A stretch of 64,000 nucleotides of DNA from positions 864,001 to 928,000 of the forward strand of contig CBDASK010000003.1 in the NCBI GenBank assembly GCA_965199495.1, written 5' to 3'. This stretch comes from Abditibacterium sp. (lineage in GTDB: Bacteria; Armatimonadota; Abditibacteriia; Abditibacteriales; Abditibacteriaceae). The notes beneath the pieces are model-generated. The model saw only the letters and a list, made by a program, of their open reading frames with translations. It had not been told where the DNA came from and did no database searches. Shown piece after piece: positions 1 through 64,000 of this stretch. Both the position numbers and the translations under genes were made by a program. How positions within the stretch are numbered: position 1 is the first letter of the stretch; the number at the start of each line of letters is the position of its first letter.

Positions 1-2
1 AA

Positions 3-1049
3 GGTTCGGACTTGCATATCGCGGTTGGCAAGCCACCGTGTGTGCGCGTTCATGGCATCGTCGAAGAGATTTCGGCTTACGAAAAATTGCGCGCGCCCGT
101 TTTGCAACGCATGGTCTACGATGTCTTGTCGGACGAGCAAATTCAGCGTTTTGAAAACGATTTGGAACTCGACTTCGCTTATACCACCGCCGATGGAGCC
201 GCCCGTTTCCGCGTCAACATTTACAAGGACAAAGGTTATCTGGCGGCGGCGATGCGCATTATCCCGACCAAAATTCCCGATCCCGAAGATTTGAATTTGC
301 CTGCGGTCATCATGGAATTGGCGAACCGCCCGCGCGGACTGTTCTTGGTGACGGGGCCAACCGGTTCGGGCAAATCCACGACGCTGGCGGCGGTTATTAA
401 TCGTATCAACAAGACTCACAAAGGTCACATCATCACCATCGAAGACCCCATCGAGTTCATTCACCCGCATCACAAATGCGTGGTCAACCAACGCGAAGTG
501 GGAACCGATACGCGCTCGTTTAAGAACGCGTTGCGCGCCGCGATGCGCGAAGACCCGGATGTCATTCTGGTCGGCGAAATGCGTGACAACGAAACGATTC
601 ACCTGGCGATTACGGCGGCTGAAACCGGTCACCTTGTGTTGGGAACGCTGCACACCAACTCCGCCGCCGAATCGGTTGACCGCATGGTCGGCGTTTTTCC
701 GGCGGAACAGCAGGAACAGGTTCGCACCCAGTTGTCGAACTCCTTGGTCGCCATCGTGACTCAGCAGTTGCTGCCCAAAGTCGGCGGTGGCCGCGTCGGC
801 GCCATCGAAATCATGATCGCCAACTCGGCGATTCGCAACCTGATTCGCGAAGCCAAAGCGCACCAGATGGCCTCGATTATTCAGACGCAAAACGGCATCG
901 GCATGCAGACGATGGATCAGGCGCTGCGCGATTTGGTACTCAATAACCAGATCAGCTACGAAGATGCGATGTCTCGCTCGCATAACGCCGCCGAATTGGA
1001 GAACATGATCAATGGCGGCATGAACAACGCCCATGCGCCCGCGCGTTAA
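3..1049 (+). CDS. pilT: Type IV pilus retraction ATPase PilT (5' end lies outside the window)
   Basis: Walker A GPTGSGKST, TIEDPIE, REDPDVILVGEMRD, GHLVLGTLHT and the PilT-specific AIRNLIRE motif; the frame is open from position 3 (GSDLHI...). Confidence 0.95.
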   Translation, partial: GSDLHIAVGKPPCVRVHGIVEEISAYEKLRAPVLQRMVYDVLSDEQIQRFENDLELDFAYTTADGAARFRVNIYKDKGYLAAAMRIIPTKIPDPEDLNLPAVIMELANRPRGLFLVTGPTGSGKSTTLAAVINRINKTHKGHIITIEDPIEFIHPHHKCVVNQREVGTDTRSFKNALRAAMREDPDVILVGEMRDNETIHLAITAAETGHLVLGTLHTNSAAESVDRMVGVFPAEQQEQVRTQLSNSLVAIVTQQLLPKVGGGRVGAIEIMIANSAIRNLIREAKAHQMASIIQTQNGIGMQTMDQALRDLVLNNQISYEDAMSRSHNAAELENMINGGMNNAHAPAR

Positions 1050-1055
1050 ACCGGC

Positions 1056-1095
1056 CACGCGGATGAAAAGCGATTTTTCGCTTTTCATCCGCGTG
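1056..1095. terminator. Perfect 18-bp stem-loop after pilT (no U-tract; attenuating or mRNA-stabilising hairpin)
   Basis: CACGCGGATGAAAAGCGA-TTTT-TCGCTTTTCATCCGCGTG. Confidence 0.6.
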
Positions 1096-1205
1096 ACATC
1101 ATCGTTTATTTGTGAGATAATTTCACTCTGCGTTTGAGCGAACCAATAGGTTTGTTATACGTCTAAGGAACTGCGGCTTTCGCCGCACAAGGAGAAACTC
1201 AAGCC

Positions 1206-2423
1206 ATGCCGGTATTTGCTTACATTGCCAAAGACACTGGTGGAAAAATCCACCGTGGGCGCGTTGATGCCCCCAACGAGAAGATGCTGACCAAACGTCT
1301 TGCGGAACAGGGCTTTTTGGTGCAGACCGTCACCGCTGAGGGTCAGAAGAAGAAATTCAATCCGCTCAAGGCGATGCAAAAAGTCAAGCCGGTGCAGATT
1401 TCGATTTTCTGTCGCCAGTTCTCGACGATGATTAACGCGGGCGTTTCGCTGGTGCGTTGTTTATCCGTTTTGGAAAAGCAGTCCACCAACCCGAAGTTGA
1501 GGGAAATCATCCGCGACGTGCAAAACCGCGTCGAAGCGGGCGAAACCCTATCGCGGGCGATGGCGCATTATCCGGCGGTCTTTTCCAAGTTGACGCTCGG
1601 TTTGGTGCGCGCGGGCGAAGTCGGCGGTGTTTTGGACGAAACCCTCGAACGTTTGGCAGGGTTTATGGAAGCCGACATCCGTTTGCGCCAGAAGATTAAA
1701 GCGGCTTTGACTTATCCGGTTTTGGTGGCTGTCGTCGCGTTTTTGATCGTGACGTTTTTGGTGACCTTCATCGTGCCGAAGTTCATCGAAATCTTCAAAG
1801 ATTTCAAGGTTGAGATGCCCGCGATGACGCAGTTCCTCATCAACATCTCGAAATTTACGACCAGTCCCAACGGCATTTTCATTCTGGTTGGTGGCAGCGT
1901 CGGCTTTGTTATCGCGTTTAAGAAGTTCAAGAGTACCGTGTGGGGCAAGCGTATCTACGACAAATATAAGATGAAGTTGCCGGTATTTGGCAAGTTGTCG
2001 CACAATATCGCCGTCGAACGCTTCTGCCGCACCTTGTCCACGCTTTTGACGAGTGGCGTGCCGATTTTGCAGGCGATGGAAACCGTTTCGGGCGCCATTG
2101 ACAACGAGACCTTTACCGACGTTATCATGAACGCGCGCGCCCGTATTCGCGAGGGCGACCCGATTGGAGAGCCGTTGGAAAAATCCAATTTGTTCCCGCC
2201 GATGGTCGTGCAGATGATCGCGATTGGCGAAGAGACCGGTTCGCTCGACCAGATGTTGGGTAAAGTCGCTGACTTTTACGAAGTCGAAATCGAAACCCAA
2301 CTCGAACAGTTGGCGGCGGCCATCGAGCCTTTGATGATCGTTGGCTTGGGCTTGGTCGTGGGCTTTATCGTTATCGCGATGTTCATGCCGATGATCGCGA
2401 TTATGAGTAGCCTGTCGGAGTAA
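1206..2423 (+). CDS. pilC: Type IV pilus inner-membrane platform protein PilC (GspF family)
   Basis: FCRQFSTMINAGV, GEVGGVLDETLERLA, ALTYP and GEETGSLDQML motifs; AGGAG RBS. Confidence 0.95.
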   Translation: MPVFAYIAKDTGGKIHRGRVDAPNEKMLTKRLAEQGFLVQTVTAEGQKKKFNPLKAMQKVKPVQISIFCRQFSTMINAGVSLVRCLSVLEKQSTNPKLREIIRDVQNRVEAGETLSRAMAHYPAVFSKLTLGLVRAGEVGGVLDETLERLAGFMEADIRLRQKIKAALTYPVLVAVVAFLIVTFLVTFIVPKFIEIFKDFKVEMPAMTQFLINISKFTTSPNGIFILVGGSVGFVIAFKKFKSTVWGKRIYDKYKMKLPVFGKLSHNIAVERFCRTLSTLLTSGVPILQAMETVSGAIDNETFTDVIMNARARIREGDPIGEPLEKSNLFPPMVVQMIAIGEETGSLDQMLGKVADFYEVEIETQLEQLAAAIEPLMIVGLGLVVGFIVIAMFMPMIAIMSSLSE

Positions 2424-2439
2424 GGGAATTGGATAGCAC

Positions 2440-2476
2440 AAAAGGGCAGGAGCTTCGAGCTTCTGCCCTTTTCTTT
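2440..2476 (+). terminator. Rho-independent terminator after pilC
   Basis: AAAAGGGCAGGAGC-TTCGA-GCTTCTGCCCTTTTCTTT. Confidence 0.7.
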
Positions 2477-2517
2477 ATCTGGCAAACCAAACATCTTTCA
2501 AACTCTAAATCCCATCA

Positions 2518-3519
2518 ATGATTTTTCTGCTTCTGTTTGTTTTGGGCACGCTCGTCGGATCGTTTCTCAACGTGTGCATCTGGCGGCTACCGCGCGGCGA
2601 AAGCGTGGTCGCACCGCCTTCGCACTGCCCGACTTGCAACACGCGATTGACTTTGCTCGATTTGTTTCCCCTCGTTTCGCAGCTTTATCTGCGCGGCAAA
2701 TGCCGCTACTGCGGCGCGAAATTTAGCTGGCGTTATGCGGGCATCGAGTTTACGACCGGAGTTTTATTCGCCCTCGTCGCGATTCAGGCGGGCAACGTGA
2801 GCGATTTCACTTTCTTCGCGTCGTGGACGGGCGATACCGTCCATTTGCTGCGCGATTTAATTTTCATGTCCACGCTTACCGTCGTGTTCTGGGTGGATTA
2901 CGATACGCGCTTGATCCAACTCGAATCGGTGTTGTTGATGGGATTGGCGGGATTGAGCTACGAAGGTTATCGCGCGTGGCAAAGCGCCGATGCGACGACG
3001 ATTTTAACGGACGGTAAAATCATTGCGAGTTTACTTCCCGCTCCGGTTCCCGAATCTATCTTGGCGGCGGTTGTGACGGCGGGCGGACTATGGTTGCTGC
3101 GCGAGGCGTTCACCCGATTGTATGGGCGCGAGGCGATGGGACTGGGCGACGTTTTGTTGGTGGCGGCGATTGCGCCTTATTTGGGTTGGAGCGCGCTGAT
3201 CGTCACGTTTTTGTTTTTGGCTTCGGTGCTGGGCGCGCTGATTGGAACGGCGTTTCAAATTCCGCGCGCGCTGCGGGCTTATCGTTGGGCCAAAAATCGG
3301 CAGAGGCGTTATGGCGGCGATGATTGGTCAAAACCGTTGCTACGCCGGTCGTTGCGGGCGGCGATGCCGTTTGGGCCGATGCTCGCCATTGGCGCCGTGG
3401 CTGCATTGCTGTTTGGGCCGCAAATTAATCAGGCTTACTGGAATTTGGTGATGCCAGAACCAGCCACGCCGCTCACGCTAATGAGCCACTGCCGCGAGTT
3501 GGTCGCGGGTTTGCTTTGA
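2518..3519 (+). CDS. pilD: Prepilin peptidase/N-methyltransferase (A24)
   Basis: GSFLNVCIWRLPR, two CxxC motifs (SHCPTC, KCRYC), MGLGD and PFGPML; multiple TM segments. Confidence 0.93.
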   Translation: MIFLLLFVLGTLVGSFLNVCIWRLPRGESVVAPPSHCPTCNTRLTLLDLFPLVSQLYLRGKCRYCGAKFSWRYAGIEFTTGVLFALVAIQAGNVSDFTFFASWTGDTVHLLRDLIFMSTLTVVFWVDYDTRLIQLESVLLMGLAGLSYEGYRAWQSADATTILTDGKIIASLLPAPVPESILAAVVTAGGLWLLREAFTRLYGREAMGLGDVLLVAAIAPYLGWSALIVTFLFLASVLGALIGTAFQIPRALRAYRWAKNRQRRYGGDDWSKPLLRRSLRAAMPFGPMLAIGAVAALLFGPQINQAYWNLVMPEPATPLTLMSHCRELVAGLL

Positions 3520-3670
3520 TAACTACACGATTTGCCGCGCCCGCACAGTTGAAGCGCAAAGGAAACGAGGTAAACTATGCGGCGTCTGTAATAAGTATTA
3601 CGCCACGAATGGTTCACGCTTGATTTGTGGCAAAAGTCGGTTATTCACTCAATTGAAACGGAGCTTGTCC

Positions 3671-4546
3671 ATGAAAAAAACTGCAACACCGCGCCACGGC
3701 GCCTTCACTCTGGTCGAGATGTTGGTCGTCATCGCCATTATCGGCATTTTGGCGGCGATTCTCTTCCCGGCTCTTTCGCGCGCGCAAGAGAGCGCTCGCC
3801 AGACCAACTGCGCCTCCAATCTCAACCAGATTTACACCGCAGTCAGCCTGTATAAACAAGACACGCGCCACTATCCCGATTCGCTGGTTGACCTGTTGCC
3901 CGAAGGCGTCAAAATTGACGACGGCACCGCGATTCCCCCCGCCGCACCCGTCGAAGTGGAGATTGTCAAAGGCACGGGATACCTCAAGGGTGGCCTCGAC
4001 TCCTTGCGTTGTCCAGACGATGATCTGGATGTCACGCATTCGTCCTATGGAGCTTTAACCAAGAAAGTTGACACACCGGATGCCACGAAATTGACGGCGA
4101 TGCCGGGACGCTACGTTTTCAACTATTATGGTTACCGAAAAGACGGATTCGCGTTAGCCGGGCCAACAGAAGTCGCCGCCGAAGCGGGCACACAGACCGG
4201 GACTCCCGCCAGTTACGCGCTTTTGGTTAATCCAACGCAACCCTATAATGCGGCGTATCCCTTGCAAAATCCGGTGAAATATTCGCTTTCCAATCGTTTC
4301 GCGCCGTCTTCAACGATCATCACGCACTGCGTTTATCATCGGCCCAGCACAGCCAACGATTTGAAGTTGTCAACCGATTTGTATCAGACACCCACGCCGA
4401 TTGCGGGCGATGGCACTGGCGCGCGCGACATCATTTTGCGCGCGGATGGAACCGTCAAAGCGACGGATGTTTCGGCTCCGTTGTGGAATGTGGGAGATAC
4501 AACTATCACCCCGAACAAGCTGCCGTTGTGGCAACTTCAACAATAG
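3671..4546 (+). CDS. Prepilin-type N-terminal cleavage/methylation protein (DUF1559-like pilin)
   Basis: GA|FTLVEMLVVIAIIGILAAILFP..ARQTNCASNLNQI; C-terminal THCVYHR and ILRADGTVK; ATG 3671 after GGAG. Confidence 0.85.
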   Translation: MKKTATPRHGAFTLVEMLVVIAIIGILAAILFPALSRAQESARQTNCASNLNQIYTAVSLYKQDTRHYPDSLVDLLPEGVKIDDGTAIPPAAPVEVEIVKGTGYLKGGLDSLRCPDDDLDVTHSSYGALTKKVDTPDATKLTAMPGRYVFNYYGYRKDGFALAGPTEVAAEAGTQTGTPASYALLVNPTQPYNAAYPLQNPVKYSLSNRFAPSSTIITHCVYHRPSTANDLKLSTDLYQTPTPIAGDGTGARDIILRADGTVKATDVSAPLWNVGDTTITPNKLPLWQLQQ

Positions 4547-4591
4547 AGCCACCGCGTCTTCCAACCCTTTCATTTCCAACCTCCCACTCGC

Positions 4592-6448
4592 ATGAATTCA
4601 ATGCAATCCCGTTCTTCCCGTCAAGGCTTTAGCCTGATCGAAGTGGCCATCGCTATGGTGATTTTTCTCATCGGAGCGCTCGCCATTATCAAGATTTTTC
4701 CGGGCGCATTGAACGTCATCGGCAACAACGGCGATCAACAGATCGCCATGAACCTCAACCGCGATGTGGGAGCGCGGTTAAAAACCGATGGCTCTGTGCC
4801 TGACGCGACTTTTAATATCGCGGTTAACAACGACGGCACCTTGCACTGGACGACAGAGAATAACACAGACCACACGGCGGATTATACCGCTCCAGCAACT
4901 CCACCAACTCCAACCACTATCGGTAACGAAGGTGATATTCCGGCATCAGTTCTCGGAATTCCCCGCTTCAACTTTTCATTGCCGACAACCAACGATATTG
5001 AGACTCAATCCAGCAATTCCGCGCTTTCGCGTTTTCGCGGCATCCTTGGCGAAAAATCCAAAGTTTTCAAGATCGGCACTGACTCATACGCAGAAACAGA
5101 GTTTCCGATTTCCATTCAAGATGTCGGCGGAACTCCCACACCTCTGCCTCCGACGATTAGCCAAGAATATATCGTTCGTAACGCGCGCATAGACAAACAA
5201 GGCCGAGTGTCCTTCAAGGATGCGACAGCAGACATCGCGGGGCAGCAAGTTCGTCTGGATGATCCGGCGAATGCTCCCAGAGACGGTTTAAACGACAAGT
5301 CCATGCTTTATATTAGCTATCGCTACTTTGGCAATAGCGGCAAGATTTGGGGCGTGAGTGAGGAAGCCGTTCCAGTGGGAGCGATAACTTTGACGGATAC
5401 GGCAACAAACGTTTCTGTGAATCCGCCAACCACAACGCGCGGCGCCATCGTTGGTTACGATATAAACAGTCCAAATACGACGGGCACAGTAACGGAAGTT
5501 ATCAGTGTGCGCGTCAAAAGACTTGTTGGGCCGGGAGTATTTCCGGGCACTGATGACATATCAAGAGCCACCGCCGCGCGTTGCGGTTTGATTCTGTTGC
5601 CCTCGACTATCACTACGGATACCGTCTCCATTGACTACGCGGCGGATTGGTCGTGGCTGTTGCAGAGAGCCACGTTGTCACTCACGCCCGATGAGGCACG
5701 CCCAGTCATAACCGATTACTCTTATCGACAGCTCGCGCTCGGCGCGCCCTTTATTGAAGATCAAGTTCCTTACGGCGTTTATTCAATTTTGCAAGATCCA
5801 AACGATACGGCGAATCCGCTTTACGCATCGCAATTTGGAACAAGCAAAACCAATCCAGACCCGATGGCTAATAACAGCGGTTTGATGACTCCGATAGAAA
5901 GTGAACTGCGGTCGGGTAAGCTCACTTTCTCGGTGAAAAACCCACCTGTTCCTCCTATTGCGGACACGGAACCAAAAGCGCGCGTGGCTTATAAAACGCG
6001 CGATAGTTGGGCGCAACAACTCTCGGTGGCTGCTAATTCTTACAAGCCGTTTGTTGAAGCGACCACGACCTTCACCCCTGCTGAACCTTGGCGCGATTAT
6101 TATTTGGGCGACGACAATTACATCTACTTCTACGCGAGTGAAGCGGGCAAAACAGTGAATGTTTCTTATACATTAGCGACGCCAACGGGCGACAAACCCA
6201 TCGTGGAACGGCCATTTGTGATTGACCAGCAAATTATTGATACGCCCTCAGGCGTTTCCACCTCATTTACTGATTCAAAGAAAGTCTCACGCGCGCAGTT
6301 GACGAACTTTGCTGGTAGCTTTCTTACGACGGCTGAGTTGGTTTCGATTCAAGCCGTCCAAGGCAACAGCGTGACGATGCGCACGGCTTATATCAACGGC
6401 AATAAATATGCGCAGACTTTGCTGACCAGCAATCGAGGAACGAACTAA
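4592..6448 (+). CDS. Large minor pilin-like protein (PilV-like N-terminus)
   Basis: QG|FSLIEVAIAMVIFLIGALAII class III signal; 618 aa Thr/Pro-rich, likely extracellular body. Confidence 0.8.
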   Translation: MNSMQSRSSRQGFSLIEVAIAMVIFLIGALAIIKIFPGALNVIGNNGDQQIAMNLNRDVGARLKTDGSVPDATFNIAVNNDGTLHWTTENNTDHTADYTAPATPPTPTTIGNEGDIPASVLGIPRFNFSLPTTNDIETQSSNSALSRFRGILGEKSKVFKIGTDSYAETEFPISIQDVGGTPTPLPPTISQEYIVRNARIDKQGRVSFKDATADIAGQQVRLDDPANAPRDGLNDKSMLYISYRYFGNSGKIWGVSEEAVPVGAITLTDTATNVSVNPPTTTRGAIVGYDINSPNTTGTVTEVISVRVKRLVGPGVFPGTDDISRATAARCGLILLPSTITTDTVSIDYAADWSWLLQRATLSLTPDEARPVITDYSYRQLALGAPFIEDQVPYGVYSILQDPNDTANPLYASQFGTSKTNPDPMANNSGLMTPIESELRSGKLTFSVKNPPVPPIADTEPKARVAYKTRDSWAQQLSVAANSYKPFVEATTTFTPAEPWRDYYLGDDNYIYFYASEAGKTVNVSYTLATPTGDKPIVERPFVIDQQIIDTPSGVSTSFTDSKKVSRAQLTNFAGSFLTTAELVSIQAVQGNSVTMRTAYINGNKYAQTLLTSNRGTN

Positions 6449-7398
6449 TGAACCACCACAATTCACGCGCTCGCAAGGGCGGCTTTACACTCATCGAAAT
6501 CATCGTGGTGCTCATTATCGTCACAATAATTTCTTCGATTATTTTTTCGGCGTTCAAATCTATTCGCGAAGGTAATAAAAAGACTTCGTGTCAGGGCAAT
6601 ATGGCGCAGATTTATCAGGCGCTCCGGCTTTACGGACAAGATTATAACGGCGAATTCCCTTCGTATAATCCGGTCAAACCCGATGGGACGGGAATGGTAG
6701 AAGACCGCGCGCCTGCGGGTTTAGGTTTGTGGGCGCTCTATGCGTATCCGGCCTCGAAGGAATTGGATTGCGATGGTCGCACAACGCAGTTGCCGACGAC
6801 GGAACCTGCAGCGGATAGCGTCAACAAAACGCCGCCATTAGCTTCTTATGTGCGGTCGCCCAAGATATTCCATTGTCCCTTCGATGATTACGATCATCCA
6901 GCCACGCCGAGCGCGGGCTGTAACATGGATGCCACGGCAAAGCTTAATTCGAGTCAGATGACGTTCACCGACAAAGCGAATTTGGTGCGTTTCAATCCGT
7001 ATTACAATTCCTATCAGACCGCCGATGACGTGCCGACAGGTGCAAGCGCGCTTGACAGAGCAACTTACTCGTCTTTCCGCACAGCGGATTCCAGTCGCCA
7101 GTTGGTCTATTACAAACAGCAAGTCACTCCGTCGGGTATTAATCCGCAACGGCGCACGCCCGACACCACAATTTTGTTCTGGTGCCGCTTTCATCGCAGA
7201 CTTGACACAACTGGCTCCACGAAGGATCCGAATAATCTTTCTAACTCCGACAACGTGTTGTTTATGGATGGCACGGTGCAATATCTGCCGACTCGGCAAG
7301 ACATCGGCACCAGCACTGGCGCCAACGCCTGTCAGGCATGGACGAGAGCGCCGCTTGAAACCGTGGGAAGCATTCCGAGTTGTCCCAATGGAAGCTAA
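6448..7398 (+). CDS. Prepilin-type protein (DUF1559-like, H-X9-DG-type C-terminus)
   Basis: GG|FTLIEIIVVL, SCQGNMAQI, FHCPFD, FWCRFHR and NVLFMDGTV; start overlaps the upstream stop (TAATG). Confidence 0.85.
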   Translation: MNHHNSRARKGGFTLIEIIVVLIIVTIISSIIFSAFKSIREGNKKTSCQGNMAQIYQALRLYGQDYNGEFPSYNPVKPDGTGMVEDRAPAGLGLWALYAYPASKELDCDGRTTQLPTTEPAADSVNKTPPLASYVRSPKIFHCPFDDYDHPATPSAGCNMDATAKLNSSQMTFTDKANLVRFNPYYNSYQTADDVPTGASALDRATYSSFRTADSSRQLVYYKQQVTPSGINPQRRTPDTTILFWCRFHRRLDTTGSTKDPNNLSNSDNVLFMDGTVQYLPTRQDIGTSTGANACQAWTRAPLETVGSIPSCPNGS

Positions 7399-7436
7399 TT
7401 CGACATCCGATATTTTATTTACGACCCCGCAACATC

Positions 7437-8591
7437 ATGACTAACCGCCACATTTCGCACCGACGTTCTCGTCAATCTCATCGCGCCTTTACGATCATTG
7501 AGATGATGGTCGCGCTCGGCATCTTGGCGATTTTGTTGGTCATCATCGTTTTGCCATTGCGCCTGGGTTTCGACTCGTTCAACGCGGGCAACGCGCGCTC
7601 GCTCACGCAAAGTTCGCTCGACTCAACGATGACGCAATTCGAGATGGATTTCCGCAACGCGGTTTACATCATCCCCAACGCGCCTGTGGCTGGTGTTACC
7701 AACAAAGAACCCTACACAACGGCGAACAATCCCAGTGGATTTCCCTATTATCTTTCGACCGATAACACGGACATCAAGGAACCCGGTAAGGGTGCGGCGG
7801 GTGTGCCCAACGGTATCGCGTGTTCGACCAGCTCTGAGCATTGGGCGAATACTTCGACGATTAGCATGATTCAAGTGCGTCGTGATGATAGTGGCAACGT
7901 GCTAACGCCGTTGGCGCCTTCGTATAATATCGTCACGTACTACGCGCGCCGCGCGCAGTTAGATAAGGACTACGATCCGATTGATAATCCGGTTGTGATG
8001 TATCGCGCCGAGTATCCGGCATTTGCCCCCAAGGGCACGGATCCCGATTCTCCACCCGCCCCTCTTTTCGTTCAATCCCCAACTGGAGCCTATAACGCGA
8101 AGGTTGATTTTAAACGTATTACCAGTGGGGACTCCGCTTGCACGACGGATGCGGCGTTGGTCAACCGTTCGGCGCTGTGGCTGAGCCATAATTATCTTGG
8201 CGAGGCCGATCTGTTGCCGCTCACTCGAATCGGAAAAGCGGGGACACCCGTCGAATTTACTCCGGCGACTGGCTACAGCCTCAAAGATTCAACCTATTCG
8301 CATACTCTGGCGATTCCACGCGGATTGGCGCTGGCTGTATCGAACGGCTTTCGTGCCGTGCCCAATTACGTGCCGGTGGCTCCAGAAACAAGGGACGCCA
8401 AAGCATCGTTGGTGCCCGACACGACATTTATCTGTGCCGACTCCAATGGCGATGGAAAAATTGATCGGATCACGATTTCGCTGGCGCTGGCTTCGTTTAG
8501 TGTGGGTGCGCAGGGCGAATTGAAAAATAATCAGCCCGTCGGCACCGTGCTACGAGCCACGCGCACAGTCAACTTGCCCAACATCCAGTAA
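7437..8591 (+). CDS. Minor pilin-like protein (PilW-like)
   Basis: RA|FTIIEMMVALGILAILL signal; DSNGDGKID Ca-binding-like motif near the C-terminus. Confidence 0.8.
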   Translation: MTNRHISHRRSRQSHRAFTIIEMMVALGILAILLVIIVLPLRLGFDSFNAGNARSLTQSSLDSTMTQFEMDFRNAVYIIPNAPVAGVTNKEPYTTANNPSGFPYYLSTDNTDIKEPGKGAAGVPNGIACSTSSEHWANTSTISMIQVRRDDSGNVLTPLAPSYNIVTYYARRAQLDKDYDPIDNPVVMYRAEYPAFAPKGTDPDSPPAPLFVQSPTGAYNAKVDFKRITSGDSACTTDAALVNRSALWLSHNYLGEADLLPLTRIGKAGTPVEFTPATGYSLKDSTYSHTLAIPRGLALAVSNGFRAVPNYVPVAPETRDAKASLVPDTTFICADSNGDGKIDRITISLALASFSVGAQGELKNNQPVGTVLRATRTVNLPNIQ

Positions 8592-8693
8592 TTTGCGCGT
8601 GATGCCAGCCAAAAGCATCTCGTTTTAGTGCGTTCTTCCCTTGCAGTGAGGAACAAACGTTCCATCTCCTCAAGTCTGAGGAGGATTTCCATC

Positions 8694-11600
8694 ATGAAAA
8701 GCCGTTTTCTTCTGCCCTCCAATTTGCCCGAAACTCATCACGCTCCAGATGCGCGACCCAAGGCTTCGCTTGCGCGGCGTTTTGAGTTGCGATACAACGT
8801 CTCGCCTCGTTTCGCGCGTCGCCGTCAACAGCGGCGCCAAGGTCAGGCGCTGTTGCTGGCGGTTTTGATCATGTTGCTCGCCGCTTTGCTGAGCGCGGGC
8901 TTTTTGGCGGTCGTGTCGGGCAACTTGAACCAGACGGCGCGCATCGCCGACAAAACCAAAGCCATCGAAGCCTCGCGCGCCGGAATTGTCTTCGCCAATG
9001 AGCAACTGTCGGGCAGCGCACAGGGCGATTTGTGGCGCCCGATTGATGTCAGCCCGGCGCCCAATACGACCGATGCGTCTTACGACTTTTATTACTCGCA
9101 ACTCGACAAAGCCCAGGGCTGGGCGGCCAAACGCCAGCCGCTACCGGGCGACGGCTTTCCCAACACCGATTACAATGTCCCGACTTATGGCGAAGCCGCA
9201 GCGATTTATCATTCGGACACTTACGCCAAGTTTCCCGCGCCCGACCAGCCCAGCAGTGACGCGCCCAAGTTTTTAGTGCGCGTGCAGGAAATCCCAATTT
9301 TACTGCCCAACGATCCCAACTACAACGCGGAAGAAGCCAAGCACGCGGGCGAACTAAAAATCACCTCCATCGGTTTGTCCGACGATGATCCAAACGTTTT
9401 TCATACTTCGATTGCCTATAAAAATGGACGACGCAAATCGCCGTGGGCCAGCGCACTGCGCTCGATTTCCAACTGGAATTTTGGAGCTAACAACACCGCT
9501 GTTGGTGTGCCTTACGCGACTGTTCTCGAACCTGTTACGGTCAATATGCCCACGAATAACGTGGCCGTTCAAGTCAATACTACAAATACCCCTTTGTTTT
9601 CAAAAGACGACTTGCCTACTAACGTTGTTCTCGTCAACAAGGCCGCCTCTCCTCCCACGGTGCGCGGCGCGGTTATCACCGACATCGGGCCGCCAGCGAC
9701 AACTCCGCCCACAGGTTCAACCGCAGCCACATTCAAATTCGCCCAATTGGACGCGCCAATTGACAAGAACGAAGTCGTCCAAAAAGCGGCGGCGATTGGC
9801 ACAGGCTTGAACATTGATTTGCTTAATACGGGAACGCCAACTGCTGTGGCAGCAAATTTTCCGAATTATGATCAACCCAATGGCATTTTGGCAAACGGTA
9901 GTCTGTGGTTGCAAAATCAGGTTCAACTCTCAAATTTGAGTAAATTTGGCACAAAGCTATTTGTTTCCGGTTCTCTGGCCATTGATGATAGCGCGTCTAC
10001 AGTCAACAAAGTTGTTTTGCCGGGTGGCGATGTAGGGACATCTCCAGGTGGCAATACGATCGTGCCATCGAATGTGAATTATCCCGGTAATAACATCGTG
10101 TTGACGGCGGCAGCGACCTCGGATGGCGTAAAAACGACCGACTTCGTCAACGATGGCTGGAACAAAATCGGCGCGCAAACTTTGGGATTGGATTATTCCA
10201 CCACGCGCGATGTCGAACCGTTTACTCCCGCCAAAATTGATAGCGCCACTAACTTGGAGCGTTATCGTTCGCTCACGCGCAACCCGTCCGATGGCGTTTA
10301 TATAGACAATCGCGATGATATTGAAAAAGTCAGCGACAACGCCTCAGCAATGCCGCCGACGTTCAAGGCGATGACCCAAGCGCAATTGGTTGAAATGTTG
10401 ACCTCGCCTCCACCAATTCCGCCAGCAACAGTGCCGACGGATTACACGCGCACGGGCACAGCCACGACGATGGCTGGAGCTTCATTGGAACAGCGCCATT
10501 TGCGCGGTTGGGTTGGCCCCGACGAATTCATGGCGCGCGGCGCCCTCGTCGAACTGATTCAGGCGCCGAACGCCAATCCCTACTTGCGCCTGACTTACGA
10601 TTCGCGCAGCGATGCGAGTTTTAATGGCTCCGATGCAACGAAGACTTTTCGTGACGCGAGCGGCAACCTTTTGCCCGGTGTCTACACGGAAAATCTGCCG
10701 TGGCCCAAAAACGGCATTCTCTTCGCCGAAGGCAATCTGCGTATTCGCGGGCAAGTCAACCTTTCTAATCTGACGATGGGCACAGACCCTAACGAGTTCC
10801 CTTCGCTAACTGTAGTTTCGCTGGGTAACATTTATATCGAAGGCCCGCTTTCAGTGGACAGAACCGATACGATGGGCAACGTTATTCCCGTGGCAAATCG
10901 CAAAAAGTTGATGTTACTGGCCAAAAAGAACGTCATCGTTAATCCCACGCGGGCCATTATGTCGCGTCTGGACACCCAGACCTTAACCAGCGGCACCGCG
11001 ACAGTCACGCCCGGAACGCTGCCAGCTCTCAATACGATCCAGATTCCCGTAAATAACGTTACCGGTTTTGAGCAAGGCGATTATATCGTCGCTGCGGGAA
11101 CTCCCAATCAAATCCGTGGCGTTGTGACAGCGGTTACCCCCATTACCAACAGCCCTGCGGGCACCATTGATGTGCAAACGCAGGATACAGGCGCAATTGG
11201 TGTGAACGCTCTGGTGCTTTCGCCGCTGGAAACCAGAGCGAGCGTTGGGACAGCTCCTAACTCCACGTTTTTCTCGCAAGTCACAGCGGTCAACGCGGTC
11301 AATCGCCGCATTCCTCTGGCTCCTGCGGCCTCCCCGAAATATCGCCTGGCGATGGATCACAGTGGCCAAAGGGTAACGGCTTTGCAAGTCAAAATAAAAG
11401 ATTTGCCATCGGACGCCGACACCTTCAATATTTTTCTTTCCAACAAGCGAAACCTGGATACCAACGGATTGTTTCAGGCGAATTTGGCAACCATAGATAC
11501 TGCAAACAAAAAGGTTCGCGTTGACTATGACGGGCCATCTCCTGCGGGCGTGGATGAATTTCCTCAAACGTACCCTACGACGCAGTCTGCAGCCGACGGC

Positions 11601-12728
11601 TTCAACATCGCAGCTTTGGAAGCGGAGATGAATGCGAAAACACATCCGGGAACGCCTCCGCCACCCAGTCCGCCGGGCTGGCAATACGATGTAACGCCAC
11701 CTTCAGCCACAAATGGAACTCTGCCGTTCTATTATTTGGCGGGTGTTGGTTTAAGTAACGCCTCCGGCGTGGCTTATACCAATACCAACGACTGGCGCAA
11801 GAAATTGACGACCACAGCGACATTTGATATTCCTCTGGCGAATTCCTTTGAGTTCGATCTCAATGGATTGGAACAAGGGCACTTTGGATTCAATCCCGAC
11901 TTCTTGGCCCCGACGGACTTACTCACGGTGGATGAATCCTTCTATCAGGCGGATACCGATGTCAGCAAAAATAGCACTTTGGATAGCCGCGCCTTGACAG
12001 GAACTTTGCCTCTGCAAAACGTCGTTTTGCGCCAGTCGCCGCAATTGTTTCTCAATACTCTGCCCGCTCCGCAACCGACTTTACCCGATGAACGGATGCG
12101 CGCGATGAAACTGGAAAACATAGATTTGACTGGGGCAACGCCGGTTATCCGGCCTTTTACAGATGCGATGAACATAGACGCGTTCGTCTACGCCCAAGAG
12201 GGCAGTTGGCTGGTTATCCCTGGAGACTACTTCCGCTCCACATCTCCGGTGCGCTCCGAAGTCGATGCCAGTGGAGCGGCCATTGGAACGTACATTGACT
12301 TCACACCTAACAATCAGCCCGATGCGGGCGAGTTCATTCTTGATACGAGTGTCACACCCAATGTCAAAGTTGCCGACCTCAATCGTAACGGTATCGTTGA
12401 TCCGGGCGAAAAAGAAGCGGCGCTTCGTTTCGTGAGATATAACGACTTTCAAATCCAATTCACCGGCGCCATCGTCGAAAATCAAACGCCGGTCGTCGCC
12501 GACATAAAATTGGCCAGCGCTCCACCAAATACGCCTCCTCTTGTGACAGGCGCCGTTCAAGATTGGATGGATAAGTGGGTGGCTTACGATAGCACTTCCG
12601 CCGGAACGGCTGCAGATCCCAAATGGAAATTTATCAATTACGTTTACGATCCGTCGATCGCCAACAATAGCCTTGGAGCAAATCAACTTCGGGTGCCCAT
12701 CACCGACGATTTGATTTACCAACAGTAG
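8694..12728 (+). CDS. Giant PilX/GspK-like pilus-associated protein, paralogue 1
   Basis: GAGGAGG RBS; RRQG|QALLLAVLIMLL prepilin-like signal lacking Glu5; C-terminal DLNRNGIVDPGE motif. Confidence 0.75.
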   Translation: MKSRFLLPSNLPETHHAPDARPKASLARRFELRYNVSPRFARRRQQRRQGQALLLAVLIMLLAALLSAGFLAVVSGNLNQTARIADKTKAIEASRAGIVFANEQLSGSAQGDLWRPIDVSPAPNTTDASYDFYYSQLDKAQGWAAKRQPLPGDGFPNTDYNVPTYGEAAAIYHSDTYAKFPAPDQPSSDAPKFLVRVQEIPILLPNDPNYNAEEAKHAGELKITSIGLSDDDPNVFHTSIAYKNGRRKSPWASALRSISNWNFGANNTAVGVPYATVLEPVTVNMPTNNVAVQVNTTNTPLFSKDDLPTNVVLVNKAASPPTVRGAVITDIGPPATTPPTGSTAATFKFAQLDAPIDKNEVVQKAAAIGTGLNIDLLNTGTPTAVAANFPNYDQPNGILANGSLWLQNQVQLSNLSKFGTKLFVSGSLAIDDSASTVNKVVLPGGDVGTSPGGNTIVPSNVNYPGNNIVLTAAATSDGVKTTDFVNDGWNKIGAQTLGLDYSTTRDVEPFTPAKIDSATNLERYRSLTRNPSDGVYIDNRDDIEKVSDNASAMPPTFKAMTQAQLVEMLTSPPPIPPATVPTDYTRTGTATTMAGASLEQRHLRGWVGPDEFMARGALVELIQAPNANPYLRLTYDSRSDASFNGSDATKTFRDASGNLLPGVYTENLPWPKNGILFAEGNLRIRGQVNLSNLTMGTDPNEFPSLTVVSLGNIYIEGPLSVDRTDTMGNVIPVANRKKLMLLAKKNVIVNPTRAIMSRLDTQTLTSGTATVTPGTLPALNTIQIPVNNVTGFEQGDYIVAAGTPNQIRGVVTAVTPITNSPAGTIDVQTQDTGAIGVNALVLSPLETRASVGTAPNSTFFSQVTAVNAVNRRIPLAPAASPKYRLAMDHSGQRVTALQVKIKDLPSDADTFNIFLSNKRNLDTNGLFQANLATIDTANKKVRVDYDGPSPAGVDEFPQTYPTTQSAADGFNIAALEAEMNAKTHPGTPPPPSPPGWQYDVTPPSATNGTLPFYYLAGVGLSNASGVAYTNTNDWRKKLTTTATFDIPLANSFEFDLNGLEQGHFGFNPDFLAPTDLLTVDESFYQADTDVSKNSTLDSRALTGTLPLQNVVLRQSPQLFLNTLPAPQPTLPDERMRAMKLENIDLTGATPVIRPFTDAMNIDAFVYAQEGSWLVIPGDYFRSTSPVRSEVDASGAAIGTYIDFTPNNQPDAGEFILDTSVTPNVKVADLNRNGIVDPGEKEAALRFVRYNDFQIQFTGAIVENQTPVVADIKLASAPPNTPPLVTGAVQDWMDKWVAYDSTSAGTAADPKWKFINYVYDPSIANNSLGANQLRVPITDDLIYQQ

Positions 12729-12740
12729 ATTAATTCCACG

Positions 12741-12775
12741 CAAAAAAGACCGCAGCAGTGCTGCGGTCTTTTTTG
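12741..12775. terminator. Bidirectional terminator between the two PilX-like genes
   Basis: CAAAAAAGACCGCAGCA-G-TGCTGCGGTCTTTTTTG. Confidence 0.85.
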
Positions 12776-12861
12776 CATTCTGTATCTGAGCCATAATGCG
12801 TAAAACACTATAAATTTTTCCGTTGACACCTGAAAAATCCCGCGACCCGCCTATTGACAAC

Positions 12862-12890
12862 TTGCAAACAGCATTAAATATTCATAAAAT
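12862..12890 (+). promoter_or_regulatory. Putative sigma70 promoter of PilX-like paralogue 2
   Basis: TTGCAA-N17-TAAAAT in an AT-rich intergenic region; TTGACA also nearby. Confidence 0.4.
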
Positions 12891-12976
12891 TAAGCGCGCA
12901 AAAAGAAGGTACGTTGACCCACAATCTGGCGCTCTGAAGGAGCCAATAGTTCCCAGACGCGATAAGGATTTCACCC

Positions 12977-15900
12977 ATGAAAAGCCATATTCGTCCGAAC
13001 TCGCTCCGACTTGAAACCAACTATTCGCCTGTAATTCGTTCGGCCTATCCCGCCGTGGCTGTTAAATCGCGTCGCCAAGGTCAGGCGCTGTTGTTGGCGG
13101 TTCTGATCATGCTTTTGGCGGCGCTGTTGAGCGCGGGCTTTTTGGCGGTGGTGTCGGGCAACTTGAACCAGACGGCGCGCATCGCCGACAAAACCAAAGC
13201 CATCGAAGCCTCGCGCGCTGGGATTGTTTTCGCCAACGAGCAACTGTCGGGCAGCACGCAGGGCGATTTGTGGCGCCCGGTTGATGTCAGCCCCGCGCCG
13301 CCGCCGGGTGCGACGGGCTACGATTTTTATTACTCACAACTCGACAAAGCCCAGGGCTGGGCCAACCAATTGCCAGTCACAGCGCCCGGTTATCGCGATA
13401 CGGCCTTCGCCAAGTTTCCCGCGCCCGACCAGCCCAGCAGTGATGCGCCCAAGTTTTTAGTGCGCGTGCAGGAATTGACGACTGATCCGACGGCGCCCGA
13501 TTACGATGCCAATCACGCGGGCGAACTGAAAATCACTTCCATCGGTTTGTCCGACGATGATCCCAACGTTTTTCATACTTCAATTGCCTATAAAAATGGA
13601 CGACGCAAATCGCCGTGGGCCAGCGCACTGCGCTCGATTTCTAATTGGAAATTCGGCAACGACGCCAAAAATACCGGCGTGCCCTATGCGACCAAACCGC
13701 AACTTATAAGTGCGACGAGCTTTCCTGCGAATAACGTTGAGTTCGCTGTTGATGCCACCGACAAACCGTTGTTTTCGGATGACGATGTGCCATTCAACGT
13801 TGTTATCGTGAAAAAAGATGTGGCTCCCAGTGTGCGCGGCGCAGTCGTGACCAAAGTCAGCGCCGATGGAAAACAACTGACTTTTGCCCGACTCGAAACA
13901 ACAATTGGCGCGGACGAAACGATTGAAAAAGCGGCGGCGCTGGGCATCGGAGGCACAATTGATTTGCTCAACACCGGCACGCCGACGCCTTATGCGACCG
14001 ATCTGCCGCAACCCAACGGAATACTGGCCAATGGCAGTATTTGGTTGCAGGGGCAAATTCAACTCTCGAACCTGAGCAAAAACGGCACGAAACTGATGAC
14101 TTCGGGTTCGCTGGCGATTGATGCGACCGATACCGAAAAGAAGCCGGTGATGGAAAGTGGCGATGTCGGGCCGACAAATACGAACGATCCCACAAGCAAC
14201 AAAATCGTGGCTTCGAGCCAGACCAACTTTCCCGGCAATCTGGTTTTGACAAGCGCCGCCGCCTCGGACGGCGTAAAGCCGACCGATTTGATCAACGATG
14301 GCTGGGACAAAATTGACGCGCCAACGCTCGGTTTGGATTATTCGAGTGGGCGCGATGTGCAACCGTTTGCGCCAGTCAAACTCGATAGCCCGGAAAATTT
14401 AGGGCGTTATCGCGCCCTCGCGCGCAACTCGGCGGGCGGCGTTACCATTGATAATCGCGACGACATCGAGCGCGTCGGCACGAATCCGATGACGCAAAAG
14501 CAACTCGTCGAAATGTTGACTTCGCCCGCCACAGCAGCCACGCCGCCCGACACCGCGCGTTTGGGCGTGGCTGCTTTGCCAAGTGCGACGAACGTTTCGC
14601 TCGAACAGCGCCATTTGCGCGGTTGGGTCGGGACGGACGAGTTTTTGGCGCGCGGCGCTTTGGTTGAACTGATTCAGGCGACGGGCGATATTCCGCGATT
14701 GCGCGTCACGCTCGACGCGCGCAGCGACGCCAATCCCGACGGGCCAGACGCCAATAAAACGTTTCGCGGCGACAACGGCCAATTGCAAGCGGGCGTTTAC
14801 TCGCGCGTTTTCGAGTGGCCCAAAAGCGGGACTTTGCTGGCCGAAGGCAATCTGCGCATTCGCGGCAACGTCAATCTGTCGAATTTGCCGGCGGGCGCCA
14901 ACTCGGCGGATTTTCCCTCGCTGACGGTCGTTTCGATGAATAATATTTACATCGAAGGCGCGCTTTCCCTCGACAGCACAGACGCGGCGGGCAACCCAAT
15001 TCCCGTTTTGAATCGCAAAAAATTGATGTTATTGGCGCGCAAAAACGTCATCGTCAATCCGACGCGCGCCGTCATCGGGCGCACCGATGCGCAGACCATC
15101 GCGACTAACACGGCGGCGCTGACTTTTACCGGAACATCAACCGCCAAAACGCTGAGCGTCGCCAATAATTTGCTTTTCAACGCGGGCGATTACGTCACGA
15201 TTGGCATCGGCCAAAATAAAAGCGGGCGCGGTTTAATCACCGAAGTTGACCCCTTGAGCAACAATATCAAAATCAGTTCGCGGGACGTATTCACAGTTGC
15301 AGCCACGGCGCCGGGCGCGGTTTACAACGTGAGATCGTTGCTCGAAGCGCGCGCCTTCAATGCTCCGGCGAATCCCGCCGATAAAGTTTTCTTTTCCCTC
15401 GTGAAAGTTGAGAACGCGCCCGGTAGCGTCGAAAACGTGGTGAACCGACGCATTTTGGTGCCGTTCGCCGATAATACGACGCCAGCCTATAACAAAATCG
15501 TGCTCGATCATGTCGCTGATTTGAAGAAAAACGCGGGCGGTGAAGTCATCGGTTTGAACATCAAAGCGGAAGATTTCTCGGCAGCGTTTCCAAAGCCCGC
15601 CGATTTCACGGCGGTTTTGACCAACAAGCAATATCTGCTGGGCGCGACGCAAAATATAGATCCAAGTCGCGACGGCATCTCGTTGGCCAACAAGCTGTTG
15701 CGCACTTACAATAACTTCACGCCCAATAACACGAAAGTTCTGCCCGCCGCCCCGACTTCGGCGCTGACAATTCAGCAGTTACGCGCCGAAACCTCGATGG
15801 TCGCGCAGCAAAGCACAATGCCCGACAAAGGCTACAAATATACAGCCACGCCGGTTGATTTCCCCGAAGCGGGCGCCGATCCGACGAAAAGCCTCGACAA

Positions 15901-16963
15901 ATTACCCTACTACGCCTTGGCTGGCGTTGGAGTTCGCTACGAAACCGGCGAAACTTTCGTGGCCCCCAACACCTCGCCCGCTAACAACCGGCGCCAGGAT
16001 TTCAACACGGCGCAGGGCATCACTATTCCCATTGCGACTTCGATTGAGATTGATTTGAATGGCGCGAGTTCGTGGGCCATCCCCGATTCACAGTCGCTCA
16101 AGACGAACTATTTCGGCTTTAATCGCCTTCTGAGCGGCGCCGACGATGCGACGACGGTAGACCGCTCTTTTTATCAGCCCGCCGATTTAACAATCAGAAG
16201 CACGCTCGATGCGCGCGTGCTCGATTTCCTCGGTCATCCTCCGGTCAACGACATCAGCAGTTTCGTTTTGCAGCGCGCGGCGCCGACCAACGCGACGGCG
16301 GCGCCCGCGTTCGCCTTGTTACCGGATTATCGTTTGCGCGCGCTCAAGTGTGAATATACCAACCTCAACAGCAAGGCGATAAAACCTGTCGCCAACGCCC
16401 TCGAAATCAACGCGTTTGTCTATGCGCAAGAGGGCAGTTGGCTGGTCATTCCCGGCGATTATTTCCGTTCCAATCCCGCAGTGCGCGGCATCGGAGGCGC
16501 GGGTGGACTGACGGGCAGTTACATTGATTACAACGGCAACAAAGTGGCGGACGCCAACGAATTTATCTACGATGGCGTCGGTAGCGGATTGGGAAACCGG
16601 GTCGCCGATTTGAATCGCAACGGCATCGCGGACAAAGGCGAAAAAGAAGCCGCGCTCCGTTTCGTGCGCAGTAACATGGCGCCAATTCGGTTTTTGGGCG
16701 CCATCGTCGAAAACCAAACGGCTGTTGTCGCCGACGTGGCTGCTATTACCACTGGCAACGCGCCGATTGTCAAAGGCGCGGTGCAGGATTGGACGGACAA
16801 GTGGGCGACCTACGACGATAGCGCCGCCAGCAACGCGGATGTCGGCAAGCCTCAACTTTTTGGCTTCATCTCTTACGTTTACGATCCGTCGCTCGCCAAG
16901 GGAACTGCGGGCGCAAACCAATTGCGCGTGCCCATCACCGACGATTTGATTTATCAAGAATAG
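12977..16963 (+). CDS. Giant PilX/GspK-like pilus-associated protein, paralogue 2
   Basis: Same RRQG|QALLLAVLIMLL signal; collinear with 8694-12728; ends ANQLRVPITDDLIYQE versus ...YQQ. Confidence 0.75.
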   Translation: MKSHIRPNSLRLETNYSPVIRSAYPAVAVKSRRQGQALLLAVLIMLLAALLSAGFLAVVSGNLNQTARIADKTKAIEASRAGIVFANEQLSGSTQGDLWRPVDVSPAPPPGATGYDFYYSQLDKAQGWANQLPVTAPGYRDTAFAKFPAPDQPSSDAPKFLVRVQELTTDPTAPDYDANHAGELKITSIGLSDDDPNVFHTSIAYKNGRRKSPWASALRSISNWKFGNDAKNTGVPYATKPQLISATSFPANNVEFAVDATDKPLFSDDDVPFNVVIVKKDVAPSVRGAVVTKVSADGKQLTFARLETTIGADETIEKAAALGIGGTIDLLNTGTPTPYATDLPQPNGILANGSIWLQGQIQLSNLSKNGTKLMTSGSLAIDATDTEKKPVMESGDVGPTNTNDPTSNKIVASSQTNFPGNLVLTSAAASDGVKPTDLINDGWDKIDAPTLGLDYSSGRDVQPFAPVKLDSPENLGRYRALARNSAGGVTIDNRDDIERVGTNPMTQKQLVEMLTSPATAATPPDTARLGVAALPSATNVSLEQRHLRGWVGTDEFLARGALVELIQATGDIPRLRVTLDARSDANPDGPDANKTFRGDNGQLQAGVYSRVFEWPKSGTLLAEGNLRIRGNVNLSNLPAGANSADFPSLTVVSMNNIYIEGALSLDSTDAAGNPIPVLNRKKLMLLARKNVIVNPTRAVIGRTDAQTIATNTAALTFTGTSTAKTLSVANNLLFNAGDYVTIGIGQNKSGRGLITEVDPLSNNIKISSRDVFTVAATAPGAVYNVRSLLEARAFNAPANPADKVFFSLVKVENAPGSVENVVNRRILVPFADNTTPAYNKIVLDHVADLKKNAGGEVIGLNIKAEDFSAAFPKPADFTAVLTNKQYLLGATQNIDPSRDGISLANKLLRTYNNFTPNNTKVLPAAPTSALTIQQLRAETSMVAQQSTMPDKGYKYTATPVDFPEAGADPTKSLDKLPYYALAGVGVRYETGETFVAPNTSPANNRRQDFNTAQGITIPIATSIEIDLNGASSWAIPDSQSLKTNYFGFNRLLSGADDATTVDRSFYQPADLTIRSTLDARVLDFLGHPPVNDISSFVLQRAAPTNATAAPAFALLPDYRLRALKCEYTNLNSKAIKPVANALEINAFVYAQEGSWLVIPGDYFRSNPAVRGIGGAGGLTGSYIDYNGNKVADANEFIYDGVGSGLGNRVADLNRNGIADKGEKEAALRFVRSNMAPIRFLGAIVENQTAVVADVAAITTGNAPIVKGAVQDWTDKWATYDDSAASNADVGKPQLFGFISYVYDPSLAKGTAGANQLRVPITDDLIYQE

Positions 16964-17022
16964 AATTTAAATCTTCGGACAAAATTAGGTTACGCCATTT
17001 CCGCGAAGGCTCATTGACGTTT

Positions 17023-17100
17023 TGCGGGGCTGACGCCCTCTTCCAATCTTGCGGTCTTTCGAGCAACTCATAGCGATTGGAAGAGGGCGTCAGCCCCGCA
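17023..17100. repeat. Inverted repeat with 26-bp perfect arms (REP-like)
   Basis: TGCGGGGCTGACGCCCTCTTCCAATC ... GATTGGAAGAGGGCGTCAGCCCCGCA. Confidence 0.8.
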
Positions 17101-17203
17101 GGAGCTGTAGCGTAGCCTTCGCTTATGAAAATTTATCGCGCGTTTCCACAAGCCGAATTGGCCATGACAAGACTGTTGTGGCCAATTCGTTGTTTTAACC
17201 GAG

Positions 17204-17341
17204 ATTATCGCAAATCCCTCGCATTCTCGCCATCGTTTTCGTCGTGGCGGGCAAGTTCTCTTCGTCTTCGTTGTGTTGATGATCGTGATTGCCGTATTGG
17301 GTTCGACTTTCGCCGCCCTGCTGGTTAGCGCGCAGATTAAC
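17204..17341 (+). pseudogene. Remnant N-terminus of a third PilX-like gene
   Basis: The frame from 17207 reads IANPSHSRHRFRRG-GQVLFVFVVLMIVIAVLGSTFAALLVSAQIN, matching GQALLLAVLIMLLAALLSAGFLAVVSGNLN; there is no ATG upstream of the signal and it collides with the 3' end of aat. Confidence 0.55.
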
Positions 17342-18017
17342 CGGCCCGCGTGGGCGCCGGGGGAAATTCATCGAACAAACGCGTTGGCTGCTTGAGCGTG
17401 GCTTTTAGCATCGGCATCCACTCGTCGCGCCCAATTTCGCGCGCGCCCATTTGTTCAAAATGCGGTGTCATCACTTCGCAATCGAGCCAGCTCACTTCGC
17501 GCGCGCGCAGATATTCGACGAGCGCGATAACTGCCGCTTTGGAGGCGCCGTCGCGAATATGGAACATGGATTCGCCCGCGAAATAGCCGCCCCAACTGAC
17601 GCCGTATAAACCGCCGACCAATTCGCCGTTTTGCCACGCCTCGACGCTGTGCGCGTGGCCCTGTCGGTGCAGCGATTTGTAAGCGCGTTTTATCGCGTTA
17701 TTAATCCACGAACTGCGCTCCCAAACCCCTTCCGACCAGCGCGGTTGCGCGCACGCTTCGATGACATCATCGAACGCCGAATTGAAGCGAATTTCGTAAT
17801 TCGCGCGGCGCAAATAGCGACTCAAACGCTTGTTGACATAAAGTTCGTCGCACCATAACAGCGCGCGTTGGGGTGGCGCGAACCACAACGTCGGCATTCC
17901 GCGATGTGGCCACGGGAAGATGCCGCTGTGGTAAGCGGCGGTGAGGGTCGCGGGCGAAATTTCGCCGCCCCAGCAGACGACACCGAACTCGTCGGCACTT
18001 TCAACGGGCGGAAACAT
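17337..18017 (-). CDS. aat: Leucyl/phenylalanyl-tRNA--protein transferase
   Basis: FPPVESADEFG, AYHSGIFPW, AHSVEAW..LVGGLYG and FAGESMF..ASK motifs. Confidence 0.93.
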   Translation of the reverse strand: MFPPVESADEFGVVCWGGEISPATLTAAYHSGIFPWPHRGMPTLWFAPPQRALLWCDELYVNKRLSRYLRRANYEIRFNSAFDDVIEACAQPRWSEGVWERSSWINNAIKRAYKSLHRQGHAHSVEAWQNGELVGGLYGVSWGGYFAGESMFHIRDGASKAAVIALVEYLRAREVSWLDCEVMTPHFEQMGAREIGRDEWMPMLKATLKQPTRLFDEFPPAPTRAG

Positions 18018-19011
18018 GATCGGCGGAGTTGGTCTTAACCGCGATGGAATCCAATTCGCGCGGCATCTCATCCGCTTGACTCAAATTCTGATTTTGAGCG
18101 CGCTTTGATAATATGAAATAAGCAATTGCTAACACGATCCACGCTAAAACCGAGGCCAACTGCGCGCGCGTAATCCATTCCATGCCCGGCACCAAGGGCG
18201 CCGTGGCTCCACGCCGGAAGAACTCGACAAAGGCGCGCTCGAAGCCATAAAGTGCCAGCAAAACAATCGTCAGTTGGCCGGGAAACCGCGTCAACTTCGG
18301 CGATTTGCGCGCCCACATCATCACGCCAAACAACACCAAACTTAAAGCGGTCGAATACAATTGCGCTGGATGCGAGGGCACAGTAAAAGCGTTGGGATCG
18401 TTGCTGCCTTCGACGTGAAAACGCACCGCCCACGGCACGTTCGTCGGAAATCCGTAGCAGCAACCATTGAAGAAACAGCCGATGCGCCCGATGGCGTAGC
18501 CCGCGAAAATGCCGGGCGCGATGATGTCGCACAGCGTGCCATATTTCACGCCGCGCTTCCACGCGAAATAACCGATAGTGCCCAACGCGCCGACGATAGC
18601 GCCGTGAAATGATAAACCGCCATTCCAAATTTGTAAAAACTCGCCGAATCCGCGCCACTGCGACGGGTAAACCAGAAAATAAAGCACGCGACACAACACG
18701 ATCGAAACCAGCAACAGGGGCATGGACAAATCGAGAATGATGTTGGCATCGTAGCCACGGCGCCGCGCTTCGAGACAGGCCAGCCAAACCGACAGGAAAA
18801 ATCCGATGACGAGAAAGAAACCGTAAGAATGCAGCGTAATCGGCTGGCGACTCCACAGCCAGCAGATGAAAGCGATACCGCCCGCGAAGATGAGCGGCGC
18901 CGGATTTTTCAGGCGAGCCGAAATCACCAGTCCCAGCAAAACCGCGACGAGAATAGCGGGCAGCAAAAATTGTGCGGGGAAAGCGGGAATAACAGCGAGA
19001 ATAGGACGCAT
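18001..19011 (-). CDS. lgt: Prolipoprotein diacylglyceryl transferase
   Basis: HSYG, IWNGGLSFHG, GRIGCFFNGCCYG, HPAQLY and EFFR motifs. Confidence 0.93.
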   Translation of the reverse strand: MRPILAVIPAFPAQFLLPAILVAVLLGLVISARLKNPAPLIFAGGIAFICWLWSRQPITLHSYGFFLVIGFFLSVWLACLEARRRGYDANIILDLSMPLLLVSIVLCRVLYFLVYPSQWRGFGEFLQIWNGGLSFHGAIVGALGTIGYFAWKRGVKYGTLCDIIAPGIFAGYAIGRIGCFFNGCCYGFPTNVPWAVRFHVEGSNDPNAFTVPSHPAQLYSTALSLVLFGVMMWARKSPKLTRFPGQLTIVLLALYGFERAFVEFFRRGATAPLVPGMEWITRAQLASVLAWIVLAIAYFILSKRAQNQNLSQADEMPRELDSIAVKTNSADHVSAR

Positions 19012-19052
19012 TGAGGTGAACCTTAGTTTAGCGCGACGAAATTTCATTCGCC

Positions 19053-19149
19053 CGTAGAGACAGCGATTTACCGCGTCTAAAATGGGGATGAACCCATTGA
19101 CTTCGCGGCAATCTTAACTTTCAAGACGCAATAAATCGCTGTCTCTACG
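19053..19149. repeat. REP-like doublet (GTAGAGAC...GCGTCT family) overlapping the lspA stop
   Basis: CGTAGAGACAGCGATTTACCGCGTCT ... AGACGCAATAAATCGCTGTCTCTACG; same family at 39569 and 63778. Confidence 0.8.
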
Positions 19150-19669
19150 ATTTGCTTTTTTCGTCGCTAAAAAACAGCAGCGTGACTAACATCAGAATGA
19201 CGCCCGCCGTCAACGCCGAATCGGCGACGTTGAAAATCGGAAAAGTTTGTAGCCAACGAAGGGGCGTATCGAGATCGAAGAAGTCGGTCACATAGCCAAA
19301 CATCACGCGGTCAATCAGGTTCCCCAGCGCTCCGCCAAGAATCCACCCGAAACCAATCGCCGCCAGTTTTCCGCGCCGCGAAACTTCGCGCGCCGAACTC
19401 ACAACGAGCGCCGTGACTACGATGGTGAACAGAATCAGCAACCATTTTTGCCCGGCCAAAACGCCCCACGCCGCGCCGTGATTTTGGATATGTTCAAAGT
19501 GAATCCAACCGGGAATTAAAGGCCAGCGCGAGCCAACGCCCAATCCAGCGCGCACGATAATTTTGCTAATTTGATCCAATGCCAGAGCCAGAATCGCCGC
19601 ACTGACGAACCAACCCATGCGCGCCGGTGGCAATGTTTTTTCAACTTCAGTGACGGGAGACGGATTCAT
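19145..19669 (-). CDS. lspA: Lipoprotein signal peptidase II
   Basis: DQISK, NHGAAWG, GGALGNLIDR, VTDF and FNVADS motifs. Confidence 0.95.
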   Translation of the reverse strand: MNPSPVTEVEKTLPPARMGWFVSAAILALALDQISKIIVRAGLGVGSRWPLIPGWIHFEHIQNHGAAWGVLAGQKWLLILFTIVVTALVVSSAREVSRRGKLAAIGFGWILGGALGNLIDRVMFGYVTDFFDLDTPLRWLQTFPIFNVADSALTAGVILMLVTLLFFSDEKSKS

Positions 19670-20052
19670 AGTTTCGATTCGTTCAGCAGACGCGCGGCGC
19701 GCGGCGAAAGCGCGACATTTTTGCGCGCTAAAAATTCTAAAGTTTGCATCAGCCAATTGCGCTGAATGATATTCGCGGTGAAAGTCCACGGCGTATCGTC
19801 CCAAGTTAGGATGAGATTATTGGTTTTAATTTTCCCGCAGTAAGCATCAGCCACGGCGACGTGGCTGTATGATTTGCGATGCGTTTTGATGACTTTCAAT
19901 TCGAGTTCGTCCTCGAACAAGCGGAGTTTCGGATTGGCGCTGTTGGTCGAAATCGCCCACCAGAACGGCATCCGCGCGTGACCGGTGAAAGTCGCGTAGA
20001 TTGGGACGGCGACGCCTTTGGTGGGGATTGGTGAGGTGAGATTGAATGGCAT
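19666..20052 (-). CDS. Hypothetical protein between ileS and lspA
   Basis: 128-aa ORF with an ATGA overlap onto lspA. Confidence 0.65.
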   Translation of the reverse strand: MPFNLTSPIPTKGVAVPIYATFTGHARMPFWWAISTNSANPKLRLFEDELELKVIKTHRKSYSHVAVADAYCGKIKTNNLILTWDDTPWTFTANIIQRNWLMQTLEFLARKNVALSPRAARLLNESKL

Positions 20053-20060
20053 TTTGTGTT

Positions 20061-20226
20061 CCGTAGGTTATTGCGTTTTGATTTTCTAATGCGCAAATGT
20101 AGGGGCGGGGTCACCCCGCCCAAATGTTAGGCGTCTTCGTTGTTTGTTGTCGCCATTTCGTCTTGGGGCGGGGTGACCCCGCCCCTACATTTGCGCATTA
20201 GAAAATCAAAACGCAATAACCTACGG
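20061..20226. repeat. Long perfect inverted repeat (61-bp arms, 44-nt spacer) with a GTAGGGGCGGGGTCACCCCGCCC REP-like core
   Basis: 20061-20121 is the exact reverse complement of 20166-20226; the right arm contains the ileS stop codon. Confidence 0.9.
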
Positions 20227-23200
20227 CAGAGGGCGCTTCTCCACCCCAATCCGCAACACCTCGTCGCCAACTTTAACCTCGACCAATCCCGGATAATCCG
20301 CGTCAACCAACCTCAACTCGTCCGCCAACGTTTCGCGTTGCAAATAGTCGCCGAAATCCTCCAACACCGCCGCAAACCGCGATTCTTCGGGCGGCTCAAC
20401 AACTAAAATCGCGATCCGATCCGAAACTTCAAAGCCCGCGTCTTTGCGCGCTTGCTGCACGCCGCGCACCAAATCGCGCACCCAACCTTCGTCTTCCAAT
20501 TCGGGCGTCAAAGTCGTATCGAGGGCCACGCTCCAACCGTTTTCCGACGCGAACGAATAGCCCGATTGCTGCTGCGTTTCGACCAAAACTTCGTTCGCTT
20601 CCAGCGTCACCGTTTCGCCTTCCAACTCGATTTCGACGCTCTGCCCACTTTTCACCGCGTCGCCGATGCGCTTGGCCTCGGTCGCCGTGGCTCCTTCGAG
20701 CGCGCGGCGCAATGCGCCGACTTGTTTGCCGAATTTTTTGCCGACGACCGGCAAATTCGCTTTGAGCGAATACGAAACCAAATCGCCCGCGTCTTCGAGC
20801 AATTCGATCTCTTTCACGTTCAACTCGTCTAAAATCGTCTCACGCCACGCTTCGATACCGGCCCGACCAGCCACGTCCGGCGCCTGAATCATCGCTTTGG
20901 CGAGCGGCTGGCGCGCGCGAATCTTCGAGTCTTTGCGCGCCGATAATCCCAGCGAAACCGCTTGCAACACGCCCGCGACTTGCGCGACTAATTCGTCGTC
21001 GCGCAGATTTTCGTCAACGACCGGCCACGCGCACAGATGCACGCTTTCGGGCATATCCGAAAGTGGCGATGACAAATTGCGATAGATCGTTTCCGCCGTG
21101 AACGGGATAACCGGCGCGATCAACTTCGCCAGCGTCAAAAGCACATGATGCAGCGCGCGGTAAGCCTGCGCTTTGTCGGTGTCGCTGTCCGATTTCCAGA
21201 AGCGGCGGCGACTGCGGCGCACATACCAATTCGACAGATCATCTACGAACGACTCAATCGCCACGTTGATGCCCGACGGCGCCGTGTTCTCGATGGCCGA
21301 TGTCACGCCCACAACGCAGGTTTGCAGACGCGCCAGAATCCAGTTGTCGAGGATGTTTTCCGGCTTCAGTTCGCCCGTCAAATCGGGTTCGTCCAGATTG
21401 GCGTAAGTCACGAAGAACGAGTAAACGTTCCACAGAGTCAGCAACCGCTTCACGCTATCGCGGATCGGTTCGTAGCCGAAACGGATGTCGCGCGTGACCG
21501 TATTGGCCGCGAAAGTCCAACGCATCGGGTCGGCGCCGACGGTTTCGACGGCCTCATCATAAGGCACGCCGTTCTTCAACGTCTTGGAGATGCGCTCGCC
21601 GTTTTGGTCGAGCATCGTCTCGTAAACCATCGCTTTTTTATAAGGCGCGCGGTCTTCCAAAGCCACGCCCATCCACAGCATCGAGAAGAACCACAGCCGA
21701 ATCTGCTCGCGCATTTCGGTCACGAAATCCGCCGGTTGCCAGTCGCTTTTGTCGGCGATTTTCAGTTCCGGCATCCTTATATCGTCAGCGCCAAAATAGC
21801 CGACGGTGCTAAACGGCACGATGCCCGCGTCCAGCCACGCGTCGCCGACTTCGGGCACGCGCCGCAATTTCACCGTGCGGTCGTGATTCCAAATCTCGAT
21901 TTCGTCGATCCACGGGCGATGCAATTCGGGCAAAGCGTCCACGAGTTCCGGCTCGACGGCGCGCTCGCGCAGTTCGGCGCGGCTGCCGATGATTTCCCAG
22001 TTTTCGCCGTTTTCGTCCACATAAATTGGGAGCGGCAAACCCCAGAACCGTTTGCGCGAGATGTTCCAATCGCCCATGTTGAACAGCCAATTTTGCATCG
22101 CTTTACCGGCGTATTCGGGCACCCATTCGACCTTCGCCGCCGCCGCTTGCAGACGCGCGCGCGCCGGATTTGGCCCGGCGTCGGCGCGGATGAACCATTC
22201 TTTGGTCGCGTAAAAAATCAGCTCGTGCTTGCAGCGCCAGCAGTGCGGATACGAGTGCTTGTAACGCTGAATCCGATACAACCGCCCGCGCTTTTCGATG
22301 GCGTCGAAGATATGATCGATGTCGTTGCCGACGTTGCCCAGCGCGTCGTATTGCACCACGCCCGCCAGCCCCGCCAGTTCCGGCCCGCACTCCTCGCGGA
22401 AGTGCGCCGACGCCGTGACGGGCGCGATGAAACCCAAATTTTCGGCTTGCCCCAACTCGAAGTCGATGGCGCCACAACCCGGCGCGATATGAACGATGCC
22501 GGTGCCCTCTTCCTCGCTGACCCAATCGGCAGCCACGACGCGGCGTGGATGCGTCTGCTGGTTCTCGATTTGAAACGGAATATCGTCCATCGGCCCGCTA
22601 TAAGTCAGGCCGATTAGCTCGGCGCCGCTCAAAGTTCCGACGATTTCGTAGCCCGGTTTGAGCGCGGTTTTGGCCGTGCCTTCGCTCAAGATGTAGGTTT
22701 CGCCCTCCGACGTGGCTCGCACATAAGTCAAGGCGGGATTGACCGCCAGGGCGACGTTGGCGGTCAGCGTCCACGGCGTCGTCGTCCAGACCAGCAGCGA
22801 TTCATCGCGGTTGTCAATCGGCAATTGCACGTAAACGCTGCGATGGGTCACATCCTTATAAGCGTCGGCGCTTTCGTGCTGCGAGAGCGAAGTTTCGCAG
22901 CGCGGGCACCACGGCATCACGCGATAATCGGGCGCGAGCCAGCCTTGTTCGTGGCACTTGGCGAGGAAGCCCCAGATGCCTTCGATATTGGAATCGTCGT
23001 AGGTAAAATACGAGCGTTCCCAGTCCATCCACATCCCCAAACGGTTGGATTGGGCCGAGATGACGCGGGCGAACTCTTCGACGCGCGCGCGACAGGCGCG
23101 CGAAAAGTTGTCCATGCCGTAGTCGAGAATATCGGATTTGGTCTGAAATCCCAACTGTTTTTCGACTTCGACTTCGACCCACAACCCCTGACAATCGAAG

Positions 23201-23451
23201 CCGTTTTGCCAGCGCAAGCGGCGCCCGTTCATGGCGTGAAAGCGGTCGAAAATATCTTTATAAGTGCGGCCCCAGGCGTGATGCACGCCCATGCGATTGT
23301 TGGCCGTAATCGGCCCGTCCTGAAAGTTCCACGCGGGGCCGTGTTCGGTCTGCTCGCGTAGTTGGCGAAAAATCTCGCGCGTCTCCCAAAACTCTAAGAC
23401 CTGCTTTTCCAGGGTCGGATAATCGGGCACGCCGTCAAATGGTTCAAACAT
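20221..23451 (-). CDS. ileS: Isoleucine--tRNA ligase, type 2
   Basis: [50 protein letters not shown] and LSNWYVRRSRRRFW; IleRS2-type C-terminal domain. Confidence 0.97.
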   Translation of the reverse strand: MFEPFDGVPDYPTLEKQVLEFWETREIFRQLREQTEHGPAWNFQDGPITANNRMGVHHAWGRTYKDIFDRFHAMNGRRLRWQNGFDCQGLWVEVEVEKQLGFQTKSDILDYGMDNFSRACRARVEEFARVISAQSNRLGMWMDWERSYFTYDDSNIEGIWGFLAKCHEQGWLAPDYRVMPWCPRCETSLSQHESADAYKDVTHRSVYVQLPIDNRDESLLVWTTTPWTLTANVALAVNPALTYVRATSEGETYILSEGTAKTALKPGYEIVGTLSGAELIGLTYSGPMDDIPFQIENQQTHPRRVVAADWVSEEEGTGIVHIAPGCGAIDFELGQAENLGFIAPVTASAHFREECGPELAGLAGVVQYDALGNVGNDIDHIFDAIEKRGRLYRIQRYKHSYPHCWRCKHELIFYATKEWFIRADAGPNPARARLQAAAAKVEWVPEYAGKAMQNWLFNMGDWNISRKRFWGLPLPIYVDENGENWEIIGSRAELRERAVEPELVDALPELHRPWIDEIEIWNHDRTVKLRRVPEVGDAWLDAGIVPFSTVGYFGADDIRMPELKIADKSDWQPADFVTEMREQIRLWFFSMLWMGVALEDRAPYKKAMVYETMLDQNGERISKTLKNGVPYDEAVETVGADPMRWTFAANTVTRDIRFGYEPIRDSVKRLLTLWNVYSFFVTYANLDEPDLTGELKPENILDNWILARLQTCVVGVTSAIENTAPSGINVAIESFVDDLSNWYVRRSRRRFWKSDSDTDKAQAYRALHHVLLTLAKLIAPVIPFTAETIYRNLSSPLSDMPESVHLCAWPVVDENLRDDELVAQVAGVLQAVSLGLSARKDSKIRARQPLAKAMIQAPDVAGRAGIEAWRETILDELNVKEIELLEDAGDLVSYSLKANLPVVGKKFGKQVGALRRALEGATATEAKRIGDAVKSGQSVEIELEGETVTLEANEVLVETQQQSGYSFASENGWSVALDTTLTPELEDEGWVRDLVRGVQQARKDAGFEVSDRIAILVVEPPEESRFAAVLEDFGDYLQRETLADELRLVDADYPGLVEVKVGDEVLRIGVEKRPLP

Positions 23452-23630
23452 GATGTCGCAGTAGATTTTACGATATTAAGGCGGGAGCGTTCGATTCGGA
23501 CAGCGTGTAGCTGACTATTTTGGTGTTTACAAACCTCGCGTTTTGCCGTATTGAAAAGTTTGCGGTAAAATTATGGGCGTCCTGCGGCGTTGTTCCGCGA
23601 ACAAGATCAAAGTGTTGAGTTTCAATCGAA

Positions 23631-24029
23631 ATGACAAGAGAAAAACCACTCTCAAGCAAACAAGTATCTGAACTTGAAACCGCAAAACGCAGTAAATTTG
23701 TGGTGCAAACTCCGAGTAATGACAAGGTTTACGACGCATACTTCAACTGGTGTGAATCCGTAGATAGACCGTTCGTCAAAATCCGCAAGAGGGTAAAATA
23801 TGCTCGTATCCAAATAGATATGTTACCGACGCGCGTTAAATTGAACCAACTCGGTCAAGACCAAATAGAGGCGTTGTTTCGTGATTTTGAACCTCAAGGA
23901 GTCAAAGGAATTCAAGAAGGCGTCGGCAGTGAAATTTGCTTTATAGATGGGGTGCCGAGCAGCGAAGCAGAGGGAATTGCGGAGAACTTGTTATCTATAG
24001 CAATTAATCCAGCACACCTTGAGAACTGA
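23631..24029 (+). CDS. Hypothetical protein (low-GC)
   Basis: 132-aa ORF with AT-richer codon usage. Confidence 0.55.
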   Translation: MTREKPLSSKQVSELETAKRSKFVVQTPSNDKVYDAYFNWCESVDRPFVKIRKRVKYARIQIDMLPTRVKLNQLGQDQIEALFRDFEPQGVKGIQEGVGSEICFIDGVPSSEAEGIAENLLSIAINPAHLEN

Positions 24030-24081
24030 CACAAGGCAGGAGATGCGACATAGAAGTTGATAATGGGGAAAATCCACTACC

Positions 24082-24690
24082 ATGAAAATTTTCAATCTCT
24101 TAAACTTGAGCAGTGCAATTTTTATTGTTCTGGTGTGTTCCGGTTGCGCTAATACAGACCAAGACAGCCAACTGGCCAACGTCGCGGTCGCGGCGAGGCC
24201 GACATCCAAGCCAACACCAACGCCAAAACCCGCGCCGACGCCAACGCCAACCCCCACTCCAACACGAGCGGAGCGACGCAGAGAGGCAAGGAAGCAAGCC
24301 AGTGCAGAAAGGCAAGTCAGAAGGGAAAAGGCAAGAGAAGAAGCGCGTGCCAGAGATAATATCGCTTTCGATGTTCCCGCGTTAATTGGAAAAACCATTG
24401 AACAAGTCCAGACCAATTTGGGGCCGGTCGAAGATAGTGGCCCCGGAGACGATGACGGCGAAATGTCATGGTCAAAGAGTAAGGGAGCGTTATTGGTTCA
24501 CTATGACACGTCCAGCCGACTAACGACCAGCTTCTTTGTCAACGACCAATATGGTCAGCCATTGACCGACAAAAACCAATTTCTTGCAATGGGCAACTTA
24601 CGAGAGAATGACCCGCGTTATACCCTTGAATTCGTTCCCCTTGCGGGTTCGATGACCGAGTGGATGGGCGTGAGAGTCATTCCTAATTGA
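24082..24690 (+). CDS. Putative lipoprotein with Pro/Thr linker
   Basis: Hydrophobic N-terminus ending VCSGC, (PT)n tract and a charged helix. Confidence 0.7.
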   Translation: MKIFNLLNLSSAIFIVLVCSGCANTDQDSQLANVAVAARPTSKPTPTPKPAPTPTPTPTPTRAERRREARKQASAERQVRREKAREEARARDNIAFDVPALIGKTIEQVQTNLGPVEDSGPGDDDGEMSWSKSKGALLVHYDTSSRLTTSFFVNDQYGQPLTDKNQFLAMGNLRENDPRYTLEFVPLAGSMTEWMGVRVIPN

Positions 24691-24799
24691 GAGTGACGCA
24701 AAACTCCGCATCAAATCCCAAAAAGCAGTCCAAAGTCGTGTGATTGCGCGCAACTTGACCTGTGTTGCGTTTGTTGCATTCCTACTGAGAACATCAAAA

Positions 24800-25444
24800 A
24801 TGAACAAATTGATAAATATTGCTTTGATAGCATTCGCCTTCTTGGGGCTTATCACATCCGCGAAAGCAAACCCATCAGCACAAAGTTACATCGAGAAATT
24901 CACGACTCTTGATCGCAATCTTGCGCAAGCGTGGAAACCTTTATGGAATGACGTAACCTACGCATACAATCCTTACACTCCTCCAGAACGGGAAATCAAT
25001 CGCAAGATGAATTTAATGGAGATGGTTGGTGGCTTGGATTTCGAGACCAGTCAAGCGTGGTTCCGAGAGCGCGATCAAGCACGGCAGAAATTCTTAAATT
25101 CTCCCGCAGGGAAATCTTGGGTCAGCAAACGAGCAACAGCAAGAAAAGCCCTCAATAAAAATTTCCCGCAACGTGTTGCCGCACTACGGCGACTTAACCT
25201 TCGTCTCCGCAGCATTTCTCCAGTTCCTAATTCTTTGCGTGAAGCCGATCATTACGTCACGGAATACAGTCTGAATTTTGATGGTTTGATAAACCTCATG
25301 AAAAAGGCTGTTAGCACCAGTTCCACTGATGTTTACGGATTAGAGGAACAAGCGCAGGCAGCCAGTAGAAACTACAATGCAGCCGTAAATGAAATGGCGA
25401 GATATAAAGCTATCCCACGTAATAAAGTCTATATCGAAGGATAA
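24800..25444 (+). CDS. Putative secreted hypothetical protein
   Basis: MNKLINIALIAFAFLGLITSAKA signal peptide. Confidence 0.65.
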   Translation: MNKLINIALIAFAFLGLITSAKANPSAQSYIEKFTTLDRNLAQAWKPLWNDVTYAYNPYTPPEREINRKMNLMEMVGGLDFETSQAWFRERDQARQKFLNSPAGKSWVSKRATARKALNKNFPQRVAALRRLNLRLRSISPVPNSLREADHYVTEYSLNFDGLINLMKKAVSTSSTDVYGLEEQAQAASRNYNAAVNEMARYKAIPRNKVYIEG

Positions 25445-25464
25445 ACCGCCAATATTCACGAACC

Positions 25465-25804
25465 AAAAAGCGCGCGTTGCCTTTCGGCAACGCGCGCTTT
25501 TGCTTGCGGGGCGCACACGCTCGCGCGCGGCGCTCGCGCCGACGCTTTCGCTTTACGCTTGCGTGGTGACGCTAAAGACGGGCGAAGTGTTGCCATACGC
25601 GTGGACGCCATCGGAGTAGCGGATGCGATATTTGCGGGCTTCGGGGCGACCCGGCACGAGGTTTTCGCGCGAGTCGGGGTTGTGGGCCGCCGACGACTTT
25701 GTCCAACATCGAGAAGTCGGTTTCGGCGCCGCGACGGCTTTCCACGATGACCTGTTTGGCGCCGTTCTGCGCGAAAAACAGCGTGATGACACCGCCGGGC
25801 GCGG
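25465..25804. repeat. Direct repeat R1: terminator hairpin plus decayed 3' end of a minus-strand gene
   Basis: Starts AAAAAGCGCGCGTTGCCTTTCGGCAACGCGCGCTTTT; the minus strand encodes frameshifted QNGAKQVIVESRRGAETDFSMLDKVVG / DSRENLVPGRPEARKYRIRYSDGVHAYGNTSPVFSVTTQA*. Confidence 0.9.
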
Positions 25805-25824
25805 CCTCCGATTATACTTATCGA

Positions 25825-26010
25825 GTGAAAATCAAGGAAATAATCGAGGTCATTGAAGATGACGGTTGGCGGCAGGTTCGCATGAAAGGGAGCCATCGCC
25901 AGTTTCATCATCCGATCAAATCGGGCACCGTGACCGTGTCGGGAAAGATGAGCCTTGATATTCCACCAGGCACGCTTAACAGCATCTACAAACAGGCTGG
26001 ATTAAAATAG
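25825..26010 (+). CDS. hicA: HicA-family mRNA interferase toxin
   Basis: DGWRQVRMKGSHRQFHHP..VTV..DIPPGTLNSIYKQAGL; GTG start. Confidence 0.9.
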   Translation: MKIKEIIEVIEDDGWRQVRMKGSHRQFHHPIKSGTVTVSGKMSLDIPPGTLNSIYKQAGLK

Positions 26011-26018
26011 GAAAAACC

Positions 26019-26231
26019 ATGCAATATACCGTCATTTACGAGAGAGGAGAAACCAGCATCGGCGCTTATGTGCCTGATTTGCCGGGTTGCATCGCAGTCG
26101 GCGAAACCAAGGCCGAGGTGCAACAACTCATTCGCGAAGCCATCGAGTTTCATCTGGAAGGCATGAGGGAAGAAGGCTTGACTATTCCAGAGCCAGCTTC
26201 CATCAGCGAATTAGTCGAAGTTGCCGCTTAG
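26019..26231 (+). CDS. hicB: HicB-family antitoxin (short form)
   Basis: AYVPDLPGCIAVGET..EAIEFHLEGM..IPEP. Confidence 0.9.
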   Translation: MQYTVIYERGETSIGAYVPDLPGCIAVGETKAEVQQLIREAIEFHLEGMREEGLTIPEPASISELVEVAA

Positions 26232-26263
26232 TGATCGGACGACGTTTTCACGTCAATTCAACA

Positions 26264-26659
26264 AAAAAGCGCGCGTTGCCTTTGGGCAACGCGCGCTTTT
26301 GCTTGCGAAACGCACACGCTCGCGCGCGGCGCGCGCCCCGACGCTTTCGCTTCCCGCTTGCGTGGTGACGCTAAAGACGGGCGAAGTGTTGCCAACCGCA
26401 TCGGGCCATCGGAGTAGCGGATGCGAGTTTCGCGCAAACGGGGCGGCCCGGCACGAGGTTTTCGCGCGAGTCGGGGTTGCGGGCCGCCGATGGTGGAGCG
26501 AACATCGAGCATTCGGTTGCGGCGCCGCGATGGATTAGGGCGATGTTCTGTTGGGCGCCGTCAAGGGCGAAAACGGCGTGATGACACCGCCGGGCGCGGA
26601 CTCGAATCGGGTGATGAGCGCGCTGTCGTAGGACGTGGCTGCTGTGGGGAGCAAGTTGC
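26264..26659. repeat. Direct repeat R2
   Basis: Diverged copy of R1/R3 beginning with the same hairpin. Confidence 0.9.
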
Positions 26660-26741
26660 TTCGGGGGCAATCCTCGTTAATCTCCGAACCCAGACTCTTC
26701 AGAGAAAAAAACTCTCAAAAGTGGTATAATTGAAGTCTATT

Positions 26742-27362
26742 ATGGCAATTTTAGAGTCTCCGGTGCGGCCTGCGCTTTCTCGCGTCGAGCCGATTTACGA
26801 TGCGATGCTTTTGCCCAATCGCGTCAAGTGGACGCGCGCAGAGTTCGCGCAGCTTGACGATAGAGGCGAGCGCTACGAATTAATTTATGGGGAGTTGGTA
26901 AAGAAAATGAGCATGAACGGGCCACACGCGGTTGTCGTTGACTTGCTGGGCGGCGCGCTCAAACAAGTTTTTATGGTCGGCTTTGCCGTGCGGATGCAAC
27001 TGCCGATGGCAGTCAGCGAAACCTCGCAACCCGAACCGGACGGCTTAGTTGTCGAGGGCAAATCGCGCGATTTTCTCGCGGATCATCCCGCCACAGCCGC
27101 GCTCGCTGTCGAGGTTTCCGATTCGACTTTAGCCACCGATTTAGGCGTCAAAGTCGCGCTCTACGCGCAAGCCAATGTCGCCGAATACTGGGTTATTGAT
27201 ATTAACGCGCGCACATTGCACGTCTATCGCACGCCAATTAGCTCGCCCGCCCTGCCCAACGGTTACGGCTACCAAAACATTTCACTGCTCAACGATACCG
27301 ACAGCGTGTCACCTCTTGCGGCGCCGCAAAGCTCGATTCTCATCGCCGATTTGCTGCCCTGA
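26742..27362 (+). CDS. Uma2-family (PD-(D/E)XK) endonuclease
   Basis: RYELIYGELV, QPEPDG, LAVEVSDSTL..D..K..LYAQANVAEYWVID; extended -10 TGGTATAAT at 26722. Confidence 0.88.
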   Translation: MAILESPVRPALSRVEPIYDAMLLPNRVKWTRAEFAQLDDRGERYELIYGELVKKMSMNGPHAVVVDLLGGALKQVFMVGFAVRMQLPMAVSETSQPEPDGLVVEGKSRDFLADHPATAALAVEVSDSTLATDLGVKVALYAQANVAEYWVIDINARTLHVYRTPISSPALPNGYGYQNISLLNDTDSVSPLAAPQSSILIADLLP

Positions 27363-27380
27363 AAGATGCCCTGTTGCCAT

Positions 27381-27796
27381 AAAAAGCGCGCGTTGCCTTT
27401 CGGCAACGCGCGCTTTTGCTTTGCGAAACGCACGTGCTCGCGCGCGGCGCTCGCGCCGACGCCTTCGCTTCACGCTTTACGCTTTCCGCTTGCGTGGTGA
27501 CGCTAAAGACGGGCGAAGTGTTGCCAGATGCGTGGACGCCATCGGAAGTGCGGATGCGATATTCGCGCGCAAACGGGGCGGCCCAGCACGAGGTTTTCGC
27601 GCGAGTCGGGGTTGCGGGCCGCCGATGGTGGAGCGAACATCGAGAAGTCGGTTGCGGCGCAGCGACGGCTGGGGGCGATGTTCTGTTGGGCGCCGTCAAG
27701 GGCGAAAAACAGCGGAATGAGACTGTCAGGCGCGGACTCGAATCGCGTGATGAGCGCGCTGCCGCAGGACGTGGCTGCTCTTGGGAACGAGTTTGC
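27381..27796. repeat. Direct repeat R3
   Basis: Diverged copy of R1/R2. Confidence 0.9.
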
Positions 27797-27811
27797 GTTA
27801 TGCTTTGACGC

Positions 27812-28369
27812 GTGCCAGATATTTATCTCATCGGCGGGCCAAACGGCGCTGGGAAAACCACGACGGCGTTGCGAATCTTTCCGGCGTTGGGTGTAACGCA
27901 TTTCATTAACGCCGATGCCATAGCTCAGGGAATTTCGCCGCTCGACGTTGCGGGTGCGGCGCGCGCAGCGGGACGATTGATGATCGAACAGATGGAAACG
28001 CGTTTAGGAAATGGTGATGATTTCGCGCTCGAATCCACTTTGGCCTCGCGTTCGCTGGCGCCTTTTATCAGGCGTTGCAAAGACGCGGGTTATAATTTCG
28101 TATTGTTCTACGTTTGGCTGCGCGACGCAGATTTGGCGGTGCAGCGCGTGGCGCAACGTGTGGAGAGTGGCGGGCATGATATTCCAGACGATGTGATTCG
28201 GCGACGCTACGAACGTGGACGACGCAACTTCTTCGAGTTGTATCAGCCTCTGGCAGACGAATGGTCGGTGTGGAATAATTCGGGCCAAGACTCCGTTGAA
28301 ATTGCGCGTGGCACGCTTGGAATGGAAGAAACTTTGCAACCTGATGTTTGGGCAAACATCTCAAATTAA
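27812..28369 (+). CDS. Zeta-toxin-like P-loop ATPase/kinase
   Basis: IGGPNGAGKTT, FINADAIA, FALESTL and RVAQRVESGGHDIP..IRRRY. Confidence 0.85.
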   Translation: MPDIYLIGGPNGAGKTTTALRIFPALGVTHFINADAIAQGISPLDVAGAARAAGRLMIEQMETRLGNGDDFALESTLASRSLAPFIRRCKDAGYNFVLFYVWLRDADLAVQRVAQRVESGGHDIPDDVIRRRYERGRRNFFELYQPLADEWSVWNNSGQDSVEIARGTLGMEETLQPDVWANISN

Positions 28370-28373
28370 ACCA

Positions 28374-28574
28374 ATGCAAATCGTAACACCAAACAACAAG
28401 TTGGACATCGCTGCCGTAGCTTTTAAAGAAGCCGTCGCCGATGCAATCGAAACGCACCGGCGCATGGGACGCTCGATTGTGGTTTCGCGCGATGGCGTCG
28501 TGACGCGCGTGCGGCCCAGCGAAATCACGCCGCGCGCTTTGCCTCACGACGAGCGTGAAGCGCAAATGAAATAA
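28374..28574 (+). CDS. Small partner protein of the zeta-like ATPase (putative antitoxin)
   Basis: 66 aa, AVADAIETHRRMGRSIVVSRDGVV; directly downstream of the ATPase; paralogue at 34636. Confidence 0.7.
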   Translation: MQIVTPNNKLDIAAVAFKEAVADAIETHRRMGRSIVVSRDGVVTRVRPSEITPRALPHDEREAQMK

Positions 28575-28594
28575 TGGCGTTTCTTCTCGTTAAT

Positions 28595-28632
28595 AAAAAG
28601 CGCGCGTTGCCTTTCGGCGACGCGCGCTTTTT
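28595..28632. terminator. R-family hairpin (R4, hairpin only)
   Basis: AAAAAGCGCGCGTTGCCTTTCGGCGACGCGCGCTTTTT. Confidence 0.85.
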
Positions 28633-28677
28633 AATTGGGATTTGAGCAGCAAAAATCTTGATCTGCGGATCAAATAA

Positions 28678-28784
28678 GCGACGTTGGCCGTCAAAGTCCA
28701 CGGCGTCGTCGTCCAGACCAGCAGCGATTCATCGCTATTGTCAAGCGGCAATTGCACGTAAACGCTGCGATGGGTGACATCCTT
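28678..28784 (-). pseudogene. 107-bp fragment of a diverged ileS allele
   Basis: Matches 22751-22857 with 7 mismatches; encodes [36 protein letters not shown]. Confidence 0.9.
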
Positions 28785-28874
28785 TGTGGAAACATTTCGG
28801 TCGTCAAAATCGAGCGCACCAGTGCATTGTAGTCGGCGTGGCTCTCCAGCAACACCGTTTTAAGCTGTTGACTG

Positions 28875-29140
28875 TTAGGCCCGCGCTTTGAGCGCCTTGT
28901 TCATTTCGTCGAAGCCACGCCGAGTGTCTGCATCCATACTGCGGGCGAAAAGGGGCACAAGAAGTCCGCTAAACTTCTCGCTTTGAGTGAAACGCACCCT
29001 GTTTTGATCCCCCGGCTCCAACGCAAAGCTGTGTTCGCCATCGAATATCTTCGGAAGCAACAAGCGGCCCAGCCACCGCATTTTCCGGTCGGCGCGGACT
29101 TTGAGCAACACCGGACGAAACGTTATCGCGCGTTTGCCGG
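28875..29140 (-). pseudogene. 5'-truncated SRPBCC/polyketide cyclase-like gene
   Basis: ITFRPVLLKV..LRW-like..FDGEHSF..QSEKFSGLLVP..GFDEMNKALKARA; the N-terminal half is missing. Confidence 0.65.
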
Positions 29141-29449
29141 ACGCTCTCGCTGCTCCTGCGTGATTTTAGACTTCGGTAAACGCGCTAATACGCCGCACGC
29201 GATTATTGCTAATTTTGGTAAAATCGCGCATGGACTCAGACGACGTGGCTGCATCGCGGGAAGTCACGGCGGAAACTCTCTCGTAAGGTTTCCACGCCAG
29301 TTCCCAAAGGGTTGCGCGGGTGAAATGGCTAAATCGAAGCGAATAACGTGCATCTTTGGGGAGGAAATCCCTTGAATTATTGAGAATCGCTGGGGTGGCA
29401 CTCGCTTTGATGAACGAGTGAGCGGCCAAAAAGCCAAAGGAAAAATAAC

Positions 29450-29926
29450 ATGAACGAACAAGCATTGAAGCAACTCATCGCGCAAGGTTTGGGCGCCCTC
29501 AAAGCGGGCGGAGAAATCGGCGCCAAAGCGGCGGACGACATCGAAAACGACGCCAAAGATTCGCAGCTCAAAGCCGCGCTTCAACAGGGCACGCAGACCG
29601 CGAAAACCTGGGCCACACGCATCGAGCGCGCGCTGCAAGAAGCGGGCGGCAGCGACGAAAACGACAACCCGATTTTGGAAGCGAATTACGAAGTCGCCAA
29701 TCGCATTCGCGCCAAAGCGCCCGACGACTTTTCGCGCGACTTGGGCATTATCGCCAGTTCGCAGTTGGCGCTGCATTATTGGGTCGCCTCGTTTGGCACC
29801 ATGCGCGCCTACGCCAAACGCGCGAATCTGAGCCAAACCGAGCAGGAAATGGCGCAGTGCCTTCAGGAAGCCGAGCAAGCCGACAAGAAGATGACCGACA
29901 TCGCCATCAGCATCATGGGCGGCTAA
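29450..29926 (+). CDS. DUF892/YciF-like ferritin-like protein
   Basis: Helical; RDLGIIASSQLALHYWVASFGTMRAYA..EQADKKMTDIA; terminator at 29941-29973. Confidence 0.7.
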   Translation: MNEQALKQLIAQGLGALKAGGEIGAKAADDIENDAKDSQLKAALQQGTQTAKTWATRIERALQEAGGSDENDNPILEANYEVANRIRAKAPDDFSRDLGIIASSQLALHYWVASFGTMRAYAKRANLSQTEQEMAQCLQEAEQADKKMTDIAISIMGG

Positions 29927-30021
29927 ACCACTGCGATAACAAAAACCCCGACGAAGCAATTCGCCGGGGTTTTCGTTTGTATTCTCCAACTTTAGTTAGC
30001 GGATGCTAACGTTGTTTTGAT

Positions 30022-30765
30022 CTACCACGGCAACGTTTCGCCCAGATGAGTGAAGGTGCCGTTTGGCCCGTCGTTGGGAATCGTGGCCATTTCAACGCTG
30101 CTTTTGGCGCCTTCTTCCACGCCAATTTCGCCACCGGGATTGAGTTCGGTTTTGACCTGGCCGGGATGAACCGCGTTGGCGCGGTGATTGGAATCTCGCC
30201 ACTGCCACGCATAATGAATCGTCATCATGTTGAGCGCGGCTTTGCTCGAATCGTAGGCGATGATCTTGAAATCCTTCATCGGCCCGTCGAAATCGGCGTG
30301 AATCGAAAGCGAACCCAGCACCGAAGACACATTGACCAAACGCGCCCCGTCGGACTTTTCCAAGAGCGGCCAAAACGCGTGCGTGACCTGATGAACTCCG
30401 AACACGCCGACTTCGTAGGTGTCGCGCAAAATCTGCGTCGGCACGCTCGCCGGAAGCGCGTAATCGGCCTCGCTGATAAAGCCCGCATTGTTGATCAAAA
30501 CATCCAGTCGCCCGAACTTCTCTTCGACTTGGGCGCGGGCGCGCTCGACAGTAGCCACGTCGGTCGGGTCGATCAGCAAGAACTGCACATCAAGTCCCTC
30601 ATTTTGCAGTTCGCTCGCGGCGTCCTGACCGCGTTTTTCGTCGCGCGCGCCCAGCAACACGGTGAAACCGTGATCGCGCGCTAACTGGCGCGCCGTTTCG
30701 AGTCCGATGCCTTTGTTAGCGCCGGTTACCAGCGCGATACGACTTTTATTTGTTGGTGTATTCAT
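30022..30765 (-). CDS. Short-chain dehydrogenase/reductase (carbonyl reductase-like)
   Basis: TGANKGIG, DVLINNAG, NVSS and YDSSK. Confidence 0.9.
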   Translation of the reverse strand: MNTPTNKSRIALVTGANKGIGLETARQLARDHGFTVLLGARDEKRGQDAASELQNEGLDVQFLLIDPTDVATVERARAQVEEKFGRLDVLINNAGFISEADYALPASVPTQILRDTYEVGVFGVHQVTHAFWPLLEKSDGARLVNVSSVLGSLSIHADFDGPMKDFKIIAYDSSKAALNMMTIHYAWQWRDSNHRANAVHPGQVKTELNPGGEIGVEEGAKSSVEMATIPNDGPNGTFTHLGETLPW

Positions 30766-30768
30766 TTT

Positions 30769-30978
30769 TTATGCTTGCCACTCCTGTTGCGCGTAATTGA
30801 CTACCCGTTTTCCATCCAAACTTTTGTGTAGGTTGGCCGAAATAAAGCCTGGCTGGTGAGACATGAACTTGTCTGTGGCTTCGGTGAGAATGTCCACCAA
30901 ACGCTGCTGATTTTCCGGTTCAACGGTAAAAACGTTGATGAGCGTCACGCACTTGTGGTCTGTCGAGATGGTTGTCAT
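30769..30978 (-). pseudogene. 3'-truncated antibiotic biosynthesis monooxygenase-family gene
   Basis: TLINVFTVEPENQ..QPGFISANLHKSLDGKRVVNYAQ, then an abrupt end in the RBS region of the SDR. Confidence 0.6.
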
Positions 30979-31007
30979 GGTATTTTTCTTCGGTTGTTTT
31001 GTCGCCG

Positions 31008-31382
31008 TTACGAGTTGCCGATGCGCCCCAGATGAGTGTCCTGAAAGCTGGACGTAAGTTTAAGACCGTAATTTATCGACCGGTCGGCGCTGATGTGAGT
31101 CGCCCAGATCAGCGCGATGGCCACGAGCGTTTCATTTTTGGTGAAATATCCAAGCGCGCCCACGGCAATCGGCAGGGCGTAATTATGAGCGGTATTGTAA
31201 CTGACGGCACCCCAGCGCGGGCCGAGCAAGTAGCCCAGCATAGAAAGATCGGGCGCCAAGAAAAGCACAGCAAACAACAGCCAGCTAAAGCCGCTTTGGT
31301 AATAAGCAAAAACGCTAAGTAGAAGAAAAGCTATCGCTTCTATGCGTAATAATTTGATGATAGAAGTATTTATATTTCGCAT
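31008..31382 (-). CDS. DUF4260-like membrane protein
   Basis: LLRIE, LAPDLSMLGYL.GPR.GA..YN.AH and HI.ADR..YGLK..F.DTHLG. Confidence 0.8.
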   Translation of the reverse strand: MRNINTSIIKLLRIEAIAFLLLSVFAYYQSGFSWLLFAVLFLAPDLSMLGYLLGPRWGAVSYNTAHNYALPIAVGALGYFTKNETLVAIALIWATHISADRSINYGLKLTSSFQDTHLGRIGNS

Positions 31383-31543
31383 TCTGACGAGTAATTTGGC
31401 TGGCACCAGATAAAGTAGCGCGAGTTCAACTGAAAATTCTTTGGCTCAGAGCGGCGAATGAGCCAACGGCACCGACCGCTACAACGTATTTTTTGGCGCG
31501 ATGCTCGCCTTCAAGTGAGCGAGTCATCGCTGCGCTGACGCCG

Positions 31544-32101
31544 TTAGCTTTCAACGGTGGTCTGGAGCAGTTCAGTGCGGTATTTGGGGGCGAGTTCTTT
31601 GGCTTTAGCCCCAAACGCGGCTTGTGCGGCGTCATCGAGTTTGGGCGCCGGAGTTGTGCGCGTGGGTAGAGCCACGCCGACTTGCTCGAAGAACTCTTCC
31701 TGACCCGACGGGCCGCAGATGCACAACAGGCGCATCGCTTTATCGGTTGTGTTGTGGAACTCGTGCGGTGCGTTGGCGGGGATGTGCAGGGTTTGTCCGG
31801 CTTTAACCGTTGACTTTTGGCCGCGAAACGTCGCTTCGACTTCTCCTTCGAGCACGATAAACGATTCCTCGAAATCGTGGCGATGCGGCGCCGGGCCGCC
31901 GCCGGGCGCAACGAGCATATCAATGAGACAGTAGCGCCCATCGGTATTTTCGCCGGACAACAAAACGGTATAAGTGTCGCCAACGACGCCGATGTGCGGC
32001 AAAGATTGGTCTTCATCCGGGCGCGCAAGCGTAAGATCGCGGCTCTTGTCATCGGGCGGAATGGACGTGGCTGGTTGCGAGGTGAGTGAGTGAGTGTTCA
32101 T
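31544..32101 (-). CDS. Cupin-domain protein
   Basis: PGGGPAPHRHDFEESFIVLEG..HIPANAPHEF. Confidence 0.85.
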   Translation of the reverse strand: MNTHSLTSQPATSIPPDDKSRDLTLARPDEDQSLPHIGVVGDTYTVLLSGENTDGRYCLIDMLVAPGGGPAPHRHDFEESFIVLEGEVEATFRGQKSTVKAGQTLHIPANAPHEFHNTTDKAMRLLCICGPSGQEEFFEQVGVALPTRTTPAPKLDDAAQAAFGAKAKELAPKYRTELLQTTVES

Positions 32102-32150
32102 GGTGATGTTCAATACGATTTCGGCGGGCAGTTGCAGCAGGTGAGTTAAA

Positions 32151-32324
32151 TAGAGCGTCTCGCAAGTTCGTTGGTATTTCGGGCGAGTTGTTTGGAGCGC
32201 GGGCTTTAGCCCGTTGAATGGCAGCATTCGCGTTTATTTTCAGCGACTTCTGATGTCCAAACGGGCTAAAGCCCGCGCTCCAAACAACTCGCCCGAAATA
32301 CCAACGAACTTGCGAGACGCTCTA
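32151..32324. repeat. Long perfect inverted repeat (65-bp arms, 44-nt spacer) with a GGAGCGCGGGCTTTAGCCCG REP-like core
   Basis: 32151-32215 is the reverse complement of 32260-32324. Confidence 0.9.
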
Positions 32325-32343
32325 AGTAGTCGGGAAAACCATT

Positions 32344-32381
32344 AAAAAAGTCCCGGCGAATCCATTCGCCGGGACTTTTTC
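32344..32381. terminator. Bidirectional terminator
   Basis: AAAAAAGTCCCGGCGAA-TCCA-TTCGCCGGGACTTTTTT. Confidence 0.85.
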
Positions 32382-32391
32382 AACGGCTTGC

Positions 32392-32691
32392 TCAGGAAGA
32401 CGAATCAAGAACGGCGCCTATAAAACCGCTTGGAGGCGCGCCGAGCAGTTCCGTCGCGCGCTTGATCTTGTCATCGTTGTTGTAGACGGACAGCACCGAT
32501 TCGGCTTGCTGCTGGCTCTCCCACAGCGTGTTGACCATCACATGGCCCACGTCGCTCACATCCTGGACGACCTCGTGAGATAGATAGCCCTCTTTCGCTG
32601 GCATATCGGCGCCGATGGACTGGGCGACGCGAACGCCTTCTTCGCGCGCCTGGGCAGAAAACTTGAACTCGAACAGTGATTTGACATTCAT
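32392..32691 (-). CDS. ABM-family (dimeric alpha-beta barrel) protein
   Basis: 99 aa, EGYLSHEVVQD..VMVNTLWES; GAGGAGG RBS. Confidence 0.7.
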   Translation of the reverse strand: MNVKSLFEFKFSAQAREEGVRVAQSIGADMPAKEGYLSHEVVQDVSDVGHVMVNTLWESQQQAESVLSVYNNDDKIKRATELLGAPPSGFIGAVLDSSS

Positions 32692-32777
32692 GATTTTTCC
32701 TCCTCGAAATTTCCGCTCAATAGCAGAAACGGTCAACGGCTTTGAATTTCAAAGCCAGCGGTGAGTGCGGCTTTGAT

Positions 32778-33488
32778 TCACCAGGGCAAAGTTTCGCCCG
32801 CGTGGAAAAAGCCGCCGTGTGGCCCATCGTCGTCCAACGTGGCGAGCGTGACGCCAGTCTGGGCGCCCTCTTGCACGGAAATTTCGCCGTGCGAGTTGCC
32901 TTCGGTCGTGACGTTGCCGGGATGCGCGGCGTTGGCGCGGTGCGGCGTGCCCGCCCACTGCTGCGCGTAGTGAATCGTCATCATGTTGAGCGCGGCTTTG
33001 GAGGCGTCCATCGCCAGAGGCTGAATCGGCTGCGAGCCGTTGGCCTGCAACGTCAGCGAACCCAGCGAACTGGAGATATTAACTAAACGCGCGGCGGTCG
33101 AGCGATTTAAGAGCGGCCAAAACGCCTGCGTGACCGCGTGCGCCCCGAACACGTTAAGCTCGAATGTTTGGCGCAGCACCTCCATCGACACTTGCGCCGG
33201 TGGCGCGAAATCGCCGGGCAGCAACGCGCCAGCATTGTTGACCAGCACATCCAAAACGCCGAATTTGGCTTCAACTTCGCGCACCGCACCGGCAATCGAA
33301 GCGGCATCGGTCGGGCCGAGCAAAAGGAAGTGCGCGTCCAAATCTTCGTCGCGCAGCATCTGGGCCGCCGCCTCGCCGCGCTCCGCGTCGCGCGCGCCGA
33401 GCAAAACGGTGTGATTCTGTTGCCCCAGTTGACGGGCGGTTTCCAAGCCCAACCCTTTGTTGGCGCCGGTAATCAGTGCGATTCTCAT
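32778..33488 (-). CDS. SDR paralogue of 30022-30765
   Basis: TGANKGLG and NNAG; the catalytic Tyr position reads M (AMDASK). Confidence 0.85.
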   Translation of the reverse strand: MRIALITGANKGLGLETARQLGQQNHTVLLGARDAERGEAAAQMLRDEDLDAHFLLLGPTDAASIAGAVREVEAKFGVLDVLVNNAGALLPGDFAPPAQVSMEVLRQTFELNVFGAHAVTQAFWPLLNRSTAARLVNISSSLGSLTLQANGSQPIQPLAMDASKAALNMMTIHYAQQWAGTPHRANAAHPGNVTTEGNSHGEISVQEGAQTGVTLATLDDDGPHGGFFHAGETLPW

Positions 33489-33614
33489 AGCTTCTCCTTA
33501 AACGCGATTATTATAAACGCGTTTACTTTCAACGTTCGGTTGCGAGCCGGGGTTCCGAGGCGTCCGCGCGTTTTTTATGCGGAGAGTTTCGCTGGGCCGG
33601 GCGTCTTAGCCTTT

Positions 33615-34103
33615 ATGATTTCTCAACGCCAAGACCCGACTGCGCTGTTTGCGCTGACCGATGCTCATCGCCCGGAAGACTCGGTTGGTTTTCTGTTATG
33701 GCGCGTGGCGCACCGTTACCAGCGCGAGATCGACCGCGCGTGTGCCGCCGAAGATTTGACGCATTTGCAGTTCGTGGCGCTCACCATGAGCGCGTGGCTG
33801 GGGCGCGAAGGTGAAGCCGTGACGCAACCCGATTTAGGCCGCTTCAGCAGCATTCACCCGATGCAGTTATCGAATGTGCTGAAGGCGCTCGAAGCCAAGG
33901 GTTTGCTGGCTCGCCCGCGCAGCGAAGCCGACAGCCGCACAAAGCACGTCGAACTTACGCCCAAAGGCAACGAAACTCTGGCGCGCGCGCTCCCGTTGGT
34001 GCAAGCGGCACAAAGCCGCTTTTTCGGTCACGATGCGGATGCCAGCGAAGGGTTGCAACTCGCCCTCAAGCGATTGGTGGCGAACTGGAACGAAGACGAA
34101 TAG
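33615..34103 (+). CDS. MarR-family regulator
   Basis: SVGFLLWRV, LTHLQF, LEAKGLL.R..DSRTK..LTPKG; divergent from the SDR; imperfect palindrome at 33500-33524. Confidence 0.85.
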   Translation: MISQRQDPTALFALTDAHRPEDSVGFLLWRVAHRYQREIDRACAAEDLTHLQFVALTMSAWLGREGEAVTQPDLGRFSSIHPMQLSNVLKALEAKGLLARPRSEADSRTKHVELTPKGNETLARALPLVQAAQSRFFGHDADASEGLQLALKRLVANWNEDE

Positions 34104-34171
34104 GAGTTTTGAACTAAAAAATGCGGACGCAACACTTATTCCGATACCGCAAATAGATTTTGCCTCCGCAA

Positions 34172-34247
34172 AACCAAAAAGCGCGCGTTGCCTTTCGGCA
34201 ACGCGCGTTTTTGCTTGCGAAACGGGCGCGCTCGCGCGCGGCGCTCG
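34172..34247. repeat. R5, truncated copy of the R repeat
   Basis: Hairpin plus about 35 bp of the repeat body, fused to a zeta fragment. Confidence 0.85.
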
Positions 34248-34251
34248 AATT

Positions 34252-34639
34252 GATGGAAATGCGTTTGGCGCGCGGCGACGATTTCGCGCTTGAATCGACT
34301 TTGGCTTCGCGTTCTCTGGCGCCCTTCGTTGAGCGTTGTAAAGATGCAAACTACAATTTCATATTGTTTTACGTTTGGCTACGCGACGAAGAATTAGCGG
34401 TGCAGCGCGTGGCGCAACGTGTGGAGAGTGGCGGACATGACATTCCAGACGACGTGATTCGGCGGCGTTACGAGCGCGGGCTTAGCAACTTCTTCGAGTT
34501 GTATCAACCTCTGGCTGATGAGTGGTTTGTTTTGGATAATTCCGGCGATCTTTCCATTGATGTCGCTCGAAAAATGGGCGGCATCGAAGAAATCTTGCAA
34601 TCTCAATTGTGGGAAACTTTCTCAAAATTATCCTTATGA
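34252..34639 (+). pseudogene. 5'-truncated second zeta-like ATPase
   Basis: Homologous to 27991-28369 but lacks the Walker A N-terminus. Confidence 0.8.
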
Positions 34640-34836
34640 AAAACACACCACTTCGTTCCAAGGCGGACATCATTTCCACAGCCGCGCGTGAAGCCGTGGC
34701 CGACGCCATTGAAACGCACCGCCGCATGGGCCGCTCGATTGTGGTTTCGCGCGATGGCGTCGTGACGCGCGTGCGGCCCAGCGAAATCACGCCGCGCGCT
34801 TTGCCTCACGACGAGCGTGAAGCAAACGACAATTAA
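34636..34836 (+). CDS. Paralogue of the 28374 small partner protein
   Basis: A ~90-nt stretch near the 3' end is identical to 28470-28561. Confidence 0.7.
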   Translation: MKNTPLRSKADIISTAAREAVADAIETHRRMGRSIVVSRDGVVTRVRPSEITPRALPHDEREANDN

Positions 34837-34897
34837 ATTTCTTTCATGATCGGAAGTGTTGCTGGAACTTAACACGATTTGATGCGCCCTTAATTGC

Positions 34898-35261
34898 GTG
34901 CCAAAACCATCTGATGAAGCAGAAATCGAATTGCTCCAAGCGGCGTATGCGGCTTTCAATGCGCGCGATATTGACGCCGCCCTCGCGACAATGACGAAGG
35001 ACGTGGCCCAAAGCCTTCAAAGGCGGCTTTGTGCGTGGCCCGGCAGAAATTCGCGCCTATTGGACGGAGCAATGGTCGGAAATCTCTCCCAACGTCGAGC
35101 CAACTTCGTTTCATTCCCAAAACGATGGGCGAGTTTTAGTAGATGTCCATCAAGTCGTGCGCGATTTGTCGAGCGCCGTGCTGGCCGATGAACACACGGG
35201 TCATCTGTTTACTTTTGAGCAGGGTTTAATTGCAAAGATGGAAATTAGCCCGCTCGTGTAA
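34898..35261 (+). pseudogene. SnoaL/NTF2-like gene, frameshifted
   Basis: AYAAFNARDIDAAL..KDV then shifts frame to WPKAFKGGFVRGPAEIRAYW; deletion near 35003. Confidence 0.75.
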
Positions 35262-35422
35262 AAGTTAGAGCGCATTGCCTTTTTGCCAATTCCGCATCAA
35301 AAGCGCGCGTTAATTCCCAGCAACGCGCGCTTTCGCTTTGTGTGCCAGTTTGTCTTTGGCACACAAACCGTTACTTCCCAACTCGCCGCGCGCCAAACTA
35401 TTTGGGCGCGCCACAAAACCTC

Positions 35423-36391
35423 ATGGAATATTTAAATTTGGGCAATAGCGGATTGAAAGTTTCGCGGCTCTGCTTGGGCTGCATGACTTATGGCGTGCCT
35501 TCGCGCGGCAACCACGAATGGACTTTGCCCGAAGACAAATCGCGCCCGTTCATCAAAGCGGCGTTGGATGCGGGCATCAATTTTTTCGATACGGCGAACG
35601 TTTATTCCGATGGCACCAGCGAAGAGATCGTCGGGCGCGCATTGCTTGATTTCGCGCCGCGCGACGAAATCGTGCTGGCGACCAAAGTTCATGGCCGTAT
35701 GCGCCCCGGCGCCAACGGCGCCGGATTATCGCGCAAAGCCATCTTCGCCGAAATTGATGCGAGCCTCCAACGCCTGGGCACCGACTACGTGGATTTGTAT
35801 CAGATTCACCGCTTCGATGCAGCCACGCCGCTCGAAGAGACGCTCGAAGCGCTGCACGATGTCGTGAAAGCGGGCAAAGCGCGCTACATCGGCGCCTCTT
35901 CGATGTGGGCGTGGCAGTTCGCCAAAGCGCTGTTTCTCCAAGATAAGCACGGTTGGACGCGCTTTATTTCGATGCAAGATCATTATAACTTGCTCTACCG
36001 CGAGGAAGAACGCGAAATGTTCGGCCTGTGCGCCGACCAAAACATCGGCGTGATTCCGTGGAGTCCTTTGGCGCGCGGTCGTTTAACTCGCGCGTGGGAC
36101 GAGCAAACCGAACGCGCCCAAACCGACGAATTCGGCAAGACGTTGTATCATTCGTCGGATAAACCCATCGTCGAAGCCGTGGCCCGCATCGCCGAGGAGC
36201 GCGGCGTTTCGCGCGCGCAAGTCGCCCTCGCGTGGATGTTGAGTAAGTCGGTCATTACCGCGCCAATTATCGGCGCCTCGAAGTTGGCGCACTTGGACGA
36301 CGCCGTGGCTGCTCTGGAGTTGAAGCTAAGTCAGGATGAGATTAAAGCGCTCGAAACGCCCTACGCGCCGCATAAAGTCGCGGGTTTTTGA
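35423..36391 (+). CDS. Aldo/keto reductase
   Basis: LGNSGLKVSRLCLGCM, FFDTANVY, DLYQIHRFD and PWSPLARG. Confidence 0.93.
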   Translation: MEYLNLGNSGLKVSRLCLGCMTYGVPSRGNHEWTLPEDKSRPFIKAALDAGINFFDTANVYSDGTSEEIVGRALLDFAPRDEIVLATKVHGRMRPGANGAGLSRKAIFAEIDASLQRLGTDYVDLYQIHRFDAATPLEETLEALHDVVKAGKARYIGASSMWAWQFAKALFLQDKHGWTRFISMQDHYNLLYREEEREMFGLCADQNIGVIPWSPLARGRLTRAWDEQTERAQTDEFGKTLYHSSDKPIVEAVARIAEERGVSRAQVALAWMLSKSVITAPIIGASKLAHLDDAVAALELKLSQDEIKALETPYAPHKVAGF

Positions 36392-36709
36392 GAGTGACTC
36401 AAATTGTCGCACTTTTACAAATTTGAGAATAAATCTAATGATTTTTTCTTGAACATTGTCCGTTCTTCAATTCATTTCTTCGTGTTGGAAATGAAATTTA
36501 CCGGTAAATTGTCGCTGTTCCAAATTTGAGCCTCGCTTTGAAAGTGGCCATGATCTTCCCATCGTTGGGCTTTTTGTCTGAATCCGCTATATTGATGATT
36601 GAGTTGGCAGACTCTTATTAATTTATCTGCCCAATAATAGTGACAGTGGCGGCATACGATAGAGATAACCGTTATCTTTCGCTATTTCAATTGAAAAAGG
36701 AGAATCATC

Positions 36710-37861
36710 ATGGCTGAGAGTAGAGACACCGAAATCAGAACGCGCGAGTTCATCGAGATCGTGCCACCGGCACCGATTGCTCGCGCCGAACCGTTGAGCC
36801 TGCGCGCTGGATCGCTATCGCTCGCAGATTCAAAACTAAAGTCAGCGCCAACGCCAGCACCGGATTTGGGGCCGCTTCAAGCGTTGCTGGGAATTTGGCG
36901 CGGACAGGGCACGGGCTGGAACATGATCGCGCTGCCCTTTTTTAAGGCGCCAGCGCCGCCCGCAGGGTTCAAATATCGGGTGTTGATGAACCAATACGAT
37001 GAGGAGCTTCAAGTCACTTTCGTCGACAGCAACGTTCCCAATCGCGGCCTGAAACGGCCCGGACTTTCTGGTGGTTCGGATCAGTTCACCGTGACACTTG
37101 ATTACCAGCAGAAGATCGCTCAAGTTGTGGCGGAAGACCGGCCTGATAGCAACGGGCTTGCGGGCGATCCGGGACTACCGATTCATCACGAACCCGGTTT
37201 GTGGCTTTATGCCAAAAACCGCGTCACTAACGATGATCATCTCGAAGCCAACAAAGTGTCGGAGGTTCCGCTCGACATCGCGCGCCTCGCTTCGATACCG
37301 CACGGCAATTCCGTGCTCGCTCTTGGCACATCCGCACATCACGAAGGTATGCCGGAGATTCCGCCTTTAAGTGGGTTTCCGTCGGGGCGTTTCGAGGACG
37401 TGAAGACTCCAGACTACGACTTCAAGTCTGATCCGTATCTCGCCCCGTTCAAGCATTACGTGGATGCTCCTTTCATGGGAAACGTCGCAGTTCCCGGATT
37501 CCCTGGATTTAACCCGGCGGATATGAACGAGATCCTTCGTTTCGCCAATCAAGGCGTCAAAGTGGTGAAAACGACGACTTTGACTGTGGACACGGCGCGA
37601 CAAAGCGGCGGCATTTCAAGCGTTCCGTTCTCGGTTCGAGAGGCCGAGCCGGTCAGTATGAAATCCACGTTTTGGATTCAGGAACTCGACGAAAAAGACG
37701 AGCAAGGCCAACCGAGAATGCGGCTGCAATACTCGCAAGTCGTCATGCTGGAGTTCTTCAATCCCCGGCAAGACGAGTTTCCGGGCCGCGCCATCTGGCC
37801 GCATATCAGCATCGCGACACTGGAAAAAGTTCCGGCGCAATACAAGCTCGTGGCTGCTTGA
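36710..37861 (+). CDS. Putative heme-binding/peroxidase-like beta-barrel protein
   Basis: LGPL..L.G.W.G, IHHEPGLWL, IARLASIPHGNSVLA and LQYSQ..WPHISIATL; AGGAG RBS. Family recalled from memory. Confidence 0.55.
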   Translation: MAESRDTEIRTREFIEIVPPAPIARAEPLSLRAGSLSLADSKLKSAPTPAPDLGPLQALLGIWRGQGTGWNMIALPFFKAPAPPAGFKYRVLMNQYDEELQVTFVDSNVPNRGLKRPGLSGGSDQFTVTLDYQQKIAQVVAEDRPDSNGLAGDPGLPIHHEPGLWLYAKNRVTNDDHLEANKVSEVPLDIARLASIPHGNSVLALGTSAHHEGMPEIPPLSGFPSGRFEDVKTPDYDFKSDPYLAPFKHYVDAPFMGNVAVPGFPGFNPADMNEILRFANQGVKVVKTTTLTVDTARQSGGISSVPFSVREAEPVSMKSTFWIQELDEKDEQGQPRMRLQYSQVVMLEFFNPRQDEFPGRAIWPHISIATLEKVPAQYKLVAA

Positions 37862-37871
37862 TGTCTGACCA

Positions 37872-38039
37872 ACTCACCTTACGCAGTTGAGTGTGGTAGC
37901 GAGGTTTGGAGTGGGCACGTAAGTGCCTGAGAAAGTTGTAATCGCTCAACGTAAGCGAAAAGCGAGGGCGAATTTACCTTTCAGGCACTTACGTGCCCAC
38001 TCCAAACCTCGCTACCACACTCAACTGCGTAAGGTGAGT
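37872..38039. repeat. Long perfect inverted repeat (59-bp arms, 50-nt spacer) with a GGAGTGGGCACGTAAGTGCC REP-like core
   Basis: 37872-37930 is the reverse complement of 37981-38039. Confidence 0.9.
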
Positions 38040-38107
38040 GACCAATCCAAATAGGGAGCGGAAGTCACGATTTCGCTCCTTATTTAGCGGGATTGTTTGA
38101 AGAGAAT

Positions 38108-39544
38108 TCAAACGACTTTCGCTTTCCATTTGCCGCGCCGAAACAGCGTCGCGCTTAGAATTGCTAAAACCGAAAAGGCGACCATAATCGCCCAGAAAAC
38201 GCCGTTTGGCCCCAGTCCGAAATGGTAGGACAAAATGTAGGCGAGTGGGATTTCCACGATCCAGAAGCAGAAAAGATTGAGATAAGTCGGCGTCCACGTA
38301 TCGCCCGCGCCGTTGAAGGCGCCTTCCAAAACCATGCCAAAACCGTAGAACAAAAAGCCCAACGAAACGATATGCAGCGCGCTGGCGCCATATTTTAGCA
38401 CGGTTGGGTCAGTGCCAAACCAGCCGACGATTTTGGTTCCGAAGACCAATAAAATCAGGCCGACGAAACTCAGAAAAGTCGCATTGATAATGGCCGCGCG
38501 CCACACCGAAGCCTCGGCGCGTTCGGATTTATTGGCGCCCAAATTCTGGCCGACCAAAGTCGAAGCCGCATTACTCAAACCGGCGGCGGGCAAAATCACG
38601 AACATGATCACGCGTAATCCGATAACATAACCGGCGATGGCTTCGCTGCCAAACCCGGCGACGACGCGCACCAAAACACTCCAACTCGCGGTGCTAATGA
38701 TGAGCTGAAAAATCGCGGGCGCCGCGATACGAATTAAATTCGATGCGATCTCGCGGTCGAACTTCCAGTGCGGCTTTTTGATCGTGATACGCCCTTTTGC
38801 GCGCAGCAAATAAGACGCGGCCAGCGCAACGCCGACGCCACGCCCGATAGTCGTGCCGACTGCCGCGCCCATCACATTCAAACGCGGGAATGGCCAATTA
38901 TGGAGCAGCCACGCCGGGGGACTGAGATGCAAAACGCCGAAAATATCGGGGCCGAACACGAAACAGGGCGATAGAAAAATGTTGATTAAGTTGGCACAAA
39001 ACAACACGCGCATCGCCACCGAAGCATCGCCCACGCCGCGAAAAATCGCGTTGAGCAGAAACAGAAACACGATAACGAAATTGCCGCCCAGCATGATGCG
39101 CGTGAACGGCACGCCCATTTGAATCACGTTTGGCTCGGCGCCCAGCGCGCGCAAAAATTGTGGCGCAAAGGTAATTCCAACCGCGCTGAGAATCAGGCTG
39201 ACCGCAACGCCCAGATAAATCGCGTGCGCCGCGCTTTTGGCGGCGCCTTCGGGATCGTTTTCGCCGGTACGCCGCGAAACCGTCGCCGTCGCGCCAATAC
39301 TCAAACCGATGCCCAACGCGAACACAATCGCCAGCATGGATTCGGTCAGCCCGACAACAGCCACGGCGTCGGCGCCCAGATGCGAAACGAAAAAAATGTC
39401 CACTATGCCGAAGATGCTTTCCATCATCATTTCCAGAACCATCGGCACGGCCAGCAGAAATATCGCCGCCCCAATTGAACCCGTCGTGAAATCGCGCTCC
39501 GATCCAGCGAAAGCCTCTTTCCATATCTTCCAATAACGTTTCAT
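38108..39544 (-). CDS. MATE-family efflux transporter
   Basis: LAVPMVLEM..VDIFFVSHLG, FRGVGD and FNGAGDT; about 12 TM segments. Confidence 0.92.
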   Translation of the reverse strand: MKRYWKIWKEAFAGSERDFTTGSIGAAIFLLAVPMVLEMMMESIFGIVDIFFVSHLGADAVAVVGLTESMLAIVFALGIGLSIGATATVSRRTGENDPEGAAKSAAHAIYLGVAVSLILSAVGITFAPQFLRALGAEPNVIQMGVPFTRIMLGGNFVIVFLFLLNAIFRGVGDASVAMRVLFCANLINIFLSPCFVFGPDIFGVLHLSPPAWLLHNWPFPRLNVMGAAVGTTIGRGVGVALAASYLLRAKGRITIKKPHWKFDREIASNLIRIAAPAIFQLIISTASWSVLVRVVAGFGSEAIAGYVIGLRVIMFVILPAAGLSNAASTLVGQNLGANKSERAEASVWRAAIINATFLSFVGLILLVFGTKIVGWFGTDPTVLKYGASALHIVSLGFLFYGFGMVLEGAFNGAGDTWTPTYLNLFCFWIVEIPLAYILSYHFGLGPNGVFWAIMVAFSVLAILSATLFRRGKWKAKVV

Positions 39545-39568
39545 ATTTTATACAAACGCGTTCGTCCT

Positions 39569-39651
39569 GTAGAGACGCTGATTTATCGCGTCTCAAACGC
39601 TGGAGTTGCGGTATTTCAGACGTTTCAGACGCGATAAATCGGCGTCTCTAC
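39569..39651. repeat. REP-like doublet (GTAGAGACG family)
   Basis: GTAGAGACGCTGATTTATCGCGTCT ... AGACGCGATAAATCGGCGTCTCTAC. Confidence 0.85.
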
Positions 39652-39665
39652 GGACGCGTGAAATA

Positions 39666-40061
39666 TCAACTCAAATCCAAATAAGGATTCCACGCGATTT
39701 CCCATACGAAACCATCGGGATCGGCGAAAAATCCGTGATAGCCGCCCCAAAACGCGTCTTGCGCTGGTTTGAGGATTCGCGCGCCCGCGCGTTGCGCGAC
39801 TTCTAAAACCGCTTCGACTTCGGCTTTATCTTTCACGTTATGCGCGAGCGTGAATCCGCCAACGCCCGGCGCCGTGGCTGCATTGGCGTCACGGTTTAAT
39901 TCGTCGCGCGGAAACAGCGAAAGCCACGCGCCGCGCAACCGAAAAAACGTCACGCCCTCGAAATCGCCTTGCGTCGGAAAGCCCAAACCGTCGCGATAGA
40001 ATTGCGTCGAACGTTCCAAATCGGAAACGCCCAGCGTAATCATGCTGATATAAGGTTGCAT
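39666..40061 (-). CDS. VOC/glyoxalase-family protein
   Basis: ITLGVSDLERSTQFY..WGGYHGFFADPDGFVWEIAWNP. Confidence 0.9.
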   Translation of the reverse strand: MQPYISMITLGVSDLERSTQFYRDGLGFPTQGDFEGVTFFRLRGAWLSLFPRDELNRDANAATAPGVGGFTLAHNVKDKAEVEAVLEVAQRAGARILKPAQDAFWGGYHGFFADPDGFVWEIAWNPYLDLS

Positions 40062-40154
40062 CGTTAGAGTTTGACAGCAGGAAAGAACATCCTGCACGAT
40101 TTCGCGGCCCCACATCAATTCGCAAAACAAAAGCGTCTGTTCCAAAGTCATGGC

Positions 40155-40511
40155 TCATTCATAATGCGCGCACGCACGAACAACTTGGCCGCTTTCGTCG
40201 AAGAAAAATATTTCGGTCGCCAAAACGCCGCGCGCGCCTTGATAATAAATAATCAGACTGTTCACGCCGCGAAACACGGCGCGAAACTCGAAATGTAAAT
40301 CGGGCAATTTTTCCAAAGCCGCGCGCCAATACGCAGCCACGGCGGGCTTGCCGCGCAATTTTCCCGACGGCTCGCCCGTTATTGTCACGATATGCGGGCT
40401 GCTCATCTCGAAATCTGGGGCGTAGTGCGCCAAAACGCGGTCGAGATCGCGCGCGTTCCACGCCTCAATCCATTCGCGCGCCCACTGTTGCGCGGCGTCT
40501 TGATTCATCAT
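40155..40511 (-). CDS. SnoaL/NTF2-like protein
   Basis: WIEAWNARDLDRVLAHY..GKPAVAAYW. Confidence 0.85.
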   Translation of the reverse strand: MMNQDAAQQWAREWIEAWNARDLDRVLAHYAPDFEMSSPHIVTITGEPSGKLRGKPAVAAYWRAALEKLPDLHFEFRAVFRGVNSLIIYYQGARGVLATEIFFFDESGQVVRACAHYE

Positions 40512-40984
40512 GGCGCGATTCTCCATTGCTCGCTCAACTGCGCCATTGCCGCCGGATCGAAATGGTCTTGGTCGTCGCCCAGCAACGTTTGCAAATACGC
40601 GATCTGACCGCCGTGATGAATCACGTCCACGACAACGGCAGTGGAGATAAAATTGTTAGAAATCCCGTATTCGGCGGAGAAAATTTCGCCCAATTTCGCG
40701 GCGGACGCCGCGCGCAATGCCGACGTGAAACGCGCGCCGATTTCGGTCAGACTCTGCTGCGCTTCGTCGCCGTTGGCGACGGGCACGAAATCGCGCTTTT
40801 CTCCGTCCAGACTGTCGCAAACTCCATTAACGAAAGCCGCCAGATGATTGACGATTTCCAACGCCGACTTCGCTGTGGGCGCGGGTCTCCAATCGAGTTT
40901 GTCGGCGGGAAGTAGGCCGAAGTTGAAGATCAGATTTTTGAGGTTGCCCTCGAACAGCGTAATTAAAGTTTCTTTGTTAAGCAT
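40508..40984 (-). CDS. DinB-family protein
   Basis: DWRPAPTAKSALEIVNHL..IHHGGQIAYL. Confidence 0.8.
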   Translation of the reverse strand: MLNKETLITLFEGNLKNLIFNFGLLPADKLDWRPAPTAKSALEIVNHLAAFVNGVCDSLDGEKRDFVPVANGDEAQQSLTEIGARFTSALRAASAAKLGEIFSAEYGISNNFISTAVVVDVIHHGGQIAYLQTLLGDDQDHFDPAAMAQLSEQWRIAP

Positions 40985-41011
40985 TTTGGTTCCTTGATGA
41001 TGTGCCACTAA

Positions 41012-41302
41012 TTAACGGCTCTTAGTTAAGTTTGCCTCTCTATTCAAAATCGCGCTCGTCGCGCCCAGCGCCTGTGCCACGACGTGGCCGCGTCGGGGCG
41101 CCACGAAACTCTGGCCCGCGCGCAACACGAAATCGCGCGCCTCGCCGCTTTGCGTGAGCCAGATCACGCCGTGCCCGCAACGAACGCGCTCGCCCACGTT
41201 CAATTGCGCGCTCCAAACTTGGCGCGGTTGCAGCGTGATTTCGCGGCAATTGGCGCGGCAGATGCGTTGCGGCAACGCAAGGCGAAGCGGAAAAATGTTC
41301 AT
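41012..41302 (-). CDS. DUF2917-like protein
   Basis: C..GVIWLTQSGEARDFVLRAGQSF; divergent from a MocR regulator. Confidence 0.7.
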   Translation of the reverse strand: MNIFPLRLALPQRICRANCREITLQPRQVWSAQLNVGERVRCGHGVIWLTQSGEARDFVLRAGQSFVAPRRGHVVAQALGATSAILNREANLTKSR

Positions 41303-41469
41303 GGCACGACCTTGAGTTAGCGACAAATCGGCGCGCCATAACAGAGACAAAGCTGTCGTATTGTAACCGCAACAGTGAGAATTTTTGCGCGCTGTTCCGG
41401 TCGTTTACCGGCGCTTCTGTGCCTTAACTTGCCCTGAGGTTGGCGGTAACCTTTGTGGCGGAGGTTTTC

Positions 41470-42930
41470 ATGCAAGCCGTTCACGACGCCCCAATTTTCG
41501 AGGCAACCGACGAACATCTTTATCAGGGAATTGCGCGTGGCTTAATCGAAGCCATCGAATGCGGCGCGCTGGCCGTCGGGCAAAAAACGCCCTCGGTGCG
41601 CCAGATGGCCGCGCAAAAAACCGTGAGCATTTCGACGGTGTTGCAGGCTTACCGTACGCTCGAAGACGGCGGCTGGATCGAGGCGCGCCCGCAGTCGGGC
41701 TACTTCGTGCGCCACCGCATTTCGGCGCCGCCCGAACCCGAAGCGCCGTCCTGCGATCCGCTCGCGGCGGCGACCGCAATCAGCACTTGCGCTCTGGTCG
41801 AACAGGTTTTGCGCGCCACCAACGATCCGAATTTGTTGAGTCTCAGCGTCGCGGTGCCCGACCCGCAACTGTTGCCCACGCGCGCCATTGAGCGCGCGAT
41901 GGCAGCGGTTTTGCGTCACAATTCCGGCAGCAGCGCGCGCTACGATATGGTGCCGGGCTGCCTCGAACTGCGCGCCGAAATCGCGCGGCGTAGCGTCGCA
42001 TCGGGCTGCACCTTTTCGCCCGATGACATCGTTCTCACATCGGGCGCGACCGAAGCCGTCAACCTCTGTTTGCGCGCCGTCACTCAACCCGGCGACGCCG
42101 TAGTTTTGGAATCGCCGACCTATTTTGGCTCGCTGCAAGTTTTGGAGTCGCTCGGCTTGCGCGCGCTCGAACTGCCGACGCATCCGCGCGAAGGTCTGTC
42201 GCTCGAAGCCCTGGAAGTGGCGCTGGAAAGCCACGAAATTAAGGCGTGTTTATTAATGCCAAATTTGTCCAATCCGCTCGGCTCGACGATGCCCGACGCG
42301 CGCAAAAAACGCTTGGTCGAAATGTTGGCTGCGCGCGAAATCCCGCTAATCGAAGACGATACTTACGGCGATTTGAGTTTCGCTGGGGCGCGTCCCTGCG
42401 CCGCCAAAGCGTTCGACGCGAGCGGCAACGTGATGCTCTGCTCGACGTTTTCCAAAACTCTGGGGCCGGGACTGCGCGCGGGCTGGGTCGCGGCGGGCCG
42501 TTATCAGGGCGTAATCGAGTGGCTCAAAGTGACGAGCAGCATGGCCAATGCCAGTCTGCCGTCGCTGGCCGTCGCCGAGTTTTTGCGCGGCGGCGGTTAC
42601 GATCATTATCTGCGCCGCACGCGAAAAATTTATGCGGCGCAACTCGAAAAAATGAGCGAAGCCGTCGCGCACTATTTCCCCGCCGGAACCAAACTAACGC
42701 GACCCGGCGGCAGCTTTTTGTTGTGGGCCGAACTGACGCCACAGATTGACACACTCCAACTTTTTTTCGCCGCGCTCGAAGAAAAAATTTCTATCGCGCC
42801 GGGCCGCCTGTTTTCGGCGCGCGACAAATTCCCGCACTGCCTGAGATTGAGCGCGGGCGTGCCGTGGAACGCCGAGGTCGAACGCGCCGTGCAAACGCTG
42901 GGGCGTCTGGCGCACCGGCAAATGAGCTGA
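41470..42930 (+). CDS. MocR/GntR PLP-dependent transcriptional regulator
   Basis: wHTH (PSVRQMA..STVLQAY..LE..G.IEARPQSGYFV) fused to an aminotransferase domain (FSKTLGPG). Confidence 0.92.
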   Translation: MQAVHDAPIFEATDEHLYQGIARGLIEAIECGALAVGQKTPSVRQMAAQKTVSISTVLQAYRTLEDGGWIEARPQSGYFVRHRISAPPEPEAPSCDPLAAATAISTCALVEQVLRATNDPNLLSLSVAVPDPQLLPTRAIERAMAAVLRHNSGSSARYDMVPGCLELRAEIARRSVASGCTFSPDDIVLTSGATEAVNLCLRAVTQPGDAVVLESPTYFGSLQVLESLGLRALELPTHPREGLSLEALEVALESHEIKACLLMPNLSNPLGSTMPDARKKRLVEMLAAREIPLIEDDTYGDLSFAGARPCAAKAFDASGNVMLCSTFSKTLGPGLRAGWVAAGRYQGVIEWLKVTSSMANASLPSLAVAEFLRGGGYDHYLRRTRKIYAAQLEKMSEAVAHYFPAGTKLTRPGGSFLLWAELTPQIDTLQLFFAALEEKISIAPGRLFSARDKFPHCLRLSAGVPWNAEVERAVQTLGRLAHRQMS

Positions 42931-42947
42931 CAGACTCTCAGAAAAAT

Positions 42948-43948
42948 ATGGATTTATCGCTCATTCCCGAACCGCACCGCGCCGCAGCCACGCGCGCTTT
43001 GTGCGCGGCGTTTAGCGCCCATAAAATCGAGAATATCGCTCCGCTTGCGGGCGGCTATTCGGGCGCGCTACTCTATCGCGTCGGCGTGGCTGCATCTGCA
43101 CAGGACGCCGTGCTGCGCATTATCACGCGCGTGGATGCTTTTAACGATCCGGTGCGCCAATACGCCTGTCAAAACATCGCGGCGCAGGCGAACATCGCGC
43201 CGCGCGTGCTTTACTCCGATGCCGCCGACGCGATTTCGATTACGGAATGGGTGGAAGCCGCGCCATTTTCCGGCTCAATTGAAGCGCGCTTAAACGAACT
43301 GGCGCGCACCATCCGCGCGATTCAGGCGACGCCGCTTTTTCCGCCGCTTGTTGATTATCTCGACGGCATTGACGGTTTCATCGCCAATTTCCACGCGTCC
43401 GGTTTGTTGCCTACAAGCGCAACCAAATCGCACTTCGCGCTTTACGCGCACATCCAGCGCGCCTATCCGCGTCACACGAATGATTTGGTTTCGAGCCACA
43501 ACGACTTCAACCCGAACAACTTGATTTTCGACGGCGATAATTTTGGGTTGTTGACTGGGAAACCGCGTTTGCCAACGACCGCTACGTGGACTTGGCGACG
43601 GCCTTCAACTTTTCGCACGCCTCCGATGAAGCCGAAGAATTCACTCTGCGCGCCTATTTCGCCGCCGAGCCGACGCCCCATCAACGCGCGCGCTTTTTCC
43701 TGATGCGCCAGATTTGTTTGATGTTTTACGCGATGGTGCATTTTCAACTCGTGTCAGCGCGCAAGACGCCCGCGTTGGCGCTCGACCCCAGCATGGAAAC
43801 GCCGACGGTAGAACAGTTTCACCAGAGCGACGTTGATTTTTCTTCCATCGAAGGCAAATGGCTTTACGCCAAAACCTGCTTGAATCAGGCGTTGCGTAAC
43901 ATGGAAAGCGCGCGCTTTGCGCCCGCCATTGAAGCGATGAACGCTTAA
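42948..43948 (+). pseudogene. APH/choline-kinase-like phosphotransferase, frameshifted near 43540
   Basis: SHNDFNPNNLIFDGD in one frame and FWVVDWETAFANDRYVDLA in the next; 1-nt loss at AA-TTTT. Confidence 0.75.
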
Positions 43949-43953
43949 AAATT

Positions 43954-44505
43954 ATGAACCAAAATCCCCACCTTCCGCCCATCGAACAGTCCGACGACCC
44001 GCGCGTGCAAGCGATTTTCGCGCGCTGGCAACGGCTCTACGGCAAAGTCTCGACTGTCGCCCAAGTCATCTACGCCCGCGCGCCGCAGTTCGCGACTTTG
44101 GCCGGGCACATGAACGAAACGCAGGAAACTTTGTCGCTCGAACCCGAACTGTGTTTGTTGATTCAAATGCAAGCCTCGCAACTCAATGGTTGCGCGTTTT
44201 GCGTGGATTTGACGCTCGCCCGCGCGCTGCAACAAAGCATCGGCATTGAACGATTCCGCGATTTGGAAAACTTCCGCGACAGCGATGCCTTTTCGCCGCG
44301 CGAAAAAGCCGCGCTCGCGTTTTGCGACGAAGCCACGCGCAACCGCAAAGTGGGCGCGGCGACGTGGCTGGAAGTCAAAGCGCAGTTCAGCGACACCGAA
44401 ATCGTCGAGTTGACGTGGCTCAACGCGATGGAAAATTACTACAATTTACAAGCGGGCGTGCTGGGCATCGAGTCGGACGAATTAGCGCAAGCCGTGGCGA
44501 AATGA
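43954..44505 (+). CDS. AhpD/carboxymuconolactone decarboxylase-family protein
   Basis: SQLNGCAFCVD and FSPREKAAL. Confidence 0.85.
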   Translation: MNQNPHLPPIEQSDDPRVQAIFARWQRLYGKVSTVAQVIYARAPQFATLAGHMNETQETLSLEPELCLLIQMQASQLNGCAFCVDLTLARALQQSIGIERFRDLENFRDSDAFSPREKAALAFCDEATRNRKVGAATWLEVKAQFSDTEIVELTWLNAMENYYNLQAGVLGIESDELAQAVAK

Positions 44506-45062
44506 CAACTCACATCGCGCTTTTACGCGGCATCAATGTCGGCGGGCATCGCGTCAAAATGGAGCGTTTACGCGTCTTGTTGGGCGAGTTGGAATTGCGC
44601 AACATTCACAGTTTCATTCAAAGCGGCAACATCTTTTTCGAGACGGATGCGCCCGATGTGGCGGCATTGACGACGCATATCGAAACGCATCTGGAAGCGA
44701 ATTTGGGTTACGCGGTGCCAACGTTTTTGCGAACGCCAAGCGAACTAAATCAAGCATTATCGCCCAATCCGTTCGCGCAAATCGAAGTCACGCCCGAAAC
44801 GCGATTGCTGATTGTCTTCACCAACAGCGCGCCACTCGATGCAGCCACGCCGCCGCGCTTGCCCGATGGCGAAATGAAAATAGTGAAAATTACGTCCAGC
44901 GAGATTTTCGTGGTTTATCGTTTGAACAACAAACGCCCGCCCGACATGGCTGCGTTTCTGAAACGAACGATGAATTTGCCGCCGCACGCGACGACGACGC
45001 GGTTTTATGAGACGACGCTCAAAATGCTGCGCGCCGCTCAAGCCACTGAAACCGCGCCGTAG
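44502..45062 (+). CDS. DUF1697-family protein
   Basis: IALLRGINVGG..IQSGNIFF. Confidence 0.85.
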   Translation: MTTHIALLRGINVGGHRVKMERLRVLLGELELRNIHSFIQSGNIFFETDAPDVAALTTHIETHLEANLGYAVPTFLRTPSELNQALSPNPFAQIEVTPETRLLIVFTNSAPLDAATPPRLPDGEMKIVKITSSEIFVVYRLNNKRPPDMAAFLKRTMNLPPHATTTRFYETTLKMLRAAQATETAP

Positions 45063-45147
45063 CCGCGCGAAAGCGCTGTGGAGGCCGCCGCTTTTTTCAC
45101 GAGTGCGCGGATTTTTGCTGCTTCGGTGAAAAATTTTCATTTATGGC

Positions 45148-45206
45148 TTGACGGCGCACGCGAGATAGATTATATTTTACCTTATGGTTAATTAACCATA
45201 AGGTAA
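45148..45206 (+). promoter_or_regulatory. sigma70 promoter with overlapping 30-bp palindromic ArsR-type operator
   Basis: TTGACG-N17-TATATT, then the perfect palindrome TTACCTTATGGTTAATTAACCATAAGGTAA (45177-45206) just before the arsR-type ATG. Confidence 0.8.
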
Positions 45207-45209
45207 ATC

Positions 45210-45566
45210 ATGTCGTCGGAGCAATTGGATGGGATATTTGGCGCGTTGGCCGATTCGACTCGCCGCGCGATTTTGGAGCGCTTGGCGCGGGGCGAGGCTT
45301 CGGTGAAGGAATTATCGGAGCCGTTTGCGATGAGTGCGCCAGCCATCACCAAGCATTTGAAGGTGTTGGAAAACGCCGGTTTGATTTCGCGCAGTCGAGA
45401 GGGCCAGTGGCGTCCCTGCCGCCTCGAAGCCGAGCCGTTGCGCGAAGCCTGCGAATGGGTCGAGCAATATCGCCAGTTCTGGGAAGAGAGTTTCGACCGT
45501 TTGGACGATTACCTCAAGGAATTGCAAAACCAAAACAAGGAGAAAACAGATGACAACAGCCAGTGA
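45210..45566 (+). CDS. ArsR/SmtB-family regulator
   Basis: FGALADSTRRAIL..KHLKVLENAGLISR. Confidence 0.92.
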   Translation: MSSEQLDGIFGALADSTRRAILERLARGEASVKELSEPFAMSAPAITKHLKVLENAGLISRSREGQWRPCRLEAEPLREACEWVEQYRQFWEESFDRLDDYLKELQNQNKEKTDDNSQ

Positions 45567-46035
45567 AACCGTCGCGTCTGCGGCTCAGGAACTCGTGATA
45601 GAACGCGTTTTCGATGCACCGCGCGAATTGGTGTGGCGGGCATGGACGGAACCGCAACAGCTCGCTTGCTGGTGCGCGCCGCACGAGTTCACTATCACGC
45701 ACTGCGCAGGTGAAGCGCGTGCCGGTGGCTCGTGGCGAACCTGCATGGTTTCGCCCGAAGGTTTGGAACATTGGGTCGGCGGCATTTACCGCGAAGTCGC
45801 GCCGGTCGAGCGCCTCGTTTTCACGCACCAGTGGGACGACAGAGACGGCCAGTCCAGCCCGGAAACGTTGGTAACGCTCACGTTCTTCGAGCAAGGCGCG
45901 AAAACGCGGCTTCATTTTCTCCAACAAAATTTGGCTTCGCCGTCTTCGCGCGCTGGCCACGAGATCGGTTGGAGCGAGAGCTTCGAGCGCTTGAACGAAC
46001 ATTTGCATCGCGTTCAAGACACCAGAAAAGGGTAG
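45550..46035 (+). CDS. SRPBCC/AHSA1-like protein
   Basis: RVFDAPRELVWRAWT..GW.ESFERL. Confidence 0.88.
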   Translation: MTTASETVASAAQELVIERVFDAPRELVWRAWTEPQQLACWCAPHEFTITHCAGEARAGGSWRTCMVSPEGLEHWVGGIYREVAPVERLVFTHQWDDRDGQSSPETLVTLTFFEQGAKTRLHFLQQNLASPSSRAGHEIGWSESFERLNEHLHRVQDTRKG

Positions 46036-46217
46036 TGGCTCAATGGGGTTAGGTGACTTGTCATTCTGAGCGGAGTGAGGAACGAACGAAGTCGAAGAAT
46101 CCATAAAAGGGAGTCGAGATGAAAGCGAAGTCAACGTGCGACCTGTGGATTCTTCGACTTCGTTCGTTCCTCACTCCGCTCAGAATGACAAGTCACCTAA
46201 CCCCATTGAGCCACTAC
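46032..46217. repeat. Long perfect inverted repeat (72-bp arms, 42-nt spacer) with a TGTCATTCTGAGCG...GTCGAAGAATC core
   Basis: 46032-46103 is the reverse complement of 46146-46217; the arm starts at the upstream stop codon (GTAG). Confidence 0.9.
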
Positions 46218-46259
46218 TCCAGAAAAACATAGAAAACAAACGGAAATTTCAAGAAAACA

Positions 46260-46730
46260 ATGTCAAAAATTACCCCATTTTTATGGTTCGACAATCAAGC
46301 GGAAGAGGCAATGAATTTTTATTGCTCGATCTTCCCCAACTCCAAAGCCGACCCGGTTTCGCGCACCGGCGAAGGCGCGCCGTTGCCTGCGGGCGCCATC
46401 GTTTCGGTGAACTTTGAACTCGACGGCCAACCGTTCATCGCGTTCAACGGCGGCCCCATGCACACGTTCACGCCCGCGATTTCGCTTTTCGTTTCGTGCC
46501 AGACGCAGGATGAAGTGGACGATTTGTGGAACAAGCTATCGCAGGGCGGCGAAGAAGGGCCGTGTGGTTGGTTGCGCGACAAGTTCGGCGTGTCGTGGCA
46601 AATCATTCCCACCGCGCTGGGCGAACTGTTGGGCGATCCCGACAAAGAGAAATCGAACCACGTTTTGAACGCGATGTTGCAAATGCAGAAAATCAATATC
46701 GCACAATTGCAAGAGGCGCATAGCCGCTAA
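46260..46730 (+). CDS. VOC PhnB-like (3-demethylubiquinone-9 3-methyltransferase family) protein
   Basis: KITPFLWFDNQAEEA..CGWLRDKFGVSWQI. Confidence 0.88.
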   Translation: MSKITPFLWFDNQAEEAMNFYCSIFPNSKADPVSRTGEGAPLPAGAIVSVNFELDGQPFIAFNGGPMHTFTPAISLFVSCQTQDEVDDLWNKLSQGGEEGPCGWLRDKFGVSWQIIPTALGELLGDPDKEKSNHVLNAMLQMQKINIAQLQEAHSR

Positions 46731-46748
46731 CCCAGAACATTCTCAATC

Positions 46749-47636
46749 ATGCAAATTCAGCCTTATCTCCAATTCAATGGCCGTTGCGAAGAAGCGGTCA
46801 ACTTTTACCAGAGTGCGCTTGGCGCGCAAGTTCTCACGCTGTTGCGTTTCAAAGATATGCCCGACAACAGCGAAATCACCATGCCCGCCGAGCAGGTCAT
46901 GCACGCCAGCCTGCTCATCGGCGACAGCACGTTGATGGCGACAGATGGCGGCTTTCAGAGCGACGAAGGCTTTAAAGGTTTTTCGCTCACGCTCGACGTG
47001 GCTGATGCAGACGAAGCGCACCAAAAGTTCGCGGCTCTCGCGGACGGCGGGCGGGTGCAAATGCCGTTGTCGGCTCATTTTTTCTCGTCCTGCTTTGGCA
47101 TTGTCACCGACCGTTTCGGCATCGCGTGGAACATCACCGTGCCGCTGGAAAATCATATCTTCCTCACGCGCGTTTTCGATGCACCGCGTGAACTGGTGTG
47201 GAAAGCGTGGAGCAACGCCGAAGCTCTGGCGCAGTGGTGGGGGCCGAAAGGCTGCGCCACGCGCGTCGAAAAACTGGATTTTCGTCCGGGCGGCGTTTTT
47301 CACTACGCGATGCAAACGCCCGATGGCGAATTCTGGGGCAAGTTTGTCTACCGCGACATCGAGCCACCGGAACACCTTTCTTTCCTGCTGTCGTTCGCCG
47401 ATGCCCAAGGCAACATCGTGCGCGCGCCCTTTAGCGACACCCATCCGCTCGAAATCCTCAGCGATGTGACGTTCACCGAACAGGACGGCAAAACCACCAT
47501 CACGATGCGGGGCGGCCCCTTCAACGCGACGCAGGAAGAGCGCGAAAGCTACGCCGCCATTCTGACCGATATGCGGGAAGGCACCAATTCCACCTTCGAT
47601 AACCTCGCCGAATATCTGGCTAAAACGCAAGCGTAA
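46749..47636 (+). CDS. PhnB-like VOC + SRPBCC fusion protein
   Basis: PYLQFNGRCEEA..DRFGIAW, followed by TRVFDAPRELVWKAW..WWGPKG. Confidence 0.8.
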   Translation: MQIQPYLQFNGRCEEAVNFYQSALGAQVLTLLRFKDMPDNSEITMPAEQVMHASLLIGDSTLMATDGGFQSDEGFKGFSLTLDVADADEAHQKFAALADGGRVQMPLSAHFFSSCFGIVTDRFGIAWNITVPLENHIFLTRVFDAPRELVWKAWSNAEALAQWWGPKGCATRVEKLDFRPGGVFHYAMQTPDGEFWGKFVYRDIEPPEHLSFLLSFADAQGNIVRAPFSDTHPLEILSDVTFTEQDGKTTITMRGGPFNATQEERESYAAILTDMREGTNSTFDNLAEYLAKTQA

Positions 47637-47728
47637 ATCAACTTCATTGGAGCGGCAAGAAGTGCGGATACACAAAAAATATCCGCACTTCTTGCCGACT
47701 AAAACCTAATCTGTCACTCTTGACTTCC

Positions 47729-48187
47729 ATGAATCTGCAAACTTTTCTCTCCACCTCGATCCCCAAAGCCGCCGCCGATCTCGAAACCGCGCTTTTGCGT
47801 TTGCCCGCCGACAAACGCAATTGGAGCGCGGGCGGCGACGCGCGTAGCGCGCTCAATATGGTCGCCGAAGTCGCGCTTCTGAACGGCGACACCGCCGAAA
47901 TGATCGAAAATCGTCGGGGCATGGCGAACCTCGATTTGGGCGAACTCAACCGGCGCATCGCCGAACTCACGGGCGATTGGCCCGCGCTGCAAACGTTGTT
48001 GCACAGCAACACGGCGCGCGTGGCTGCGGTTGTCGGCGCGCTTTCGGATGATGATTTCGACGCCGAAATCCAAATGCCGTGGGGCGCGATGACAATTGCG
48101 CAAATCGCGGCTTATCCGTATTGGAACGCCTGTTATCACGAGGGCCAAATCAACTTCATCGCTTCGCTGCTGGGCTGTTTGAAATGA
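47729..48187 (+). CDS. DinB-like protein
   Basis: ARSALNMVAE..YHEGQINFI. Confidence 0.7.
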   Translation: MNLQTFLSTSIPKAAADLETALLRLPADKRNWSAGGDARSALNMVAEVALLNGDTAEMIENRRGMANLDLGELNRRIAELTGDWPALQTLLHSNTARVAAVVGALSDDDFDAEIQMPWGAMTIAQIAAYPYWNACYHEGQINFIASLLGCLK

Positions 48188-48672
48188 CGCAATTTTTCGC
48201 GCGCCTGACGCGCTACAATCGCTGGATGAACCAGCGATTGATGCAGACCTGTTCGCAACTTTCCGACGAAGAGCGCCAACAGCATCGCGGCGCGCCGTTT
48301 GGCTCGATTCACGGTTTGTGGAATCATCTGCTGGTTTGCGACCGCTTATGGCTCGCGCGTTTTGCTGGGGCGCCGATGCCCTATTCGCGTTTGGACGAAG
48401 AAATTTGTGCCGATTGGGACGAATTTATGAAACAACGCGCGCTCACCGACGACGCGATTGACGCTTATATTTCTGCGCTTACGCCGGAATACTTGGATTC
48501 GACGTTACATTTTGTTTCGGTTTCCAATCCGCAGCCACGCCAACTGCCTTTGTGGGTCGCGGTGCAGCATTTGTTCAATCATCAGACGCATCATCGCGGG
48601 CAAATTACGGCGCTGATGGAGCAAGCCGGATTGGATTGCGGCGTCACCGATTTGGCGGCGATGCCAGACTAA
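48184..48672 (+). CDS. DinB-family protein
   Basis: YNRWMN, FGSIHGLWNHL and HLFNHQTHHRGQ. Confidence 0.9.
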   Translation: MTQFFARLTRYNRWMNQRLMQTCSQLSDEERQQHRGAPFGSIHGLWNHLLVCDRLWLARFAGAPMPYSRLDEEICADWDEFMKQRALTDDAIDAYISALTPEYLDSTLHFVSVSNPQPRQLPLWVAVQHLFNHQTHHRGQITALMEQAGLDCGVTDLAAMPD

Positions 48673-48677
48673 TTTTC

Positions 48678-49253
48678 ATGTTTGTCGAATCGCTCGTTGG
48701 CTCGCGCGTCGAATTGCGGTTACTGCGCCGCGATGACGCCGACGCGCTCGCCGTGGTTGCAAGCGACGGCGAGTTGTGGAATTTGCCTTTTACCGTCGTG
48801 CCCAACGCGCAAACCGTTGACGCTTACCTCGAAACCGCGCTCGCCGGACAAAGCGCCGGAACCGTCGCGCCGTTTGCGATTTGTCTGCGCGCAAGCGGAG
48901 AGATCGTCGGTTCGACACGGTTTTGGAAAATGGATTTTCAAAATCGCAAACTCGAAATCGGTCATACGTGGATCGCGCGTTCTTGGCAACGCACGTTCGT
49001 CAACACCGAGATTAAGTATTTGATGCTCAGTTGGGCATTCGAGGAGATGAAATGTATCCGAGTGCAGTTCACGACCGACGAACGCAACGCCGCCTCGCGC
49101 GCGGCGATATTGCGTTTGGGCGCGCGCGAAGAAGGCATCATTCGCCACGAACGGATTATGCCTGATGGACACAAACGCAACGCGTTTCGTTTCAGCATCT
49201 TGGACGACGAATGGCCCGATGTCAAACGAAATTTGCAACGAAAACTGGATTAG
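48678..49253 (+). CDS. GNAT N-acetyltransferase (RimJ/RimL-like)
   Basis: LEIGHTWI..VNTEIKYLML..N.ASRAAILRLGA. Confidence 0.88.
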   Translation: MFVESLVGSRVELRLLRRDDADALAVVASDGELWNLPFTVVPNAQTVDAYLETALAGQSAGTVAPFAICLRASGEIVGSTRFWKMDFQNRKLEIGHTWIARSWQRTFVNTEIKYLMLSWAFEEMKCIRVQFTTDERNAASRAAILRLGAREEGIIRHERIMPDGHKRNAFRFSILDDEWPDVKRNLQRKLD

Positions 49254-49306
49254 ATGGCGAATACCGCGTGGAACATTTGCAGGTCGCTTGTGGTCTGAGT
49301 TTCATC

Positions 49307-49804
49307 ATGCGAAATCAACAATTCAAAGCCGCCGCCAGCCTGATATTTTTGGGCGCTGGCGCCGCGCTGCTCTGGAATTTTCGCGCGCGCGCGGGCGCCA
49401 ACGCCAATCCACCAAAACCCACCGTAACCATCGTCGTCTTGGGCCAGCCATTTGAAGTCGAAATTGGTAAAAGCACAGCGATTCCCTCTGAGAAACTCGA
49501 TGTCAGCTTCGAGCGCGTGACCGAAGATTCGCGCTGTCCCAAAGATATGGATTGTTACTGGGCCGGACAAATCAGCGTCGTCGTCGGACTAAAAAAGGCC
49601 GGTAAAAAATTAGGCACCGCCTTACTGACGGTGCAAGGCAGCCGTTACGTGACACCGAAATCTATCGGCAAGATTGGGCCCTATTGGGTCAAACTTACGG
49701 AAGTCTCGCCCGAAAAAGGGCCGCAAAACGCGCCGGGCACGGCCAAACTTATCACGCTCGTTGTGCAAAATAAACCGTTTGCCGCGCCCAAAAATGGAAA
49801 ATGA
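49307..49804 (+). CDS. Secreted hypothetical protein
   Basis: Signal-like N-terminus; EDSRCPKDMDCYWAG motif. Confidence 0.7.
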   Translation: MRNQQFKAAASLIFLGAGAALLWNFRARAGANANPPKPTVTIVVLGQPFEVEIGKSTAIPSEKLDVSFERVTEDSRCPKDMDCYWAGQISVVVGLKKAGKKLGTALLTVQGSRYVTPKSIGKIGPYWVKLTEVSPEKGPQNAPGTAKLITLVVQNKPFAAPKNGK

Positions 49805-50274
49805 ATTTCGATATTACGCCCGCCCAACTTTGCGACGCCGCCGAAATTTTGGCATTGCAACACCTCGCCTATCAAAGCGAGGCGTTGCTTTACAACGCTT
49901 GGAACATTCCGCCTTTGACGCAGAATTTGGAGGAATTGCAGAACGATTTCCATGTCAAAATCGTTCTCAAAGCCTGCGACAGCGGGCGCATCATCGGTTC
50001 GGTGCGTGGCACCATTCGAGACGAAACTGCTTGCATTAAACGATTAATTGTTCATCCCGATTATCAGCGACAAGGCATCGGCGGCGCATTGATGACGCAA
50101 ATCGAGCATTGCTTCGATGCAGCCACGCGCATTGAATTGTTTACGGGCGAGAAGAGCGAGAGCAACATTCGGCTTTATCGAAAGTTGGGTTACGAGATTT
50201 TCAAACGTGAAGCGATCAATCCAAATTTGACTTTTGTGTGGATGGAAAAACTCATTTCACCAAAGATATTATGA
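49801..50274 (+). CDS. GNAT N-acetyltransferase
   Basis: RLIVHPDYQRQGIG..NIRLYRKLGY. Confidence 0.88.
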   Translation: MNFDITPAQLCDAAEILALQHLAYQSEALLYNAWNIPPLTQNLEELQNDFHVKIVLKACDSGRIIGSVRGTIRDETACIKRLIVHPDYQRQGIGGALMTQIEHCFDAATRIELFTGEKSESNIRLYRKLGYEIFKREAINPNLTFVWMEKLISPKIL

Positions 50275-50731
50275 ATGATGCGCACGCGCTCAACGCCGCC
50301 AAAGTGCGGACGTGATTCCAAATCATCCACGCGCCATAAAACGAAGCCCACGCCGTGGCTGCATCGGGCGCGTCGGGTTTTAAAGTCGCCAACGCATCGT
50401 TGAGCGGCACGTTTCCCCCTGCCGTTACGCCAAAGGTGCCGATCAAATAAAGCGCGCACCCGACCAGCAGCCACGCCGCATTGGGTTGTTTCCATCCGAC
50501 AAATGCCAGAACGAGCGACAACAGCGCCGTGCCCATAAAAACCAGCATGAATAGCGGGTTGATGACGGCGAGGTTGATGCTTTGCATCGCGGCGATGGCT
50601 TGCGGCGCGGGCAGGCGCTTGAGCGCGGGCATCACGAAGACCGAAAACGCGAAGAACGTTCCGGCCATCAGAGCGCAACCCAGCGCGACAGCGAGTTTGG
50701 CGGCGAAAAGCCAGCGGTCGAGCGAGGACAT
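50252..50731 (-). CDS. DUF1772/anthrone oxygenase-family membrane protein
   Basis: AGTFFAFS.FVMPAL..AMQSIN..NVPLND.L..WNHVRT. Confidence 0.85.
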   Translation of the reverse strand: MSSLDRWLFAAKLAVALGCALMAGTFFAFSVFVMPALKRLPAPQAIAAMQSINLAVINPLFMLVFMGTALLSLVLAFVGWKQPNAAWLLVGCALYLIGTFGVTAGGNVPLNDALATLKPDAPDAATAWASFYGAWMIWNHVRTLAALSACASFIISLVK

Positions 50732-50741
50732 GAAAGCTATT

Positions 50742-51953
50742 TTAACCCAGCTTGCGCGATTTCGGGTCGAGTGCATCGCGCAGACCGTCGCCTAAAAAGT
50801 TAAAAGCTAAAGTCGCCATAAAAATAGTCAGGCCGGGCGCTAAAATCCACGGGCGCGTCGTTAGCGTTGTGTTATCTTGGGCCGCCGAAAGCATGTTGCC
50901 CCAACTCGCCATCGGATCGCGGATGCCCAAACCCAAAAAGCTCAGGCCCGCTTCAGCCAGAATATAGCCGGGCACGCTCATCGTGGCGGCGATAATGGCG
51001 TAGGTGAACGTCGAGGGCAAAATGTGGCGCGTGATTAATTGCATATCGCTCAGCCCCAGCGATTTGCCCGCCTCGACGTATTCGCGCTCGCGCACGCTCA
51101 AAACCATGCCGCGCACGATGCGCGCCATGCCCGCCCAACCGACGAAGCTCAAAATGATGATAATCAGGAAATAAACGACGACCGGATTGAGCGTCGGCGG
51201 CAGAGCGGCAGCCAACGCCAGCAATAGATAAAAATCGGGCACTGACATAATCACTTCGCAGCCGCGCATAATCAAATCGTCGGTGCGCCCACCGTAAAAC
51301 CCGGCGATGCCGCCGACGAGCATTCCCAGCGTGAAGGTAATCGCGATGCCGATAAATCCGACGGACAAACTGATCATCGAACCGAAGATGAGACGCGAGA
51401 AATAATCGCGCCCGAATTGGTCGGTGCCCAACAAGAAAACCGGCCCATTTTCGGCGCCCGTCAGATGAACGTCGGTTGGAATGAAACCCCATAATTTGTA
51501 GGGCGTGCCGTGAATAAAAAACCGCAACGGCCATTTTTTGGCTTTATCGGGCAGCCAATCGCCCGCCTGATAGGTCGTGCCGTAGACGAACGGCATCGGA
51601 TCGAACCGCACCCGCATCGGCGGATGATAAGACGCGTTGATGCCTTGCGGATTTTGATCGTTGTAATCGTAGGTCGCCACGAACTGCCCGAAAATCGCGA
51701 CCAAATACATGACGACGAGAAGCCACAAACCGATCATCGAGAGCCGATTCTTGCGGAGTTCCTTCCACGCGAGTTGCGCCGGGCTGCCGGTATCAGGCGG
51801 CAAATCGCGCGCGGCTTTGCCAGTCAACATTTGGTTGCCCGCGCGCCGTTCGCTTTTGCTCAGTTCGACGGGCGAAAGCGCGGGCGCGGCGATAATTTGG
51901 CCTTCGGTGGCGCCGGGCAAAGGTTCGGGCGGGCTTTGAGTAGGGTCTTGCAT
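50742..51953 (-). CDS. Peptide ABC transporter permease (DppC/OppC family)
   Basis: LLGTDQFGRD, EAA loop (EYVEAGKSLG) and FNFLGDGLRDALDP. Confidence 0.92.
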   Translation of the reverse strand: MQDPTQSPPEPLPGATEGQIIAAPALSPVELSKSERRAGNQMLTGKAARDLPPDTGSPAQLAWKELRKNRLSMIGLWLLVVMYLVAIFGQFVATYDYNDQNPQGINASYHPPMRVRFDPMPFVYGTTYQAGDWLPDKAKKWPLRFFIHGTPYKLWGFIPTDVHLTGAENGPVFLLGTDQFGRDYFSRLIFGSMISLSVGFIGIAITFTLGMLVGGIAGFYGGRTDDLIMRGCEVIMSVPDFYLLLALAAALPPTLNPVVVYFLIIIILSFVGWAGMARIVRGMVLSVREREYVEAGKSLGLSDMQLITRHILPSTFTYAIIAATMSVPGYILAEAGLSFLGLGIRDPMASWGNMLSAAQDNTTLTTRPWILAPGLTIFMATLAFNFLGDGLRDALDPKSRKLG

Positions 51954-51960
51954 TGGCAAA

Positions 51961-52365
51961 TTAATCTTCGTGTTCGAGTTCTTCGGGCCATTCGTCGTCT
52001 ATCGTCAGTTGCGCTTGGTCGCCCGCCACGAATTTTTCCAGTTGCGCACGGTCGGCAAACGTAATTTGGTTATGGCTGATTTCGGTGCCGTCGCCCGGCT
52101 GTTCTTCATCGCTGAAACATTGCATCAACTTGCGCAAACCCAAAAATTTGAACTCGGCTGGCTCATCGCTTAGAGTCAAACCTTTGAAAGGATGATCGCG
52201 ATTTTGATCGTGAGTTTCATCTTCACGGGCGCGAGCCTCAGCTTTGGCATGCGCCTCTTTCGGCGTGGTTGCCTCAATCAAGAAGATATTTTCCCAAATC
52301 GGAAACTCAGTTTGCTCACCCGAATTCAGGCGAATGAGCATCACAGCGTGCGCGGCATACCACAT
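51961..52365 (-). CDS. DUF4288-like protein
   Basis: WY..E..FLIEA...EA..KA..F.GLRKL..DGTEI. Confidence 0.65.
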   Translation of the reverse strand: MWYAAHAVMLIRLNSGEQTEFPIWENIFLIEATTPKEAHAKAEARAREDETHDQNRDHPFKGLTLSDEPAEFKFLGLRKLMQCFSDEEQPGDGTEISHNQITFADRAQLEKFVAGDQAQLTIDDEWPEELEHED

Positions 52366-52376
52366 AAATTTATCTC

Positions 52377-53339
52377 CTACGAAAACTTAATGCGTGGATC
52401 GGTGACCGCCAGCAAAATATCGGCGACCAAGTTGCCCGCGATTAACAACAGCGTGCCCATCACGAACGAGGCCATCGCGACATACAAATCGCTACTCTGC
52501 ACCGATTCGAGCAATAGACGCCCCAATCCCGGCCATGCCATCACGTTTTCGACCAAGGCAGAACCCGCCAAAAGTCCCGATAATTCGTAGCCAAATAAAG
52601 TAATCAACGGGTTAATCGAGTTGCGCACCGCGTGTTTCCATACGACTTTGCGTTCGCTGAGGCCGCGCGCGCGCGCCGCCAAAATATAATTTTCGCCCAG
52701 CACTTCCAGAGTGTTGCCGCGCATCTGGCGCATCAGACCAGCCACGCCGCGCGTGCCCAGCACCAAAACCGGCAAAATCAAGTGCCAGCCGGTGTCCTTG
52801 ATTTTATCAATTTGTGACATCGCTTCGTAGCCAATCGAAGTCGCGCCGCCCACGGGAAAATAGCCGTGTTCCGAAGCGAACTTCATCGCCAGCAATGCCA
52901 CGAAAAATCCCGGCAACGAAATGCCCGCAAACGCCAAAAAATTGGCCGCCCGATCCGCGAAACCGTTGCGATGGCGCGCGATGTAAACGCCCAGAGGAAT
53001 TGCCACGACCCACGCCAAAATCGTTGCCCACAACGACAAAATGAAGGTGTAATAAAGCCGTTGCTTTATCAGCGTGACTGCCTCGATTTTATAGCGAAAC
53101 GAGTAACCGAAATCGCCGTGCAGCGCGTTCCACAGCCAGCGCCCATATTGCACGTAAAGCGGCTGATCGAGGCCGAAACTTTTGCGCAGACTTTCAATAG
53201 TTTCGGGCCGAATCGTCGGCTGGCCGCGCAAAGTATCGAGGTAATCCGGCCCCAGTTGCATTACGCCAAACGACAGCACCGTTACGGCGAGCAAAAGTGG
53301 GATGAGCTGTAAAAGTCGGCGGAGAATAAAACGTTTCAT
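52377..53339 (-). CDS. Peptide ABC transporter permease (DppB/OppB family)
   Basis: FILRRL, GLDQP..QY..W, YILAARARGL and DPRI. Confidence 0.92.
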   Translation of the reverse strand: MKRFILRRLLQLIPLLLAVTVLSFGVMQLGPDYLDTLRGQPTIRPETIESLRKSFGLDQPLYVQYGRWLWNALHGDFGYSFRYKIEAVTLIKQRLYYTFILSLWATILAWVVAIPLGVYIARHRNGFADRAANFLAFAGISLPGFFVALLAMKFASEHGYFPVGGATSIGYEAMSQIDKIKDTGWHLILPVLVLGTRGVAGLMRQMRGNTLEVLGENYILAARARGLSERKVVWKHAVRNSINPLITLFGYELSGLLAGSALVENVMAWPGLGRLLLESVQSSDLYVAMASFVMGTLLLIAGNLVADILLAVTDPRIKFS

Positions 53340-53370
53340 TTTTGAGACGGGAACAAGGAACAACCATAAC

Positions 53371-55242
53371 TCATGGCTTGGCCCGCGTGGCTTTCAGATC
53401 ATACAACTCTTCCAAATTCCACGTCACGCCGCCCAGCGAACACGGTTTGACGTTGCCGAAACGATTATACAGCGCCACAATCGCGTCGGGCACGACGGTA
53501 TAAATATACGGTTGCTGCTCGCCGACGATCTTCTGAAAATCGCCATAAATCGCTTTGCGCTTGACCGGATCCATCTGCTGCGCGCCCTCGCGAAACAGCG
53601 TGTCAATTTGGGCCTCCCAAGGGCGCGTCGGCTTGGTTTGATACGGCTCCCACTGATGCATATTGCCGCCACTGTTCCACACGTTGACACCGTTGTGCGG
53701 CTCGACGCCGCCAGTTAAACCCAAAATCATCGCCTGCCAATCGAACGGCGGATAGGGTTTGCCCGGAATCACCTGATTGTCCACACGCGAAATTAGCGTC
53801 GGAAATGCGATGGCAGTAAAGGTCGCATCTATGCCGATTTTCTTCAAATCGTCGGTCACAATCGTGGCCGTGCCGACGCGCAATTTGTTCTCAACATTGG
53901 TAATGATATTGAAGCTCACTGGCTTGCCGTTGGGCAATTCCAAAATGCCGTCGCCGTTGGTATCTTTCAGTCCGATGTCCTGCAACATCGCTTTGGCTTT
54001 GGCCGGATTATATTCAAATTTGGGAATATCTTTGGTATAAAACAGTTTGTTGGCCGGAGTTTCCGGGCCGTAGCCGGGCTGCGCCAAACCATCGAACACA
54101 TTGCGCACGATCTGCTCGCGGTTAATCGCGTGCGAAACCGCCTGACGAAAACGCACATCGTTGAACAATTTGAACAGCTCCGGGTTTTGCTGCGCCGGTT
54201 TGCTGCGCATGTTCATGTTAAACGACAAAAAGTTGGTCGTCGTCGTCGGGCCGAGATTGGTGACTTTGAAATTTTTGGCGTCGGCCTTGGCGCTGACGGT
54301 TTTATAATCGCTTTGCGGAACGGGCATCACGTCGGTTTCGCCGCTCAAAAATTTCAGCGTCGTCGTGTTGGTGTCGGGCACAATGAGCGTCACCAAACGA
54401 TCAATATAGGGCAATTGGTCGCCGTTATCGGCTTTCTTCCAGTAATAGGGATTGCGTTTGTAAATCATGCGCTGGCCGGGCACATAAGAATCGAAAATAT
54501 ACGGCCCGCTGCACACGATTTTGGTGACATCAGTATCAATGCCCCACTTGGGATTGAACGCGGTTTTGCCGGGTTGGCCCTGTTTCCACGCCGCGTAAAG
54601 CGCGTGTTTGGGCGCGACGGGAATGTTGATAATATCGCGCGCCGGAGCGTAGGGAACCGGAAAAATAAAAGCGATTTTATCGGCGCCGACTTTTTTATAT
54701 TTGATCGGCTCGCGCTTGAAACCGCCTTTGCCATCGGGCACATCAACCTTCAGACCTTCGCGCATATTGGTTTGGACTTTCTCGTCGAAAATCACGTCGA
54801 GCGTGAACATCACGTCGTCCACCGTTAAAGGCTGGCCATCGCTCCATTTCAGACCCGGCTTCATGGTGAAAGTCCACGTCAGTTGGTCGGCTGAAACTTC
54901 GGGCAGTTCGGCCAGAGCGCTTTCCCATTGCAGCGTGTAGGAGTTGCGATTAATCAGCGTCGAAAACAGGTTGCCAACGGCATCGCCCGAACCGGCGTCG
55001 GCGGAAACCCACAGGTTGAAAGTTTTCGGATCGCCCAACGCCGAATCGGTCAGCGTGCCGCCATATTTGCCCGGTTTGGATTCGGGTTCTTTAACCTCGC
55101 CACCCTGCGCGTCGGCCAAACCGGCAGTGACGCGCGATTCATCGTTGACAGCGACGTTGGAATCGGCGAATTTTTCTTGCCCGCCGCAACCAGCCACGGC
55201 CACAAGAGACAAAATCGAGAACAGATAAAGGGGACGCATCAT
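53371..55242 (-). CDS. Peptide ABC transporter substrate-binding lipoprotein
   Basis: Lipobox VAGC; DPKTFN, KWSDG.P.T.DDV and RFRQAVSHAINR. Confidence 0.92.
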   Translation of the reverse strand: MMRPLYLFSILSLVAVAGCGGQEKFADSNVAVNDESRVTAGLADAQGGEVKEPESKPGKYGGTLTDSALGDPKTFNLWVSADAGSGDAVGNLFSTLINRNSYTLQWESALAELPEVSADQLTWTFTMKPGLKWSDGQPLTVDDVMFTLDVIFDEKVQTNMREGLKVDVPDGKGGFKREPIKYKKVGADKIAFIFPVPYAPARDIINIPVAPKHALYAAWKQGQPGKTAFNPKWGIDTDVTKIVCSGPYIFDSYVPGQRMIYKRNPYYWKKADNGDQLPYIDRLVTLIVPDTNTTTLKFLSGETDVMPVPQSDYKTVSAKADAKNFKVTNLGPTTTTNFLSFNMNMRSKPAQQNPELFKLFNDVRFRQAVSHAINREQIVRNVFDGLAQPGYGPETPANKLFYTKDIPKFEYNPAKAKAMLQDIGLKDTNGDGILELPNGKPVSFNIITNVENKLRVGTATIVTDDLKKIGIDATFTAIAFPTLISRVDNQVIPGKPYPPFDWQAMILGLTGGVEPHNGVNVWNSGGNMHQWEPYQTKPTRPWEAQIDTLFREGAQQMDPVKRKAIYGDFQKIVGEQQPYIYTVVPDAIVALYNRFGNVKPCSLGGVTWNLEELYDLKATRAKP

Positions 55243-55384
55243 GGAAAATTCAAACGCTCGCGAGTTGAGAGCCGAGCGTCAAAAAGCTGCATTCTATTTT
55301 ATCCGATTCAGACTTCACCCATTGAGCGTTTGAAATACAACCGAAACAGGGGGCGGCTAACTCCCCTAAAAAGCGAGACAAAAC

Positions 55385-55416
55385 AAAAAAGCCGCTCGAA
55401 ATTCGAGCGGCTTTTT
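55385..55416. terminator. Terminator downstream of the flp pilin gene
   Basis: AAAAAAGCCGCTCGAA-A-TTCGAGCGGCTTTTT. Confidence 0.85.
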
Positions 55417-55438
55417 GCAATTCGGCTGGGAAGCGGAA

Positions 55439-55603
55439 TTAGGTGGTGGTAACGATGGAGTTGGACGCGGTGCCGAAGACACCTTTGATTTTGCCGCCCA
55501 ACAGGGTCAGCACAGCGATAACAACGAGGGCGATCAGCGAGATCAAAAGGCCGTATTCAACGAGGGTCTGGCCCTCTTCTTCTTGCAAAAATTGTTTCAT
55601 CAT
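55439..55603 (-). CDS. flp: Flp/Fap (type IVc/Tad) pilin, 54 aa, absent from the ORF track
   Basis: MMKQFLQEEEG|QTLVEYGLLISLIALVVIAVLTLLG...; AGGAG RBS at 55616-55620. Confidence 0.9.
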   Translation of the reverse strand: MMKQFLQEEEGQTLVEYGLLISLIALVVIAVLTLLGGKIKGVFGTASNSIVTTT

Positions 55604-55685
55604 GGGTAATTTATTCTCCTAAATTTTGAGGCGGGCGTTTTGGTTTCGCTTTCTGGGCTAACCTCGCCGCCACGAAACTTTATGT

Positions 55686-55701
55686 AGCAACGGAATTGCC
55701 A
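55686..55701 (-). promoter_or_regulatory. sigma54-type (-24/-12) promoter of flp
   Basis: The minus strand reads TGGCAATTCCGTTGCT, with exact GG-N10-GC spacing. Confidence 0.6.
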
Positions 55702-55731
55702 GCAGAAAAATTTCTCAATTTAAATTTAGCG

Positions 55732-56364
55732 TTAGGTATAAATCGTGGTGCGTTTCGATTTCCAGTCGTGCTGTTCGAGCGCACGCCAGATGGCGCGCGC
55801 GATTTTGCCGCCGCCGCGCACTGATGGCTCGATTTCGTTGGCGTAATCGGCGCATTCGCCGCAAACCAGACGCAAGTCAATGAGGGGCGCGCCGAACTCG
55901 ACGGCGTTGCGAGTGATGGATTCGTTGAAGAGCGCCAGGCCGGTGGCGACTAACTGCCCGGTGCGCGCATCGGCGAAGTTGGCGTCGTAAATTGTGCAAA
56001 CGATCAACGGTAAACCCGTTTTTTCGAGTAATTTCATCACTTCGGCGTGCGCCAGCCCAAAGGCGTCGGCGATGGCGCGCGATTTGAGCAGAACTTCGGC
56101 GACCGAACCCGCCTCTTCCATTAAAAAATCTGAGTTCATCAACGCATCGTTGCCGCCGACGCTTATTACTAAATGCGTCGCATCCGGGGGCAAATGTTTG
56201 AGTTGGCGAGCGATGTCAACCGTCATATCGCCATCGGTGGCCAGCAAAGTGACGCAATCGTCCGCAGCCATCAGACGATGCAATTGGGCGGCGACATCGG
56301 GGCCGCCGTCCGTATAAGCGGCGTTATCTAAAATTGAGTCGCCTAATAAAACTACGTGTTTCAT
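55732..56364 (-). CDS. SGNH/GDSL hydrolase
   Basis: LLGDSILDN, SVGGNDAL and DYANEIEPS. Confidence 0.85.
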   Translation of the reverse strand: MKHVVLLGDSILDNAAYTDGGPDVAAQLHRLMAADDCVTLLATDGDMTVDIARQLKHLPPDATHLVISVGGNDALMNSDFLMEEAGSVAEVLLKSRAIADAFGLAHAEVMKLLEKTGLPLIVCTIYDANFADARTGQLVATGLALFNESITRNAVEFGAPLIDLRLVCGECADYANEIEPSVRGGGKIARAIWRALEQHDWKSKRTTIYT

Positions 56365-56489
56365 GAGTTGTTTCGTCCCCCATTTAAGCCTGCCACGCGA
56401 GTGAATTACCTTGAAGGCAATTCGCGCAAATTGTCATACTAAATCTTACGATTTTAGAGCGCAGTCCATCCGCTCCGCGCGATTTCTCC

Positions 56490-57488
56490 ATGAATTCTTC
56501 CCTTCCACTCTCGCTGGTTCCCGACTTTGATTTGCCCGATGGTTCGCGCGCCTCGCATTGGCGCGGGCGTCCACTGATTGTCGCGTTTGCGCCCGACGAC
56601 TGGAATCCGGCGCGCGCGCAGCAAAACGAAATTTGGCATCAGTTGGCGGCGCAGTTTGGTGCCGAAATCGTGGACACCTCCTCCGACGACTGGCACGCCT
56701 TTGACAGCCACGGCGAGACGGCGATGCGTTTTGGCGTGCGCGGGCAACGCGCCATTTTCGTCATTGACGAAAATGGCCAAATCGCCTGGCAGTGGAAATC
56801 GGACGGCGAAGAGGTCGCGCCCGGCGAAGTGTTGGCGGCTTTGGAAAAGTTGGATGTGACCGAAAAACGCGGCGCTTTGTCGCGCCGCTCGTTTTTGGCG
56901 GCGACGTTGGCGGCGAGCGCGGTTTTGGCGCTTTCGGGTCGCGGCGCACTCGCGCGCAACCAGAACGAACTGACGCCGCCCGCGCCGGGCGAAGCGCGCT
57001 TCAAATCGAGCGATTCCTACGACAAAACCGATACGATTCCGGTGAAGTTGCGCGTCAACGGCAAAGTTCGCACGCTGCAAATCGAGTCGCGCGTGGCGCT
57101 TTTGGACGCGTTACGCGAATACATCGGTTTGACCGGCAGCAAAAAAGGCTGCGATCACGGTCAGTGCGGCGCCTGCACCGTTCATATTGATGGCGAGCGC
57201 CAACTGTCGTGTTTAACGCTGGCGGTCATGGCGCAGGGCCGCGAAATCACCACCATCGAAGGTTTGTCGCAGGGCGAGAACTTGCATCCGATGCAAATGG
57301 CGTTCGTGCAAAACGATGCGTTTCAATGCGGTTATTGCACGCCGGGCCAAATCATGTCGGCGGTCGCGCTGCAACGCGAGGGAGGCGACGGCTCGGACGC
57401 CCAAATCCGCGAAGGCATGAGCGGAAATTTGTGTCGTTGCGCCGCGTATCCCAACATTGTGGCAGCGATCAAAGCGGCGCGTGCGTAA
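56490..57488 (+). CDS. Redoxin-like domain fused to a PaoA/YagT-like 2Fe-2S subunit
   Basis: C-terminal GSKKGCDHGQCGACT, FQCGYCTPGQ and NLCRC; internal SRRSFL Tat-like motif; N-terminal RAIFVIDENGQIAW. Confidence 0.85.
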   Translation: MNSSLPLSLVPDFDLPDGSRASHWRGRPLIVAFAPDDWNPARAQQNEIWHQLAAQFGAEIVDTSSDDWHAFDSHGETAMRFGVRGQRAIFVIDENGQIAWQWKSDGEEVAPGEVLAALEKLDVTEKRGALSRRSFLAATLAASAVLALSGRGALARNQNELTPPAPGEARFKSSDSYDKTDTIPVKLRVNGKVRTLQIESRVALLDALREYIGLTGSKKGCDHGQCGACTVHIDGERQLSCLTLAVMAQGREITTIEGLSQGENLHPMQMAFVQNDAFQCGYCTPGQIMSAVALQREGGDGSDAQIREGMSGNLCRCAAYPNIVAAIKAARA

Positions 57489-57492
57489 CCCC

Positions 57493-57553
57493 AATCGTAG
57501 GGGCTTGCCGCGCAAGCCTTGATTCAGGTCTTGCGCGGCAAGCCCCTACGATT
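57493..57553. repeat. Compact REP-like doublet
   Basis: AATCGTAGGGGCTTGCCGCGCAAGCC ... GTCTTGCGCGGCAAGCCCCTACGATT. Confidence 0.8.
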
Positions 57554-57563
57554 TATCAAACCA

Positions 57564-58601
57564 ATGAAACCCTTCAAATACCAGCGCGCTCAGAGCTTCG
57601 ATGCAGCCACGGCGCAAGCGTTGGGCGATGGCGGCCTCGATTTCGTCGCGGGCGGCACCACGCAAATTGACCTGATGAAAGAGAACGTGATGCAGCCCAA
57701 CGTGTTGCTCGATCTCAACCCGATTTTGTCGCGCGACATCATCACGCGTGAGGGCGGTTTACGCATCGGCGCGGGCGTGTCCAATACGGCGGCGGCTCAC
57801 CATCCCGAAATCGTGGGCCGCTATCCCGGTTTGTCCGAGGCGATTTTGGCGGGCGCGTCGGGCCAAATCCGCAACATGGCGACGATGGGCGGCAACGTTT
57901 TGCAAAAAACGCGCTGTCCTTATTATCGCGATACCGCCCTGCCCTGCAACAAACGCGAGCCGGGTTCGGGTTGCGGCGCCATCGGCGGCATCAACGCCAA
58001 TCACGCGATTTTCGGCGGCAGTCCCGAATGTATCAAGCTCTATCAGGGCGATATGGCCGTGATGCTAAGCGCGCTCGACGCCATCGTGCAAACGCGTTTG
58101 CCGAGCGGCGCGCGCTCGATCAAGATGCCCGATTTGCATCGTCTGCCGGGCGATACACCGCAATTCGACACGATTTTGCAGCCGGGCGAAATCATCACTT
58201 TTATAGATTTGCCCGCGTTTTCGGGCCGCTCGCATTATCTCAAAGTGCGCGACCGCGCCAGCTACGCCTACGCGCGCGTGAGTTGCGCCGTCGCGATGGA
58301 ATTGCAGGGCGAGAAAATCAAAAGCGCGCGCATCGCGCTGGGCAGCGTCGCGCCCAAACCGTGGCGCGCCACGCAAGCCGAAGCGATGTTAGCTGGCCAA
58401 ACGCCGACCGAAGAACTCTTTCGCGAAGCCGCCCGCGCCGCGTTCGCCGACGCCAAACCGTTGGAATACAACGCTTACAAAGTGCCGCTGGGCCAAAACG
58501 TCATGGTGCGATGCCTGATGGAAACCAGTGGATTGATGCCATTGCAGGGAAAATCCGGCACCGTCTTCGCTTCCAGCGTCGGCGCCGTGGCTGGCATGTG
58601 A
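57564..58601 (+). CDS. PaoB/YagS-like FAD-binding subunit
   Basis: AGGTTQIDLMK, GASGQIRNMAT.GGN.LQ.TRC.YYRD and YLKVRDRASY. Confidence 0.9.
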   Translation: MKPFKYQRAQSFDAATAQALGDGGLDFVAGGTTQIDLMKENVMQPNVLLDLNPILSRDIITREGGLRIGAGVSNTAAAHHPEIVGRYPGLSEAILAGASGQIRNMATMGGNVLQKTRCPYYRDTALPCNKREPGSGCGAIGGINANHAIFGGSPECIKLYQGDMAVMLSALDAIVQTRLPSGARSIKMPDLHRLPGDTPQFDTILQPGEIITFIDLPAFSGRSHYLKVRDRASYAYARVSCAVAMELQGEKIKSARIALGSVAPKPWRATQAEAMLAGQTPTEELFREAARAAFADAKPLEYNAYKVPLGQNVMVRCLMETSGLMPLQGKSGTVFASSVGAVAGM

Positions 58602-58719
58602 ATTTCAGTGACAAGGGGCAGGGAACAAGGAACAAGGAAACGCACGCTTAAAACGTAGAATCACGCTTTCTTTCCGCTAATTTCTTGTTCCTTTTTCCCT
58701 GCCCCTTGCCCCTTTATCT

Positions 58720-59703
58720 ATGCACGAACGCACTGCAATTCTCGACTTGTGGAATGCCGCTCATGCCGCCGAAATTGACGCGGCGTTGGCGACGGTCGTC
58801 GAAGTCAAAGGCTCGGCCTATCGCCGCGCGGGCGCGCGCATGATTTTGACAAATGATGGGCGCAGTGCGGGCATTCTCAACGGCGGCTGTTTGGACGCCG
58901 ATTTGTGGATTCGCGCACGGCAAGCGATGGAAAGCGGGCGCGCGCAGTTAGCGATTTATGACACGCAATCTTCGCAAGATATTGTTTTCGGATTGGGTTT
59001 GGGTTGTCGCGGCGTGGTCAAAATTTTGATCGAACCCATCGAAAATCTCGATTGGCTACGCGACGACGCCGTCGCCGTGGCTGCATTCGAGGACGAGTTA
59101 GAATTGGGCACGCGCGCCGGAGACGACGAATTCGTCGGGCGCCCGCAAATCATCGCGACCGCGACGGGACGCGCGTTCATCGAACGATTGGAGGCGCCGC
59201 AACCGTTAATCATTTTTGGCGCGGGCGCCGACGCGGTGCCGCTCGCGCAGATGGTCGAATTGTTGGGCTGGAACGTGCAAATCGTTGATCCGCGCGCGCC
59301 GCATTCAGAGCGCCCAGTTCACTTGCCCAACGCGCGATATGTGGCATCCGAACGGTTGGGCGAACTTCAAATTCCGGCGCGCGCGGCGTGCGTTTTGATG
59401 ACGCATAACTTTTTGCACGATCTCGAAATTTTGAAACGCTTGTTGCCATCGAACGCGAGTTACATCGGATTGTTGGGGCCGCGCCGCCGCGCCGATGAAC
59501 TGTTGGAAAAGTTGAACGAAGAAACTTTATCGCCGGGCATAGCAGCCACGGCGGAGCAGTTGGCGAAGTTGCACGCGCCAATTGGCCTCGACATCGGCGC
59601 CGAAACGCCCGCCGAGATCGCTCTGGCGATTGTCGCGGAAATCCAGAAAATTCGGCGCGCCAAAAGCGGCGCGAGCCTACGAGAGTTGAACGCGATTCAT
59701 TGA
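58720..59703 (+). CDS. XdhC/PaoD-family molybdenum cofactor insertion chaperone
   Basis: GSAYRRAGARM, GGCL, GLGCRG, YIGLLGP and PIGLDIGAETPAEIAL. Confidence 0.9.
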   Translation: MHERTAILDLWNAAHAAEIDAALATVVEVKGSAYRRAGARMILTNDGRSAGILNGGCLDADLWIRARQAMESGRAQLAIYDTQSSQDIVFGLGLGCRGVVKILIEPIENLDWLRDDAVAVAAFEDELELGTRAGDDEFVGRPQIIATATGRAFIERLEAPQPLIIFGAGADAVPLAQMVELLGWNVQIVDPRAPHSERPVHLPNARYVASERLGELQIPARAACVLMTHNFLHDLEILKRLLPSNASYIGLLGPRRRADELLEKLNEETLSPGIAATAEQLAKLHAPIGLDIGAETPAEIALAIVAEIQKIRRAKSGASLRELNAIH

Positions 59704-59705
59704 GT

Positions 59706-59879
59706 GTGAGGCGTTTAGCCCCCTCCCCAGCCCTCTCCCGGAACGGGGGAGGGAACACCCACTCGGAGTTATGATTTGTTTCAACTAACTTCAAGTTAGT
59801 TGAACCTAACTAAAACCTGCTCGAACGTGCTCCCTCTCCCGGAACGGGGGAGGGCTGGGGAGGGGGCTAAACGCCTCAC
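59706..59879. repeat. Inverted repeat of the CCCCTCCCCAGCCCTCTCCC...GGGGAGGG family
   Basis: Outer 29-bp arms are perfect (59706-59734 / 59851-59879); each unit has an internal hairpin. Confidence 0.8.
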
Positions 59880-59899
59880 CACAAAAAACCAAAATTATC

Positions 59900-62195
59900 A
59901 TGTCAAACATCATCGGCCAGCCCGTAACGCGCCAAGATGCCAAATTGAAAGTCACCGGCAACGCCAAGTATTCCGCCGAATTCGCCTTGCCCAATCTGGC
60001 GTATGCCGTTTTGGTCACATCGCCCGTCGGACGCGGCACCATTCGGGGTTTCGACTTGACTGCGGCCCAGGCGGCGACGGGCGTGATTCGGATAATTACG
60101 CACGAGAACACGCCAAAATTGCGCGCGATTGACCCCAAAAGCGCCGGGGAAGCCAAGGCTTCGTTTGGCGAATTTCTGCTGCCGTTTCAAAGTCCCGACA
60201 TCGTTTATAACGGTCAGGCCATCGCGATTGTTGTGGCCGACACCTACGAGCGAGCGCGCTGGGCCGCCAGTTTGGTCAAAGCCGACATCGAAGTTTTGGA
60301 GCCTTCAACAACGTTGCACGATGCGCCTGTTATAGAGCAGCCCAAAGGCAATCGCGCGCAATCGCAACGCGGCAAACCCGCCGAAACTTTCGCGGCGAGC
60401 GCCCAGAAAATGGACGAAACCTATGTGACGCCCTATGAGCATCACAACCCGCTGGAGCCGCACGCGAATCTGGCTTATTTCGAGCCAAACGGCGATTTGA
60501 CGGTGTATCAATCGAGCCAATCCACATCGGGGCCGCAAGCGACTTTGGCTTACGTTTTCGAGTTGGACAAAGACAAAGTGCGCATCATCAATCACTTTAC
60601 TGGCGGCGGTTTCGGTTGCAAAGGCGCGGGCGCGTGGCAACACGACACCGCCTGTGTTTTGGCGGCGCGCGAAACCAAACGTCCGGTCAAATTGGCGCTG
60701 ATGCGCCAGCAGATGTTCGCGGGCGTCGGGCACCGGGGCAAGTGCGAAATGGACGTGCAAATCGGCACAAATGACGCGGGCGCCATCGAAATGCTGGGCC
60801 AGAAAACGCTAACGCAAAGCCACAAAGATCAGCCGTCATTTTTTGAGTCCGCCGGAATAATGTCGCGCGTGATGTATCGCGCCCCCAACTACGAAATGGG
60901 GCACACGGTCGCGCGCAACAACATTTCGCCGCCGACTTATATGCGCGCCCGGCGAGGCGCCCGGCTCGTTCGCTTTGGAATGCGCCATTGACGAAATGGC
61001 GCATCAAGTCGGCATTGATCCGATTGAATTTCGTTTGCAAAATTACGCGCAAACCGATCCCGAATCGGGTCTGCCGTGGTCGAGCAAACAGTTGGCGCAG
61101 TGCTATGCGAACGGCGCGCGACTCATCGGTTGGGACGCACGCGCGATGCAGCCACGGGCGCGGCGCGAAGGGCGTTATTTGATCGGCTACGGCATGGCCT
61201 CAGCGACCTATCCGGGCAACCGTTCGCCCGCCGCCGCACAGTGCCGACTTTACGCCGATGGCCGCGCCGTGGCTGGCAGCAACGGCGTGGATATTGGAAC
61301 GGGCGCCTACACGATTTTCCGCCAAGTCGCCGCCGCGACTTTGGGTTATCCGCTCGAAAACGTGATTTTTGAACTGGGCGATTCCAAACTGCCCTATGCT
61401 CCGGTCGCGGGCGGCTCACAACTTTCGGCCAGCGTCGCGCCCGCCGTTGCGCAGGCGTGCGAATTGGTTTTGGCCGAAGTTGTCAAATTGGCGGTTGCCG
61501 ACCCGAAATCGGCGGTCTACGGGCGTCCACTCGAAGCCGTCCAACTGCGCGATGGCTTGATTATGCCGCAGGGCGAACCGCTCAAAGGCGAGCCGGTGAA
61601 AGACGTGATTCGGCGGAGCGGCCAACCGTTCGTCGAAGCGTGTTGCCGCGCCGAAACGATGGGAAGCGCCAAGGGCAACGAAGGTTTGAAGCAGCAAAAT
61701 AACGCGCCCTGCAACGTAGCCACGCCGGAACCCGAAACCGATCAGAACAAGGCGAAATACGCGTTTCACTCGTTCGCCTCGCAGTTTTGCAAGTTGCGTG
61801 TGGACGAAGAATTGGGCACAATTCGACTTCTGGATTGGGCGACCGTCGTGGATGTCGGTCGCATTTTGAACAAGCGCACGGCGCGCTCGCAAATGCTCGG
61901 CGGCATCGGTTTCGGCATCGGCATGGCACTCTGCGAAGAGACGCTTTACGATCCGCCGACCGCGCGCCCGGTCATTCGCAATCTGGCCGATTATCACGTC
62001 GCCGTCAACGCCGATGTGCCGCGCATTCAGGTCGAATTCATTGACACGCCCGACCCGCACATCAACAGTTTGGGCTGTCGCGGCATCGGCGAAATTGGCA
62101 TCGTCGGCGTGGCTGCTGCCATCGCCAACGCCGTGTTCAACGCGACGGGCAAACGGTTGCGCGAACTGCCGCTCACGCCGGATAAGTTTGTGTAA
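59900..62195 (+). CDS. PaoC/YagR-like molybdopterin-binding subunit, frameshifted near 60950 (pseudogene or sequence error)
   Basis: KVTG.A.Y, GGGFGCKG, DIGTGAYT and GIGEIGIVG; the conserved MRAPGE is restored by adding 2 nt in ATGCGCGCCC. Confidence 0.85.
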
Positions 62196-62206
62196 AGCGC
62201 GGGCAT

Positions 62207-63157
62207 TCACAAAAGTTCTTCCGCGCGCATCCACGCGATGAAATTCGCCAAACCCTGTTCGACTTTGGTTTGCGGCGCCCAACCTAAAATTTCGCGCGCT
62301 TTCTCAACCGAAGCCCACGTTTCGAGTGGCTCCGACGGCGGGCACGGCACGTTTTCTATGATGGCTTCGCGCCCGACTAATCGTTCCAAAATGCGCACGA
62401 ATTCCAAATTTTCGGTCGGGTCGCCGCCGCCTAAATTGATGATTTCCCACGCCAAACCTTTGTCGAGCGCCGCGATGAAACCGCGCACGATGTCGTCAAT
62501 ATACGTCCAATCGCGTTTCATGTGACCGGCGTTGAACAAAGTTATCGTCTCGCCGTGGTTGATGCGCCGCGTCCATTGCCACGGCATCATATCGGGGCGA
62601 CCGTGCGGGCCGTAAACGTTGAAAAATCGCAGAATCGTGATGCGCTGCTGATACAAATGCGCGAACGAATGGGCGAACAGTTCCATCGCGCGCTTGCTGG
62701 CCGGATAGGGCGCCAAAGGCGAAACGGCGGGCGCGCTTTCGAGAAACGGAACTGGCGTATCGCGCCCGTAAACGCTGCCCGTCGAGGCCAAAACGCAAAC
62801 CGGATCGGAAGTCTGGCGCGCGGCATCCAATAAATTCGCCGTGCCCTGCACGTTGACCTGCCCATAAACCAGAGGATGTTGCACCGAATAGCGCACCGCC
62901 GCCATCGCCCCGACATGAGCCACGGCGTCGAACTGTTCGGCTTCGCACAACGCGCGCACGGCGTCGGCATCGCGCAAATCGATGTTTTCGAGGCGAAAAT
63001 CGCGATTCGCCAAATCTCGCAAATGCAAGTTTTTCAGCGCGACATCGTAATACGGATCGAAATTATCGAGGCCGACGACACAATCGCCGCGCGCACAGAG
63101 CGCAAGAGATAAACGCGAACCGATAAATCCGGCGGCGCCAGTGACGAGAACTTTCAT
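62207..63157 (-). CDS. NAD-dependent epimerase/dehydratase (UDP-glucuronate epimerase-like)
   Basis: TGAAGFIG, AVRYS, YPASK and LRFFNVYGP.GRPDM. Confidence 0.9.
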   Translation of the reverse strand: MKVLVTGAAGFIGSRLSLALCARGDCVVGLDNFDPYYDVALKNLHLRDLANRDFRLENIDLRDADAVRALCEAEQFDAVAHVGAMAAVRYSVQHPLVYGQVNVQGTANLLDAARQTSDPVCVLASTGSVYGRDTPVPFLESAPAVSPLAPYPASKRAMELFAHSFAHLYQQRITILRFFNVYGPHGRPDMMPWQWTRRINHGETITLFNAGHMKRDWTYIDDIVRGFIAALDKGLAWEIINLGGGDPTENLEFVRILERLVGREAIIENVPCPPSEPLETWASVEKAREILGWAPQTKVEQGLANFIAWMRAEELL

Positions 63158-63258
63158 AGTTGCAAAAGAATTATCCCAATTTCACCGCCAACGCGGCACC
63201 CGTTTGGCCCATAACAACGCCGCAACGCCCACAGTTCCGCGTTCAAAATTCCACTATC

Positions 63259-63768
63259 ATGGCAACCACAATTACATTCAAAGGCGATCCGGTCGAACTT
63301 TCCGGCACGCCTCCGCAAGTCGGCGACCGAGCGCCCGCGTTCGATCTGGTCAACACCAAAATGGAACAGGTCAAACTCTCCGATTACGACGGCAAAATCC
63401 GCGTCATCTCGATTATTCCCTCGATTGACACCGGCGTCTGCGAAACGCAAACCCGCAAATTCAACAAAGCCCTCGACGAAATGCCCGACAACGTCATTGG
63501 CCTGACGATTTCCGAAGACACACCGTTCGCCCAGGCGCGCTGGTGCGGCGCCGAAGGCATCACCAAAATGGAAATGCTCTCCGATTACAAAGGCCATAAT
63601 TTCGGCCAAGACTATGGTTTGTATATGCCTTCGATGGGACTTTTGGCGCGCTCGGTCTACATCATTGACGGCGACGGCAAAATCGCCTATTTTCAACTGG
63701 TGCCCGAAATGAGCCAAGAACCCGATTACGACGAAGTGCTGGCCAAAGCCAAAGAATTGGCGGCTTAA
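63259..63768 (+). CDS. tpx: Thiol peroxidase
   Basis: PSIDTGVC..QTRKFN, FAQARWC and EPDYD. Confidence 0.93.
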   Translation: MATTITFKGDPVELSGTPPQVGDRAPAFDLVNTKMEQVKLSDYDGKIRVISIIPSIDTGVCETQTRKFNKALDEMPDNVIGLTISEDTPFAQARWCGAEGITKMEMLSDYKGHNFGQDYGLYMPSMGLLARSVYIIDGDGKIAYFQLVPEMSQEPDYDEVLAKAKELAA

Positions 63769-63777
63769 TAAATTTCC

Positions 63778-63872
63778 CGTAGAGACGCCGATTTATCGCG
63801 TCTAAAATGTTTGAGTTGCGTCAACGTGACGCAACTCAAACATTTTAGACGCGATAAATCGGCGTCTCTACG
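63778..63872. repeat. Perfect hairpin (46-bp arms, 3-nt loop) of the GTAGAGACG REP-like family
   Basis: 63778-63823 is the reverse complement of 63827-63872. Confidence 0.9.
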
Positions 63873-63948
63873 AAAATATCCGCGAACCCAAAAATTCGCG
63901 GTTTTTTGCATCTTGCATTTACCTTCTGAACCGATGTATAATTAAATT

Positions 63949-64000
63949 ATGGCACGCAAACCCACGCGCGGCGATGTTTCCGCCTTAATTCTGGCCGTAT
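63949..64000 (+). CDS. 5' end of a gene (possibly PadR-like), truncated by the window edge
   Basis: MARKPTRGDVSALILAV after TTGCAT-N18-TATAAT. Confidence 0.4.
   Translation, partial: MARKPTRGDVSALILAV

Follow-up and report, generated by a model that had tools for sequence, protein, structure and literature searches.

What maintains a short, asymmetric word that recurs on both strands throughout a 64-kb stretch of Abditibacterium DNA (hereafter the window)? The initial annotation had counted this word by eye and proposed a self-DNA recognition signal resembling DNA uptake sequences in a lineage for which none had been described. We indeed found no uptake sequence described for the Abditibacterium lineage (Armatimonadota/Abditibacteriota) in the literature searched.

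The repeated word in the window

All 28 coordinates given for the 9-mer GCAGCCACG proved exact, with 14 copies on each strand, and the estimate of about one copy by chance agrees with the mean of 0.84 (maximum 4) obtained from 100 dinucleotide-preserving shuffles. Similarly, the eleven reported copies of ATGCAGCCACG are all there against an expectation of 0.04, i.e., well under one as claimed. The core AGCCACG/CGTGGCT is as abundant as had been suggested, though it counts 71 sites and not about 65 (8.0 expected, shuffle maximum 17), and the GC content of the window is about 55% instead of about 57%. The proposed 5' extension by AT did not hold up, given that the informative extension lies on the other side: across the genome, GCG, CCG or TCG directly follows the 9-mer in 74% of cases, while AT directly precedes it in only 19%. 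The real unit is (a)GC-AGCCACG-B-CG, longer than the 9-mer on its 3' side, and its full form CAGCCACGBCG is present 31 times in the window versus 0.19 expected. The earlier observation is confirmed and stronger than first stated.

The 71 core sites, including the 28 copies of GCAGCCACG and the 31 of CAGCCACGBCG, extend over 3393..62924 on both strands and in genes as well as spacers. The full form occurs as CAGCCACGGCG on the plus strand at 15300..15310, 39358..39368, 40334..40344, 56705..56715, 57604..57614 and 59543..59553 and on the minus strand at 3393..3403, 13051..13061, 36301..36311, 39870..39880, 50351..50361, 58583..58593, 59073..59083 and 61265..61275. As CAGCCACGCCG it is found on the plus strand at 3461..3471, 6899..6909, 15843..15853, 35820..35830, 38906..38916, 44842..44852, 50468..50478 and 52739..52749 and on the minus strand at 43082..43092 and 62105..62115, and as CAGCCACGTCG on the minus strand at 16732..16742, 29241..29251, 44360..44370 and 46994..47004. 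Both inverted pairs pointed out previously are real: the full-form plus-strand site at 14535..14545 is the left arm of the pair 14534/14566 within a 1328-aa gene, and two overlapping full-form sites of opposite orientation at 19848..19867 form a hairpin with an 8-bp stem and a 4-nt loop in the ileS-lspA gap. The low-GC insert does lack the motif, with no core site between 22717 and 26634; this motif-free stretch (22718..26633) contains ORFs at 23631-25911 without any Pfam match.

Genome-wide enrichment and a narrow clade

Across the 4.8-Mb genome from which the window derives (G000), the full unit has about 2,100 to 4,500 copies, the 9-mer 1783 and the 7-mer core 4553, split evenly between the strands. 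Every one of the most frequent 10- to 13-mers in the genome includes the motif. In genes, 1642 copies of the 9-mer compare to 96 after synonymous-codon shuffling (30 shuffles, 3679 rough gene calls), and the observed/expected ratio under this null rises from 17x for the 9-mer over 34x for the 11-mer to 73x for the 12-mer. Enrichment thus persists under codon-preserving shuffles and is neither a codon nor a peptide effect. The initial annotation had made the same point from the different reading frames involved, and all six frames are indeed used, plus intergenic DNA, but two of them (sense xxA-GCC-ACG and antisense xxC-GTG-GCT) dominate with 3022 of 4183 coding sites. Coding sequence houses 92% of the sites, though frame and intergenic fractions are approximate since genes were called with a rough, home-made ORF scorer. 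Known uptake sequences are over-represented in non-coding DNA in the sections consulted of PMC1939737, whereas this motif is rarer between genes at about half the coding density (0.44-0.64/kb versus 1.03/kb), so that the enrichment in terminators raised as a check was not borne out.

The perfect 12-mer occurs 690 times, compared to 0-27 copies for nearly all variants with one substitution at positions 3-9 or 11-12, a sharp near-miss spectrum that fits a protein reader with about 11 specified bases. It also looks as if near-misses were actively converted, as they would be if a methyltransferase or another modification system targeted the word or part of it and linked mismatch correction turned near-misses into it. 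We nevertheless regard such a by-product of modification or repair as improbable, because an asymmetric word with ~11 specified positions is longer than the usual modification targets and because biased duplex repair should not create avoidance among sites of the same orientation while ignoring the opposite one (see below). An origin by mismatch correction has been proposed for words like HIP1 (GCGATCGC) of cyanobacteria, likewise a hyper-abundant, conserved and quasi-periodic in-gene word of one lineage, which the available parts of the literature link to two methylases and methylation-dependent transformation (PMC13756078; bioRxiv 10.1101/2024.09.10.611283) and hypothesise to be an uptake recognition sequence (PMC13756078). 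HIP1, however, is a phylum-wide palindrome, while the Abditibacterium word is asymmetric, confined to a clade below genus level and has no known modification.

Relatives do carry the motif, though only in a narrow clade: of the 13 genomes of the genus, three are enriched for it, including those of the sister species G011 and G004 that we used for comparison. Congeners at ~70% identity have ordinary sequence at the orthologous positions, 1-5 substitutions off the motif, which shows that it arose in place through substitution. Between G000 and G011 (85.1% identity), 66-81% of 11-mer sites are retained compared to 26.7% of arbitrary 11-nt windows, i.e., 2.5-3x the retention of arbitrary words. 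In the three-way comparison, 4 sites are ancestral, 9 are shared by G000 and G011 only, 4 are found in G000 only and 3 in G004 only, with 3 losses in G011 and 4 in G000. Within the window, the core at 16732..16742 is retained in both sister species, while those at 35820..35830, 36301..36311, 50351..50361 and 50468..50478 are present in G011 and not in G004. The latter shows a small dialect shift in that T is preferred at the variable position. Two sampled motif-free congeners (100 kb each) have no hyper-abundant word of their own, which argues against a genus-wide dialect set as in Neisseriaceae.

In 400 kb of G004, 170 of 349 core copies sit in the arms of ~21-nt perfect hairpins with a GTAG head that are mostly intergenic and include one 19-nt tandem array. 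This resemblance to REP elements would suit remnants or half-sites of a mobile REP or MITE family, a reading that we consider very improbable. G004 also keeps a solitary in-gene form, and in G000 the sites are solitary and largely coding, and were made by substitution in orthologous codons. Only 28 of 4533 have a perfect reverse-complement match of 12 nt in their vicinity (about 60 nt). The REP-like family of G000 has a different sequence. For this genome, a mobile-repeat origin is effectively refuted by the coding location, the substitution origin and the scarcity of hairpin partners.

Orientation, spacing and mobile DNA

The motif shows no replichore polarity, as each 100-kb bin mixes both orientations, and GC skew is almost flat. 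KOPS and architecture-imparting sequences are frequent, asymmetric and chromosome-wide words as well but are strongly co-oriented with replication. Sites are spaced by 1.0 kb (core) or 2.2 kb (11-mer) on average, and gaps below 300 nt or above 3 kb are depleted. At short range, 121 inverted compare to 10 direct pairs within 30 nt, at discrete spacings.

The two orientations behave very differently. For 11-mer sites of the same orientation, the observed/expected ratio is 0.10 at 0-200 nt, 0.18 at 200-400, 0.30 at 400-600 and 0.54 at 600-800 and climbs to about 1 past 1.8 kb, while it is 0.98-1.38 at all distances for opposite orientation. Label permutation gave 92 +/- 7 same-orientation pairs (minimum of 1000 permutations, 69) where 25 are observed, and the core scores 0.44 compared to 1.12-1.62 for all 59 other frequent 7-mers. 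The pattern repeats in G011 (0.54-0.73 for same orientation versus 0.95-1.45). Same-orientation sites thus exclude each other to about 0.7-1.8 kb and opposite-orientation sites are independent, implying a strand- or direction-specific reader.

Such evenly spaced series on each strand could reflect a strand-specific signal for intracellular DNA transactions unrelated to gene exchange, e.g., a loading, priming or pausing site in replication or repair or the site of a nucleoid-organising protein, required about once per 1-2 kb per strand. The exclusion range is similar to the length of bacterial Okazaki fragments, and the nearly flat GC skew suggests that replication direction may not be fixed. 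We still deem this reading distinctly unlikely, as so basic a housekeeping role should not be limited to 3 of 13 species of the genus or tolerate the gain and loss of individual sites between sister species. In addition, priming could make no use of sites located on the template of the leading strand, and one would expect the signal to be needed by a resident plasmid as well.

Mobile DNA is indeed poor in the motif. The 9-mer occurs at 0.377 per kb on the chromosome but at 0.041 on the resident RepA/MobA plasmid and 0.031 in a Mu-like phage, both at control level, and motif-free stretches are clustered in three regions. This difference between core and accessory DNA would fit a Chi-like signal, a word read in single-stranded DNA that switches an end-processing helicase-nuclease from degradation to recombination and marks the chromosome as self, leaving plasmid and phage DNA exposed. 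Orientation-dependent recognition would match the per-strand exclusion; the phage, which lacks the word, encodes a Mu Gam-like end-protection protein; and the genome encodes a Dna2/Upf1-like helicase of 1421 aa that carries a PD-(D/E)XK nuclease domain. On balance we think this reading possible but unlikely. Known Chi sites of RecBCD and AddAB are likewise over-represented asymmetric words but are co-oriented with replication, 5-8 nt long and few-fold enriched, whereas this word lacks replichore skew, has ~11 specified bases and is enriched 17-73x. Moreover, RecC was not found in this genome (95% complete) and the only PDDEXK_1 hits are the Dna2-like protein and an island ORF of 299 aa; hence neither RecBCD nor an AddAB-type nuclease was detected.

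A proposed self word and its candidate readers

Our best reading, held at slightly less than even confidence, is a self-DNA signal like the DUS of Neisseriaceae and the USS of Pasteurellaceae that is tied to transformation or recombination. The features described above reveal a force that acts at the DNA level and not transformation as such; its connection to transformation, how the word is driven and its single-strand or directional reading are inferred. Under this hypothesis, (a)GC-AGCCACG-B-CG would be a lineage-specific "self" word in the chromosome of one Abditibacterium clade that point substitution writes into ordinary genes and that is then retained. A sequence-specific reader in the transformation or recombination pathway would favour incoming DNA with the word, so that alleles bearing it displace word-free alleles by biased gene conversion and it builds up until roughly each recombination-sized tract has one. 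This reader seems to see one strand or direction only and may act on single-stranded DNA while it is imported or afterwards, or thread DNA directionally, which would give each strand a separate series of evenly spaced sites.

We judge this mechanism, known for DUS and USS, to be the most likely one. In the portions consulted of PMC2397512, PMC1939737 and PMC7811141, these are, like our motif, asymmetric words of ~10-12 nt with thousands of copies at roughly 1/kb, equal on both strands without replichore polarity, lineage-specific, located in genes with favoured frames and scarcer in mobile or strain-specific DNA. DUS spacing matches conversion-tract length over a reported range that covers the 1.0-2.2 kb of our motif (PMC2397512), and USS pairs of H. 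influenzae show similar close inverted-pair behaviour (PMC7811141). The Abditibacterium motif differs by occurring in another phylum, by being confined to three of the 13 species in its genus instead of spanning a whole family and by combining same-strand exclusion with opposite-strand independence, whereas known uptake sequences are reported to act regardless of orientation (PMC1939737). We did not find orientation-dependent spacing reported in the parts of the DUS/USS literature compared, and neither of the phrases "same orientation" and "opposite orientation" appears in the available text of PMC1939737.

While most computational checks favour the initial interpretation, its suggestion that a minor pilin of the window reads the motif is, like terminator enrichment, unsupported. 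The candidate locus is a type IV pilus/T2SS-like operon (12..16963, plus strand) encoding an ATPase, a platform protein, a prepilin peptidase, four large N-methyl pseudopilins and two paralogous giant proteins. The ComP_DUS domain is absent from these minor pilins and has no match in the genome, though this search carries little weight because control genomes gave none either. The operon is kept in other genomes of the genus, motif-free ones included (10 of 12 have the pseudopilin and 11 of 12 the giant protein), and is hence not a specific receptor candidate. No clade-specific reader was found. The competence genes sought in the follow-up are present, as the genome has ComEC, DprA, a ComEA-like protein, 8 secretin matches and pilus genes, but they do not discriminate motif-bearing from motif-free genomes (all 13 have ComEC). 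About 35 further prepilin-like genes are encoded elsewhere in the genome.

Abundance, consensus and coding context of the word

The initial annotation had picked out the 9-mer GCAGCCACG as a dispersed signal resembling the DNA uptake sequence (DUS) of Neisseriaceae, and all 28 copies that it listed for the window (14 per strand) indeed lie at their coordinates, whereas dinucleotide-preserving shuffles average 0.84 copies and never exceed 4. The longer form ATGCAGCCACG is present in the claimed 11 copies where 0.04 are expected, and the claimed abundance of the 7-mer core AGCCACG holds with a corrected figure, since we counted 71 copies and not about 65 (8.0 expected). The hairpin at 19848-19867 and the inverted pair at 14534/14566 were both recovered, as was the gap in the low-GC stretch, where no core is found from 22717 to 26634. 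This low-GC insert (23631-25911) carries four ORFs of 132-234 aa without a Pfam match and is flanked by Uma2 and zeta-toxin-like/AAA_33 ORFs (26730-28369). What had to be given up is the proposed 5' extension 'AT', which precedes only 19% of the 9-mers, while 74% of them are followed by BCG at the 3' side (B = G, C or T); extended accordingly to its full form CAGCCACGBCG, the motif has 31 copies in the window versus 0.19 expected.

Across the whole source assembly (4.81 Mb in three contigs, 55.7% GC), in which the window corresponds to C3:864001-928000, the core is found 2263 times on the forward and 2290 times on the reverse strand, the 9-mer is nearly as evenly split (919 and 864), and the commonest 10-, 11-, 12- and 13-mers of the genome all include the motif. 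When the 4553 core sites are aligned, their consensus reads a-G-C-AGCCACG-(G/C/T)-C-G, with sharp boundaries: the 12-mer GCAGCCACGGCG has 690 copies, and nearly all of its single substitutions at positions 3-9 and 11-12 have 0-27, with only position 10 tolerating C (357) and T (276) beside G (690), and not A (27). Like DUS and the uptake signal sequence (USS) of Pasteurellaceae, the word is thus non-palindromic and present at about 1 per kb on both strands equally. An assembly artefact is unlikely because the word is shared by three genomes that were assembled separately into 3, 360 and 8 contigs.

Most sites (4183 of 4553) fall inside genes according to a rough gene call (3679 ORFs covering 85.3% of the genome). 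The motif had been described as lying in different reading frames, which is correct in that all six frames are used and incorrect if taken to mean equal use, given that 3022 sites lie in two favoured frames, sense xxA-GCC-ACG and antisense xxC-GTG-GCT. This unequal frame use is insufficient to explain the excess: in comparison to 30 synonymous-codon shuffles within each gene, the 9-mer is 17-fold enriched (1642 observed versus a shuffled mean of 96), the 11-mer CAGCCACGNCG 34-fold (2025 versus 60) and the 12-mer 73-fold (636 versus 8.7), which rules out a codon or peptide artefact in agreement with the earlier reasoning. Site density is 1.03 per kb in coding sequence versus 0.64, 0.51 and 0.44 per kb in convergent, tandem and divergent spacers, respectively, so that there is no enrichment in terminators or other intergenic DNA by these gene calls.

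Chromosomal distribution and spacing on each strand

Both orientations are mixed in all 100-kb bins of the chromosome and the GC skew is nearly flat, which rules out a replichore-polarised signal and makes the motif neither Chi-like nor KOPS-like in its polarity. The 9-mer has a density of 0.377 per kb on the chromosome and drops to control level on the two other contigs, with one copy in 24.7 kb of a mobilisable plasmid (about 9 expected at chromosomal density) that encodes RepA, a MobA/MobL relaxase, a TraG/TrwB-like coupling protein, ArdC and a resolvase, and two copies in 64.6 kb of a Mu-like phage (about 24 expected) with Gam, a Mu-type portal, an S49 protease and a 2400-aa tape-measure protein. 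The latter contig also has an ORF joining LAGLIDADG and papain-like domains. On the chromosome itself, the longest stretches devoid of the motif fall into three regions, at about 415-520 kb, 1125-1256 kb and 4220-4285 kb. Together, plasmid, phage and clustered deserts show an under-representation in mobile or recently acquired DNA as it is known for DUS and USS; a study of DUS reported the same for strain-specific insertions and linked DUS spacing to the length of conversion tracts (PMC2397512).

Gaps of less than 300 nt and of more than 3 kb between sites are depleted, and neighbouring sites are opposite in orientation more often than they are the same (2799 versus 1733). The ratio of observed to expected 11-mer pairs in the same orientation climbs from 0.10 at 0-200 nt over 0.18 (200-400 nt), 0.30 (400-600 nt), 0.54 (600-800 nt), 0.71-0.77 (800-1400 nt) and 0.87 (1400-1800 nt) to about 1.1 beyond 1.8 kb, while pairs in opposite orientation remain at 0.98-1.38 at all distances. 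Upon 1000 permutations of the orientation labels, the 25 same-orientation pairs observed at 30-400 nt compare with 92 +/- 7 expected and a minimum of 69, and among the 60 commonest non-palindromic 7-mers AGCCACG scores 0.44 and the other 59 score 1.12-1.62. The sister species G011 has the same pattern in weaker form below 800 nt (0.54-0.73 versus 0.95-1.45). At the closest range, below 30 nt, opposite-orientation pairs are in 2-4x excess (3-4x for the 9-mer and 11-mer) and mostly inside ORF calls; 121 of these close pairs are inverted and 10 direct, with favoured spacings of 11-14 and 15-16 nt. Such close inverted pairs at discrete spacings are reminiscent of Haemophilus influenzae, whose overlapping USS pairs form two discrete classes (PMC7811141).

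From this exclusion among sites on the same strand, we infer that the factor recognising the motif perceives either a single strand or a single direction. Most simply, this would be a signal that is read on, or during the import of, a single strand, where a site would benefit only the strand bearing it, a second site on the same strand within one tract length would add nothing, and sites of the other strand would be invisible to the reader. Another strand-specific intracellular signal is a rival explanation. Two studies of the known uptake sequences report neither an effect of orientation on uptake nor an orientation bias (PMC2346458 and the passages covered of PMC1939737).

Lineage restriction, site turnover and repeats

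Judged by IleRS, the nearest public relatives of the source genome are Abditibacterium sp. or Abditibacteriales, at 96%, 91%, 77% amino-acid identity and below. Presence in related genomes, a check proposed in the initial annotation, was confirmed for a narrow clade: across 41 genomes searched, it exceeds a reversed-word control only in three of the 13 members of the genus, i.e., the source genome G000 (1783 copies) and its sister species G011 (1411) and G004 (972), and in neither the 10 other congeners nor the 28 genomes outside the genus. As to genus-wide dialects, two of the ten motif-free congeners (G012 and G002) were sampled over 100 kb each; neither had a dispersed hyper-abundant word in place of the motif, and what came up was a tandem repeat in coding sequence and common GC-rich words. 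The consensus of G011 is identical to that of G000, and solitary copies in G004 follow aGC-AGCCACG-nC(g/c) with a preference for T at the variable position.

In congeners of about 70% identity, the orthologous positions are ordinary sequence 1-5 substitutions away from the motif, which indicates that the G000 sites were made in place and not by insertion. In the comparison of G000 with G011 (241 kb at 85.1% identity), 66% of the former's and 81% of the latter's 11-mer sites are kept, compared to 26.7% of arbitrary 11-nt windows. Between G000 and G004 (79.8% identity over 228 kb), 42% of G004 sites are kept in G000 versus a baseline of 18.5%, and only 16% of the more numerous G000 sites are kept in G004. 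A three-way projection covering 25% of the window and 27 sites found four sites in all three genomes, nine in G000 and G011 only, four in G000 only, three lost in G011, four lost in G000 and three in G004 only. The word is thus maintained, with turnover in both directions. A by-product of modification or repair is a rival account; the motif differs from the methylase-recognised palindrome HIP1 in being asymmetric.

An origin from REP or MITE elements is ruled out for G000, where 92% of sites are coding, the sites were made in place and a perfect 12-nt reverse-complement partner is close by for only 28 of the 4533 core sites on the chromosome; its own REP-like element CGTAGAGACACCGACTTGTCGTGTCTAAAACGT (153 chromosomal copies) is unrelated to the motif in sequence. 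In G004, by contrast, roughly half of the cores lie in extragenic palindromic units in the manner of REPs: across 400 kb (C3 200001-600000, L109-L128), 170 of 349 belong to a mostly intergenic REP-like family at about 1 per 2.5 kb with a GTAG head and perfect hairpin arms of about 21 nt, CGACACCAGCCACGTCCTACG ... CGTAGGACGTGGCTGGTGTCG, which embed the same 8-nt core as the motif (e.g., around 360,375-360,500). At one place the family is expanded into a 19-nt tandem array (at least 7 units). If the motif is a self-DNA signal for gene exchange that is read on one strand, this mobile hairpin would have acquired the core, possibly to hitch-hike on the signal. G004 further has, on its small contigs C1-C5 (L098-L102), a CRISPR-like array in which about 107 copies of one repeat dominate the k-mer counts. 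The window itself contains dispersed repeats of about 85-135 nt at about 19053-19150, 32190-32285, 39569-39653, 46058-46191 and 63776-63873. These have matches on dozens of contigs in G011, for the most part in either orientation, and are probably palindromic MITE/REP-type units. A word AAAAGCGCGCGTTGCC / GGCAACGCGCGCTTTT is also over-represented there with about 10-20 copies.

Relation to known uptake sequences and candidate readers

The motif is sharp, asymmetric, non-polar, mostly in genes, confined to the chromosome, lineage-restricted, made by substitution and conserved, and as a set these traits match a single known class, namely DUS and USS of Neisseriaceae and Pasteurellaceae. It departs from DUS and USS in its lack of intergenic enrichment, its very narrow clade and the per-strand exclusion. 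It is possible, if on balance doubtful, that a genomic self-DNA signal for gene exchange has here been invented independently for a third time, in a phylum without genetics, and that it is read on one strand or in one direction (e.g., on the single strand being imported) instead of in duplex form by a ComP-type pilin. Each strand would then need a site series of its own, with the imported tract length as spacing. The comparative literature covered by our searches regards sequence-specific uptake signals as established in only two proteobacterial families, with a 2025 preprint treating uptake enhancing sequences as a trait of Neisseriaceae and Pasteurellaceae (10.1101/2025.10.24.684340), and cyanobacterial HIP1 has been hypothesised to be an uptake sequence in a 2026 paper (PMC13756078). 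Among the matches listed, work on uptake sequences concerned Neisseriaceae, Pasteurellaceae and HIP1 only and never Abditibacterium, and the partial records on Abditibacterium dealt with ecology, taxonomy or phylogeny.

If true, a clean, young and clade-restricted case in Abditibacterium would show that self-tags arise repeatedly and fast. With the per-strand exclusion, there is a quantitative signature for every mechanism to explain, one that is directly checkable in DUS and USS genomes: its absence there would mean that the Abditibacterium system works differently, and its presence would have been overlooked and would bear on the long debate of drive versus selection. Sequence divergence between sister species that have the word and those that lack it is only 15-30%, which offers a natural experiment for tracing the reader by gene presence and absence.

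Competence machinery was sought and found, with ComEC, DprA and a ComEA-like HHH protein (HHH_3) intact in G000 alongside eight secretin matches. All 13 genomes of the genus have ComEC, however, and competence machinery consequently does not discriminate motif-bearing from motif-free members. The G000 genome also has about 35 paralogous prepilin-like genes (190-270 aa) with the N-terminus FTLIELLVVIAIIAILAAILFPVFARARE in common, some of them clustered at 4.37-4.48 Mb. The suggestion that a minor pilin of the window serves as receptor found no backing: these proteins have N_methyl only, the ComP_DUS domain (PF16732) gave no match (control genomes being equally silent), and the pilus operon is syntenic in motif-free congeners and, hence, not clade-specific. 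Its 618-aa pseudopilin (4592-6448) has homologues in 10 of the 12 other genomes of the genus and evolves fast: its amino-acid identity is 57% with G011 and 47% with G004, where the genomes as a whole share 85% and 80% of their nucleotides, respectively. At the end of the operon, two paralogous giant proteins of 1366 and 1328 aa (8628-12728 and 12977-16963; 57% identical) have no Pfam match; homologues of the giant protein are present in 11 of these 12 genomes. The tandem pair itself is found only in G000, G011 and G004, with a single copy at the syntenic locus of motif-free congeners, and an Atlas look-up of the giant protein gave only weak pilus-related leads (in the best clusters, 12-58% of members carry PilX_N or DUF4900).

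A further rival is an end-processing signal of the Chi type; unlike Chi, the motif is not co-oriented with replication, and neither RecBCD nor AddAB was found as a reader in the 95% complete G000 genome, which has no match to RecC (PF04257). The only matches to PD-(D/E)XK (PF12705) are a 299-aa island ORF and a Dna2/Upf1-like SF1 helicase-nuclease. The latter is a 1421-aa protein with an N-terminal PD-(D/E)XK nuclease (C3:4111365-4117038; L105:5365-11038), and its gene adjoins that of a bacterial type IB topoisomerase.
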